NCBI GenBank assembly: GCA_964016885.1 | Contig: OZ024742.1 | Coordinates: 247,070,001-247,134,000 of the forward strand | Direction: 5' to 3' | Source of the DNA: Eledone cirrhosa | Taxonomy: Eukaryota | Length of the DNA stretch: 64,000 bases | Part shown: positions 1 to 64,000 of the stretch, in pieces | Numbering within the stretch: position 1 is the first letter of the stretch | Layout of the letters: every line of letters begins with the position of its first letter | Program-made: the position numbers and the translations under genes | The notes under the pieces: generated by a model | What the model was told of the DNA's origin: nothing | Database searches by the model: none | The model's input: the letters and a program-made list of their open reading frames with translations, nothing else

Positions 1-395
1 AACGTCTCTATGAACCACCTAAGAGAACATTAGTCTACGACCTCTTTTATACCATAAACATGGTTCTGTCTTTGCGCGTAATTGTTTTTCCCGCTCCTAT
101 TAATGACGTATTATATTCGTTTTTTCCCGTTGTTTGCCAGCGAACGTTTCCACGAACCAAAGTATCGTCTTCCTGTCTTCTTCCGGTTGCAACGTTTTTT
201 GGAATATCCACTTCTCCGTTTACAGATTGACTTTGTTAGTTTCAGAAGATCCTGTTAAGGGTGAAAGCAGCGATTCTTTGCTTAAACTTTAATCTGTTAT
301 TTTAATAAATATTTGCTATACGGTTCTTATATATTTGATATATATTTATCCTTATCGAGCCCTCTTTGGATTTTAGTCTTCAAATTTATTACTAT

Positions 396-450
<55 letters not shown>

Positions 451-741
451 AACACAAACATAAAGACAATTCCCACTCTTCAGTAATCATTTGTGAGTTG
501 CAGATGTTTCGACGCATTAAAGACAGTACATCTCACCACAGAGCGTTAATAACTACGAGGTATGTACTGCTGTCTAATGTTCCTCCTCTCTATCGTTATA
601 TTTTTTTTTGTATACTTTTTTTTTCTTCTTTCTTTTCTGTTTAATTTATTTTTATTTTTCAGTCGTTCTTTTCGCCAGCGTTTTTTTTTTTTTTTTCTGC
701 TGATTCATTCCCTAGTAACTATACCTCGTAGTTATTAACGC

Positions 742-914
742 ACAGTTAATTCACCATAACGGGAACGATTGATTCACCTTAGCGGATCTTCAGCTTGTAA
801 TGGACATGGTTATACGGAACAGGGAGGACCTCTCTGTTCCGTATAACCATGTCCATTACGGGCTGAAGTTCCACTAAGGTGAATCAATTATTCACGTTAT
901 GGTGAATTAACTGT
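742..914. repeat. Long imperfect palindrome / fold-back (MITE-like)
   Basis: acagttaattcaccataac (742-760) is the reverse complement of gttatggtgaattaactgt (896-914). Inner arms gtaatggacatggttatacggaacag / ctgttccgtataaccatgtccattac pair perfectly around a centre at ~828. Confidence 0.9.
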
Positions 915-1059
915 AGTGTTACCTCTTCAATCTAACTCGTCCCATTGACTGAGTGCTCTGCCACTACGGATATTACCTTCTAGTGTTCTACCTTTCTCTC
1001 TCTCCCTCTCTCCCCCTCTCTCTCTCTCTATATATATATATATAGAGATATACATATGA

Positions 1060-4000
1060 TGGCTGCAACCTCTGCCAAGAGTATTGCAATCGCTTGTCAG
1101 ATTCAGATGTGGGACGCTCGGATATGGCTTTTGAAGCCTGCTAGAGACTTTTTCACACACTGACAACAACTATGGTTCTCCTTGGCTTGAAGTCCTGCAT
1201 CAGGTTGCCCGTGAACCCTCACAACACCGTGGAGATCATACTTCACTGGTTCTCTTTGAACATGGCTGCGACTGTGGCTCCTGAGACCAGATTTGCTCAA
1301 GCAAATTTTCCCACACTCAGGGCACTTCAATTCAATGGACACACCGATCGTTTCGAGATATGCACCAGGGCACAGCTTACGCACATCCCGTTTGACTTTC
1401 TCGTGCTCTATGCGTCTGTCCTCAAAATTATGGACCCCATCATTCACCATTCCACGCCAAGTTTTTCTTTCAAGAGTTTCTATCTCCCAGTCAGCCATCA
1501 TCAAACCAGGTTTTTTTCAATGAGTCCTTTAAACAATCCTTGACTCGGAGCTTTGGCTTGTGAGGTGGTCTCTTACCCTCACAAAGCTCGCCATACAAGA
1601 GGTGTTTTGGGATTCGATCATCCTCCATTCTGCAGAGGTATCCGGTCCATCGCAAACACCGTTGGTGGATGATACTCGCAATGGTCCGCCACTCACTTCT
1701 CTCAAGGACTTCAACATCACTCACATGCATCTGCTACTTGATACCGAGCATCTTTCTGAGACTCTGCTGGTGAAACCGTTCCAGTCTGTGGATATGCCGT
1801 TTGTAGGCAACCCATGTCTCACATGCATACAGCAAAGCTGACAGTACACGTGCAACATACACTCCCACCTTGGTCCTTATTGTGATTCCTCGCCTGCACC
1901 AAAGACGGTCGTTGAGCTTCGAAATGACTCACTTGCCTTACTAATACGTAGACCAACTTCTGTATCCAGAGAGCAGGTCACACTCAGAGTACTCCCCAAA
2001 CACACAAATGTGTCAGCAGCCTTCAGCTTTTGACCGTATACGTGTATGGAGGGTTCATTGAAAACTTTATCCGGAGCAGGTTTGGTACATATCGACAGTC
2101 TTCTTCAGACTGATTGTCAGTACCAAAGCACTGCACGCATTGGAAAAAGAATCCATAAGGTGTTGCATGTCACTCTGGGAGTGTGCAAAGAGATATCAAT
2201 CATCTGCATATAAACATTCTCTGATCAAGGTACTCAGTACCTTAGTGTTGGCAGTGAGAAGCCTATGGTTAAACAGCTTGCCGTAAGTGCCATATCTAAG
2301 ATAGATACCGTGTTGACAATCCTTGAAGACCACGAAGAACACCATCGCGCAATACATGGCAAACAAAGTCGGTGCAGGTATATCACCCTGCTTGACACCA
2401 TTTTCAACCGAGATTGGCTCAGACAGTTTACCTCCAACATTCAGCCATGCCTGCATGTCATCTTGGAAGAGATTCAGGATGTTCACAAACATTCCAGGAC
2501 AGCCCTATCTCTCCAAAATATCCCACAAAGACTTCCGATTAACGGTGTCAAATGGCCTTGGTCAGATCGACAAAAACTTGGTATAAGTCTAGGCGCTGCT
2601 CAATGCATTTCTCTTGAAGTTGTTTGGCCGAGAAGATGATGTCAACAATGCCTCTGCCATTCCTAAAACCACATTGTGACTCAGGAAGTACCTCAAGAGC
2701 AATATGCTGTATCAATCTGTTCAACAATACCCTGCACAAGATCTTCCCAGCCACAGATAGCAGTGAAATACCTCTGTAGTTGCCACAGTCATTTTTGGCT
2801 CCCTTTGTAAAGTAAGTTATCACCAGAACACTTGAAAATCTCGGCACTCAGTACATACATTCCAGGTGACTTTCTGCTGTTTAATTTGGCAATATCCTTC
2901 GCCACCTCATCAAATGAAGGAGGATCAGCCATTGCCAGCTTTGTAGGTCTGGATGGAATCGACCGGATAAACTCATCATCAATTTCTGATGGTCTCTTGA
3001 GAAGCTCATCAAAGTGGTCATGCCAGCTGATCAGGATTTCCTTCGGATCTCTGAGCAATTCCTTGCCATCCCCGGACGAAATGGTGATATTTGTGAACCG
3101 GTCGGACCATACACCTCCCTGAGATGACTGTATAAGAGCTTTGTATCATGTCTATCTGAAGCCTTCTGGATTCCATCAGCCATTTGGCTCCACCAGGTAT
3201 CCTGCATGGCTCTCAATCGATGTTGCAGGCGTGCCTTGATCTGCCTGAAGGTCCGGTCACTCCCGTCTCACACAACAATATTGTCAGCACTTTTCGTTTC
3301 TCTTCAAGCAAGGTCTGGATCACTGGATCATTTTCATCGAACCATTCTTTATGCTTTCTATTGGTATGACCCCAAACTCCAGCACTAACACCATAGACGG
3401 TTTTATTCAATGATTCCCAAGTGTTTTCACATTCCATGAACTCAAGGGACCTCGACAGCTCAGTTCTGACTTTCTCTGTTTTCAGACGAGCCACGTTTAG
3501 TTGTTTTGGAAGTGCAGCCTTCTTCCCCCTTACTTTGGGTTTCATAACAAATTGAAACTTGGCGCGCACCAGACTATGATCAGTCCAACATTCCGCGCCT
3601 CGCAATAGACGAACCGATGTGATATCCCTGATATCACGTTTTCTCGTTAAAACGAAGTCAATAAGGTGTCACTTCTTTGAACCTGGATGCATCCAAGTTG
3701 TCTTATATTTGTCTTTCTGCTGAAAGAGCGTGTTCCCAACAACAAAATCCATCTAAGTGCACATCTGCAACAGAAGTAGGCCATTGTTATTGAACTTACC
3801 TACTCCATACCTGCCCATCACACACCAAGCTTCCCAGTCATTACCAACACGTGCATTAAAATCACCAAGGATGACAATCTTGTCTGCATAAGGTATACCT
3901 GAATGACCTCTCTCAAAGACAAGTAGAAACTTAGTTTGTCATCATCACTAGCACACATAGTAGGAGCGTACGCACTGACCAGAGTCACAAAGCGGTTTTG

Positions 4001-4940
4001 AATCAAAGGGACTCTCATGGACATTATCCGATCATTGAATCCACAAGGAAGATTTTCCAGCTTTGAGACGATTCCATTCCTGACTGCAAATGCGACCACT
4101 GCCTCTGTTCTACAACCCTCTGCTCCACCACTCCAATAGAAGGTATATCCTCCCTTCTGTTCTCTGAATTGACCCTCACCTGCCAATCTCGTTTCTGAAA
4201 GAGCAACAATGTCCATGCTATAGCGATTGAGTTCCCTCGACACCAAAGCAGATCTTCTTTCAGGGCGAGTTTTACTGGACTGGGAATCCAGTAAAGTTCT
4301 TACATTCCAACATCCAATATTCAGAGGTTTGAACCTCCTTGCAGTAGTAGGATGACAGCCGGGCCCACGCTGAGGTGCCATGGGACCCCTGCTGGGCCAA
4401 ACCTTTCACAATAAGTTCCAGAGCCCTTACTGCCATTGACTTTAAGGTTATCATGTGTCATCATATAGTTTGGTGCACTTTTAGGCTATGGCTAGCCCCA
4501 CAAACCTTATAACAGATCCTGAACAAGCGATGCCTGTGCTTTGAAGGTTTCTTTAAGTGGGGAAAGGGCTTGCACGCGATCAATCCCATTCTCTGAGCAT
4601 CGAAAACACTACCGGAAAAGGAGAACTGGTCAACATCATCGGATGCTTCCGAAGCCGCAGGTTTTTGCAGAGTTTCCCTCTCCTAGAAAGGTGTTGTGAC
4701 AACAACTGGGGACCTTTCACTCCCAGGTAAACAAAAAGAAGTACTATTTGGATGGCCGTTGACTCTGCTGAGTTCCTCCGCCCTTTGCTGAGTCTTGTAT
4801 TTCATCCCGCCGGGTGTCCAAATATCACCCTCTTCACCTAGCAAGCTTGGTGGGGTTTCCGGTTTAATCGTCGACCACCCGATCATGACATAGGTAGTAC
4901 TGGGTTACATGTTACCAGTAGCACCCGAAAGCAACCTGAC
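1060..4940 (-). mobile_element. Near full-length degenerate RTE-clade (BovB-like) LINE
   Basis: Collinear minus-strand ORF fragments: APE (LNIGCWNVRTL, LSETRL, SAYAPT, WTDH), RT (KSPG, NYRGISLLSVAGKI, PESQCGFR, GVKQG, LYADD), C-terminal LRWTGYLCRM..RIPKHLLYGEL and a C2H2-like finger CPECGKICLSKSGLRSHSRSH. Many frameshifts and stops; bounded by microsatellites on both sides. Confidence 0.9.
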
Positions 4941-6536
<1,596 letters not shown>

Positions 6537-7112
6537 ACGTAAACCCCTCCCATACACAAACGCCCCTCCCAATGCATACACATATACATGCAGGTATACG
6601 TAAAATAACTTCTGTGTCCCGAGGAGGTGTTGTTTATTCATCTATCAAAGTAATCAACACCGTCTTCATCATCATCACAACAATAAAACAACTATACAAA
6701 CAACATCAGTACTTCCTAACGCCCCACCATGTTGACCACCATTTCAATACTGTCACCACCACAACCCTTACCAACTCTACAACCACATTAACACCCACAG
6801 CTATGTCAGACAGCTAAGCAATTGAAATGTGAATTTTTATCAAAATGGAAACACGATGGAGGCCTGGAACTTAATAAATCTTCTTAAATGAAGCGAAAAT
6901 AATCGTGGTATGTCGATTTCAGACACGTAATTATATCGTTCTTGCCTTTAGCGGCGCTACGGTAAATATTATTGGCGGGAATTTAATGTCTTGTAGAATA
7001 TTATCTCTTCCTTGATTGGTGGAGCTGATCTTTCACTTCGTCTCCTTATCTATGTGGGTATCTCCTTGCATATCTATCTATCTATATATATATATATCTA
7101 CGCATCTCTCTG

Positions 7113-9270
7113 TCAGCCGGGAGGTGGGGTGGGGTTGCCGTTTTGCTGCGGAAACACCTGGACCTCGTAACACAGACGGTACATCTGGACGCGGAGGGTC
7201 GACAGGTGGTCCTAGACGTTGACGGTAGTGAAGGTGGAGCCTTCAGGCATATGCCCCATCCGGGACACCGCGGCCAGACTTCTTCAAACGTCTACAGTCT
7301 TTTCTGGGAACGTCCTGCTCCCTGCTGTTAGTGGGGGACTGGAATGGAATCCTAGATGCACCTTGGGACTATGTGGGAGCATGTCCCGATAGAGGGGGTT
7401 GTAACAGCCTCAAACAGTTAATCGGCCGATTTACCTGGCCGATAGATATCCACTAGATTTTCCGACTGTGCCACTGTGGTCGTGGATTAATCGTAGCGGA
7501 ACATCTAGATCGTACCTAAATAGGGTTCTAGTTAGAAAGAAGGGCGGGGACATGTTAAGCTGCCCACAAATGTTCATGGTTGCCTATTCAGATCACAAAT
7601 TAGTGGCCTGCTTAGTCAACCTTGACAAAACTCATAGACAGGGACCCGGCTACTGGAAGCTGAACTTGCCGTTATCGATATGCAAAGCCTACAGTAGACG
7701 GATTAGCACTTTAGTTAAGCAGCACTTGACGGGGGCCATTGTCAACAACAGATGGTGGTACTCTCTCAAGAGGGAAGTTAGATTAGACTCGATAGGTTTT
7801 AGTAAAGAATTAGTGTTAGATAGAAATAAGACCGAAAAGGAACTGGTAGATAAAGTAGAAGAGGCACTTAGGAGTGGCAACGTAGCCAGCGTGCTAGCGA
7901 CGAGAACGGCCTTGGACCAGTTCTTCGACGCAAAGCATGAAGGCTGCTTGTCACAAGCAAAATCTGTGCTCTGGGAAACGAGGGAGCCAAAGCTGTTAGC
8001 TGGGCCCGAGTGACGGAGGCGAAAAGTGGAAACAAGTCCACGATTCGGTCTTTGAAGGACCAAGACAGACGTGAGCCGAAGCAAATGTGCGCGGCCTTTC
8101 AGCGGCACTTTGCTCAACTGTTCGGGCAGGGCGGCGCAGCGGGAGGGGCTATGGATTTCGCTTCATACCTCGACGGCCTACCACGACTCTCGGACAGTGA
8201 GACGAAGTTCTGCGAAAGGCCTATTTAGGCCGCTGAGATAAGGGACGCGCTGAGCCAATGAGGCAAACGCAAATCTCCAGGTCTCGACGGTGTACCCTAC
8301 GAATTTTACGTAGCAATGCCGGACTTGTTCTCCGGTCTCCTGGAAGCGGTCAACTGCAACTGGCAGCAGAACGGGAGAATTCCCAGTTCTGTGACCAAGG
8401 GCGTAATCACGTTAGTCAGGAAGGACGAGAGCAAGGGAGATGACACAGGAAACTTCCGCCCCATAACTCTACTGAACACAGAGTTACAGATTTTGGCCAA
8501 GGTGTTGGCAAAGAGGCTGGTGCTTGTCGTCGAAGACCTGGTGGGTGAAGCGCAGACATGCACAATCCCGACCAGGTCCATACACGACAACATCCACCTC
8601 ATGCGATACATCATAGAGAGGGTAGGGTGTAAACCCGGCTTCGGTGGGGCCCTGATCAACATGGATCAGTCTAAGGCTTTCGATAGGGTTGACCATCGTT
8701 ACCTGGATGCGGTGCTCGAGACGGCGGGCTTCGGTCCCGTGTTCAGGGGCTGGATTGCTGCAATGCACAACAGCAACATCTGCTCAAGGGTCAAGTTGAA
8801 CGGCTACCTCACGGAGCCGTTTCATATCACGCAATCCATCCGACAGGTATGCCCTCTCTCCTTCCTTCTGTACGTACTGACTCTCGAGCCACTACTGCGG
8901 AGGTTGGAGCTATTGCAGGGCATCCCTTTGGAACCGGAACTGCTAAAAGCGGCGTCGGCCTACGCCGACAACATGACAGTAATGGCATCCAGCACCTCGC
9001 AAATCGGGGAGATCGGCACCTTACTGGAGGAATACGAAAGGTTCACAGGAGCGAAGCTGAACCGGGACAAATCCGTCGGTTTGCAACTCAGAAAGTGGAG
9101 AGGCAAACTGATGCCTTCCGATGACGTCGTGGGACGCTGGACGGAAGGACCGGTAAAGCTGCTCGGGGTCTGGTTTGGTTCTGACCTCCAAGTGGAGAAG
9201 AAGTGGAACGAGGTGACGGCCGAGGTGTTTGCGCTCACCCAGAAGTGGGCCGAGTGCAAACTATCCTTGA
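7113..9270 (+). mobile_element. Degenerate, older Tx1-clade ORF2 fragment (APE to RT thumb)
   Basis: Homologous to the array ORF2 from GGGVAVL through GPGYWKLN, FRPITLLN, DQSKAFDRV, SAYADN to KLSL. Clearly more diverged than the other copies; stops and frameshifts. Confidence 0.9.
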
Positions 9271-9271
9271 G

Positions 9272-9432
9272 ATAGTGTGGTGGACAGGTCTGAAAGGGCT
9301 GACGACGAGCACTTACCTCTTCGGTGATGCCCTGATTGACTTTTTCAAATTTCATTTGAAAAAGTCAATCAGGGCATCACCGAAGAGGTAAGTGCTCGTC
9401 TTCAGACCTTTCAGACCTGTCCACCACACTAT
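9272..9432. repeat. 79-bp-arm fold-back palindrome made of Tx1 ORF2 3' sequence
   Basis: Arms 9272-9350 and 9354-9432 are reverse complements (2 mismatches seen) around a 3-nt loop ttc. Confidence 0.93.
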
Positions 9433-12400
9433 ATCTTTCGCCATGGCCACCAGACATATAAAAACTACCTGCCCTTCCCGGCTAAAGGAAGAGGGCGGGG
9501 GAATCCTCACGATGGACTCAGCTGATAGCTGTGAGCGCCTGAAGACATTCCAGTCTCCAAGAGCTTCCTCTCGGTCTTCGCTTGACCCAGGACTGCAGCT
9601 CCGTCAAGGAGACGAGCTGGGGAAAGACGCGTCTAGCAAAAGGCGACCACACCTGAACACTGTCGAGGAAGAGGTGGAGATGTCGTAGCCTGAGCGCGTG
9701 TCTGCGCATCATCAGCCACGACTTGTCCAGCCACGGCATGCCCAGCCCGCCACGTAGCGGGTGTTGACAGCAGATGGACTTCCTGACCAACGGAGCGCGT
9801 CCGTTCCACAAAAAGCGAAAGAGCAAACGCTCCAGCGCAGTCAGGCGGGGCTTAGGACAAGGTACGACGGTCAGGCGGTAGTAGATGACGGACGCGACGT
9901 ACGCGTTAGCCACCTCCGCTCGAGCTTTCAATGATAGATTCCTCTCCACCCATTTCTGGGTGAGAGAAGCCACCCTGCTCGTCACCTCGTCCCAGTTTTT
10001 GTCCGTCTGGAGGTCCGGACCAAACCAGACCCCTAGCAATTTAACCGGTCCGTCCAGCGCCCGACGACGCTGTTGGACGGCATGGACCTGCCTCTCCAGG
10101 TGCCGAGCTGGCCGACCGACTTTCCCTGGTTCACTATTGCTCCTGTCACCGCTTTGTATTCTCTTAGTGTAGTGCCGATCGCCTCGATGTATTTGGCGTT
10201 CGACACCACTACGGTGACATCGTCGGCATATGCTGACGCGGATCTTCCGCATTCTAGTTCGCGCGGGACCCCCCTCAACGTCTCCAGTTTGTGCAGTAAT
10301 GGCTCGAGAATCAATACGTACAAGAGGGACGATAGGGGACATCCTTGGCAGACCGAACGCATAATGTTGAACGGTTCCGAAAGGTGACCGTTCACTCTCA
10401 CCACAGAGCAGATGTCGCTGTGCATGGCAGCGATCCAGCCTCTGAAGACGGCCCCAAATCCAGCCGCCCCCAGGACTGCCACCAGATAACGATGGTCGAC
10501 CCTATCGAAAGCTTTCGACTGATCTAAATTGATCAAGGACCCACCCGTGCCAGGTTCCATAGCTACCCTCTCCACGATGTATCGCATGAGGTGGAGGTTG
10601 TCGTAGATGGATCTGTCGGGAATGGCGCATGTCTGCGCCTCTCCCACCAGACTACCAACGACAAGCGCCACGCTCTTTGCTAGCACCTTGGCCAAAATCT
10701 TGAACGCTGTGTCTCGTAGAGTTATGGGCCTGAAATTATCTATGTTATCCCCCTTGTTCGGACCCTTTCGCAGCAGCGCCACCAGACGGACAAAAACTGG
10801 GACGAGGTGACGAGCAGGGTGGTTTCTCTCACCCAAAAATGGGCCGAGAGGAAGCTATCCCTGAAAGGTCGAGCGGAGGTGGGAATTCTCCCGTTCTGTT
10901 GCCAGTTGCAGTAGACTTCCGCCAAGAGGCCCCCGAACAATTTGCATTGAAGAATTGGTCAAGGGCCAATTTCGCCGTAAGTAAGTCGGTCGCGATGCCT
11001 TTGCTAAGCGCCTCGTCTAATTTTCTAACTAATTCTCCCTCTGCTCTATTTTTCTCTATTGCTAAATCCTTACTAAACCTAATGGAGTCTATTCTAACTG
11101 CTCTTTTCAGAGCAAACCACCACTTGTTGTTGACGATGGCCCCCATCAACGCCCGCTTAACTAGTTCGCTAATCCGGTCTCTGTAGGCCTTGCGCGCTGG
11201 TAAGGACGCGTTTAGCTTCCAGTAGCCGGGTCCTCGTCTATGAAGCCTATCTAATTCAAGCACACAGATCACGAATTTGTGGTCCATGTAGCTGACTATC
11301 TTGAATTGTGGACAGCCTATGCTAGACCTATCTATTTCCCTACAAAATACTCTATCTAGATATGATCTGGATGATCCGACGCGGTTTGTCCAAGTCCACA
11401 TTGGCACATTCGGGATATCCAATTGGTACCTGTCAGACAGTTCAAAACGCCTGAGCAGGTTGGTGAGGCTCTTGCACCCTCCTCCCCTATCCGCTAATCT
11501 CACGCATTCCCAGCGTGCGTCTAAGATCCCCTTCCAGTCGCCCACTAATACTAAAGTGCGGGACGTTCCAAGAAAGGTCTCCAGACGTCGGAAGAAATCA
11601 GGCCGCCCTGCTCCTGTCGGGGGTTAGACGGCCACTAGCATGAAAGCTTGCCCGTCTCCGCTGGCCACGTCCAGCACCACCAACTTACCTTCAGGGTCCA
11701 GGAAGATGGCCCGTATGGCGAGATCCAAACCTCTCCGAAAAAGCACAGCAACTCTTCCCCCGATCCAGGACGGCTGGGAGATGCGTACACATTGTAGCCG
11801 CCGAAGATCGGTGCGAAGGCCCGTGCTTCGGAATCTGGTTTCGCTGATGGCTACTACATCTATGTTTAGTGACCTGAGGTCGTTGAGCAAGTGGTACTGT
11901 TTCCATGACGACCCCAAGCCACGCGCATTAATGCTGCCTATTCTGAGTGAGGTCATGTTGAAATGGAGTGGAAAAGATGGGAAAGACCACTTACCTTACT
12001 TCTCGTAGAGGAAGGATGGTTTCTCCATCCCTTTCCACTTGATCGTCTGGTGAAGGAACCGTTGAATCGTCCCTTCGGCTGGTCGTCGGCTCTTCTGTGA
12101 GTATATCCGAATATATTCTCCGGTTGAGTGCCCCTCTGAAATTACCAACTGCGTTGGGGAATTTTTTTTTATGTTTGTGTATTGTTTCTGTGCTATTCTT
12201 ACCAGTCTTATGTTCGTTGGTGTTTTGATTGGTGCTGGTATTATGTAGTCGTGCTGTGAAATGTCTGTGTGTTCAATTATGTAAGTCATTAGTTTCTTGT
12301 TGAGTGTATTTATTGCTGTGCATTTCTTTTTCTGGGGGTGGGGTGTGGTTCTGCTATTTTCTTGTCGTTGTTGCTGGGTATGTGTGTTTTGTTGTTGTGT

Positions 12401-13744
12401 TTGCGATATTGGTGCTTGTGGTGGTGGTGTTGAAGGTGTTGTTGTTGTTGGCGGTGGGGTTGCCGCCGGTGGTGATGGTGGTGCCAGTGTGGGTAGTGAT
12501 GGTTGTGGTGGTGTTGCTGCTGTAAGTCTCTTTGCAGTAGCCTTTACCATTTTTTCATTTCTTCCCTCCCTTTTCGAAGGCGTCGATGCGCTGCTTCTGC
12601 GTTTGTGCCTTCTTGCGACCTTTTGCCATCCCTCTCCCACGTCACACTCCATGTCCAATTCTGTGAGGTCGGGCAGGGGTACCAGCTCCACTCTTTCACT
12701 TGTTCTTGTTGGTAATGGTTGCAGTGGAGTCTCTGTTGCAGCTGCCTTTGGTATTACTGTTGTTGTTGTTAATATTTCCACTGCTGCTGCTGTTTTTGAT
12801 TTCCGTGGCGTGGGCATAGGTGCCACGGATCTATTCTTCCTCCTTGCCGCCTGGCCTGTTGCTGGTAGCAGTGGAGCCAGTTTCGAAAGGAGGGGGGTTT
12901 TCTCCTTTCTCAGGGTCTTGTAATTGCAGAAGGCTCTGAGGTGAGTCTTCGACCCACAGCGAAAGCCATTCGGGCGTTTACCCTCAACACTTATGGGCAG
13001 TTGAGTGCCGTTATCGAAGTCTATCACATCCGGGATAGCTTCAATGCACTCTTGGTTGGTTTGAATTAACATCTCAATGGAGGTGCCTACCCAATCTTCT
13101 CGTACTTTTTTCTGTACTTGCAGTACAGTTGTTTTGTCCTCGATTCCGACAAGGACAGACGCGGCCAGCCAAGAAAGGGTAATCCCGGGTGGCGGGGGAC
13201 GGGGGACGACAATGTGGGTCAGTTTGACCCTCACAATTTTTTGCCCGCAGTAGGAGGGCACCAATACCATTTCCTCGCTCCTTAGGGTCACTAAGGATTG
13301 AGCCTTTGCCTCGTGGGGTGTGGTAAAAAGCACGTCCACGGTGGCATATTTCTTGCCTCGGGTGATATGCAGTTTTCCGCTGCCACACAGACCCTAAGGC
13401 TTTTTGTATTTGAGCCTCTGTGGCTCTTTCAACCCTACATCATTTTGTGCTTACTGTACAGTACGTGACCGTACATTGCTGTTGGGTTTCGAAACATTTT
13501 TCGGCTGCCTTGCAGATTGCTCGGTGTCCGATTTTCGTCACCATCTTCTTTGCTTCCTGTAATTCCTCATTTGTTATAAGGATGGTTTCCAGGTTCTTTG
13601 CGATACCTGCAAACGAGATTGGTTTTTCTTTCTTGTTGTTGTTGTTGTCGTCAGCGCTGCTGTTACTTTTGTTGTTGCTGCTGGTACTACGACCGCCGCC
13701 GCCGCTGTTGCTGTGATTGTTGTTGTTGCTGCCGTTGCTGTTGT

Positions 13745-13781
<37 letters not shown>

Positions 13782-14364
13782 TATGCTGCTGCTGATGTTG
13801 TTGCGGCTGCTACTAGTGTTTTCCTTGTCACTGTTGCTGCTGCTGTTATTACGGCTGCTGCTGCTATTCTTCATGACGTCAGACGAATGAAATGGCTTTC
13901 CGTATTTACCGCACACATTTTTCGTCGTTGTCGTCGTCGTGGAGAAATGTTTCACGGAATGCACGTTCTGTTGGTGAAAGCTACCAGAAACTATATTTTT
14001 CTTTTTCTTTAATGGCGTCGCTTGCGAAAGAGGCGACACCACCTGTAGAGAAGGGAGGGAGAGAAACAATATTCTCTCTGATGTAGTGACGATTGAGGAA
14101 GAAGACGGAATGAGTGGGAGTGACTTGTGAAAATTATTTTTTGTAGCCATGTTTTTTACGGTTTAAAATGAATATTGGGCACAAAACCCCAATAAGCGGT
14201 TATTTAACCCCGAAGGGCCAATTAACGGGCAGAAAGACCCTTCTCACGAGGAGGAGGGTGTTTTTATCTACAATTTGGTTCAAGTTTTAAACAATTTACA
14301 ATTGTTATAGCGGTTAAAAATTACTATACCTTACAGAGCCGAGCCTCTGTCAAACATGGTATTC
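9354..14364 (-). mobile_element. Rearranged, decayed Tx1 copy (type-A 5'UTR/ORF1) with intact 5' end
   Basis: 5' end gaataccatg... follows (ATT)12 on the minus strand. ORF1 14150-~11996 is broken; ORF2 from 11956 is frameshifted. Internal deletions at ~10940 and ~9530, a 100-bp inverted insert at ~10783-10882, and a fold-back in place of the 3' end. Confidence 0.92.

Positions 14365-14400
<36 letters not shown>
14365..14400. repeat. (AAT)12 tract between Tx1 5' end and Dong-like fragment
   Basis: Directly visible. Confidence 0.97.
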
Positions 14401-14401
<1 letters not shown>

Positions 14402-15083
14402 CCATATTGACAAGGAGGAGGCTAGCTCACTGTGTAGGATCTGCGGAGAGAGAGAGTGGAGACTGTGGCTCACATTGTATCCGAGTGTAAACACCTAGCC
14501 CAGACTCACTATAAGGGCTGGAGATATGATGTGATGGGCATGGTGGTCCACTGGCACCTATGCAAAGTAAACAATTTACCACATTCTGAGAAGTGGTATC
14601 AGCATAAGCCAGGGTAGGTGATAGAAAACGATCAGGTGAAGGTGCTATGGGATTTTAGGATACAAACGGACAAGAAATTAGAACACAATAGGCCTGACCT
14701 GGTGGTTTTGGACAAGGAAAAAGATCGTGCCTGATTGTATATGTAGCCTTCCCATTTGACACGAGAGTGCAAGAAAAGGAGAGGGAGAAAATTAACCGAT
14801 ACCAGGACCTAAAGTGGGAGGTAAAAAGGATTTGGAACTGCCATGAAATCAAGGTTGTCCTGATTGTCATAGGCACGCTATGTATTATCTCAAAGAGTTT
14901 CCAAGAATGGTTAAGGAAGATTAGTCCAGCCCCGCTTTTTGGAACACTTCAAAAGGCATGCTTGCTGGGAACAGCAAGAACTCTCCGATACGCCCTGAAC
15001 ATCTGAGGCTGCAGGAAGCGACTTGATATTCATTTCAACAAACTTCCCAGTTAAATAACATCAATGGCTGAGACTTAAAGGAC
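14401..15083 (+). mobile_element. 5'-truncated R4/Dong-like RLE non-LTR retrotransposon (degenerate)
   Basis: Closely similar to 59093-59882; remnants of the CCHC finger and PD..D RLE motif, then EKINRYQDLKWEV..LQKACLLGTARTLR; flanked by AAT repeats on both sides. Confidence 0.85.
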
Positions 15084-15092
15084 AATAATAAT

Positions 15093-15985
15093 GAAATATT
15101 GTGTACAGTGCTCAGGTGCACTACAACTCATTAAAGGTGCTTGTATAGTACATAGAATAATGTACAAATGTTAAGAAAATGAACAGTGTACGAGTCACAA
15201 AATACATGTGCGTATGTGTATGGAGGGAGACAACAGGTGTAGTGTAGGCGAATCTCAGAGAGCATGGAGGTTTTAAAGGATGAAGTGCCTTGACAGTTAA
15301 TAACTGATGCAGTTAGTTTGTTCCATGCTTCAGCAACACTGAGCGTGAAAAAATGTTTCCGAAAATCATGGGAGCTGTGCTGTTTTCTGACTTTGTTGGC
15401 ATGCCCACGTGTGTTAGACAGATGGAGGTCAAAAAGCTGCTCAGGGTTATTTTTGGCAAGATGGTTAATAATTTTGGGGGTGTTTACCAAGTCAGTTGCC
15501 AGACGTCGGAGCTTCAATGTATCCATACCCAGGGAAGCAAGGCGTTCAGAGTAGGGTAGATGCCCGATGGAGGGTATTCGCTTGGTTGCACGTCTCTGAA
15601 CAGTTTCCATGCGGTCAATGTTCTGAGCAAGATAGGGGTTCCAGACTGGTGATACAAATTCTAAGTGTGACCGCACCATAGCTATATACAGTTTTAAATA
15701 GATAGCTGGAGAACGGGTGACAAAGGTCTTGCTGAGTGATGCTAAGACACCCTCGGCCTTCTTGACAATTTTAGAGACTTGCTTCTACCAACGCAACTTG
15801 CTGCTGACAGTAATGCTCAGGTCATATTTACAAGAAGACTTCTTGATATTTGTGTTGTGGAGGGAGTATGTGGACGCTGGATTTTTAGTCCCAAAATGCA
15901 TGGTGGTACACTTGTCCACAGCCAACTTGTGTTGCCAGTCTGTGATCCATTATAGTGTTCAGGATCTGTCCTTTTCATCTCAAGG
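15093..15985 (-). mobile_element. CR1/L2-group LINE 3' fragment
   Basis: VRSHLEFVSPVWNPY..ETVQRRATKRI..YSERL..LRRL..DL..TRGH..RKHFFT..WNKL is the typical CR1/L2-group C-terminus. It ends in ATT repeats shared tail-to-tail with the Dong-like fragment. Confidence 0.85.
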
Positions 15986-16371
15986 TACAGCTTGTGTGTG
16001 TGAGCCTGTGTGTTTATCTGAACAGATAACGTGATTCTGCAGAGTTTTCGCGCAACATGTCCTCCAACGGAAGGTTTCAACCACCAGAAAGTAAGTTATA
16101 TTATTAAATTCAACCACATTTTTCATTCTTTTCAAAATAATTCGAAAGCGAAAGGGGGTGATTTTCATGAGAAATATGGTAACGAAAGGGTTATGGTACG
16201 ATACATGACATTGATTGAGTAGGGAAATAAAATAATGACAAGCAAATAAATATTTTTAATAATATTTAAAAAGTTTTAAGAGCAGCCTCCATGGATAAAA
16301 AGATAGGAATAAAAAATTTAAATATAATTTAGAGCATAAGGAAATTGATACACAGACAAGTCTCATGCATG

Positions 16372-16428
<57 letters not shown>

Positions 16429-17421
16429 ATTTGAAAAAATAAAAAACCCATGAGGATTATCATATATTTTGAAATATCGCAATAACGCATTGCATGACTT
16501 AGAGACACACATCAAAACACACTACAACACAATACACATACAAACATACATACATACACCCACATGAACAAACAGCACAAATCAACACACACCCCCCCAT
16601 ATCACACACATACGTACAACACACTATACACAATCCAAAAGTTATATTCACATATATCAACACAAAACTTTCACAAATACAAAGTACAATACAAAACGCA
16701 TAATTCCAATCCACACACACACGATTCAACACAAATGTCCCCCCCCCCCCCACACACACACACATATGTACATATCAGTACAAACGTATACACATATATC
16801 CACACACACTCACATTAACCTATTACGACATTCTAATAGAAATAGGAGACAATATTTTTCGAAAGTTTTCGTAGTTGAAAGTAAAACTCAATTCTTGCTT
16901 AACTGAATTCTCAGTTGCACGTCAATTAGCGAGATTTGAGCGCAGCTGAACAAGAATCTAAAGTTACTGATGACCGACAAAAATGATAAAAAATATATCA
17001 AGAATAATAACCCATCTGTTTCCCCACTCTACAACTCTCAAATTTATTCATTTACTAAATCTTAAGATTTTCAGAGTTATTAATTTTCATAATACTTAAG
17101 TTTGTTACATTTTTTCACTCCGTAAACATTCAATTAAACAGCATTTATGCGTGTCTCTGTATGTTTGAGTTTGCGTGTGTTGGTGTGTACGTATATATAT
17201 ATATATATATATAGACAGAGACATACATACATTAATACATACATACACTAATTGCCAATTCGTCATACAAAGTCTGCTAATATCCGAAATGTACACACAC
17301 ATATACAGTACATTGTGTGTACATTTACTGTTCAATAGGCTTCACTAAAGCTAAATCGCCTACATTTAGTTGTCAGGAGAAAACTCTAGTTTATCAAATC
17401 GCACATTACTCTCTCTCTCTG

Positions 17422-17516
<95 letters not shown>

Positions 17517-17570
17517 GTATATATATATAATATATGTGTGTATTTATATGTATATATATATATATATGTA

Positions 17571-17609
<39 letters not shown>

Positions 17610-17788
17610 TTGTGTGTATTTGTGTGGTGGGTAGGTGTGTATGTGTTTGAGTGTGTAGGTTCATGTATTTGTGAAGGCGTGTAGCCACACGCTATAGGCC
17701 ATTCACGTCATTAAGCATCAATTCTAACACCGTGCTCCATAATTATTTGTGTATTAATTAGTAATTAGTATGTTTTAGCCATCATATT

Positions 17789-17932
<144 letters not shown>

Positions 17933-17940
17933 TTATACAC

Positions 17941-20955
<3,015 letters not shown>

Positions 20956-21279
20956 CTGCCAGATGGTTGAACGTCTGAAAGTATATACTTTTCTTATGCA
21001 TATTAACGGCAGAGCAGCCTAATTTGCATATCGAGTGAGTTCAGTCGGCTGGGCACATCGAAAACGAAAAACTGGAATAGAATGAAACGAAATTTCATTT
21101 CTCACTCTTAGTATAGATATAGGTAACGTATATACCTTTTCACATACATCCCTATTTTGAACCATGCAGCATTACTTAAACTGATAATATATATAAATAT
21201 ATATAGACATTTACATATATAAAAAAATATGGAGGAGTACCCAGTAGACCTGATACTTTGAATGTTCCCCGGTTTTCTA

Positions 21280-21570
21280 CTAAAGAGAATCACTCCAGGT
21301 GTAGCCGCTACTTCTCCGAATTTAGAGATCACAGCTCCAATACTATAGGCATGTGGTTAGAATGTCTAAGGAAAGACTCGCTGGACAGACTTTACGGGCG
21401 AAACCAACAGGTAGGAGACCCAAGGGTAGACCCTGAGCAAGATGTTGGATAACATCAATGAGCCTGCCTGGTCATGCTTGGGGATCCAGCCGGATCATTT
21501 GAAGACGGTTGCTTCTGATGGAACCCACTGGAGGAAATGTTTGAGGATTTTTCCCCCACGACCCTATCAG

Positions 21571-21571
<1 letters not shown>
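21280..21571 (+). mobile_element. RTE-clade (Expander/Rex3-like) LINE 3' fragment
   Basis: Manual translation from 21302 gives *PLLLRI*RSQLQYYRHVVRMSKERL..PTGRRPKGRP*, ending ..LRIFPPRP; followed by an (AAT)12 tail at 21572-21607. Confidence 0.75.
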
Positions 21572-21607
<36 letters not shown>

Positions 21608-21609
<2 letters not shown>

Positions 21610-23160
21610 TTTCTTTATTAACCACAAGGGTTTACACAAAGTAGACATTAAGGACAGTACAGGACAGTACAGGACAAAAGGGCATTTCTGCGTGTAAAAA
21701 AAAAACAGAAGATGTAACAAAAAAAGAAAACAATGAAGAATTCCCCAATAGAGGGGAGACTTCCGAGGGACATTCGTGGAGAAAACCCATTAAAAAAAAT
21801 TCACGGTGACCCAGACCACCAGGGCAAGTGCCCTCTCCTAGTTTTCCACCTTTAATTTACAGGCACATATTCAGAGTAGGACCATTCACAGGGCCATTTT
21901 TGCGTCTCTCACCCATCTTTCAACAAAATGATGGGAAGAGAGCACTTCCCTCTCTACCCTGATTTTACTTTTTAAATGAAATTTGAAAAAGTTAATCAGG
22001 GCATCACCGAAGAGGTAAGTGCTCGTCTTCAGCCCTTTCAAACGTGTCCACCATACTATCTCTTTCGCCATGGCCACCAGACAGATAAAAATTGCCTGCC
22101 CTTCCCGGTTAAAGGAAGAGGGCGGGGCAATACTCACGATGAACTCAGCTGATAGCTGGATTCGTCTTACACGCGACAGCAGGTGTTCGACATAAACCCA
22201 CAAGTCAGCAATGCTCGGACACTGGAATAGTGCGTGCAGGACGGTTTTGTCGCCACTGCGTGCATCTCGGACATGCTCGGCTGACGGCACCTTCATGCCT
22301 GTAGAGTTTATCCCGAACTGGCAAAGTTCCTCGGTAGCACTGCCAGGCCATGGATTTCTGGAAGTTGTCCATAGGCCCCGGTCCGAAAGTTCTTCAGAAG
22401 GGATTGGCTACTTGATTTTCGTCGACGCCTAGAGTTTCCCCAAGTACGTCATCGCTGTTCCCTGCCTCTCCAGGTGCCGAGCTGCAGGCCCACCGACTTT
22501 TCCTGGTTCACCATGGCTTCTGTCACCGCTTCGTATTCTCTTAGTGTAGTGCCGATCGCCTCGATGTATTTGGCGTTCGACACCACTACGGTGACATCGT
22601 CGGCATATGCTGACACGGATCTTCCGCATCCTAGTTCGCGCGGGATCCCGCTCAACGTCTCCAGTGTGTGCAGTAATTGCTCGAGAGTCAATACGTACAA
22701 GAAGGACGCGAGGGGACATCCTTGGCGGACCGAGCGCATGATGTTGAACGGTTCCGAAAGATGACCGTTCACTCTCACTACAGAGCAGATGTCGCTGTGC
22801 ATGGCAGCGATCCAGCCTCTGAAGACGGGCCCAAAGCCAGCCGCCCTCAGGACTGCCGCTAGGTAACGATGGTCGACCCTATCGAAGGCTTTCGACTGAT
22901 CTAAATTGATCAAAGACCCACCCGTGCCAGGTTCCCTAGCTACCCTCTCTACGATGTATCGCATGAGGTGGAGGTTGTCGTGGATGGATCTGTCGGGAAT
23001 GGCGCATGTCTGTGCCTCTCCCACCAGACCACCAACGACAAGCGCCAACCTCTTTGCTAGCACCTTGGCCAATATCTTGAACTCTGTGTTTAGCAGAGTT
23101 ATGGGCCTAAAATTATCTATGTTATCCCCCTTGTTCGGATCCTTTCTCAGCAGCGCCACC
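21608..23160 (-). mobile_element. 3' half of a minus-strand Tx1 copy (RT core to 3'UTR, internal deletion at ~22460)
   Basis: Starts at VALLRKDPNKG and contains FRPITLLN, KAFDRV and YADD; the 3'UTR ends aataaagaaatc(att)n at 21608. Confidence 0.92.
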
Positions 23161-24543
23161 AGACGGACAAAAACTGGGACGAGGTGACGAGCAGGGTGGT
23201 TTCTCTCACCCAAAAATGGGCCGAGAGGAAGCTATCCCTGAAAGGTCGAGCGGAGGTGGCGAATGTGTACATCGCATCCGTCATCTACTACGGCCTGACC
23301 GTCGTACCTTGTCCTAAGTCCCGCCTGACTGCGCTGGAGCGTTTGCTCTTTCGCTTGTTTGTAGAAGGGACGCGCTCCGATGGTCAGGCGGTCCATCTGC
23401 TGTCAACACCCGCTACGTGGAGGGCTGGGTATGCCGTGGCTGATGATGCGCAGACACGCGCTCAGGCTACGACATCTCCACCTCTTCCTCGACGGTGATC
23501 AGGTGTGGTCGCCGTTTGCTAGACACGTTTTTCCCCAGCTCGTCTCCTTGACGGAGCTGCAGTCCTGGGTCAAGCGAAGACCGAGAGGGAGCGCTTGGAG
23601 ACTGGAATGTCTTCAGGCGCTCACAGCCCTCGACCAATCGGGCAATGTGATCGGTGGAAACTCCACCTTGGCGTTCTATAGGGGATTAGTGGAGGGGAAG
23701 AGCGACGACGTACTTGGAGAAACTCTAGGCGTCGACGAAAATCAACTAGCCAATCTCTTCGGAAGGACTTTCGGGCCGGGGCCTATGGACAACTTCCAGA
23801 AATCCATGGCCTGGCAGTGCTACCGAGGAGCTTTGCCAGTTCGGGATAAACTCTACAGGCATGGAGGTGCCGTCAGCCGGGCATGTCCGAGATGCGCGCA
23901 GGGCGACGAAACCGTCCTGCACGCACTCGTCCAGTGTCCGAGCATTGCTGACTTGTGGGTTTATGTCGAACACCTGCTGTCACGTGTAGGACGGATCCAG
24001 CTATCAGCTGAGTCCATCGTGAGGATTGCCCCGCCCCCTTCCTTTAGCCGGGAAGGGCAGGCAGTTTTTATCTGTCTGGTGGCCATGGCGAAAGAGATAG
24101 TATGGTGGACACGTTTGAAAGGGCTGAAGACGAGCACTTACCTCTTCGGTGATGCCCTGATTAACTTTTTCAAATTTCATCTGAAAAGGAAAATCAGGGT
24201 AGAGAGGGAAGTGCTCTCTTCCCAGCATTTTGTTGAAAGATGGGTGAGAGAAGCAAGTATGGCCCGAATGAATGGGCCTTCTCTGAGTATGTGTCTGTAA
24301 ATTAAAGGTGGAAAACTGGGAGAGGGCACTTGCCCTGGTGGTCAGGGCCACTGTGGTCTTTTAATGGGCTTTCTCCACAAATGTCCCTCGGAAGTCTCCC
24401 CCCTATTGGGGAATTTTTCTTTGTTATTTTATTTCATCCTCTGTTTTTTTTACACGCAGAAATGCCCATTTGTCCCGTCCTGTATTGTCCTGTACTGTCC
24501 TTAATGTCTACTTTATGTAAACCCTCGTGTTTAATAAAGAAAA

Positions 24544-24544
<1 letters not shown>
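23161..24544 (+). mobile_element. 5'-truncated Tx1 copy (ORF2 C-terminus + 3'UTR), leading unit of the array
   Basis: QTDKNWDEV..CPRCAQGDETVLHALVQC..stop at 24300, 3'UTR, then (ATT)10 at 24545-24574. More diverged than the five full copies. Confidence 0.93.
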
Positions 24545-24574
<30 letters not shown>

Positions 24575-24787
24575 GAATGCCATGGTTGACGGAGGCTCGG
24601 CTCTGTAAGGTATAGTAATTTTTAACCGTTAAAACAATTGTAAATTGTTTAAAACTTGAACCAAATTGTTGATAAAGACACCCTCCTCCTCGTGAGAGGG
24701 GTCTTTCTGTCCGTTATTTGGCCCTTCGGGGTTAAATAACCAGTTATTGGGGTTTTGTACCCAAAATTTCATTTTAAACAAAAAAAC

Positions 24788-26887
24788 ATGGCTACCAAAA
24801 AAAAAAAATTTCATACGTCACTCCCACTCATTCCGTCTTCTTCTTCCTCAATCATCACTACAGGAGAGAGAAGATTGTCTCTCTCCCTCCCTTCTTTAAA
24901 TGTGTCTCTCTCCCTACCTTCTCTTTCGCAAGCGACGAAAGAAAAGAAAAGTCTCGTGCAAAGCGTGCAAGGTTTCTCCACGACGACGACGACAGCGACG
25001 AAACAGGTGTGCGGGAAATACGAAAACCCAGTTCATTCGTCTGACGTCAGGAATAATAGCAGTAGCAGCCGTAATAACAACAGCAACAGTGACAATGAAA
25101 ACAACAGTAGCAGCCGCAACAGCATCACCAGCAGCATAAACAACAACAGCATTAGCAGCAGCAACACCAACAACAACCACAGCAACAGCGGCGGAGGCAG
25201 TAGTCGTAGTACCTGCAGCAACAACAAAAGTACCAGCAGCTCTGACGACAACAACAACAGCAGAGAAAAACCAATCTCATTTGCAGGTATTGCGAAAAAC
25301 CTGGAAACAATCCTCATAACAAATGAGGAATTAGAGGAAGCGAAGAAGATGGTGACAAAGAACGGACACCGAGCAATCTGCAAGGCAGCGAAAAATTTTT
25401 TCGAAACCCAAGAGCACTGTACGGTCACGTACCGTACAGTAAGTACAAAATCCCGTAGGGTGGAAAGAGCCACAGAGGCCCAAATACAAAAAGCCTTGGG
25501 GTCTGTGTGGCAGAGGAAAACGCACATCACCCGAGGCAAAAAATACGCCACCGTAGACGTACTTTTTGCCACACCCCAGGAGGCAAAGGCCCAATCAATA
25601 GTGACCCTAAGGAGCGAGGAAATGGTGTTGGTGCCCTCCTACTGCGGGCAAAAAATTGTGAGGGTCAAACTGACCCACGTCCCCCCCGGAATGACCCCTT
25701 CTTGGCTGGCCGCGTCTGTCCTCGTCGGAATCGAGGACAAAACAACTGTACTGCAAGTACAGAAAAAAGTAAGAGAAGATTGGGTCGGCTCCTCCATTGA
25801 GATGCTAATCCAAACCAACCAGGAGTGCATCGAAGCTATCCCGGATGTGATAGACTTCGATAACGGCACTCAACTGCCCATAAGTGTTGAGGGCAAACGC
25901 CCGAAATGCTTTCGCTGTGGATCGAAGACTCACCTCAGGGCCTTCTGCAACGAGAAGACCCTGAGAAAGGAGAAAACCCCCCTCCTCCCGAATCCGGTTC
26001 CACGGCTACCAGCAACAGGACAAGCGGCAACCAGGAACGATAGGTCCGTGGCACCCATACCCACTCCACGGAAATCAAAGACAGCAGCAGCAGTGGAAAT
26101 ATTAACAACAACAACAGCAATACCAAATGCAGCTGCAACAGAGACTCCAGTGCAAACATCACCAACAACAACAAGTGAAAGAGTGGAGCTGGTACCCCTC
26201 CCCGACCTTACAGAATCAGACATGGAGTGTGAGGTGGGAGAGGGATGGCAAAAGGTCTCAAGAAGGCACAAACGCAGAAGCAGCGCATCGTCGCCTTTGA
26301 AAAGGGAGGAAAGAAATGAGAAAAGGGTAAAGTCTACTGCAAAGAGACCCACAGCAGCAACACCACCAACACCATCACCACCCACACCAGCACCACCATC
26401 ACCACCGGCGACAACCCCACCGCCAACAACACCTTCAACACCACCACCACAAGCACCAACATCGCAAACACAACAACAAAACACACACACCCAGCAACAA
26501 CGACAAGAAAATAGCAGAACCACACCCCACCCCCAGAAAAACAAATGCACGGCAATAAACACACACAACAAGAAACTAATGACTTACATAATTGAACACA
26601 CAGACATTTCACAACAGGACTACATAATACCAGCACCAATCAAAACGCCAACTAACATAAGACTGCTAAAAATAGCACAGAAACAATACACAAACATTAA
26701 AACGAAATTCCCCAACGCAGTTGGTGATTTCAGGGACCTAGGAGGAACCATTAATCGAAGAGTATATTCAGACATTCTCTTAGAAGAGCCGACGACCAGC
26801 CGAAGGGACGATTCAACGGTCCCTTCACCAGACGATCAAGTGAAAAGGGATGTAAAAACCATCCCTCCTCTACCAAAAATACGGTAA
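24788..26887 (+). CDS. Tx1 ORF1 nucleic-acid-binding (gag-like) protein, copy 1
   Basis: First ATG at 24788 (MATKKKKF; the ORF track starts at an upstream TTG). N/S-rich N-terminus, ISFAGIAK, CCHC knuckle CFRCGSKTHLRAFC, basic WQKVSRRHKRR, P/T-rich region. Confidence 0.9.
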   Translation: MATKKKKFHTSLPLIPSSSSSIITTGERRLSLSLPSLNVSLSLPSLSQATKEKKSLVQSVQGFSTTTTTATKQVCGKYENPVHSSDVRNNSSSSRNNNSNSDNENNSSSRNSITSSINNNSISSSNTNNNHSNSGGGSSRSTCSNNKSTSSSDDNNNSREKPISFAGIAKNLETILITNEELEEAKKMVTKNGHRAICKAAKNFFETQEHCTVTYRTVSTKSRRVERATEAQIQKALGSVWQRKTHITRGKKYATVDVLFATPQEAKAQSIVTLRSEEMVLVPSYCGQKIVRVKLTHVPPGMTPSWLAASVLVGIEDKTTVLQVQKKVREDWVGSSIEMLIQTNQECIEAIPDVIDFDNGTQLPISVEGKRPKCFRCGSKTHLRAFCNEKTLRKEKTPLLPNPVPRLPATGQAATRNDRSVAPIPTPRKSKTAAAVEILTTTTAIPNAAATETPVQTSPTTTSERVELVPLPDLTESDMECEVGEGWQKVSRRHKRRSSASSPLKREERNEKRVKSTAKRPTAATPPTPSPPTPAPPSPPATTPPPTTPSTPPPQAPTSQTQQQNTHTQQQRQENSRTTPHPQKNKCTAINTHNKKLMTYIIEHTDISQQDYIIPAPIKTPTNIRLLKIAQKQYTNIKTKFPNAVGDFRDLGGTINRRVYSDILLEEPTTSRRDDSTVPSPDDQVKRDVKTIPPLPKIR

Positions 26888-26922
26888 GTGGTCTTTCCCA
26901 TCTTTTCCACTCTATTTTAAAC

Positions 26923-29900
26923 ATGACCTCACTCAGAATAGGCAGCATAAATGCGCGTGGCTTGGGGTCGTCATGGAAGCAGGGTCACCTGCTCAACGAC
27001 CTCAGGTCACTAAACATAGATGTAGTGGCCATCAGCGAGACCAGAATCTCCGAAGCACGGGCCTTCGCACCGATCTTCGGCGGCTACGATGTGTACGCAT
27101 CTCCCAGCCGTCCTGGATCGGGTGGAGGAGTTGCTGTGCTTTTTCGGAGAGGTTTGGATCTCGCCATACGGGCCATCTTCCTGGACCCAGAGGGTAAGCT
27201 GGTGGTGCTGGACGTGACCAGCGGAGACGGGCAAGCTTTCAGGCTAGTGGCCGTCTATGCCCCGACAGGAGCAGGGCGGCCTGATTTCTTCCGGCGTCTG
27301 GAGACCTTTCTTGGAACGTCGCGCTCTTTAGTGTTAGTGGGCGACTGGAACGGGATCTTAGATGCACGCTGGGACTGTGTGGGATTAGCGGATAGGGGTG
27401 GAGGGTGCAAGAGCCTCACCAACCTGCTCAGGCGTTTTGAACTGTCTGACAGGTACCGATTGGATTTCCCGAATGTGCCAATGTGGACTTGGACAAACCG
27501 CATAGGGTCATCCAGATCATATCTAGATAGAGTATTTTGTAGGGAAATAGATAGGTCTAGCATAGGCTGTCCACAATTCAAGATAGTCAGCTACACGGAC
27601 CACAAATTCGTGATCTGTGTGCTTGACTTAGATAGGCTTCATAGACGAGGACCCGGCTACTGGAAGCTAAACGCGTCCTTACCAGCGCGCAAGGCCTACA
27701 GAGACCGGATTAGCGAACTAGTTAAGCGGGCGTTGACGGGGGCCATCGTCAACAACAAGTGGTGGTTTGCTCTGAAAAGAGCGATTAGAATAGAATCGAT
27801 TAGGTTTAGTAAGGCTTTAGCAATAGAGAAAAATAGAGCAGAGGGAGAACTAGTTAGAAAATTAGACGAGGCGCTTAGCAAAGGCATTGCGACCGACGTG
27901 CTTGCGGCGAAATTGGCCCTTGACCAATTCTTCAATGCAAAGCACGAAGGCTGCGTTGTCAGAGCTAGGGTGCGTGCTCTCAGACACGAGGGGACGAAAG
28001 CCGTTCAATGGGCCCGAGTGGCGGAGGCGCGTCGTGGCAACAAAGCCACGATCCGGTCTTTGGTGGACCACGACGGGCGCATGCTACTCGATCCCGGGCA
28101 AATGTGTGAAGCTTTTCAGCGACACTTCGCTCAGCTGTTCGGGGGCAGCGGGGGGCCGGGTAGAGGGATGGACTTTAGTGTCTACCTCGACGGACTGCCG
28201 CGGCTCTCGGCCACTGAGGCGAAGTGTTGCGAAAAGCCGATAACAGCCGCTGAAGTAAGGGAGGCAATGACTGGCTGCACAAGGGGTAAATCGCCTGGTT
28301 TGGATGGTCTGCCCTATGAACTTTACGTACAGATGCCAGACTTGTTCGGAGGCCTCTTGGCGGACGTCTACTGCAACTGGCAACAGAACGGGAGAATTCC
28401 CAGTTCTGTGAGCCGAGGAGCGGTGGCACTGCTGAGAAAGGATCCGAACAAGGGGGATAACATAGACAATTTCCGGCCCATAACTCTGCTAAACACAGAG
28501 TTTAAGATTTTGGCCAAGGTGCTAGCAAAGAGGTTGGCGCTTGTCGTTGGTGGTCTGGTGGGAGAGGCGCAGACATGCGCCATTCCCGACAGATCCATCC
28601 ACGACAACCTCCACCTCATGCGATACATCGTAGAGAGGGTAGCTAGGGAACCTGGCACGGGTGGGTCCTTGATCAATTTAGATCAGTCGAAAGCTTTCGA
28701 TAGGGTCGACCATCGTTACCTAGCGGCAGTCCTGAGGGCGGCTGGCTTTGGGCCCGTCTTCAGAGGCTGGATCGCTGCCATGCACAGCGACATCTGCTCT
28801 GTGGTGAGAGTGAACGGTCACCTGTCGGAACCGTTCAACATCATGCGCTCGGTCCGCCAAGGATGTCCCCTCTCGTCCCTCTTGTACGTATTGACTCTCG
28901 AGCCATTACTGCACAAACTGGAGACGTTGAGGGGAGTCCCGCGCGAACTAGGATGCGGAAGATCCGTGTCAGCATATGCGGACGATGTCACCGTAGTGGT
29001 GTCGAACGCCAAACACATCGAGGCGATCGGCACTACACTAAGAGAATACGAAGCGGTGACAGGAGCAATGATCAACCAGGAAAAGTCAGTGGGCCTGCAG
29101 CTCGGCACCTGGAGAGGCAGGTCCATGCCGTCCAACAGCGTCGTCGGGCGCTGGACGGACGGACCGGTTAAATTGCTAGGGGTCTGGTTCGGTCCGGACC
29201 TCCAGACGGACAAAAACTGGGACGAGGTGACGAGCAGGGTGGCTTCTCTCACCCAGAAATGGGCGGAGAGGAAGCTATCCCTGAAAGGTCGAGCGGAGGT
29301 GGCTAACGCGTACATCGCGTCTGTCATCTGCTACCGCCTAACCGTCGTACCTTGTTCTAAGCCTCGCCTGACTGCGCTGGAGCGTTTGCTCTTTCGCTTT
29401 TTGTGGAAGGGACGTGCTCCGATGGTCAGGCGGTCCATCTGTTGTCAACACCCGCTACGTGGAGGGCTGGGCATGCCGTGGCTGATGATGCGCAGGCACG
29501 CGCTCAGGCTACGACATCTCCACCTCTTCCTCGACGGTGATCAGGTGTGGTCGCCGTTTGCTAGACGCGTTTTTCCCCAGCTCGTTTCCTTGACGGAGCT
29601 GCAGTCCTGGGTCAAGCGAAGACCGAGAGGGAGCGCCTGGAGACTGGAATGTCTTCAGGCGCTCACAGCCCTCGACCAATCGGGCAATGTGATCGGTGGA
29701 AACTCCACCTCGGCGTTCTATAGAGGATTAGTGGAGGGGAAGAGCGACGACGTACTTGGGGAAACTCTAGGCGTCGACGAAAATCAACTAGCCAATCTCT
29801 TCGGAAGAACCTTCGGGCCGGGGCCTATGGACAACTTCCAGAAATCTCTGGCCTGGCAGTGCTACCGAGGAGCCTTGCCAGTTCGGGATAAACTCTACAG

Positions 29901-30342
29901 GCATGGAGGTGCCGTCAGCCGGGCATGTCCGAGATGCGCGCAGGGCGACGAAACCGTCCTGCACGCACTCGTCCAGTGTCCGAAAATTGCTGACTTGTGG
30001 GTTTATGTCGAACACCTGCTGTCGCGTTTAGGACGGATCCAGCTATCATCTGAGTCTATCGTGAGGATTGCCCCGCCCTCCTCCTTTAGCCGGGAAGGGC
30101 AGGCAGTTTTTATCTGTCTGGTGGCCATGGCGAAAGAGATAGTATGGTGGACACGTTTGAAAGGGCTGAAGACGAGCACTTACCTCTTCGGTGATGCTCT
30201 GATTGACTTTTTCAAATTTCATTTGAAAAGGAAAATCAGAGTAGAGAAGGAAGTGCTCTCTTCCCAGCATTTTGTTGAAAGATGGGTGAGAGAAGCAAGA
30301 ATGGCCCGAGTGAATGGGCCGACTCTGAGTATATATCTGTAA
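26923..30342 (+). CDS. Tx1 ORF2: AP endonuclease + reverse transcriptase + C-terminal CCHC, copy 1
   Basis: 1139 aa. APE motifs SINARGL, SETR, GDWN, YLDR, TDH; RT motifs KSPGLDG, FRPITLLN, DQSKAFDRV, RQGCPLS, YADD; CPRC..ETVLHALVQC. Confidence 0.97.
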   Translation: MTSLRIGSINARGLGSSWKQGHLLNDLRSLNIDVVAISETRISEARAFAPIFGGYDVYASPSRPGSGGGVAVLFRRGLDLAIRAIFLDPEGKLVVLDVTSGDGQAFRLVAVYAPTGAGRPDFFRRLETFLGTSRSLVLVGDWNGILDARWDCVGLADRGGGCKSLTNLLRRFELSDRYRLDFPNVPMWTWTNRIGSSRSYLDRVFCREIDRSSIGCPQFKIVSYTDHKFVICVLDLDRLHRRGPGYWKLNASLPARKAYRDRISELVKRALTGAIVNNKWWFALKRAIRIESIRFSKALAIEKNRAEGELVRKLDEALSKGIATDVLAAKLALDQFFNAKHEGCVVRARVRALRHEGTKAVQWARVAEARRGNKATIRSLVDHDGRMLLDPGQMCEAFQRHFAQLFGGSGGPGRGMDFSVYLDGLPRLSATEAKCCEKPITAAEVREAMTGCTRGKSPGLDGLPYELYVQMPDLFGGLLADVYCNWQQNGRIPSSVSRGAVALLRKDPNKGDNIDNFRPITLLNTEFKILAKVLAKRLALVVGGLVGEAQTCAIPDRSIHDNLHLMRYIVERVAREPGTGGSLINLDQSKAFDRVDHRYLAAVLRAAGFGPVFRGWIAAMHSDICSVVRVNGHLSEPFNIMRSVRQGCPLSSLLYVLTLEPLLHKLETLRGVPRELGCGRSVSAYADDVTVVVSNAKHIEAIGTTLREYEAVTGAMINQEKSVGLQLGTWRGRSMPSNSVVGRWTDGPVKLLGVWFGPDLQTDKNWDEVTSRVASLTQKWAERKLSLKGRAEVANAYIASVICYRLTVVPCSKPRLTALERLLFRFLWKGRAPMVRRSICCQHPLRGGLGMPWLMMRRHALRLRHLHLFLDGDQVWSPFARRVFPQLVSLTELQSWVKRRPRGSAWRLECLQALTALDQSGNVIGGNSTSAFYRGLVEGKSDDVLGETLGVDENQLANLFGRTFGPGPMDNFQKSLAWQCYRGALPVRDKLYRHGGAVSRACPRCAQGDETVLHALVQCPKIADLWVYVEHLLSRLGRIQLSSESIVRIAPPSSFSREGQAVFICLVAMAKEIVWWTRLKGLKTSTYLFGDALIDFFKFHLKRKIRVEKEVLSSQHFVERWVREARMARVNGPTLSIYL

Positions 30343-30603
30343 ACTAAAGGTGGAAAACTGGGAGAGGGCACTTGCCTTGGTGGTCAGGGTCATTGTGGCT
30401 TTTTACTGGGCTTTCTCCACAAATGTCCCTCCGAAGTCTCCCCCCTATTGGGGAATTTTTCATTGTTATTTTCATTGTTATTTTTGTTACATCCTCTATT
30501 TTTGTTTTTTTTACACGCAGAAATGCCCATTTGTACCGTCCTGCATTGTCCTGCACTGTCCTTAATGTCTACTTTATGTAAACCCTTGTGGTTAATAAAG
30601 AAA

Positions 30604-30647
<44 letters not shown>

Positions 30648-30860
30648 GAATGCCATGGTTGACGGAGGCTCGGCTCTGTAAGGTATAGTAATTTTTAACC
30701 GTTAAAACAATTGTAAATTGTTTAAAACTTGAACCAAATTGTTGATAAAGACACCCTCCTCCTCGTGAGAGGGGTCTTTCTGTCCGTTATTTGGCCCTTC
30801 GGGGTTAAATAGCCAGTTATTGGGGTTTTGTACCCAAAATTTCATTTTAAACAAAAAAAC

Positions 30861-32957
30861 ATGGCTACCAAAAAGAAATTTCATACGTCACTCCCACTCA
30901 TTCCGTCTTCTTCTTCCTCAATCATCACTACAGGAGAGAGAAGATTGTCTCTCTCCCTCCCTTCTTTAAATGTGTCTCTCTCCCTCCCTTCTCTTTCGCA
31001 AGCGACGAAAGAAAAGAAAAGTCTCGTGCAAAGCGTGCAAGGTTTCTCCACGACGACGACGACAGCGACGAAACAGGTGTGCGGGAAATACGAAAACCCA
31101 GTTCATTCGTCTGACGTCAGGAATAATAGCACTAGCAGCCGTAATAACAACAGCAACAGTGACAATGAAAACAACAGTAGCAGCCGCAACAGCATCACCA
31201 GCAGCATAAACAACAACAGCATTAGCAGCAGCAACACCAACAACAACCACAGCAACAGCGGCGGAAGCAGTAGTCGTAGTACCTGCAGCAACAACAAAAG
31301 TACCAGCAGCTCTGACGACAACAACAACAGCAGAGAAAAACCAATCTCATTTGCAGGTATTGCGAAAAATTTGGAAACAATCCTCATAACAAATGAGGAA
31401 TTAGAGGAAGCGAAGAAGATGGTGACAAAGAACGGACACCGAGCAATCTGCAAGGCAGCGAAAAAATTTTTCGAAACCCAAGAGCACTGTACGGTCACGT
31501 ACCGTACAGTAAGTACAAAATCCCGTAGGGTGGAAAGAGCCACAGAGGCCCAAATACAAAAAGCCTTGGGGTCTGTGTGGCAGCGGAAAACGCACATCAC
31601 CCGAGGCAAAAAATATGCCACCGTAGACGTACTTTTTGCCACACCCCAGGAGGCAAAGGCCCAATCAGTAGTGACCCTAAGGAGCGAGGAAATGGTGTTG
31701 GTGCCCTCCTACTGTGGGCAAAAAATTGTGAGGGTCAAACTGACCCACGTCCCCCCCGGAATGACCCCTTCTTGGCTGGCCGCGTCTGTCCTCGTCGGAA
31801 TCGAGGACAAAACAACTGTACTGCAAGTACAGAAAAAAGTAAGAGAAGATTGGGTCGGCTCCTCCATTGAGATGCTAATCCAAACCAACCAGGAGTGCAT
31901 CGAAGCTATCCCGGATGTGATAGACTTCGATAACGGCACTCAACTGCCCATAAGTGTTGAGGGCAAACGCCCGAAATGCTTTCGCTGTGGATCGAAGACT
32001 CACCTCAGGGCCTTCTGCAACGAGAAGACCCTGAGAAAGGAGAAAACCCCCCTCCTTCCGAATCCGGCTCCACGGCTACCAGCAACAGGACAAGCGGCAA
32101 CCAGGAACGATAGGCCCGTGGCACCCATACCCACTCCACGGAAATCAAAAACAGCAGCAGCAGTGGAAATACTAACAACAACAACAGCAATACCAAATGC
32201 AGCTGCAACAGAGACTCCAGTGCAAACATCACCAACAACAACAAGTGAAAGAGTGGAGTTGGTACCCCTCCCCGACCTCACAGAATCAGACATGGAGTGT
32301 GAGGTGGGAGAGAGATGGCAAAAGGTCGTAAGAAGGCACAAACGCAGAAGCAGCGCATCGTCGCCTTTGAAAAGTGAGGAAAGAAATGAGAAAAGGGTAA
32401 AGTCTACTGCAAAGAGACCCACAGCAGCAACAACACCAACACCATCACCACCCACACTAGCGCCACCATCACCACCGGCGACAACCCCACCGCCAACAAC
32501 ACCTTCAACACCACCACCACAAGCACCAACATCGCAAACACAACAACAAAACACACACACCCAGCAACAACGACAAGAAAATAGCAGAACCACACCCCAC
32601 CCCCAGAAAAACAAATGCACGGCAATAAACACACACAACAAGAAACTAATGACTTACATAATTGAACACACAGACATTTCACAACAGGACTACATAATAC
32701 CAGCACCAATCAAAACGCCAACTAACATAAGACTGCTAAAAATAGCACAGAAACAATACACAAACATTAAAACGAAATTCCCCAACGCAGTTGGTGATTT
32801 CAGGGACCTAGGAGGAACCATTAATCGAAGAGTATATTCAGACATTCTCTTAGAAGAGCCGACGACCAGCCGAAGGGACGATTCAACGGTCCCTTCACCA
32901 GACGATCAAGTGAAAAGGGATGTAAAAACCATCCCTCCTCTACCAAAAATACGGTAA
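30861..32957 (+). CDS. Tx1 ORF1, copy 2
   Basis: ATG at 30861, open frame, CCHC knuckle. Confidence 0.9.
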   Translation: MATKKKFHTSLPLIPSSSSSIITTGERRLSLSLPSLNVSLSLPSLSQATKEKKSLVQSVQGFSTTTTTATKQVCGKYENPVHSSDVRNNSTSSRNNNSNSDNENNSSSRNSITSSINNNSISSSNTNNNHSNSGGSSSRSTCSNNKSTSSSDDNNNSREKPISFAGIAKNLETILITNEELEEAKKMVTKNGHRAICKAAKKFFETQEHCTVTYRTVSTKSRRVERATEAQIQKALGSVWQRKTHITRGKKYATVDVLFATPQEAKAQSVVTLRSEEMVLVPSYCGQKIVRVKLTHVPPGMTPSWLAASVLVGIEDKTTVLQVQKKVREDWVGSSIEMLIQTNQECIEAIPDVIDFDNGTQLPISVEGKRPKCFRCGSKTHLRAFCNEKTLRKEKTPLLPNPAPRLPATGQAATRNDRPVAPIPTPRKSKTAAAVEILTTTTAIPNAAATETPVQTSPTTTSERVELVPLPDLTESDMECEVGERWQKVVRRHKRRSSASSPLKSEERNEKRVKSTAKRPTAATTPTPSPPTLAPPSPPATTPPPTTPSTPPPQAPTSQTQQQNTHTQQQRQENSRTTPHPQKNKCTAINTHNKKLMTYIIEHTDISQQDYIIPAPIKTPTNIRLLKIAQKQYTNIKTKFPNAVGDFRDLGGTINRRVYSDILLEEPTTSRRDDSTVPSPDDQVKRDVKTIPPLPKIR

Positions 32958-32992
32958 GTGGTCTTTCCCATCTTTTCCACTCTATTTTAAAC

Positions 32993-35900
32993 ATGACCTC
33001 ACTCAGAATAGGCAGCATAAATGCGCGTGGCTTGGGGTCGTCATGGAAGCAGGGTCACCTGCTCAACGACCTCAGGTCACTAAACATAGATGTAGTGGCC
33101 ATCAGCGAGACCAGAATCTCCGAAGCACGGGCCTTCGCACCGATCTTCGGCGGCTACGATGTGTACGCATCTCCCAGCCGTCCTGGATCGGGTGGAGGAG
33201 TTGCTGTGCTTTTTCGGAGAGGTTTGGATCTCGCCATACGGGCCATCTTCCTGGACCCAGAGGGTAAGCTGGTGGTGCTGGACGTGACCAGCGGAGACGG
33301 GCAAGCTTTCAGGCTAGTGGCCGTCTATGCCCCGACAGGAGCAGGGCGGCCTGATTTCTTCCGGCGTCTGGAGACCTTTCTTGGAACGTCGCGCTCTTTA
33401 GTGTTAGTGGGCGACTGGAACGGGATCTTAGATGCACGCTGGGACTGTGTGGGATTAGCGGATAGGGGTGGAGGGTGCAAGAGCCTCACCAACCTGCTCA
33501 GGCGTTTTGAACTGTCTGACAGGTACCGATTGGATTTCCCGAATGTGCCAATGTGGACTTGGACAAACCGCATAGGGTCATCCAGATCATATCTAGATAG
33601 AGTATTTTGTAGGGAAATAGATAGGTCTAGCATAGGCTGTCCACAATTCAAGATAGTCAGCTACACGGACCACAAATTCGTGATCTGTGTGCTTGACTTA
33701 GATAGGCTTCATAGACGAGGACCCGGCTACTGGAAGCTAAACGCGTCCTTACCAGCGCGCAAGGCCTACAGAGACCGGATTAGCGAACTAGTTAAGCGGG
33801 CGTTGACGGGGGCCATCGTCAACAACAAGTGGTGGTTTGCTCTGAAAAGAGCGATTAGAATAGAATCGATTAGGTTTAGTAAGGCTTTAGCAATAGAGAA
33901 AAATAGAGCAGAGGGAGAACTAGTTAGAAAATTAGACGAGGCGCTTAGCAAAGGCATTGCGACCGACGTGCTTGCGGCGAAATTGGCCCTTGACCAATTC
34001 TTCAATGCAAAGCACGAAGGCTGCGTTGTCAGAGCTAGGGTGCGTGCTCTCAGACACGAGGGGACGAAAGCCGTTCAATGGGCCCGAGTGGCGGAGGCGC
34101 GTCGTGGCAACAAAGCCACGATCCGGTCTTTGGTGGACCACGACGGGCGCATGCTACTCGATCCCGGGCAAATGTGTGAAGCTTTTCAGCGACACTTCGC
34201 TCAGCTGTTCGGGGGCAGCGGGGGGCCGGGTAGAGGGATGGACTTTAGTGTCTACCTCGACGGACTGCCGCGGCTCTCGGCCACTGAGGCGAAGTGTTGC
34301 GAAAAGCCGATAACAGCCGCTGAAGTAAGGGAGGCAATGACTGGCTGCACAAGGGGTAAATCGCCTGGTTTGGATGGTCTGCCCTATGAACTTTACGTAC
34401 AGATGCCAGACTTGTTCGGAGGCCTCTTGGCGGACGTCTACTGCAACTGGCAACAGAACGGGAGAATTCCCAGTTCTGTGAGCCGAGGAGCGGTGGCACT
34501 GCTGAGAAAGGATCCGAACAAGGGGGATAACATAGACAATTTCCGGCCCATAACTCTGCTAAACACAGAGTTTAAGATTTTGGCCAAGGTGCTAGCAAAG
34601 AGGTTGGCGCTTGTCGTTGGTGGTCTGGTGGGAGAGGCGCAGACATGCGCCATTCCCGACAGATCCATCCACGACAACCTCCACCTCATGCGATACATCG
34701 TAGAGAGGGTAGCTAGGGAACCTGGCACGGGTGGGTCCTTGATCAATTTAGATCAGTCGAAAGCTTTCGATAGGGTCGACCATCGTTACCTAGCGGCAGT
34801 CCTGAGGGCGGCTGGCTTTGGGCCCGTCTTCAGAGGCTGGATCGCTGCCATGCACAGCGACATCTGCTCTGTGGTGAGAGTGAACGGTCACCTGTCGGAA
34901 CCGTTCAACATCATGCGCTCGGTCCGCCAAGGATGTCCCCTCTCGTCCCTCTTGTACGTATTGACGCTCGAGCCATTACTGCACAAACTGGAGACGTTGA
35001 GGGGAGTCCCGCGCGAACTAGGATGCGGAAGATCCGTGTCAGCATATGCGGACGATGTCACCGTAGTGGTGTCGAACGCCAAACACATCGAGGCGATCGG
35101 CACTACACTAAGAGAATACGAAGCGGTGACAGGAGCAATGATCAACCAGGAAAAGTCAGTGGGCCTGCAGCTCGGCACCTGGAGAGGCAGGTCCATGCCG
35201 TCCAACAGCGTCGTCGGGCGCTGGACGGACGGACCGGTTAAATTGCTAGGGGTCTGGTTCGGTCCGGACCTCCAGACGGACAAAAACTGGGACGAGGTGA
35301 CGAGCAGGGTGGCTTCTCTCACCCAGAAATGGGCGGAGAGGAAGCTATCCCTGAAAGGTCGAGCGGAGGTGGCTAACGCGTACATCGCGTCTGTCATCTG
35401 CTACCGCCTAACCGTCGTACCTTGTCCTAAGCCTCGCCTGACTGCGCTGGAGCGTTTGCTCTTTCGCTTTTTGTGGAAGGGACGTGCTCCGATGGTCAGG
35501 CGGTCCATCTGTTGTCAACACCCGCTACGTGGAGGGCTGGGCATGCCGTGGCTGATGATGCGCAGGCACGCGCTCAGGCTACGACATCTCCACCTCTTCC
35601 TCGACGGTGATCAGGTGTGGTCGCCGTTTGCTAGACGCGTTTTTCCCCAGCTCGTTTCCTTGACGGAGCTGCAGTCCTGGGTCAAGCGAAGACCGAGAGG
35701 GAGCGCCTGGAGACTGGAATGTCTTCAGGCGCTCACAGCCCTCGACCAATCGGGCAATGTGATCGGTGGAAACTCCACCTCGGCGTTCTATAGAGGATTA
35801 GTGGAGGGGAAGAGCGACGACGTACTTGGGGAAACTCTAGGCGTCGACGAAAATCAACTAGCCAATCTCTTCGGAAGAACTTTCGGGCCAGGGCCTATGG

Positions 35901-36412
35901 ACAACTTCCAGAAATCTCTGGCCTGGCAGTGCTACCGAGGAGCCTTGCCAGTTCGGGATAAACTCTACAGGCATGGAGGTGCCGTCAGCCGGGCATGTCC
36001 GAGATGCGCGCAGGGCGACGAAACCGTCCTGCACGCACTCGTCCAGTGTCCGAAAATTGCTGACTTGTGGGTTTATGTCGAACACCTGCTGTCGCGTTTA
36101 GGACGGATCCAGCTATCATCTGAGTCTATCGTGAGGATTGCCCCGCCCTCCTCCTTTAGCCGGGAAGGGCAGGCAGTTTTTATCTGTCTGGTGGCCATGG
36201 CGAAAGAGATAGTATGGTGGACACGTTTGAAAGGGCTGAAGACGAGCACTTACCTCTTCGGTGATGCTCTGATTGACTTTTTCAAATTTCATTTGAAAAG
36301 GAAAATCAGAGTAGAGAAGGAAGTGCTCTCTTCCCAGCATTTTGTTGAAAGATGGGTGAGAGAAGCAAGAATGGCCCGAGTGAATGGGCCGACTCTGAGT
36401 ATATATCTGTAA
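32993..36412 (+). CDS. Tx1 ORF2 (APE-RT-CCHC), copy 2
   Basis: 1139 aa, all catalytic motifs intact. Confidence 0.97.
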   Translation: MTSLRIGSINARGLGSSWKQGHLLNDLRSLNIDVVAISETRISEARAFAPIFGGYDVYASPSRPGSGGGVAVLFRRGLDLAIRAIFLDPEGKLVVLDVTSGDGQAFRLVAVYAPTGAGRPDFFRRLETFLGTSRSLVLVGDWNGILDARWDCVGLADRGGGCKSLTNLLRRFELSDRYRLDFPNVPMWTWTNRIGSSRSYLDRVFCREIDRSSIGCPQFKIVSYTDHKFVICVLDLDRLHRRGPGYWKLNASLPARKAYRDRISELVKRALTGAIVNNKWWFALKRAIRIESIRFSKALAIEKNRAEGELVRKLDEALSKGIATDVLAAKLALDQFFNAKHEGCVVRARVRALRHEGTKAVQWARVAEARRGNKATIRSLVDHDGRMLLDPGQMCEAFQRHFAQLFGGSGGPGRGMDFSVYLDGLPRLSATEAKCCEKPITAAEVREAMTGCTRGKSPGLDGLPYELYVQMPDLFGGLLADVYCNWQQNGRIPSSVSRGAVALLRKDPNKGDNIDNFRPITLLNTEFKILAKVLAKRLALVVGGLVGEAQTCAIPDRSIHDNLHLMRYIVERVAREPGTGGSLINLDQSKAFDRVDHRYLAAVLRAAGFGPVFRGWIAAMHSDICSVVRVNGHLSEPFNIMRSVRQGCPLSSLLYVLTLEPLLHKLETLRGVPRELGCGRSVSAYADDVTVVVSNAKHIEAIGTTLREYEAVTGAMINQEKSVGLQLGTWRGRSMPSNSVVGRWTDGPVKLLGVWFGPDLQTDKNWDEVTSRVASLTQKWAERKLSLKGRAEVANAYIASVICYRLTVVPCPKPRLTALERLLFRFLWKGRAPMVRRSICCQHPLRGGLGMPWLMMRRHALRLRHLHLFLDGDQVWSPFARRVFPQLVSLTELQSWVKRRPRGSAWRLECLQALTALDQSGNVIGGNSTSAFYRGLVEGKSDDVLGETLGVDENQLANLFGRTFGPGPMDNFQKSLAWQCYRGALPVRDKLYRHGGAVSRACPRCAQGDETVLHALVQCPKIADLWVYVEHLLSRLGRIQLSSESIVRIAPPSSFSREGQAVFICLVAMAKEIVWWTRLKGLKTSTYLFGDALIDFFKFHLKRKIRVEKEVLSSQHFVERWVREARMARVNGPTLSIYL

Positions 36413-36673
36413 ACTAAAGGTGGAAAACTGGGAGAGGGCACTTGCCTTGGTGGTCAGGGTCTTTGTGGCTTTTTACTGGGCTTTCTCCACAAATGTCCCT
36501 CCGAAGTCTCCCCCCTATTGGGGAATTTTTTCATTGTTATTTTCATTGTTATTTTTGTTACATCCTCTGTTTTTGTTTTTTTACACGCAGAAATGCCCAT
36601 TTGTACCGTCCTGCATTGTCCTGCACTGTCCTTAATGTCTACTTTATGTAAACCCTTGTGGTTAATAAAGAAA

Positions 36674-36726
<53 letters not shown>

Positions 36727-36939
36727 GAATGCCATGGTTGACGGAGGCTCGGCTCTGTAAGGTATAGTAATTTTTAACCGTTAAAACAATTGTAAATTGT
36801 TTAAAACTTGAACCAAATTGTTGATAAAGACACCCTCCTCCTCGTGAGAGGGGTCTTTCTGTCCGTTATTTGGCCCTTCGGGGTTAAATAGCCAGTTATT
36901 GGGGTTTTGTACCCAAAATTTCATTTTAAACAAAAAAAC

Positions 36940-39036
36940 ATGGCTACCAAAAAGAAATTTCATACGTCACTCCCACTCATTCCGTCTTCTTCTTCCTCAA
37001 TCATCACTACAGGAGAGAGAAGATTGTCTCTCTCCCTCCCTTCTTTAAATGTGTCTCTCTCCCTCCCTTCTCTTTCGCAAGCGACGAAAGAAAAGAAAAG
37101 TCTCGTGCAAAGCGTGCAAGGTTTCTCCACGACGACGACGACAGCGACGAAACAGGTGTGCGGGAAATACGAAAACCCAGTTCATTCGTCTGACGTCAGG
37201 AATAATAGCACTAGCAGCCGTAATAACAACAGCAACAGTGACAATGAAAACAACAGTAGCAGCCGCAACAGCATCACCAGCAGCATAAACAACAACAGCA
37301 TTAGCAGCAGCAACACCAACAACAACCACAGCAACAGCGGCGGAAGCAGTAGTCGTAGTACCTGCAGCAACAACAAAAGTACCAGCAGCTCTGACGACAA
37401 CAACAACAGCAGAGAAAAACCAATCTCATTTGCAGGTATTGCGAAAAATTTGGAAACAATCCTCATAACAAATGAGGAATTAGAGGAAGCGAAGAAGATG
37501 GTGACAAAGAACGGACACCGAGCAATCTGCAAGGCAGCGAAAAATTTTTTCGAAACCCAAGAGCACTGTACGGTCACGTACCGTACAGTAAGTACAAAAT
37601 CCCGTAGGGTGGAAAGAGCCACAGAGGCCCAAATACAAAAAGCCTTGGGGTCTGTGTGGCAGCGGAAAACGCACATCACCCGAGGCAAAAAATATGCCAC
37701 CGTAGACGTACTTTTTGCCACACCCCAGGAGGCAAAGGCCCAATCAGTAGTGACCCTAAGGAGCGAGGAAATGGTGTTGGTGCCCTCCTACTGTGGGCAA
37801 AAAATTGTGAGGGTCAAACTGACCCACGTCCCCCCCGGAATGACCCCTTCTTGGCTGGCCGCGTCTGTCCTCGTCGGAATCGAGGACAAAACAACTGTAC
37901 TGCAAGTACAGAAAAAAGTAAGAGAAGATTGGGTCGGCTCCTCCATTGAGATGCTAATCCAAACCAACCAGGAGTGCATCGAAGCTATCCCGGATGTGAT
38001 AGACTTCGATAACGGCACTCAACTGCCCATAAGTGTTGAGGGCAAACGCCCGAAATGCTTTCGCTGTGGATCGAAGACTCACCTCAGGGCCTTCTGCAAC
38101 GAGAAGACCCTGAGAAAGGAGAAAACCCCCCTCCTTCCGAATCCGGCTCCACGGCTACCAGCAACAGGACAAGCGGCAACCAGGAACGATAGGCCCGTGG
38201 CACCCATACCCACTCCACGGAAATCAAAAACAGCAGCAGCAGTGGAAATACTAACAACAACAACAGCAATACCAAATGCAGCTGCAACAGAGACTCCAGT
38301 GCAAACATCACCAACAACAACAAGTGAAAGAGTGGAGTTGGTACCCCTCCCCGACCTCACAGAATCAGACATGGAGTGTGAGGTGGGAGAGAGATGGCAA
38401 AAGGTCGTAAGAAGGCACAAACGCAGAAGCAGCGCATCGTCGCCTTTGAAAAGTGAGGAAAGAAATGAGAAAAGGGTAAAGTCTACTGCAAAGAGACCCA
38501 CAGCAGCAACAACACCAACACCATCACCACCCACACTAGCGCCACCATCACCACCGGCGACAACCCCACCGCCAACAACACCTTCAACACCACCACCACA
38601 AGCACCAACATCGCAAACACAACAACAAAACACACACACCCAGCAACAACGACAAGAAAATAGCAGAACCACACCCCACCCCCAGAAAAACAAATGCACG
38701 GCAATAAACACACACAACAAGAAACTAATGACTTACATAATTGAACACACAGACATTTCACAACAGGACTACATAATACCAGCACCAATCAAAACGCCAA
38801 CTAACATAAGACTGCTAAAAATAGCACAGAAACAATACACAAACATTAAAACGAAATTCCCCAACGCAGTTGGTGATTTCAGGGACCTAGGAGGAACCAT
38901 TAATCGAAGAGTATATTCAGACATTCTCTTAGAAGAGCCGACGACCAGCCGAAGGGACGATTCAACGGTCCCTTCACCAGACGATCAAGTGAAAAGGGAT
39001 GTAAAAACCATCCCTCCTCTACCAAAAATACGGTAA
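36940..39036 (+). CDS. Tx1 ORF1, copy 3
   Basis: ATG at 36940, open frame, CCHC knuckle. Confidence 0.9.
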   Translation: MATKKKFHTSLPLIPSSSSSIITTGERRLSLSLPSLNVSLSLPSLSQATKEKKSLVQSVQGFSTTTTTATKQVCGKYENPVHSSDVRNNSTSSRNNNSNSDNENNSSSRNSITSSINNNSISSSNTNNNHSNSGGSSSRSTCSNNKSTSSSDDNNNSREKPISFAGIAKNLETILITNEELEEAKKMVTKNGHRAICKAAKNFFETQEHCTVTYRTVSTKSRRVERATEAQIQKALGSVWQRKTHITRGKKYATVDVLFATPQEAKAQSVVTLRSEEMVLVPSYCGQKIVRVKLTHVPPGMTPSWLAASVLVGIEDKTTVLQVQKKVREDWVGSSIEMLIQTNQECIEAIPDVIDFDNGTQLPISVEGKRPKCFRCGSKTHLRAFCNEKTLRKEKTPLLPNPAPRLPATGQAATRNDRPVAPIPTPRKSKTAAAVEILTTTTAIPNAAATETPVQTSPTTTSERVELVPLPDLTESDMECEVGERWQKVVRRHKRRSSASSPLKSEERNEKRVKSTAKRPTAATTPTPSPPTLAPPSPPATTPPPTTPSTPPPQAPTSQTQQQNTHTQQQRQENSRTTPHPQKNKCTAINTHNKKLMTYIIEHTDISQQDYIIPAPIKTPTNIRLLKIAQKQYTNIKTKFPNAVGDFRDLGGTINRRVYSDILLEEPTTSRRDDSTVPSPDDQVKRDVKTIPPLPKIR

Positions 39037-39071
39037 GTGGTCTTTCCCATCTTTTCCACTCTATTTTAAAC

Positions 39072-42000
39072 ATGACCTCACTCAGAATAGGCAGCATAAA
39101 TGCGCGTGGCTTGGGGTCGTCATGGAAGCAGGGTCACCTGCTCAACGACCTCAGGTCACTAAACATAGATGTAGTGGCCATCAGCGAGACCAGAATCTCC
39201 GAAGCACGGGCCTTCGCACCGATCTTCGGCGGCTACGATGTGTACGCATCTCCCAGCCGTCCTGGATCGGGTGGAGGAGTTGCTGTGCTTTTTCGGAGAG
39301 GTTTGGATCTCGCCATACGGGCCATCTTCCTGGACCCAGAGGGTAAGCTGGTGGTGCTGGACGTGACCAGCGGAGACGGGCAAGCTTTCAGGCTAGTGGC
39401 CGTCTATGCCCCGACAGGAGCAGGGCGGCCTGATTTCTTCCGGCGTCTGGAGACCTTTCTTGGAACGTCGCGCTCTTTAGTGTTAGTGGGCGACTGGAAC
39501 GGGATCTTAGATGCACGCTGGGACTGTGTGGGATTAGCGGATAGGGGTGGAGGGTGCAAGAGCCTCACCAACCTGCTCAGGCGTTTTGAACTGTCTGACA
39601 GGTACCGATTGGATTTCCCGAATGTGCCAATGTGGACTTGGACAAACCGCATAGGGTCATCCAGATCATATCTAGATAGAGTATTTTGTAGGGAAATAGA
39701 TAGGTCTAGCATAGGCTGTCCACAATTCAAGATAGTCAGCTACACGGACCACAAATTCGTGATCTGTGTGCTTGACTTAGATAGGCTTCATAGACGAGGA
39801 CCCGGCTACTGGAAGCTAAACGCGTCCTTACCAGCGCGCAAGGCCTACAGAGACCGGATTAGCGAACTAGTTAAGCGGGCGTTGACGGGGGCCATCGTCA
39901 ACAACAAGTGGTGGTTTGCTCTGAAAAGAGCGATTAGAATAGAATCGATTAGGTTTAGTAAGGCTTTAGCAATAGAGAAAAATAGAGCAGAGGGAGAACT
40001 AGTTAGAAAATTAGACGAGGCGCTTAGCAAAGGCATTGCGACCGACGTGCTTGCGGCGAAATTGGCCCTTGACCAATTCTTCAATGCAAAGCACGAAGGC
40101 TGCGTTGTCAGAGCTAGGGTGCGTGCTCTCAGACACGAGGGGACGAAAGCCGTTCAATGGGCCCGAGTGGCGGAGGCGCGTCGTGGCAACAAAGCCACGA
40201 TCCGGTCTTTGGTGGACCACGACGGGCGCATGCTACTCGATCCCGGGCAAATGTGTGAAGCTTTTCAGCGACACTTCGCTCAGCTGTTCGGGGGCAGCGG
40301 GGGGCCGGGTAGAGGGATGGACTTTAGTGTCTACCTCGACGGACTGCCGCGGCTCTCGGCCACTGAGGCGAAGTGTTGCGAAAAGCCGATAACAGCCGCT
40401 GAAGTAAGGGAGGCAATGACTGGCTGCACAAGGGGTAAATCGCCTGGTTTGGATGGTCTGCCCTATGAACTTTACGTACAGATGCCAGACTTGTTCGGAG
40501 GCCTCTTGGCGGACGTCTACTGCAACTGGCAACAGAACGGGAGAATTCCCAGTTCTGTGAGCCGAGGAGCGGTGGCACTGCTGAGAAAGGATCCGAACAA
40601 GGGGGATAACATAGACAATTTCCGGCCCATAACTCTGCTAAACACAGAGTTTAAGATTTTGGCCAAGGTGCTAGCAAAGAGGTTGGCGCTTGTCGTTGGT
40701 GGTCTGGTGGGAGAGGCGCAGACATGCGCCATTCCCGACAGATCCATCCACGACAACCTCCACCTCATGCGATACATCGTAGAGAGGGTAGCTAGGGAAC
40801 CTGGCACGGGTGGGTCCTTGATCAATTTAGATCAGTCGAAAGCTTTCGATAGGGTCGACCATCGTTACCTAGCGGCAGTCCTGAGGGCGGCTGGCTTTGG
40901 GCCCGTCTTCAGAGGCTGGATCGCTGCCATGCACAGCGACATCTGCTCTGTGGTGAGAGTGAACGGTCACCTGTCGGAACCGTTCAACATCATGCGCTCG
41001 GTCCGCCAAGGATGTCCCCTCTCGTCCCTCTTGTACGTATTGACGCTCGAGCCATTACTGCACAAACTGGAGACGTTGAGGGGAGTCCCGCGCGAACTAG
41101 GATGCGGAAGATCCGTGTCAGCATATGCGGACGATGTCACCGTAGTGGTGTCGAACGCCAAACACATCGAGGCGATCGGCACTACACTAAGAGAATACGA
41201 AGCGGTGACAGGAGCAATGATCAACCAGGAAAAGTCAGTGGGCCTGCAGCTCGGCACCTGGAGAGGCAGGTCCATGCCGTCCAACAGCGTCGTCGGGCGC
41301 TGGACGGACGGACCGGTTAAATTGCTAGGGGTCTGGTTCGGTCCGGACCTCCAGACGGACAAAAACTGGGACGAGGTGACGAGCAGGGTGGCTTCTCTCA
41401 CCCAGAAATGGGCGGAGAGGAAGCTATCCCTGAAAGGTCGAGCGGAGGTGGCTAACGCGTACATCGCGTCTGTCATCTGCTACCGCCTAACCGTCGTACC
41501 TTGTCCTAAGCCTCGCCTGACTGCGCTGGAGCGTTTGCTCTTTCGCTTTTTGTGGAAGGGACGTGCTCCGATGGTCAGGCGGTCCATCTGTTGTCAACAC
41601 CCGCTACGTGGAGGGCTGGGCATGCCGTGGCTGATGATGCGCAGGCACGCGCTCAGGCTACGACATCTCCACCTCTTCCTCGACGGTGATCAGGTGTGGT
41701 CGCCGTTTGCTAGACGCGTTTTTCCCCAGCTCGTTTCCTTGACGGAGCTGCAGTCCTGGGTCAAGCGAAGACCGAGAGGGAGCGCCTGGAGACTGGAATG
41801 TCTTCAGGCGCTCACAGCCCTCGACCAATCGGGCAATGTGATCGGTGGAAACTCCACCTCGGCGTTCTATAGAGGATTAGTGGAGGGGAAGAGCGACGAC
41901 GTACTTGGGGAAACTCTAGGCGTCGACGAAAATCAACTAGCCAATCTCTTCGGAAGAACCTTCGGGCCAGGGCCTATGGACAACTTCCAGAAATCTCTGG

Positions 42001-42491
42001 CCTGGCAGTGCTACCGAGGAGCCTTGCCAGTTCGGGATAAACTCTACAGGCATGGAGGTGCCGTCAGCCGGGCATGTCCGAGATGCGCGCAGGGCGACGA
42101 AACCGTCCTGCACGCACTCGTCCAGTGTCCGAAAATTGCTGACTTGTGGGTTTATGTCGAACACCTGCTGTCGCGTTTAGGACGGATCCAGCTATCATCT
42201 GAGTCTATCGTGAGGATTGCCCCGCCCTCCTCCTTTAGCCGGGAAGGGCAGGCAGTTTTTATCTGTCTGGTGGCCATGGCGAAAGAGATAGTATGGTGGA
42301 CACGTTTGAAAGGGCTGAAGACGAGCACTTACCTCTTCGGTGATGCTCTGATTGACTTTTTCAAATTTCATTTGAAAAGGAAAATCAGAGTAGAGAAGGA
42401 AGTGCTCTCTTCCCAGCATTTTGTTGAAAGATGGGTGAGAGAAGCAAGAATGGCCCGAGTGAATGGGCCGACTCTGAGTATATATCTGTAA
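39072..42491 (+). CDS. Tx1 ORF2 (APE-RT-CCHC), copy 3
   Basis: 1139 aa, motifs intact. Confidence 0.97.
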   Translation: MTSLRIGSINARGLGSSWKQGHLLNDLRSLNIDVVAISETRISEARAFAPIFGGYDVYASPSRPGSGGGVAVLFRRGLDLAIRAIFLDPEGKLVVLDVTSGDGQAFRLVAVYAPTGAGRPDFFRRLETFLGTSRSLVLVGDWNGILDARWDCVGLADRGGGCKSLTNLLRRFELSDRYRLDFPNVPMWTWTNRIGSSRSYLDRVFCREIDRSSIGCPQFKIVSYTDHKFVICVLDLDRLHRRGPGYWKLNASLPARKAYRDRISELVKRALTGAIVNNKWWFALKRAIRIESIRFSKALAIEKNRAEGELVRKLDEALSKGIATDVLAAKLALDQFFNAKHEGCVVRARVRALRHEGTKAVQWARVAEARRGNKATIRSLVDHDGRMLLDPGQMCEAFQRHFAQLFGGSGGPGRGMDFSVYLDGLPRLSATEAKCCEKPITAAEVREAMTGCTRGKSPGLDGLPYELYVQMPDLFGGLLADVYCNWQQNGRIPSSVSRGAVALLRKDPNKGDNIDNFRPITLLNTEFKILAKVLAKRLALVVGGLVGEAQTCAIPDRSIHDNLHLMRYIVERVAREPGTGGSLINLDQSKAFDRVDHRYLAAVLRAAGFGPVFRGWIAAMHSDICSVVRVNGHLSEPFNIMRSVRQGCPLSSLLYVLTLEPLLHKLETLRGVPRELGCGRSVSAYADDVTVVVSNAKHIEAIGTTLREYEAVTGAMINQEKSVGLQLGTWRGRSMPSNSVVGRWTDGPVKLLGVWFGPDLQTDKNWDEVTSRVASLTQKWAERKLSLKGRAEVANAYIASVICYRLTVVPCPKPRLTALERLLFRFLWKGRAPMVRRSICCQHPLRGGLGMPWLMMRRHALRLRHLHLFLDGDQVWSPFARRVFPQLVSLTELQSWVKRRPRGSAWRLECLQALTALDQSGNVIGGNSTSAFYRGLVEGKSDDVLGETLGVDENQLANLFGRTFGPGPMDNFQKSLAWQCYRGALPVRDKLYRHGGAVSRACPRCAQGDETVLHALVQCPKIADLWVYVEHLLSRLGRIQLSSESIVRIAPPSSFSREGQAVFICLVAMAKEIVWWTRLKGLKTSTYLFGDALIDFFKFHLKRKIRVEKEVLSSQHFVERWVREARMARVNGPTLSIYL

Positions 42492-42752
42492 ACTAAAGGT
42501 GGAAAACTGGGAGAGGGCACTTGCCTTGGTGGTCAGGGTCATTGTGGCTTTTTACTGGGCTTTCTCCACAAATGTTCCTCCGAAGTCTCCCCCCTATTGG
42601 GGAATTTTTCATTGTTATTTTCATTGTTATTTTTGTTACATCCTCTATTTTTGTTTTTTTTACACGCAGAAATGCCCATTTGTACCGTCCTGCATTGTCC
42701 TGCACTGTCCTTAATGTCTACTTTATGTAAACCCTTGTGGTTAATAAAGAAA

Positions 42753-42805
<53 letters not shown>

Positions 42806-43018
42806 GAATGCCATGGTTGACGGAGGCTCGGCTCTGTAAGGTATAGTAATTTTTAACCGTTAAAACAATTGTAAATTGTTTAAAACTTGAACCAAATTGT
42901 TGATAAAGACACCCTCCTCCTCGTGAGAGGGGTCTTTCTGTCCGTTATTTGGCCCTTCGGGGTTAAATAGCCAGTTATTGGGGTTTTGTACCCAAAATTT
43001 CATTTTAAACAAAAAAAC

Positions 43019-45115
43019 ATGGCTACCAAAAAGAAATTTCATACGTCACTCCCACTCATTCCGTCTTCTTCTTCCTCAATCATCACTACAGGAGAGAGAA
43101 GATTGTCTCTCTCCCTCCCTTCTTTAAATGTGTCTCTCTCCCTCCCTTCTCTTTCGCAAGCGACGAAAGAAAAGAAAAGTCTCGTGCAAAGCGTGCAAGG
43201 TTTCTCCACGACGACGACGACAGCGACGAAACAGGTGTGCGGGAAATACGAAAACCCAGTTCATTCGTCTGACGTCAGGAATAATAGCACTAGCAGCCGT
43301 AATAACAACAGCAACAGTGACAATGAAAACAACAGTAGCAGCCGCAACAGCATCACCAGCAGCATAAACAACAACAGCATTAGCAGCAGCAACACCAACA
43401 ACAACCACAGCAACAGCGGCGGAAGCAGTAGTCGTAGTACCTGCAGCAACAACAAAAGTACCAGCAGCTCTGACGACAACAACAACAGCAGAGAAAAACC
43501 AATCTCATTTGCAGGTATTGCGAAAAATTTGGAAACAATCCTCATAACAAATGAGGAATTAGAGGAAGCGAAGAAGATGGTGACAAAGAACGGACACCGA
43601 GCAATCTGCAAGGCAGCGAAAAATTTTTTCGAAACCCAAGAGCACTGTACGGTCACGTACCGTACAGTAAGTACAAAATCCCGTAGGGTGGAAAGAGCCA
43701 CAGAGGCCCAAATACAAAAAGCCTTGGGGTCTGTGTGGCAGCGGAAAACGCACATCACCCGAGGCAAAAAATATGCCACCGTAGACGTACTTTTTGCCAC
43801 ACCCCAGGAGGCAAAGGCCCAATCAGTAGTGACCCTAAGGAGCGAGGAAATGGTGTTGGTGCCCTCCTACTGTGGGCAAAAAATTGTGAGGGTCAAACTG
43901 ACCCACGTCCCCCCCGGAATGACCCCTTCTTGGCTGGCCGCGTCTGTCCTCGTCGGAATCGAGGACAAAACAACTGTACTGCAAGTACAGAAAAAAGTAA
44001 GAGAAGATTGGGTCGGCTCCTCCATTGAGATGCTAATCCAAACCAACCAGGAGTGCATCGAAGCTATCCCGGATGTGATAGACTTCGATAACGGCACTCA
44101 ACTGCCCATAAGTGTTGAGGGCAAACGCCCGAAATGCTTTCGCTGTGGATCGAAGACTCACCTCAGGGCCTTCTGCAACGAGAAGACCCTGAGAAAGGAG
44201 AAAACCCCCCTCCTTCCGAATCCGGCTCCACGGCTACCAGCAACAGGACAAGCGGCAACCAGGAACGATAGGCCCGTGGCACCCATACCCACTCCACGGA
44301 AATCAAAAACAGCAGCAGCAGTGGAAATACTAACAACAACAACAGCAATACCAAATGCAGCTGCAACAGAGACTCCAGTGCAAACATCACCAACAACAAC
44401 AAGTGAAAGAGTGGAGTTGGTACCCCTCCCCGACCTCACAGAATCAGACATGGAGTGTGAGGTGGGAGAGAGATGGCAAAAGGTCGTAAGAAGGCACAAA
44501 CGCAGAAGCAGCGCATCGTCGCCTTTGAAAAGTGAGGAAAGAAATGAGAAAAGGGTAAAGTCTACTGCAAAGAGACCCACAGCAGCAACAACACCAACAC
44601 CATCACCACCCACACTAGCGCCACCATCACCACCGGCGACAACCCCACCGCCAACAACACCTTCAACACCACCACCACAAGCACCAACATCGCAAACACA
44701 ACAACAAAACACACACACCCAGCAACAACGACAAGAAAATAGCAGAACCACACCCCACCCCCAGAAAAACAAATGCACGGCAATAAACACACACAACAAG
44801 AAACTAATGACTTACATAATTGAACACACAGACATTTCACAACAGGACTACATAATACCAGCACCAATCAAAACGCCAACTAACATAAGACTGCTAAAAA
44901 TAGCACAGAAACAATACACAAACATTAAAACGAAATTCCCCAACGCAGTTGGTGATTTGAGGGACCTAGGAGGAACCATTAATCGAAGAGTATATTCAGA
45001 CATTCTCTTAGAAGAGCCGACGACCAGCCGAAGGGACGATTCAACGGTCCCTTCACCAGACGATCAAGTGAAAAGGGATGTAAAAACCATCCCTCCTCTA
45101 CCAAAAATACGGTAA
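43019..45115 (+). CDS. Tx1 ORF1, copy 4
   Basis: ATG at 43019, open frame; private substitution GDLR vs GDFR. Confidence 0.9.
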   Translation: MATKKKFHTSLPLIPSSSSSIITTGERRLSLSLPSLNVSLSLPSLSQATKEKKSLVQSVQGFSTTTTTATKQVCGKYENPVHSSDVRNNSTSSRNNNSNSDNENNSSSRNSITSSINNNSISSSNTNNNHSNSGGSSSRSTCSNNKSTSSSDDNNNSREKPISFAGIAKNLETILITNEELEEAKKMVTKNGHRAICKAAKNFFETQEHCTVTYRTVSTKSRRVERATEAQIQKALGSVWQRKTHITRGKKYATVDVLFATPQEAKAQSVVTLRSEEMVLVPSYCGQKIVRVKLTHVPPGMTPSWLAASVLVGIEDKTTVLQVQKKVREDWVGSSIEMLIQTNQECIEAIPDVIDFDNGTQLPISVEGKRPKCFRCGSKTHLRAFCNEKTLRKEKTPLLPNPAPRLPATGQAATRNDRPVAPIPTPRKSKTAAAVEILTTTTAIPNAAATETPVQTSPTTTSERVELVPLPDLTESDMECEVGERWQKVVRRHKRRSSASSPLKSEERNEKRVKSTAKRPTAATTPTPSPPTLAPPSPPATTPPPTTPSTPPPQAPTSQTQQQNTHTQQQRQENSRTTPHPQKNKCTAINTHNKKLMTYIIEHTDISQQDYIIPAPIKTPTNIRLLKIAQKQYTNIKTKFPNAVGDLRDLGGTINRRVYSDILLEEPTTSRRDDSTVPSPDDQVKRDVKTIPPLPKIR

Positions 45116-45150
45116 GTGGTCTTTCCCATCTTTTCCACTCTATTTTAAAC

Positions 45151-48100
45151 ATGACCTCACTCAGAATAGGCAGCATAAATGCGCGTGGCTTGGGGTCGTC
45201 ATGGAAGCAGGGTCACCTGCTCAACGACCTCAGGTCACTAAACATAGATGTAGTGGCCATCAGCGAGACCAGAATCTCCGAAGCACGGGCCTTCGCACCG
45301 ATCTTCGGCGGCTACGATGTGTACGCATCTCCCAGCCGTCCTGGATCGGGTGGAGGAGTTGCTGTGCTTTTTCGGAGAGGTTTGGATCTCGCCATACGGG
45401 CCATCTTCCTGGACCCAGAGGGTAAGCTGGTGGTGCTGGACGTGACCAGCGGAGACGGGCAAGCTTTCAGGCTAGTGGCCGTCTATGCCCCGACAGGAGC
45501 AGGGCGGCCTGATTTCTTCCGGCGTCTGGAGACCTTTCTTGGAACGTCGCGCTCTTTAGTGTTAGTGGGCGACTGGAACGGGATCTTAGATGCACGCTGG
45601 GACTGTGTGGGATTAGCGGATAGGGGTGGAGGGTGCAAGAGCCTCACCAACCTGCTCAGGCGTTTTGAACTGTCTGACAGGTACCGATTGGATTTCCCGA
45701 ATGTGCCAATGTGGACTTGGACAAACCGCATAGGGTCATCCAGATCATATCTAGATAGAGTATTTTGTAGGGAAATAGATAGGTCTAGCATAGGCTGTCC
45801 ACAATTCAAGATAGTCAGCTACACGGACCACAAATTCGTGATCTGTGTGCTTGACTTAGATAGGCTTCATAGACGAGGACCCGGCTACTGGAAGCTAAAC
45901 GCGTCCTTACCAGCGCGCAAGGCCTACAGAGACCGGATTAGCGAACTAGTTAAGCGGGCGTTGACGGGGGCCATCGTCAACAACAAGTGGTGGTTTGCTC
46001 TGAAAAGAGCGATTAGAATAGAATCGATTAGGTTTAGTAAGGCTTTAGCAATAGAGAAAAATAGAGCAGAGGGAGAACTAGTTAGAAAATTAGACGAGGC
46101 GCTTAGCAAAGGCATTGCGACCGACGTGCTTGCGGCGAAATTGGCCCTTGACCAATTCTTCAATGCAAAGCACGAAGGCTGCGTTGTCAGAGCTAGGGTG
46201 CGTGCTCTCAGACACGAGGGGACGAAAGCCGTTCAATGGGCCCGAGTGGCGGAGGCGCGTCGTGGCAACAAAGCCACGATCCGGTCTTTGGTGGACCACG
46301 ACGGGCGCATGCTACTCGATCCCGGGCAAATGTGTGAAGCTTTTCAGCGACACTTCGCTCAGCTGTTCGGGGGCAGCGGGGGGCCGGGTAGAGGGATGGA
46401 CTTTAGTGTCTACCTCGACGGACTGCCGCGGCTCTCGGCCACTGAGGCGAAGTGTTGCGAAAAGCCGATAACAGCCGCTGAAGTAAGGGAGGCAATGACT
46501 GGCTGCACAAGGGGTAAATCGCCTGGTTTGGATGGTCTGCCCTATGAACTTTACGTACAGATGCCAGACTTGTTCGGAGGCCTCTTGGCGGACGTCTACT
46601 GCAACTGGCAACAGAACGGGAGAATTCCCAGTTCTGTGAGCCGAGGAGCGGTGGCACTGCTGAGAAAGGATCCGAACAAGGGGGATAACATAGACAATTT
46701 CCGGCCCATAACTCTGCTAAACACAGAGTTTAAGATTTTGGCCAAGGTGCTAGCAAAGAGGTTGGCGCTTGTCGTTGGTGGTCTGGTGGGAGAGGCGCAG
46801 ACATGCGCCATTCCCGACAGATCCATCCACGACAACCTCCACCTCATGCGATACATCGTAGAGAGGGTAGCTAGGGAACCTGGCACGGGTGGGTCCTTGA
46901 TCAATTTAGATCAGTCGAAAGCTTTCGATAGGGTCGACCATCGTTACCTAGCGGCAGTCCTGAGGGCGGCTGGCTTTGGGCCCGTCTTCAGAGGCTGGAT
47001 CGCTGCCATGCACAGCGACATCTGCTCTGTGGTGAGAGTGAACGGTCACCTGTCGGAACCGTTCAACATCATGCGCTCGGTCCGCCAAGGATGTCCCCTC
47101 TCGTCCCTCTTGTACGTATTGACGCTCGAGCCATTACTGCACAAACTGGAGACGTTGAGGGGAGTCCCGCGCGAACTAGGATGCGGAAGATCCGTGTCAG
47201 CATATGCGGACGATGTCACCGTAGTGGTGTCGAACGCCAAACACATCGAGGCGATCGGCACTACACTAAGAGAATACGAAGCGGTGACAGGAGCAATGAT
47301 CAACCAGGAAAAGTCAGTGGGCCTGCAGCTCGGCACCTGGAGAGGCAGGTCCATGCCGTCCAACAGCGTCGTCGGGCGCTGGACGGACGGACCGGTTAAA
47401 TTGCTAGGGGTCTGGTTCGGTCCGGACCTCCAGACGGACAAAAACTGGGACGAGGTGACGAGCAGGGTGGCTTCTCTCACCCAGAAATGGGCGGAGAGGA
47501 AGCTATCCCTGAAAGGTCGAGCGGAGGTGGCTAACGCGTACATCGCGTCTGTCATCTGCTACCGCCTAACCGTCGTACCTTGTCCTAAGCCTCGCCTGAC
47601 TGCGCTGGAGCGTTTGCTCTTTCGCTTTTTGTGGAAGGGACGTGCTCCGATGGTCAGGCGGTCCATCTGTTGTCAACACCCGCTACGTGGAGGGCTGGGC
47701 ATGCCGTGGCTGATGATGCGCAGGCACGCGCTCAGGCTACGACATCTCCACCTCTTCCTCGACGGTGATCAGGTGTGGTCGCCGTTTGCTAGACGCGTTT
47801 TTCCCCAGCTCGTTTCCTTGACGGAGCTGCAGTCCTGGGTCAAGCGAAGACCGAGAGGGAGCGCCTGGAGACTGGAATGTCTTCAGGCGCTCACAGCCCT
47901 CGACCAATCGGGCAATGTGATCGGTGGAAACTCCACCTCGGCGTTCTATAGAGGATTAGTGGAGGGGAAGAGCGACGACGTACTTGGGGAAACTCTAGGC
48001 GTCGACGAAAATCAACTAGCCAATCTCTTCGGAAGAACTTTCGGGCCAGGGCCTATGGACAACTTCCAGAAATCTCTGGCCTGGCAGTGCTACCGAGGAG

Positions 48101-48570
48101 CCTTGCCAGTTCGGGATAAACTCTACAGGCATGGAGGTGCCGTCAGCCGGGCATGTCCGAGATGCGCGCAGGGCGACGAAACCGTCCTGCACGCACTCGT
48201 CCAGTGTCCGAAAATTGCTGACTTGTGGGTTTATGTCGAACACCTGCTGTCGCGTTTAGGACGGATCCAGCTATCATCTGAGTCTATCGTGAGGATTGCC
48301 CCGCCCTCCTCCTTTAGCCGGGAAGGGCAGGCAGTTTTTATCTGTCTGGTGGCCATGGCGAAAGAGATAGTATGGTGGACACGTTTGAAAGGGCTGAAGA
48401 CGAGCACTTACCTCTTCGGTGATGCTCTGATTGACTTTTTCAAATTTCATTTGAAAAGGAAAATCAGAGTAGAGAAGGAAGTGCTCTCTTCCCAGCATTT
48501 TGTTGAAAGATGGGTGAGAGAAGCAAGAATGGCCCGAGTGAATGGGCCGACTCTGAGTATATATCTGTAA
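45151..48570 (+). CDS. Tx1 ORF2 (APE-RT-CCHC), copy 4
   Basis: 1139 aa, motifs intact. Confidence 0.97.
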   Translation: MTSLRIGSINARGLGSSWKQGHLLNDLRSLNIDVVAISETRISEARAFAPIFGGYDVYASPSRPGSGGGVAVLFRRGLDLAIRAIFLDPEGKLVVLDVTSGDGQAFRLVAVYAPTGAGRPDFFRRLETFLGTSRSLVLVGDWNGILDARWDCVGLADRGGGCKSLTNLLRRFELSDRYRLDFPNVPMWTWTNRIGSSRSYLDRVFCREIDRSSIGCPQFKIVSYTDHKFVICVLDLDRLHRRGPGYWKLNASLPARKAYRDRISELVKRALTGAIVNNKWWFALKRAIRIESIRFSKALAIEKNRAEGELVRKLDEALSKGIATDVLAAKLALDQFFNAKHEGCVVRARVRALRHEGTKAVQWARVAEARRGNKATIRSLVDHDGRMLLDPGQMCEAFQRHFAQLFGGSGGPGRGMDFSVYLDGLPRLSATEAKCCEKPITAAEVREAMTGCTRGKSPGLDGLPYELYVQMPDLFGGLLADVYCNWQQNGRIPSSVSRGAVALLRKDPNKGDNIDNFRPITLLNTEFKILAKVLAKRLALVVGGLVGEAQTCAIPDRSIHDNLHLMRYIVERVAREPGTGGSLINLDQSKAFDRVDHRYLAAVLRAAGFGPVFRGWIAAMHSDICSVVRVNGHLSEPFNIMRSVRQGCPLSSLLYVLTLEPLLHKLETLRGVPRELGCGRSVSAYADDVTVVVSNAKHIEAIGTTLREYEAVTGAMINQEKSVGLQLGTWRGRSMPSNSVVGRWTDGPVKLLGVWFGPDLQTDKNWDEVTSRVASLTQKWAERKLSLKGRAEVANAYIASVICYRLTVVPCPKPRLTALERLLFRFLWKGRAPMVRRSICCQHPLRGGLGMPWLMMRRHALRLRHLHLFLDGDQVWSPFARRVFPQLVSLTELQSWVKRRPRGSAWRLECLQALTALDQSGNVIGGNSTSAFYRGLVEGKSDDVLGETLGVDENQLANLFGRTFGPGPMDNFQKSLAWQCYRGALPVRDKLYRHGGAVSRACPRCAQGDETVLHALVQCPKIADLWVYVEHLLSRLGRIQLSSESIVRIAPPSSFSREGQAVFICLVAMAKEIVWWTRLKGLKTSTYLFGDALIDFFKFHLKRKIRVEKEVLSSQHFVERWVREARMARVNGPTLSIYL

Positions 48571-48831
48571 ACTAAAGGTGGAAAACTGGGAGAGGGCACT
48601 TGCCTTGGTGGTCAGGGTCTTTGTGGCTTTTTACTGGGCTTTCTCCACAAATGTCCCTCCGAAGTCTCCCCCCTATTGGGGAATTTTTTCATTGTTATTT
48701 TCATTGTTATTTTTGTTACATCCTCTGTTTTTGTTTTTTTACACGCAGAAATGCCCATTTGTACCGTCCTGCATTGTCCTGCACTGTCCTTAATGTCTAC
48801 TTTATGTAAACCCTTGTGGTTAATAAAGAAA

Positions 48832-48884
<53 letters not shown>

Positions 48885-49097
48885 GAATGCCATGGTTGAC
48901 GGAGGCTCGGCTCTGTAAGGTATAGTAATTTTTAACCGTTAAAACAATTGTAAATTGTTTAAAACTTGAACCAAATTGTTGATAAAGACACCCTCCTCCT
49001 CGTGAGAGGGGTCTTTCTGTCCGTTATTTGGCCCTTCGGGGTTAAATAGCCAGTTATTGGGGTTTTGTACCCAAAATTTCATTTTAAACAAAAAAAC

Positions 49098-51196
49098 ATG
49101 GCTACCAAAAAGAAATTTCATACGTCACTCCCACTCATTCCGTCTTCTTCTTCCTCAATCATCACTACAGGAGAGAGAAGATTGTCTCTCTCCCTCCCTT
49201 CTTTAAATGTGTCTCTCTCCCTCCCTTCTCTTTCGCAAGCGACGAAAGAAAAGAAAAGTCTCGTGCAAAGCGTGCAAGGTTTCTCCACGACGACGACGAC
49301 AGCGACGAAACAGGTGTGCGGGAAATACGAAAACCCAGTTCATTCGTCTGACGTCAGGAATAATAGCACTAGCAGCCGTAATAACAACAGCAACAGTGAC
49401 AATGAAAACAACAGTAGCAGCCGCAACAGCATCACCAGCAGCATAAACAACAACAGCATTAGCAGCAGCAACACCAACAACAACCACAGCAACAGCGGCG
49501 GAAGCAGTAGTCGTAGTACCTGCAGCAACAACAAAAGTACCAGCAGCTCTGACGACAACAACAACAGCAGAGAAAAACCAATCTCATTTGCAGGTATTGC
49601 GAAAAATTTGGAAACAATCCTCATAACAAATGAGGAATTAGAGGAAGCGAAGAAGATGGTGACAAAGAACGGACACCGAGCAATCTGCAAGGCAGCGAAA
49701 AATTTTTTCGAAACCCAAGAGCACTGTACGGTCACGTACCGTACAGTAAGTACAAAATCCCGTAGGGTGGAAAGAGCCACAGAGGCCCAAATACAAAAAG
49801 CCTTGGGGTCTGTGTGGCAGCGGAAAACGCACATCACCCGAGGCAAAAAATATGCCACCGTAGACGTACTTTTTGCCACACCCCAGGAGGCAAAGGCCCA
49901 ATCAGTAGTGACCCTAAGGAGCGAGGAAATGGTGTTGGTGCCCTCCTACTGTGGGCAAAAAATTGTGAGGGTCAAACTGACCCACGTCCCCCCCCCGGAA
50001 TGACCCCTTCTTGGCTGGCCGCGTCTGTCCTCGTCGGAATCGAGGACAAAACAACTGTACTGCAAGTACAGAAAAAAGTAAGAGAAGATTGGGTCGGCTC
50101 CTCCATTGAGATGCTAATCCAAACCAACCAGGAGTGCATCGAAGCTATCCCGGATGTGATAGACTTCGATAACGGCACTCAACTGCCCATAAGTGTTGAG
50201 GGCAAACGCCCGAAATGCTTTCGCTGTGGATCGAAGACTCACCTCAGGGCCTTCTGCAACGAGAAGACCCTGAGAAAGGAGAAAACCCCCCTCCTTCCGA
50301 ATCCGGCTCCACGGCTACCAGCAACAGGACAAGCGGCAACCAGGAACGATAGGCCCGTGGCACCCATACCCACTCCACGGAAATCAAAAACAGCAGCAGC
50401 AGTGGAAATACTAACAACAACAACAGCAATACCAAATGCAGCTGCAACAGAGACTCCAGTGCAAACATCACCAACAACAACAAGTGAAAGAGTGGAGTTG
50501 GTACCCCTCCCCGACCTCACAGAATCAGACATGGAGTGTGAGGTGGGAGAGAGATGGCAAAAGGTCGTAAGAAGGCACAAACGCAGAAGCAGCGCATCGT
50601 CGCCTTTGAAAAGTGAGGAAAGAAATGAGAAAAGGGTAAAGTCTACTGCAAAGAGACCCACAGCAGCAACAACACCAACACCATCACCACCCACACTAGC
50701 GCCACCATCACCACCGGCGACAACCCCACCGCCAACAACACCTTCAACACCACCACCACAAGCACCAACATCGCAAACACAACAACAAAACACACACACC
50801 CAGCAACAACGACAAGAAAATAGCAGAACCACACCCCACCCCCAGAAAAACAAATGCACGGCAATAAACACACACAACAAGAAACTAATGACTTACATAA
50901 TTGAACACACAGACATTTCACAACAGGACTACATAATACCAGCACCAATCAAAACGCCAACTAACATAAGACTGCTAAAAATAGCACAGAAACAATACAC
51001 AAACATTAAAACGAAATTCCCCAACGCAGTTGGTGATTTCAGGGACCTAGGAGGAACCATTAATCGAAGAGTATATTCAGACATTCTCTTAGAAGAGCCG
51101 ACGACCAGCCGAAGGGACGATTCAACGGTCCCTTCACCAGACGATCAAGTGAAAAGGGATGTAAAAACCATCCCTCCTCTACCAAAAATACGGTAA
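49098..51196 (+). pseudogene. Tx1 ORF1, copy 5, frameshifted at a C homopolymer
   Basis: C9 at 49988-49996 versus C7 in the other copies; could be a sequencing homopolymer error. Confidence 0.7.
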
Positions 51197-51231
51197 GTGG
51201 TCTTTCCCATCTTTTCCACTCTATTTTAAAC

Positions 51232-54200
51232 ATGACCTCACTCAGAATAGGCAGCATAAATGCGCGTGGCTTGGGGTCGTCATGGAAGCAGGGTCACCTG
51301 CTCAACGACCTCAGGTCACTAAACATAGATGTAGTGGCCATCAGCGAGACCAGAATCTCCGAAGCACGGGCCTTCGCACCGATCTTCGGCGGCTACGATG
51401 TGTACGCATCTCCCAGCCGTCCTGGATCGGGTGGAGGAGTTGCTGTGCTTTTTCGGAGAGGTTTGGATCTCGCCATACGGGCCATCTTCCTGGACCCAGA
51501 GGGTAAGCTGGTGGTGCTGGACGTGACCAGCGGAGACGGGCAAGCTTTCAGGCTAGTGGCCGTCTATGCCCCGACAGGAGCAGGGCGGCCTGATTTCTTC
51601 CGGCGTCTGGAGACCTTTCTTGGAACGTCGCGCTCTTTAGTGTTAGTGGGCGACTGGAACGGGATCTTAGATGCACGCTGGGACTGTGTGGGATTAGCGG
51701 ATAGGGGTGGAGGGTGCAAGAGCCTCACCAACCTGCTCAGGCGTTTTGAACTGTCTGACAGGTACCGATTGGATTTCCCGAATGTGCCAATGTGGACTTG
51801 GACAAACCGCATAGGGTCATCCAGATCATATCTAGATAGAGTATTTTGTAGGGAAATAGATAGGTCTAGCATAGGCTGTCCACAATTCAAGATAGTCAGC
51901 TACACGGACCACAAATTCGTGATCTGTGTGCTTGACTTAGATAGGCTTCATAGACGAGGACCCGGCTACTGGAAGCTAAACGCGTCCTTACCAGCGCGCA
52001 AGGCCTACAGAGACCGGATTAGCGAACTAGTTAAGCGGGCGTTGACGGGGGCCATCGTCAACAACAAGTGGTGGTTTGCTCTGAAAAGAGCGATTAGAAT
52101 AGAATCGATTAGGTTTAGTAAGGCTTTAGCAATAGAGAAAAATAGAGCAGAGGGAGAACTAGTTAGAAAATTAGACGAGGCGCTTAGCAAAGGCATTGCG
52201 ACCGACGTGCTTGCGGCGAAATTGGCCCTTGACCAATTCTTCAATGCAAAGCACGAAGGCTGCGTTGTCAGAGCTAGGGTGCGTGCTCTCAGACACGAGG
52301 GGACGAAAGCCGTTCAATGGGCCCGAGTGGCGGAGGCGCGTCGTGGCAACAAAGCCACGATCCGGTCTTTGGTGGACCACGACGGGCGCATGCTACTCGA
52401 TCCCGGGCAAATGTGTGAAGCTTTTCAGCGACACTTCGCTCAGCTGTTCGGGGGCAGCGGGGGGCCGGGTAGAGGGATGGACTTTAGTGTCTACCTCGAC
52501 GGACTGCCGCGGCTCTCGGCCACTGAGGCGAAGTGTTGCGAAAAGCCGATAACAGCCGCTGAAGTAAGGGAGGCAATGACTGGCTGCACAAGGGGTAAAT
52601 CGCCTGGTTTGGATGGTCTGCCCTATGAACTTTACGTACAGATGCCAGACTTGTTCGGAGGCCTCTTGGCGGACGTCTACTGCAACTGGCAACAGAACGG
52701 GAGAATTCCCAGTTCTGTGAGCCGAGGAGCGGTGGCACTGCTGAGAAAGGATCCGAACAAGGGGGATAACATAGACAATTTCCGGCCCATAACTCTGCTA
52801 AACACAGAGTTTAAGATTTTGGCCAAGGTGCTAGCAAAGAGGTTGGCGCTTGTCGTTGGTGGTCTGGTGGGAGAGGCGCAGACATGCGCCATTCCCGACA
52901 GATCCATCCACGACAACCTCCACCTCATGCGATACATCGTAGAGAGGGTAGCTAGGGAACCTGGCACGGGTGGGTCCTTGATCAATTTAGATCAGTCGAA
53001 AGCTTTCGATAGGGTCGACCATCGTTACCTAGCGGCAGTCCTGAGGGCGGCTGGCTTTGGGCCCGTCTTCAGAGGCTGGATCGCTGCCATGCACAGCGAC
53101 ATCTGCTCTGTGGTGAGAGTGAACGGTCACCTGTCGGAACCGTTCAACATCATGCGCTCGGTCCGCCAAGGATGTCCCCTCTCGTCCCTCTTGTACGTAT
53201 TGACGCTCGAGCCATTACTGCACAAACTGGAGACGTTGAGGGGAGTCCCGCGCGAACTAGGATGCGGAAGATCCGTGTCAGCATATGCGGACGATGTCAC
53301 CGTAGTGGTGTCGAACGCCAAACACATCGAGGCGATCGGCACTACACTAAGAGAATACGAAGCGGTGACAGGAGCAATGATCAACCAGGAAAAGTCAGTG
53401 GGCCTGCAGCTCGGCACCTGGAGAGGCAGGTCCATGCCGTCCAACAGCGTCGTCGGGCGCTGGACGGACGGACCGGTTAAATTGCTAGGGGTCTGGTTCG
53501 GTCCGGACCTCCAGACGGACAAAAACTGGGACGAGGTGACGAGCAGGGTGGCTTCTCTCACCCAGAAATGGGCGGAGAGGAAGCTATCCCTGAAAGGTCG
53601 AGCGGAGGTGGCTAACGCGTACATCGCGTCTGTCATCTGCTACCGCCTAACCGTCGTACCTTGTCCTAAGCCTCGCCTGACTGCGCTGGAGCGTTTGCTC
53701 TTTCGCTTTTTGTGGAAGGGACGTGCTCCGATGGTCAGGCGGTCCATCTGTTGTCAACACCCGCTACGTGGAGGGCTGGGCATGCCGTGGCTGATGATGC
53801 GCAGGCACGCGCTCAGGCTACGACATCTCCACCTCTTCCTCGACGGTGATCAGGTGTGGTCGCCGTTTGCTAGACGCGTTTTTCCCCAGCTCGTTTCCTT
53901 GACGGAGCTGCAGTCCTGGGTCAAGCGAAGACCGAGAGGGAGCGCCTGGAGACTGGAATGTCTTCAGGCGCTCACAGCCCTCGACCAATCGGGCAATGTG
54001 ATCGGTGGAAACTCCACCTCGGCGTTCTATAGAGGATTAGTGGAGGGGAAGAGCGACGACGTACTTGGGGAAACTCTAGGCGTCGACGAAAATCAACTAG
54101 CCAATCTCTTCGGAAGAACTTTCGGGCCAGGGCCTATGGACAACTTCCAGAAATCTCTGGCCTGGCAGTGCTACCGAGGAGCCTTGCCAGTTCGGGATAA

Positions 54201-54651
54201 ACTCTACAGGCATGGAGGTGCCGTCAGCCGGGCATGTCCGAGATGCGCGCAGGGCGACGAAACCGTCCTGCACGCACTCGTCCAGTGTCCGAAAATTGCT
54301 GACTTGTGGGTTTATGTCGAACACCTGCTGTCGCGTTTAGGACGGATCCAGCTATCATCTGAGTCTATCGTGAGGATTGCCCCGCCCTCCTCCTTTAGCC
54401 GGGAAGGGCAGGCAGTTTTTATCTGTCTGGTGGCCATGGCGAAAGAGATAGTATGGTGGACACGTTTGAAAGGGCTGAAGACGAGCACTTACCTCTTCGG
54501 TGATGCTCTGATTGACTTTTTCAAATTTCATTTGAAAAGGAAAATCAGAGTAGAGAAGGAAGTGCTCTCTTCCCAGCATTTTGTTGAAAGATGGGTGAGA
54601 GAAGCAAGAATGGCCCGAGTGAATGGGCCGACTCTGAGTATATATCTGTAA
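51232..54651 (+). CDS. Tx1 ORF2 (APE-RT-CCHC), copy 5
   Basis: 1139 aa, motifs intact. Confidence 0.97.
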   Translation: MTSLRIGSINARGLGSSWKQGHLLNDLRSLNIDVVAISETRISEARAFAPIFGGYDVYASPSRPGSGGGVAVLFRRGLDLAIRAIFLDPEGKLVVLDVTSGDGQAFRLVAVYAPTGAGRPDFFRRLETFLGTSRSLVLVGDWNGILDARWDCVGLADRGGGCKSLTNLLRRFELSDRYRLDFPNVPMWTWTNRIGSSRSYLDRVFCREIDRSSIGCPQFKIVSYTDHKFVICVLDLDRLHRRGPGYWKLNASLPARKAYRDRISELVKRALTGAIVNNKWWFALKRAIRIESIRFSKALAIEKNRAEGELVRKLDEALSKGIATDVLAAKLALDQFFNAKHEGCVVRARVRALRHEGTKAVQWARVAEARRGNKATIRSLVDHDGRMLLDPGQMCEAFQRHFAQLFGGSGGPGRGMDFSVYLDGLPRLSATEAKCCEKPITAAEVREAMTGCTRGKSPGLDGLPYELYVQMPDLFGGLLADVYCNWQQNGRIPSSVSRGAVALLRKDPNKGDNIDNFRPITLLNTEFKILAKVLAKRLALVVGGLVGEAQTCAIPDRSIHDNLHLMRYIVERVAREPGTGGSLINLDQSKAFDRVDHRYLAAVLRAAGFGPVFRGWIAAMHSDICSVVRVNGHLSEPFNIMRSVRQGCPLSSLLYVLTLEPLLHKLETLRGVPRELGCGRSVSAYADDVTVVVSNAKHIEAIGTTLREYEAVTGAMINQEKSVGLQLGTWRGRSMPSNSVVGRWTDGPVKLLGVWFGPDLQTDKNWDEVTSRVASLTQKWAERKLSLKGRAEVANAYIASVICYRLTVVPCPKPRLTALERLLFRFLWKGRAPMVRRSICCQHPLRGGLGMPWLMMRRHALRLRHLHLFLDGDQVWSPFARRVFPQLVSLTELQSWVKRRPRGSAWRLECLQALTALDQSGNVIGGNSTSAFYRGLVEGKSDDVLGETLGVDENQLANLFGRTFGPGPMDNFQKSLAWQCYRGALPVRDKLYRHGGAVSRACPRCAQGDETVLHALVQCPKIADLWVYVEHLLSRLGRIQLSSESIVRIAPPSSFSREGQAVFICLVAMAKEIVWWTRLKGLKTSTYLFGDALIDFFKFHLKRKIRVEKEVLSSQHFVERWVREARMARVNGPTLSIYL

Positions 54652-54911
54652 ACTAAAGGTGGAAAACTGGGAGAGGGCACTTGCCTTGGTGGTCAGGGTC
54701 ATTGTGGCTTTTTACTGGGCTTTCTCCACAAATGTCCCTCCGAAGTCTCCCCCCTATTGGGGAATTTTTCATTGTTATTTTCATTGTTATTTTTGTTACA
54801 TCCTCTGTTTTTGTTTTTTTACACGCAGAAATGCCCATTTGTACCGTCCTGCATTGTCCTGCACTGTCCTTAATGTCTACTTTATGTAAACCCTTGTGGT
54901 TAATAAAGAAA

Positions 54912-54957
<46 letters not shown>

Positions 54958-54970
54958 CATTATTATTATT

Positions 54971-55041
54971 AAAATAAAGTACCAGTAATGCATTGGGTAA
55001 TTGCTGGCCTTGTGCCTAAAGTAGAAACAATTATTATTATT
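54971..55041 (+). mobile_element. 3' fragment of the same SINE family as 18027-18210, with ATT tail
   Basis: aaaataaagtaccagtaatg..gccttgtgcctaaagtagaaac matches ~18146-18204. Confidence 0.85.
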
Positions 55042-55370
55042 GGCGACCTACGAAGGAAATCGTATTATCGTGAGCTCCGCAAAGGTTTGTTGTTTTCAGT
55101 TGTTTCAAATTGCAAGTTATGGAAAATTTTTGTCGTTAAGTGTTTATAAGTTCACATATATTGCTTTCTGAAAAGGACACTCAAAAAGATTGAGGCCTTG
55201 AGTCCAAAATTTAAACTTTTATAATTATCAAACAATAACTTTCTTTGAAAAAAACATGGACGACTCACAGCCACACGAAGCTGACAGCCTTCCTCACAAA
55301 CTAACACCTCACACCAACACCACCATTGTAAATATTACTACGTTTGCCAACACTAAACATATAAGCAGTA
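55042..55370 (+). mobile_element. 5' end fragment (5'UTR + ORF1 start) of type-B Tx1
   Basis: ggcgacctacg..gtgagctccgcaaaggtttgtt is an inverted, diverged match to 58672-59002. MDDSQPHEADSLPHKLTPHTNTTIVNITTFANTK matches MANSPLHEAAESLPHKITPHTDTTIVNVTTFANTK. Confidence 0.88.
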
Positions 55371-58300
55371 GCCACCGCTCCTCGACTCATAGAGCTGGGA
55401 ATTCTCCGTTTCTGTTGCCAGTTGCAGTAGACGTCCGCCAAGAGGCCTCCGAACAAGTCTGGCATCTGTACGTAAATTTCATAGGGAAGACCATCCAAAC
55501 AGGCGAAAGCCGCGGCAGTCCGTCGAGGTAGACACTAAAGTCCATCCCTCGATCCGGCCCGCCACTGCCCCCGAACAGTTGAGCGAAGTGTCGCTGAAAA
55601 GCTTCACACATTTGCCCAGGATCGAGTAGCATGCGCCCGTCGTGGTCCACCAAAGACCGGATCGTGGCTTTGTTGCCACGACGCGCCTCCGCCACTCGGG
55701 CCCATTGAACGGCTTTCGTCCCCTCGTGTCTGAGAGCACGCACCCTAGCTCTGACAACGCAGCCTTCGTGCTTTGCATTGAAGAATTGGTCAAGGGCCAA
55801 TTTCGCCGCAAGTACGTCGGTCGCGATGCCTTTGCTAAGCGCCTCATCTAATTTTCTAACTAATTCTCCCTCTGCTCTATTTTTCTCTATTGCTAAAGTC
55901 TTACTAAACCTAATGGACTCTATTCTAATTGCTCTTTTCAGAGCAAACCACCACTTGTTGTTGACGATGGCCCCCGTCAACGCCCGCTTAACTAGTTCGC
56001 TAATCCGGTCTTTGTAGGCCTTGCGCGCTGGTAAGGACGCTGTTAGCTTCCAGTAGCCGGGTCCTCGTCTATGAAGCCTATCTAAGTCAAGCACACAGAT
56101 CACGAATTTGTGGTCCGTGTAGCTGACTATCTTGAATTGTGGACAGCCTATGCTAGACCTATCTATTTCCCTACAAAATACTCTATCTAGATATGATCTG
56201 GATGACCCTATACGATTTGTCCAAGTCCACATTGGTACATTCGGGAAATCCATTCGGTACCTGTCAGACAGTTCAAAACGTCTGAGCAGGTTGGTGAGAC
56301 TCTTGCACCCTCCTTCCCTATCCACTAATCCCACACAATCCCAGCGTGCATCTAAGATCCCGTTCCAGTCGCCCACTAACACTAAAGAGCGGGACGTTCC
56401 AAGAAAGGTCTCCAGACGCCGGAAGAAATCAGGCCGCCCTGCTCCTGTCAGGGCATAGACGGCCACTAACCTGAAAGCTTGCCCGTCTCCGCTGGTCACG
56501 TCCAGCACCACCAACTTACCTTCTGGGTCCAGGAAGATGGCCCGTATGGCAAGATCCAAACCTCTCCGAAAAAGCACAGCAACTCCTCCCCCTGATCCCG
56601 GACGGCTGGGAGATGCGTACACATCGTAGCCGCCGAAGATCGGTGCGAAAGCCTGTGCTTCGGCGATTCTGGTCTCGCTGATGGCCACTACATCTATGTT
56701 TAGTGACCTGAGGTCGTTGAGCAGGTGGCCCTGCTTCCATGACGACCCCAAGCCACGCGCATTTATGCTGCCTATTCTGAGTGAGGTCATGTTGAAAAGG
56801 AGTGGAAAAGATGGGAAAGACCACTTACCTTACTTCTTGTAGGGGAAGGACGGTTTTTCCATCCTTTTCACTGCTTGTGGCCTCCTCAGGAAAGATGCCC
56901 TTATAAATCCTCCTGGAGAGTGCTTGTCGGAAGTCTCCGATGTCTTTGGGGAATTTTTGTTTTAGTGTCATGTACGTTTTCTATGTGATGCGAGTGATTT
57001 GTATGTGTGGAGGTGGTGTGAATTTTGGGGTTGTTGTGTAGTCTTTTTCTGTGATGCTGGTGTTGTGTTGGATGTAGTGTAATAATTGCTTGTTGTTCAA
57101 ATTTAATGCTGTGTAGTGTGTATCGTTTTGGTTGTTTTGTTTTGTTTGCGTTTGTTGTGGGTTTGTTTCTGTCTCGCATTTTGGTGACTTTTGTGGTGTA
57201 GGTGATGGTGCTGTTGGAGTTAATGATGGTGATGGTGTTGGTGTTTGGGTTGATGGGGTTGGTGATGCTGGTGTGGATGGTGGCATATCTGTCCTAACTT
57301 TTTTGTTTCTTAGTTTATTTGTTTCCCTCTGTATTTTGTTTTTGGAGGGGGAAGGAAGAGAATTTTTTTCTTTTTTGGTTTCTTTTTTTTTTCCCGGATA
57401 TCGTTTCCCACTCCTCGTCGTCACAATCTGTCTCCAGTTGTGATAGGCCGGGGAATGGAAAATCCTCCACAGCCGTTAGTTTTGGTTGTGGTGTGGTGGA
57501 TGGTGTAGGCGCTGGTGCTAGTTCTGAAGCGTTGGGTGGTAGTGGTGTTGGTTCTGCTACTGTTGCTGGGGTTGTTGCTGTTATAGTTGCTTCTGTTGTT
57601 GCTGCTACAGTTGTTGCTGCCATCTCTGCTACTGGTGGTGTTGATGGTTGTGTCACTGGGGTGGGTAGGAGAGGTGGCCTCAACCTTTTAGCCTGAGGGC
57701 AGAAAGCCCTTAGGTGGGTTCCTTCACCACAAACGACACACCTAGGTCTTCTGCCCTCGACAATTACCGTGAGGTGGCTGCCGTCAGTGAGGTCTATTAC
57801 CTCTGGGATCTCCTCAATGCTTTTTTGGTCCGCTTGGATCAGGAGCTCCATCCCAGATCCGGACCAGTTTTCCTGCTTTTCTTTTGCTATTGCTATTATT
57901 TTCGTGTTGGCTTCGATGCCGGCGAGGACAACCGCTATTATCCAGGGAATTTCGATGGCCGGTGGAACGTGGGTCACCCTGATCTTTACGAGTCTCTGGC
58001 CACAATAGCTTGGGACGAGTGTGAAGTCGTCACTTTTTAATGGGGCCATGGAGTGTTCTCTAGCCTCCTCTGGTGTTTCAAAGAACACATCCACGGTTCC
58101 ATACTTTTGCCCACGTCTGATGTGGGTTTTTCTTGCCCACACATGTCCCAAAGCTTTTTGGATTTGGGACTCGGATGCCCGTTCCACTCGGCGCGATTTT
58201 ACATTTATTGTTCTATACGACACCGTGCATAGGCGCCGATGCTCCATTTTATTAGGTGGGGGGTGAGGCTGACCCTGTACCCATTTTTCTTTACCATTTG

Positions 58301-59002
58301 TTTGGCATTTTCTAAATCGTCTTGAGTTACCGTGAATGCTTCAAATTGTTTTGCTACTATGGCGAAACTGAGGGTCGGTTTTATAATGTCATTGTTGTTG
58401 TTGTTGCTATCGTTATTTGTGTTAATATTAATTTTAGTTTCAGTTGTGGTGGTGGTGACGTCAGTCGTCTTTGGTGCGGAAGAGTCCATTTTGCTTGATT
58501 TCATTTCGACATCACGAGTTAATTTATTTTTTTCTTCTTTTGTTTCTGTTGTCGCGGTGGTGGTGGGGGTGGTGGTTGTCGCGGTGGTGGTGGTGGTGGT
58601 GGAGGCTTTAACACCTGCAGTCATTGTTAATGGCGGGAAATGAATGTCTGCCTGAGACAAATTTAAAATATTGCTACTGCTTATATTTTTTTTTGTGTTG
58701 GCAAACGTAGTAACATTTACAATGGTGGTGTCGGTGTGAGGTGTTATTTTGTGAGGAAGGCTTTCAGCTGCTTCGTGCAGAGGGGAATTAGCCATTTTTT
58801 TCAAAGAAATTTTTGGATAATAATAAAAGTTAAAATTTTGGGCACAAGGCCCCAATCTTTTTGGGTGTCCTTTTCGGAAAACAATGTATGTGTGCTTATA
58901 AACAGTTAACAATAAAATTTTCCATAAATGGCAATTTTTAACAAACGGAAATAACAAACCTTTGCGGAGCTCACGATGATACGATTTACTACGTAGGTCG
59001 CC
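55371..59002 (-). mobile_element. 5' half of a minus-strand Tx1 copy with type-B 5'UTR/ORF1
   Basis: 5' end ggcgacc follows a long (ATT)n. Frameshifted ORF1 ~58795-56825 with CVVCGEGTHLRAFC. ORF2 from 56790 is nearly identical to the array ORF2, has a small deletion at ~55505, and breaks at RGAVA. Confidence 0.92.
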
Positions 59003-59015
59003 AATAATAATAATA

Positions 59016-59092
<77 letters not shown>
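59003..59092. repeat. (AAT)n tract, ~30 units
   Basis: Directly visible; one agt interruption. Confidence 0.97.
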
Positions 59093-59882
59093 TTAGAGAT
59101 CCACAGACATGGAACTGGTTGAGAAGAGGAGACCTCAAAAAGGCTACAGAAGGAATGCTAATGGCTGCGCAGGAGCAGGCCCTCAAAACGAAGTGGTTGA
59201 AGCACCATATTTACAAGGAGGAGGCTAGCCCACTGTGCAGGATCTGTGGAGAGAGAGAGGAGACTGTGGCTCACATTGTGTCCGAGTGTAAACACCTAGC
59301 CCAGACCCACTATAAGGGCTGGAGACACGATGTGATGGGCAGGGTGATCCACTGGCACCTGTGCAAAGTAAACAATTTACCACATTCTGAGAAATGGTAT
59401 GAGCATAGGCCAGAGGCGGTGATGGAGAACAATCAGGTGAAGGTGCTGTGGGATTTTAGGATACAGACGGACAAAAAACTGGAACACAATAGACCTGACC
59501 TGGTGGTTGTGGACAAGGAAAAAAGATCGTGTCTGATTGTGGATGTGGCCTGCCCGTTCGACACGAGAGTGCAAGAGAAGGAGAGGGAGAAAATCAACCG
59601 ATACCAGGACCTAAAGTGGGAGGTGAAAAGGATTTGGAACTGCCATGAAGTCAAAGTGATCCCGATTGTCATAGGCGCACTGGGGACTATCTCCAAAAGT
59701 TTCCAGGGATGGTTAAAGAAAATCGGCCCCTTCACGCCTTTTGGAACGCTCCAAAAGGCATGCTTGCTTGGAACAGCAAGAACCCTTCGATACGTCCTGA
59801 ATATCTGAGGCTGCAGGTAGTGGCTTGATATTCAATCCAACGGACTTTCCAGTTAACCAACATCAATGACTGAGATTCAAGG
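59093..59882 (+). mobile_element. 5'-truncated R4/Dong-like RLE non-LTR retrotransposon
   Basis: Open 229-aa frame with CRICGEREETVAHIVSEC (CCHC), RHD, RPDLVVVD..IVDVACP (PD..D RLE) and EKINRY; embedded in (AAT)n on both sides. Confidence 0.9.
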
Positions 59883-59891
59883 AATAACAAC

Positions 59892-59965
<74 letters not shown>

Positions 59966-59990
59966 GAAGAAGAAGAAGAAGAAGAAGAAG
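59883..59990. repeat. (AAT)n tail switching to (AAG)n
   Basis: Directly visible. Confidence 0.95.
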
Positions 59991-60089
59991 TTCTAAAGAG
60001 AAGTAGCAGACACAAATTCCTAAGTTCGTGTTATATGTTGAACGACCTAATCATGAATGTAATGTATGCGAAAGATTAAACGATGCAAT

Positions 60090-60173
<84 letters not shown>

Positions 60174-60529
60174 TTTAACAGTATGAAAAGAGTATTAATG
60201 TTTCGGACGCAGGTCCTTCTTCAGAAGATAGAATGAACAATAAATGAAAAAATAGAAAGATAGAGGAGAGTGAGAGATGAAGAGATGAAAAGATTTATTC
60301 TTTTAGAAAAGCGAAAATTTTCAGTCATCTATTTTGGATAGAGAAACTTGACGGAGGCATTTAATGCTAGGTCTATCCAGTTAGTGCTGACGCAGGGTTA
60401 AACAACATATTTATAAGAACATGCGTTGGATTCATCACATACGCTTTCTCTACCTCACAATCGGATGTTTGTCGGTACGTGTGAGAGTGTAAGAGAATTT
60501 GTGAGTCTGTGTCAGAATGTATATGTTAT

Positions 60530-61570
<1,041 letters not shown>

Positions 61571-64000
61571 CAGTTGCATTTATCTTTCTTTATGTTCATA
61601 CGAGTTATCACCAAGTCACAACCAGTGACCTCAAGAGAGAACAAGGTCCACCATGTTCAAGAAAGAACATACATACACACACATGCATCTTTAGGTGTTT
61701 AGACTTGTGATGTACTTATATTGACAGAATCTTCCTTAGTGTATGGGCAGTTCCCATTAGTACTATCTATTGTTTGTCTCCTATTCTCCCGGGTTTCCTG
61801 AGATTTGCGATAAGTAATCATTAGACCCCTTAGGTATCATTCCTAGAGCGCCTACAACCACTGGTATTGTTTTAGTTCTCAATTTCCACATTTTTCCAAT
61901 TTCTATCTCCAGGTCCTTATACTTGCTCAATTTTTCAAATGTTTTTATAGATACATTCTTGTCTATTGGAACCGGCATATCAATTAGGAGGCATACCCTC
62001 TTTTTAAAGTCCTTCAGTATTATATCAGGTTTATTTGGATCTATTTTTCGGTCTGTTTGGATGCTAAAGTTCCACAAGATTGAGATGTGATCTTTTTCAA
62101 GTATGGGAGGTGGTTGATGCTCCCACCAATTCTTTTGATGGGGCAGGTCAAAATGCTTACACATTATCCAATGTATGTATTGTGCAGCTCTGTCATGCCT
62201 GTTTAGGTATTCGGTTGGAGTTATAGGACTGCACATTGAAATTATATGGTCAATGGTCTCTGGTTGTTTTTTGCATACACGGCATAATGGGCTGCATCCA
62301 TTTTTTATTATGTTGGCTTGGTAATTTTTTGTTGGCAGACACTGATCTTATGCTGATATAATCAGTCCTTCAGTCTCCGATTTCAGTCCAGAGGATGCCA
62401 ACCACCGATGGGTTAAAGTTTTGTCAACATCAGGATTGTTAGCTCGTTCTGGGTATTTTCCATACAGAGGCTTTTCTTGCCATTTCTTAGCCAGTTTCTG
62501 TAGCAGTTCTTTCTTTGCAGTTACTTTTACCTGCTTTTCTTTTTCTGTGTTTTCCATTTCAGCAGTAAATGGGACTTCTGAAATTTGTAGTCCATTACTG
62601 TATCTTTGTGCATCTTTTGTAATGGAATTTGATCTTTTGATGCTTTCGTGTTTCAAAACGAGTTTGATCATCCAATCATGTGATTCCCTTAGATATGTAG
62701 ATAATCCAATTGTTGCAGTTTTCAACGCAATGTCTAACTGGATTAACCCACGTCCTCCTTCTTTTCTAGGGAGATATATTCTATCTATATCTGCTTTAGG
62801 GTGATGCATTCTGTGCATGGTTAAGAATTTTCGAATTTTTGTATCGAGCGTACGGATCTCTGTGCTTGACCAGTTGATGACATTGTAACTGTAGGTTACT
62901 ACTGGTATGGCAAGCGTGTTTATGGCATCGATCCTATTCCTTGCATTCAATTCCGTTATTAAGATTGCTCTTACTCTGCTGTAACATTCCTTCCTTATCC
63001 TTTCCCTCATTGTCGAGTGCTTGAATCCGTCTCCTTCACAAACACCTAGATATTTGTAAGTATTTTCTTGATCAAGTTCTCTTATCACGTTCCCCCGATC
63101 AAGATTAATGTCTGAACGTTTCAGCAGCTTTCCTCTGGTGAACGTTGCTTTGGCGCATTTATCTAGTCCAAACTCCATTTTAATGTCATCACTGAACTGC
63201 TTCACAGTGGATAATAGCCCTTGCAATTGTTCATCATTTTTTGCAAATAGTTTCAGGTCATCCATGTAGAACAAGTGATTAATAGTTTTGTCATAATCTT
63301 TATATCCATGTTTTGTTTTATTGAGCATTTTACTTAATGGTATAAGTGCGATGCAGAATAAAAACGGTGATAAAGAGTCATCCTGAAAAATTCCAAAATT
63401 AATATTAACTTCTCCAGCTTCCAGTGATTTTGTTTCACTATTCAAAAGGAGTGTCGTTTTCCATGTCTTCATACTGAATGACAAAAACCTCCTGACAACG
63501 GGGGATATTTTGAAAATCTCTAAACATTTTTCAATCCAACTGTGTGGCAAACTATAGAATGCTTTTTTATAATCTATCCAAGCAATTGATAGATTTTTGT
63601 GTCTATTATGACAATCTTCCAGTATCATTTTGTTAACCAAAAGCTGATCCTTACAGCCATATGAGCCTCGTTTACACCCTTTCTGCTCAATGGGAAATAG
63701 GTCATTTGTTATCAGGTGGTCATATGTGTATTCAGTTAGGACTGATGTTAAAATTTTATACATTGCGGTCAAGCAAGTTATCGGTATGTCATTTTTGGGA
63801 TTGTTTGTCTCATCATTCTTCGGAAGCAGGAATGTAATGCCGTTAACTAGCCATGATGGTATCTTTTCTGGCTCCTTATCTATTTCATTGTAAAGTTGGG
63901 CTAACAGCTCATGAGACTCTGTGAAGGCATTTATCCAAAAATTTTGTATTTTGTCTTTTCCTGGGGATTTCCATTTGCTGGTTTTTCTTAGAGCCAAGCG
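61571..64000 (-). mobile_element. Second R4/Dong-like family element (RT + CCHC + RLE), decayed, runs off the window end
   Basis: WKSPGKD, PITCL, EQKGC, WIDYKKAF, GIFQDDSLSP, LFYMDDLKL, YKYLG, GGRGL; CRVC..ETIDHIISMC; KPDIILKD..LLID. 3' end followed by (TAA)n on its own strand. Confidence 0.92.

What the first reader, a model, noticed from the sequence alone, without database searches (positions are those of the whole stretch)
23155..55376. The whole array sits inside a split opposite-strand copy of the same family (reciprocal breakpoints, GCCACC repeated)
Seen: the minus-strand fragment 55371-59002 stops at ..gaggagcGGTGGC (RGAVA). The minus-strand fragment 21608-23160 resumes at GGTGGCgctgctgagaaag (VALLRK). 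They are exactly contiguous in element coordinates, and GCCACC occurs at both 23155-23160 and 55371-55376. The 32,210 bp between them begin mid-ORF2 and end mid-ORF1 of a type-B copy, not at a tail, and the right end (agcagtagc) is microhomologous to the target (agcagtgcc/agcagcgcc). Inference: a slice of a pre-existing tail-to-head junction (Tx1 3' end-ATT-SINE end-ATT-Tx1 5' end) was captured into a break by microhomology or template switching, importing an ATT landing pad that young copies then filled.
Basis: partly seen in the sequence, partly recalled or inferred. Interest (0 to 1): 0.78.

Follow-up and report, generated by a model that had tools for sequence, protein, structure and literature searches.

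The report
Neighbouring LINE copies fused, middle flipped
A 32-kb block of jumping-gene (LINE) copies lies backwards between two pieces whose ends overlap by six bases, but those pieces come from a young and an old copy, so the block is likely the locus's own middle, flipped during faulty DNA repair: a tidy case of ordinary repeat decay, not foreign DNA caught in one element.

Summary
The geometry is real: the two minus-strand fragments overlap by 6 bp (GCCACC at 23155 and 55371) around 32,210 bp of plus-strand sequence. The interpretation mostly fails. The 'halves' are not one insertion. The right piece (55504-59002) is a young type-B copy (0.7% rare changes); the far left piece (21608-22460) is an old copy (5.0%). 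The ends of the 'insert' pair crosswise: its 3' piece is young and groups with the right half; its 5' stub is old and groups with the left half. So the donor junction was likely this locus itself: a head-to-tail pair, young E - SINE end - old F, the family's normal arrangement (41 same-orientation neighbours, 0 opposite, in 97 loci). E and F were likely fused in register into a patchwork chimera, and the middle was rejoined backwards at 2-3-bp microhomologies. The five type-A copies share alleles absent from 35 dispersed copies, so they grew mostly by local duplication, not five insertions. One oddity remains: 112 bp spanning the left junction are copied exactly into a third copy 12 kb away, at the homologous position. 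Known kind of event; low interest.

The parts
10771..10882 (+). 112-bp exact copy of the left junction (window 23148-23259) inside a third, old copy Z; it replaces element 3826-3844 of Z and ends in a 3-bp microhomology
   Evidence: only 2 full matches to the junction among the 40 scored in the genome
9332..14364 (-). Old copy Z (type-A 5' end, several internal gaps, about 3.4-4.0% rare changes), same orientation as the split element
21572..21607 (-). (ATT)12 tail of old copy F
21608..22460 (-). Piece d: 3' end of old copy F (element 5160 to tail); 42 rare changes in 837 bp; best genomic relative 92%
22461..22710 (-). Piece b2: old ORF2 sequence (about 4296-4544); shares 4 rare alleles with Z; best genomic relative 96%
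22760..23160 (-). Piece b1: young type-B ORF2 sequence (3845 to about 4245); 1 rare change in 396 bp
23155..23160 (.). Left junction, GCCACC; last 2 bp are microhomology with the insert
23159..24544 (+). Piece Y3: 3' part of young type-B copy E (about 4625 to tail); first 270 bp carry young-lineage alleles but excess private changes (8 of 274), the rest 5 of 1106
24575..54913 (+). Five full-length type-A copies head to tail (24575-30605, 30648-36675, 36727-42754, 42806-48833, 48885-54913), ATT runs of 14, 17, 17, 17 units between; ORF1 714 aa and ORF2 1195 aa open (ORF1 frameshifted in copy 5)
54972..55030 (+).
55042..55372 (+). Piece F5: 5' 330 bp of an old type-B' copy; 14 rare changes in 322 bp; 20 of 20 diagnostic sites old
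55371..55376 (.). Right junction, GCCACC; first 2 bp are microhomology with the insert
55371..55506 (-). Piece a2: old ORF2 patch (3714-3850); 6 rare changes in 130 bp, 2 of 2 diagnostic sites old
55504..59002 (-). Piece a1: 5' part of young type-B copy E (1-3632); 110 of 110 diagnostic sites young; genomic relatives 99%
59003..59092 (-). (ATT)30 target run upstream of E, beside a fragment of another LINE (59092-59900; R4/Dong-like by recalled motifs)

Best explanation
The two outer fragments are a patchwork of a young and an old LINE copy, and the backwards block between them likely is the stretch that once separated those two copies at this same locus. Before the event the minus strand likely read, head to tail: young copy E, ATT, (some type-A copies or none), ATT, SINE end, ATT, old copy F. 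E and F likely paired in register (single-strand annealing or non-allelic recombination between direct repeats about 5% diverged), which gave one chimera that alternates E (1-3632), F (3714-3850), E (to about 4245), F (4296 to tail). The mismatched hybrid was likely cut at 3845-3850, and the looped-out middle, trimmed to E 4625-tail + SINE end + F 1-330, was joined in backwards through 2-bp microhomologies. Pairing in register explains why the ends meet although they come from different copies. The type-A array then grew by unequal exchange (likely 3 to 5 copies in one step). Shown: geometry, mosaic, crosswise kinship, microhomologies, locus-private array alleles. Inferred: the ancestral order, the repair pathway, the order of steps.
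For: Ages (rare changes): a1 25/3489, b1 1/396, Y3 distal 5/1106 versus a2 6/130, b2 13/302, d 42/837, F5 14/322; Fisher p 5e-15 for d vs a1, 0.76 for F5 vs d, 0.40 for Y3 distal vs a1. Trees: a1 in the young clade (100/99), Y3 in the young clade (95/86), F5 and d among old copies. Allele sharing over 44-47 genomic copies: F5 with d rho +0.68, a1 with Y3 +0.67, a1 with d -0.63. All three young pieces have the same nearest copy, L018, and share its minor alleles (5 of 8, 1 of 1, 4 of 5). Head-to-tail same orientation is the norm: 41 versus 0 in 97 loci; 50 of 53 5' ends follow ATT; SINE-end/ATT/type-B 5' junctions occur at 39 other scored places. Microhomology TCG, GC, CC, TGG at four junctions. 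Precedent in Alu reporters: 12% patchwork chimeras, and heteroduplex cleavage followed by alt-NHEJ (PMC4356517, PMC8068675; passages).
Against: No ancestral allele was seen. The pieces of E (and of F) do not overlap in element coordinates, so 'same individual copy' is inferred from lineage and age only. L018 is the least diverged copy and served as coordinate frame, so it is nearest partly by default (with A2 as frame it ranked first for a and b, fourth for the whole Y3). a2 rests on 130 bp and 2 diagnostic sites, and one young copy (L019) has the same old alleles there. b2 has one old and one young diagnostic allele. The first 270 bp of Y3 are young by lineage yet over-mutated, which the model does not explain. 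The cited Alu work proposes heteroduplex cleavage mainly for 15-30% divergence and scores deletions only, not inversions. The panel (47 copies) was picked by similarity to window pieces, out of more than 1500 candidates.
Confidence: 0.55

Rival explanations
1. Same local parents, but one replicative run with template switches (local n-jump, MMBIR/FoSTeS): copy E, jump to F, fold back through F 5' end, SINE and E tail, return near the exit point, finish on F.
For: All junctions have 2-3-bp microhomology; return with a 2-6-bp overlap; excess private changes next to the left junction (8 of 274); the junction copied into Z is copy-and-paste; local clusters of inverted and direct junctions are described in PMC7025897 (section 9 read).
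Against: No copy-number gain at the main locus apart from 2-6 bp; exit on old sequence at 3850 and re-entry on young sequence near 3845 still needs pairing in register.
Confidence: 0.18
2. Three simultaneous breaks, cut and paste: E already carried old patches from earlier gene conversion; breaks at 3845/3850, 4544/4625 and in F (330/5160) freed two fragments that were rejoined swapped, one of them inverted (a b c d became a, c inverted, b, d).
For: b ends at 4544 and Y3 starts at about 4625, only 80 bp apart; young/old mosaics occur in about 4 of 47 panel copies; needs only three new junctions.
Against: Needs two separate old patches in E that both happen to abut later breakpoints; b2 shares an allele with F-lineage copies L048 and L057, which fits b2 and d being one old piece.
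Confidence: 0.13
3. One reading: one opposite-strand copy was broken and captured a tail-SINE-head slice from another locus; young copies then filled the imported ATT run.
For: 6-bp overlap and microhomology; such junctions are common in the genome, so a young-tail/old-head slice could come from elsewhere; b1 next to the break is young like a1.
Against: The target would have to be a young-5'/old-3' chimera already, and the imported slice would by chance have to be its complement in both age and lineage. No donor: best matches elsewhere are 95% for SINE+F5 and 97% for the start of Y3, best 40 scored only. Array alleles are locus-private.
Confidence: 0.08
4. Assembly artefact: misjoined repeats.
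For: Five copies 99.4-99.97% alike over 30 kb are hard to assemble; no read-level support was obtained (uninformative).
Against: The left junction is present twice with different flanking alleles; junctions are clean microhomology joins; pieces carry private, coherent allele patterns; the contig is 379 Mb and the window has no N.
Confidence: 0.04

Closest known systems
Repeat-mediated deletion between homeologous direct repeats (Alu/Alu SSA chimeras; homeology-influenced NHEJ; PMC4356517, PMC8068675, passages read)
   Same: Two diverged direct repeats fused in register, patchwork chimera, new ends inside the hybrid joined by microhomology.
   Different: 6-kb LINEs about 5% apart, germline of an invertebrate; part of the intervening DNA is kept and inverted; those reporters score deletions only.
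Local n-jumps / deletion with a locally derived inserted fragment (PMC7025897, section 9 read)
   Same: Several clustered junctions, inverted and direct, all templates local.
   Different: Described in tumours; here every breakpoint lies inside copies of one repeat family and copy gain is limited to a 112-bp tract.
Multi-invasion-induced rearrangement (PMC10499017, section 19 read)
   Same: Predicts matched chimeric repeats and secondary breaks in bystander repeats, as might explain the junction copy at the homologous position of Z.
   Different: Shown in yeast; the flanking loss-of-heterozygosity signature cannot be tested in one haploid assembly.
Microsatellite-targeting Tx1-clade LINEs Kibi and Koshi (as described in PMC4494074, passages read; Kojima and Fujiwara 2004 not read)
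   Same: Two-ORF APE-type LINE with strict microsatellite target, giving tandem clusters.
   Different: Target here is (ATT)n, which is also the element's own tail; host likely an octopod (nearest named protein Argonauta hians, 73%). Active L1-Tx1 families are listed for Octopus vulgaris (PMC13282606, passages) without a target in the passages seen.

Membership tests
Tx1 clade non-LTR retrotransposon | ORF2 with APE endonuclease, reverse transcriptase and C-terminal zinc motif | tested here: met
   Pfam Exo_endo_phos, RVT_1, zf-RVT; best solved relative human L1 ORF2p, E 2e-52
Tx1 clade non-LTR retrotransposon | Separate ORF1 with a CCHC knuckle | tested here: met
   714-aa ORF1 with C-x2-C-x4-H-x4-C visible in the translation; no Pfam hit; motif expectation recalled
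Tx1 clade non-LTR retrotransposon | Target-sequence preference | tested here: met
   50 of 53 5' ends in 60 loci preceded by 2 or more ATT units
Tx1 clade non-LTR retrotransposon | RT groups with named Tx1 families rather than L1 | not tested
   No named Tx1 protein came up, so no reference tree was built
Nested retrotransposon insertion splitting one older copy | Both flanks derive from one insertion (same subfamily and age) | tested here: not met
   a1 young, d old; across the break a2 old, b1 young
Nested retrotransposon insertion splitting one older copy | Insert runs from a 5' end or truncation to a tail | tested here: not met
   Insert ends mid-ORF1 of another copy, not at a tail
Nested retrotransposon insertion splitting one older copy | Target-site duplication | tested here: inconclusive
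   2 to 6 bp once microhomology is allowed, and the two sides may come from different copies
Capture of distant DNA at a break | Donor sequence at another locus | tested here: not met
   No match above 95% or 97% among the 40 best scored; not exhaustive
Homeologous repeat-mediated rearrangement (SSA chimera, HI-NHEJ) | Chimeric repeat with patches of both parents | tested here: met
   Young-old-young-old along the outer element
Homeologous repeat-mediated rearrangement (SSA chimera, HI-NHEJ) | Microhomology at out-of-register junctions | tested here: met
   TCG, GC, CC, TGG; the 4544/5160 junction was not resolved
Homeologous repeat-mediated rearrangement (SSA chimera, HI-NHEJ) | Parents in direct orientation before the event | tested here: inconclusive
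   Inferred from crosswise kinship and the 41:0 norm; ancestral allele not seen
Homeologous repeat-mediated rearrangement (SSA chimera, HI-NHEJ) | Dependence on RAD52 and mismatch repair | not testable with these tools
   Historical event
Twin-priming 5' inversion | Inverted 5' piece plus 3' piece inserted as one unit at the family's target, nothing 5' of the truncation | tested here: not met
   b inverted + Y3 has the shape (80-bp gap), but its left flank is not ATT and the missing 5' part is present, contiguous within 6 bp
Multi-invasion-induced rearrangement | Matched chimeric repeats and flanking LOH | tested here: inconclusive
   Junction copy at the homologous position of Z; LOH not testable

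The most novel reading that the evidence does not exclude
One recombination accident broke three neighbouring LINE copies (E, F and Z) in register at the same ORF2 position, leaving a natural germline record of heteroduplex cleavage or multi-invasion in an animal, readable base by base because the parents differ in age; and a LINE that targets its own ATT tail systematically builds the tandem substrates for such events.
Probability: 0.2. Interest if true: 0.5.

Novelty: new member of a known kind. Interest (0 to 1): 0.22.

Why it matters
As a single locus of dead and duplicated repeats it changes little. It is a useful caution: contiguous element coordinates plus a short direct repeat do not prove that one element was split; dating each piece reversed the story. 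If the break in Z belongs to the same event, the locus would be a rare natural example of a mechanism known mainly from yeast and reporter cells. The family itself (self-tail targeting, young intact copies, tandem arrays) offers many such loci for a genome-wide test.

Tried and rejected
Simple inversion between two breaks: leaves the 6-bp contiguity unexplained. Old segmental duplication of Z and the main locus (both abut the same other LINE fragment): rejected, Z has a type-A 5' end and differs 6.4% from b; that neighbour is common beside this family. Recurrent hotspot at 3845-3850: pattern searches gave 4 and 7 matches; 3 are the window's junctions, 6 are tiny indels and 2 are short deletions starting at 3850 (L091, L097); the patterns see only about 40-55% of breakpoints and no control position was searched; in 60 loci 6 alignment ends fell in 3820-3870 against a mean of 4.8 per 50 bp. 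Reading the first 270 bp of Y3 as old copy F: dropped after one search showed young alleles at 4 sites. The tiling simulation was dropped as unfair, since some pieces are contiguous by construction. Read check: contigs of 4 coded runs laid on 21610-24540 were short repeat fragments with no listed piece bridging the junction, no evidence either way; the right junction has no read-level test. Flanking 10 kb on each side held none of the missing pieces of E or F at high identity. Earlier findings: none. Paper searches for an ATT- or TAA-targeting Tx1 in cephalopods listed none by title or abstract start; the library lacks most subscription papers, Repbase was not available, and no supplements were opened.
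Full report
Setting. The window is G000:C3:247070001-247134000 of a 3.0-Gb animal assembly. The nearest named relative of the ORF2 protein is from Argonauta hians at 73%, so the host is likely an octopod. The element is a 6.04-kb two-ORF LINE: ORF2 has endonuclease, reverse transcriptase and zinc domains, ORF1 a CCHC knuckle. It ends in (ATT)n and inserts into (ATT)n: 50 of 53 5' ends in 60 loci follow ATT. This fits a Tx1-like family, but the clade was not tested by phylogeny. Searches report 900 to 5956 first-look candidates per piece. Element positions below are counted on array copy A2.

The observation. The right minus-strand fragment ends at 3850, the left begins at 3845, and GCCACC is at both ends. 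Chance contiguity within 10 bp is about 0.35%. Two bases at each end are shared with the insert, so 2-6 bp are duplicated. The left fragment lacks 4545-5159 and the right one about 3633-3713.

Dating the pieces. I fetched 20 loci near the right half, 20 near the insert's 5' stub and 20 near the far-left piece, and used the 47 copies that have a type-B-like 5' end and a 3' end; type-A, headless and truncated copies were left out of that panel. Rare changes per piece: a1 25/3489, b1 1/396 and distal Y3 5/1106 (young); a2 6/130, b2 13/302, d 42/837 and F5 14/322 (old). Best hits elsewhere agree: 99% for a1, 92% for d, 96% for b2, 95% for SINE end plus F5. At diagnostic sites a1 is young at 110 of 110 and F5 old at 20 of 20; d is old at 7 of 8 and Y3 young at 10 of 11. 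Trees put a1 (100/99) and Y3 (95/86) in the young clade, F5 and d among old copies. Copies that share minor alleles with F5 also share them with d (rho +0.68, 46 copies); a1 goes with Y3 (+0.67) and against d (-0.63). Each group was chosen by one end only, so the match at the other end is not built in. All three young pieces are nearest to L018, with the caveat that L018 is the least diverged copy and was the frame.

What follows. The outer element is a chimera: young, old, young, old. The insert's ends are exactly what would lie between a young upstream copy E and an old downstream copy F: E's 3' end, a SINE end, F's 5' end. That order is the family's habit: 41 tail-adjacent neighbours in the same orientation and none opposite within 150 bp in 97 loci of 10 kb, a few of them overlapping; one 3-kb locus outside that count, L094, does show opposite pieces joined. 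SINE-end/ATT/type-B heads occur at 39 other scored places. So no import is needed, and since E's tail is inside the flipped block while its head is outside, the flip is likely younger than E.

Mechanism. Across the break, a2 is old and b1 young, so the matching coordinates likely reflect pairing of E and F in register. In Alu reporters, diverged direct repeats gave patchwork chimeras in 12% of recombinants, and cleavage of the heteroduplex followed by microhomology joining is proposed (PMC4356517 and PMC8068675, passages). I take that route as most likely (0.55), with the looped-out middle rejoined backwards through GC and CC. A replicative local n-jump (PMC7025897, section 9) and a three-break swap fit the same parents; the three local readings together come to about 0.85. 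Against: no ancestral allele; a2 is short; b2 is mixed at two diagnostic sites; the first 270 bp of Y3 are young by lineage but carry 8 rare changes, unexplained.

The array. A2-A5 differ pairwise at 2-7 columns and A1 at 32-37; 35 full-length type-A copies from other loci, chosen as the closest in ORF1, differ from A2 at 18-76. All five share an allele at 287 absent from 35 of 35, and ten more against 27-33 of 35; A2-A5 share three absent from 35 of 35; A2 and A4 share two absent from 35 of 35, while A1 and A3 share their 3' haplotype. The pattern fits duplication of a two-copy unit (3 to 5), although the ATT run after A3 has 17 units, not A1's 14. At most about two insertions are needed. Type A is about as young as E or younger, so its arrival cannot be ordered against the flip.

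The second junction. Window 23148-23259 is repeated exactly at 10771-10882, inside old copy Z, at Z's own position 3826-3844. Only these two full matches were found. Z differs from b by 6.4%, so 112 identical bases would arise with probability 0.0006 if the tract were as old; it is a recent copy that carries Y3's rare alleles. Z also shares four rare alleles with b2, a sign of older exchange or kinship. A break in Z within about 35 bp of the homologous site is either coincidence or part of the same event, as multi-invasion models allow (PMC10499017, section 19). A general hotspot was not evident.

Verdict. Real feature, first reading mostly overturned, known kind of event. Interest 0.22. Read-level confirmation is lacking (one search was uninformative).

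Noticed in passing
window 7250-9531: An older, plus-strand member of the superfamily (72% to A2) joins Z through a fold-back: element 5559-5662 forward, then 5662-5463 reversed. A further inverted junction in the same 50 kb.
   Followed up: partly
window 22461-22710 and Z 9528-10783: b2 and Z share four rare alleles (4437, 4494, 4496, 4511) interleaved with private ones: old local exchange or common descent.
   Followed up: partly
window 23161-23430: Young-lineage sequence with 8 rare changes in 274 bp plus a 1-bp insertion next to the left junction; error-prone repair or a patch from a sister sublineage.
   Followed up: partly
L121/L122 (G000:C2:123.71 Mb), L033/L034, L118-L120: Other head-to-tail arrays: the C2 pair shares six ORF2 alleles not listed for the other copies (likely local duplication); the C1 copies differ more; L033 looks like a type-B head on a type-A body.
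   Followed up: partly
L019, L031, L065, L080: About 4 of 47 panel copies are young/old mosaics, two of them fused at a deletion; chimeras are a background feature of the family.
   Followed up: partly
L093:1470-1560: An unrelated copy has a 1-bp insertion right after position 3850 that would lengthen the match to the inverted F head from 2 to 9 bp; if F had it, the right junction's microhomology was longer.
   Followed up: no
window 14402-15092 and 59092-59900: Fragments of a second LINE (R4/Dong-like by recalled motifs) that also sits at TAA/ATT runs, often tail to tail or beside this family; two families share one microsatellite target.
   Followed up: no
window 30648-48833 and one search hits: Type A has at least 36 other places identical over 601 bp and open ORFs in copies 1-4, so it is likely still or recently active; ORF2 is shared by at least three different 5'/ORF1 types (A, B, B').
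   Followed up: partly
window 23806 and 22347 region (element 5271): Y3 and d share one allele seen in no panel copy; may be a short conversion between the adjacent inverted arms or chance (about 7% by rough estimate).
   Followed up: no
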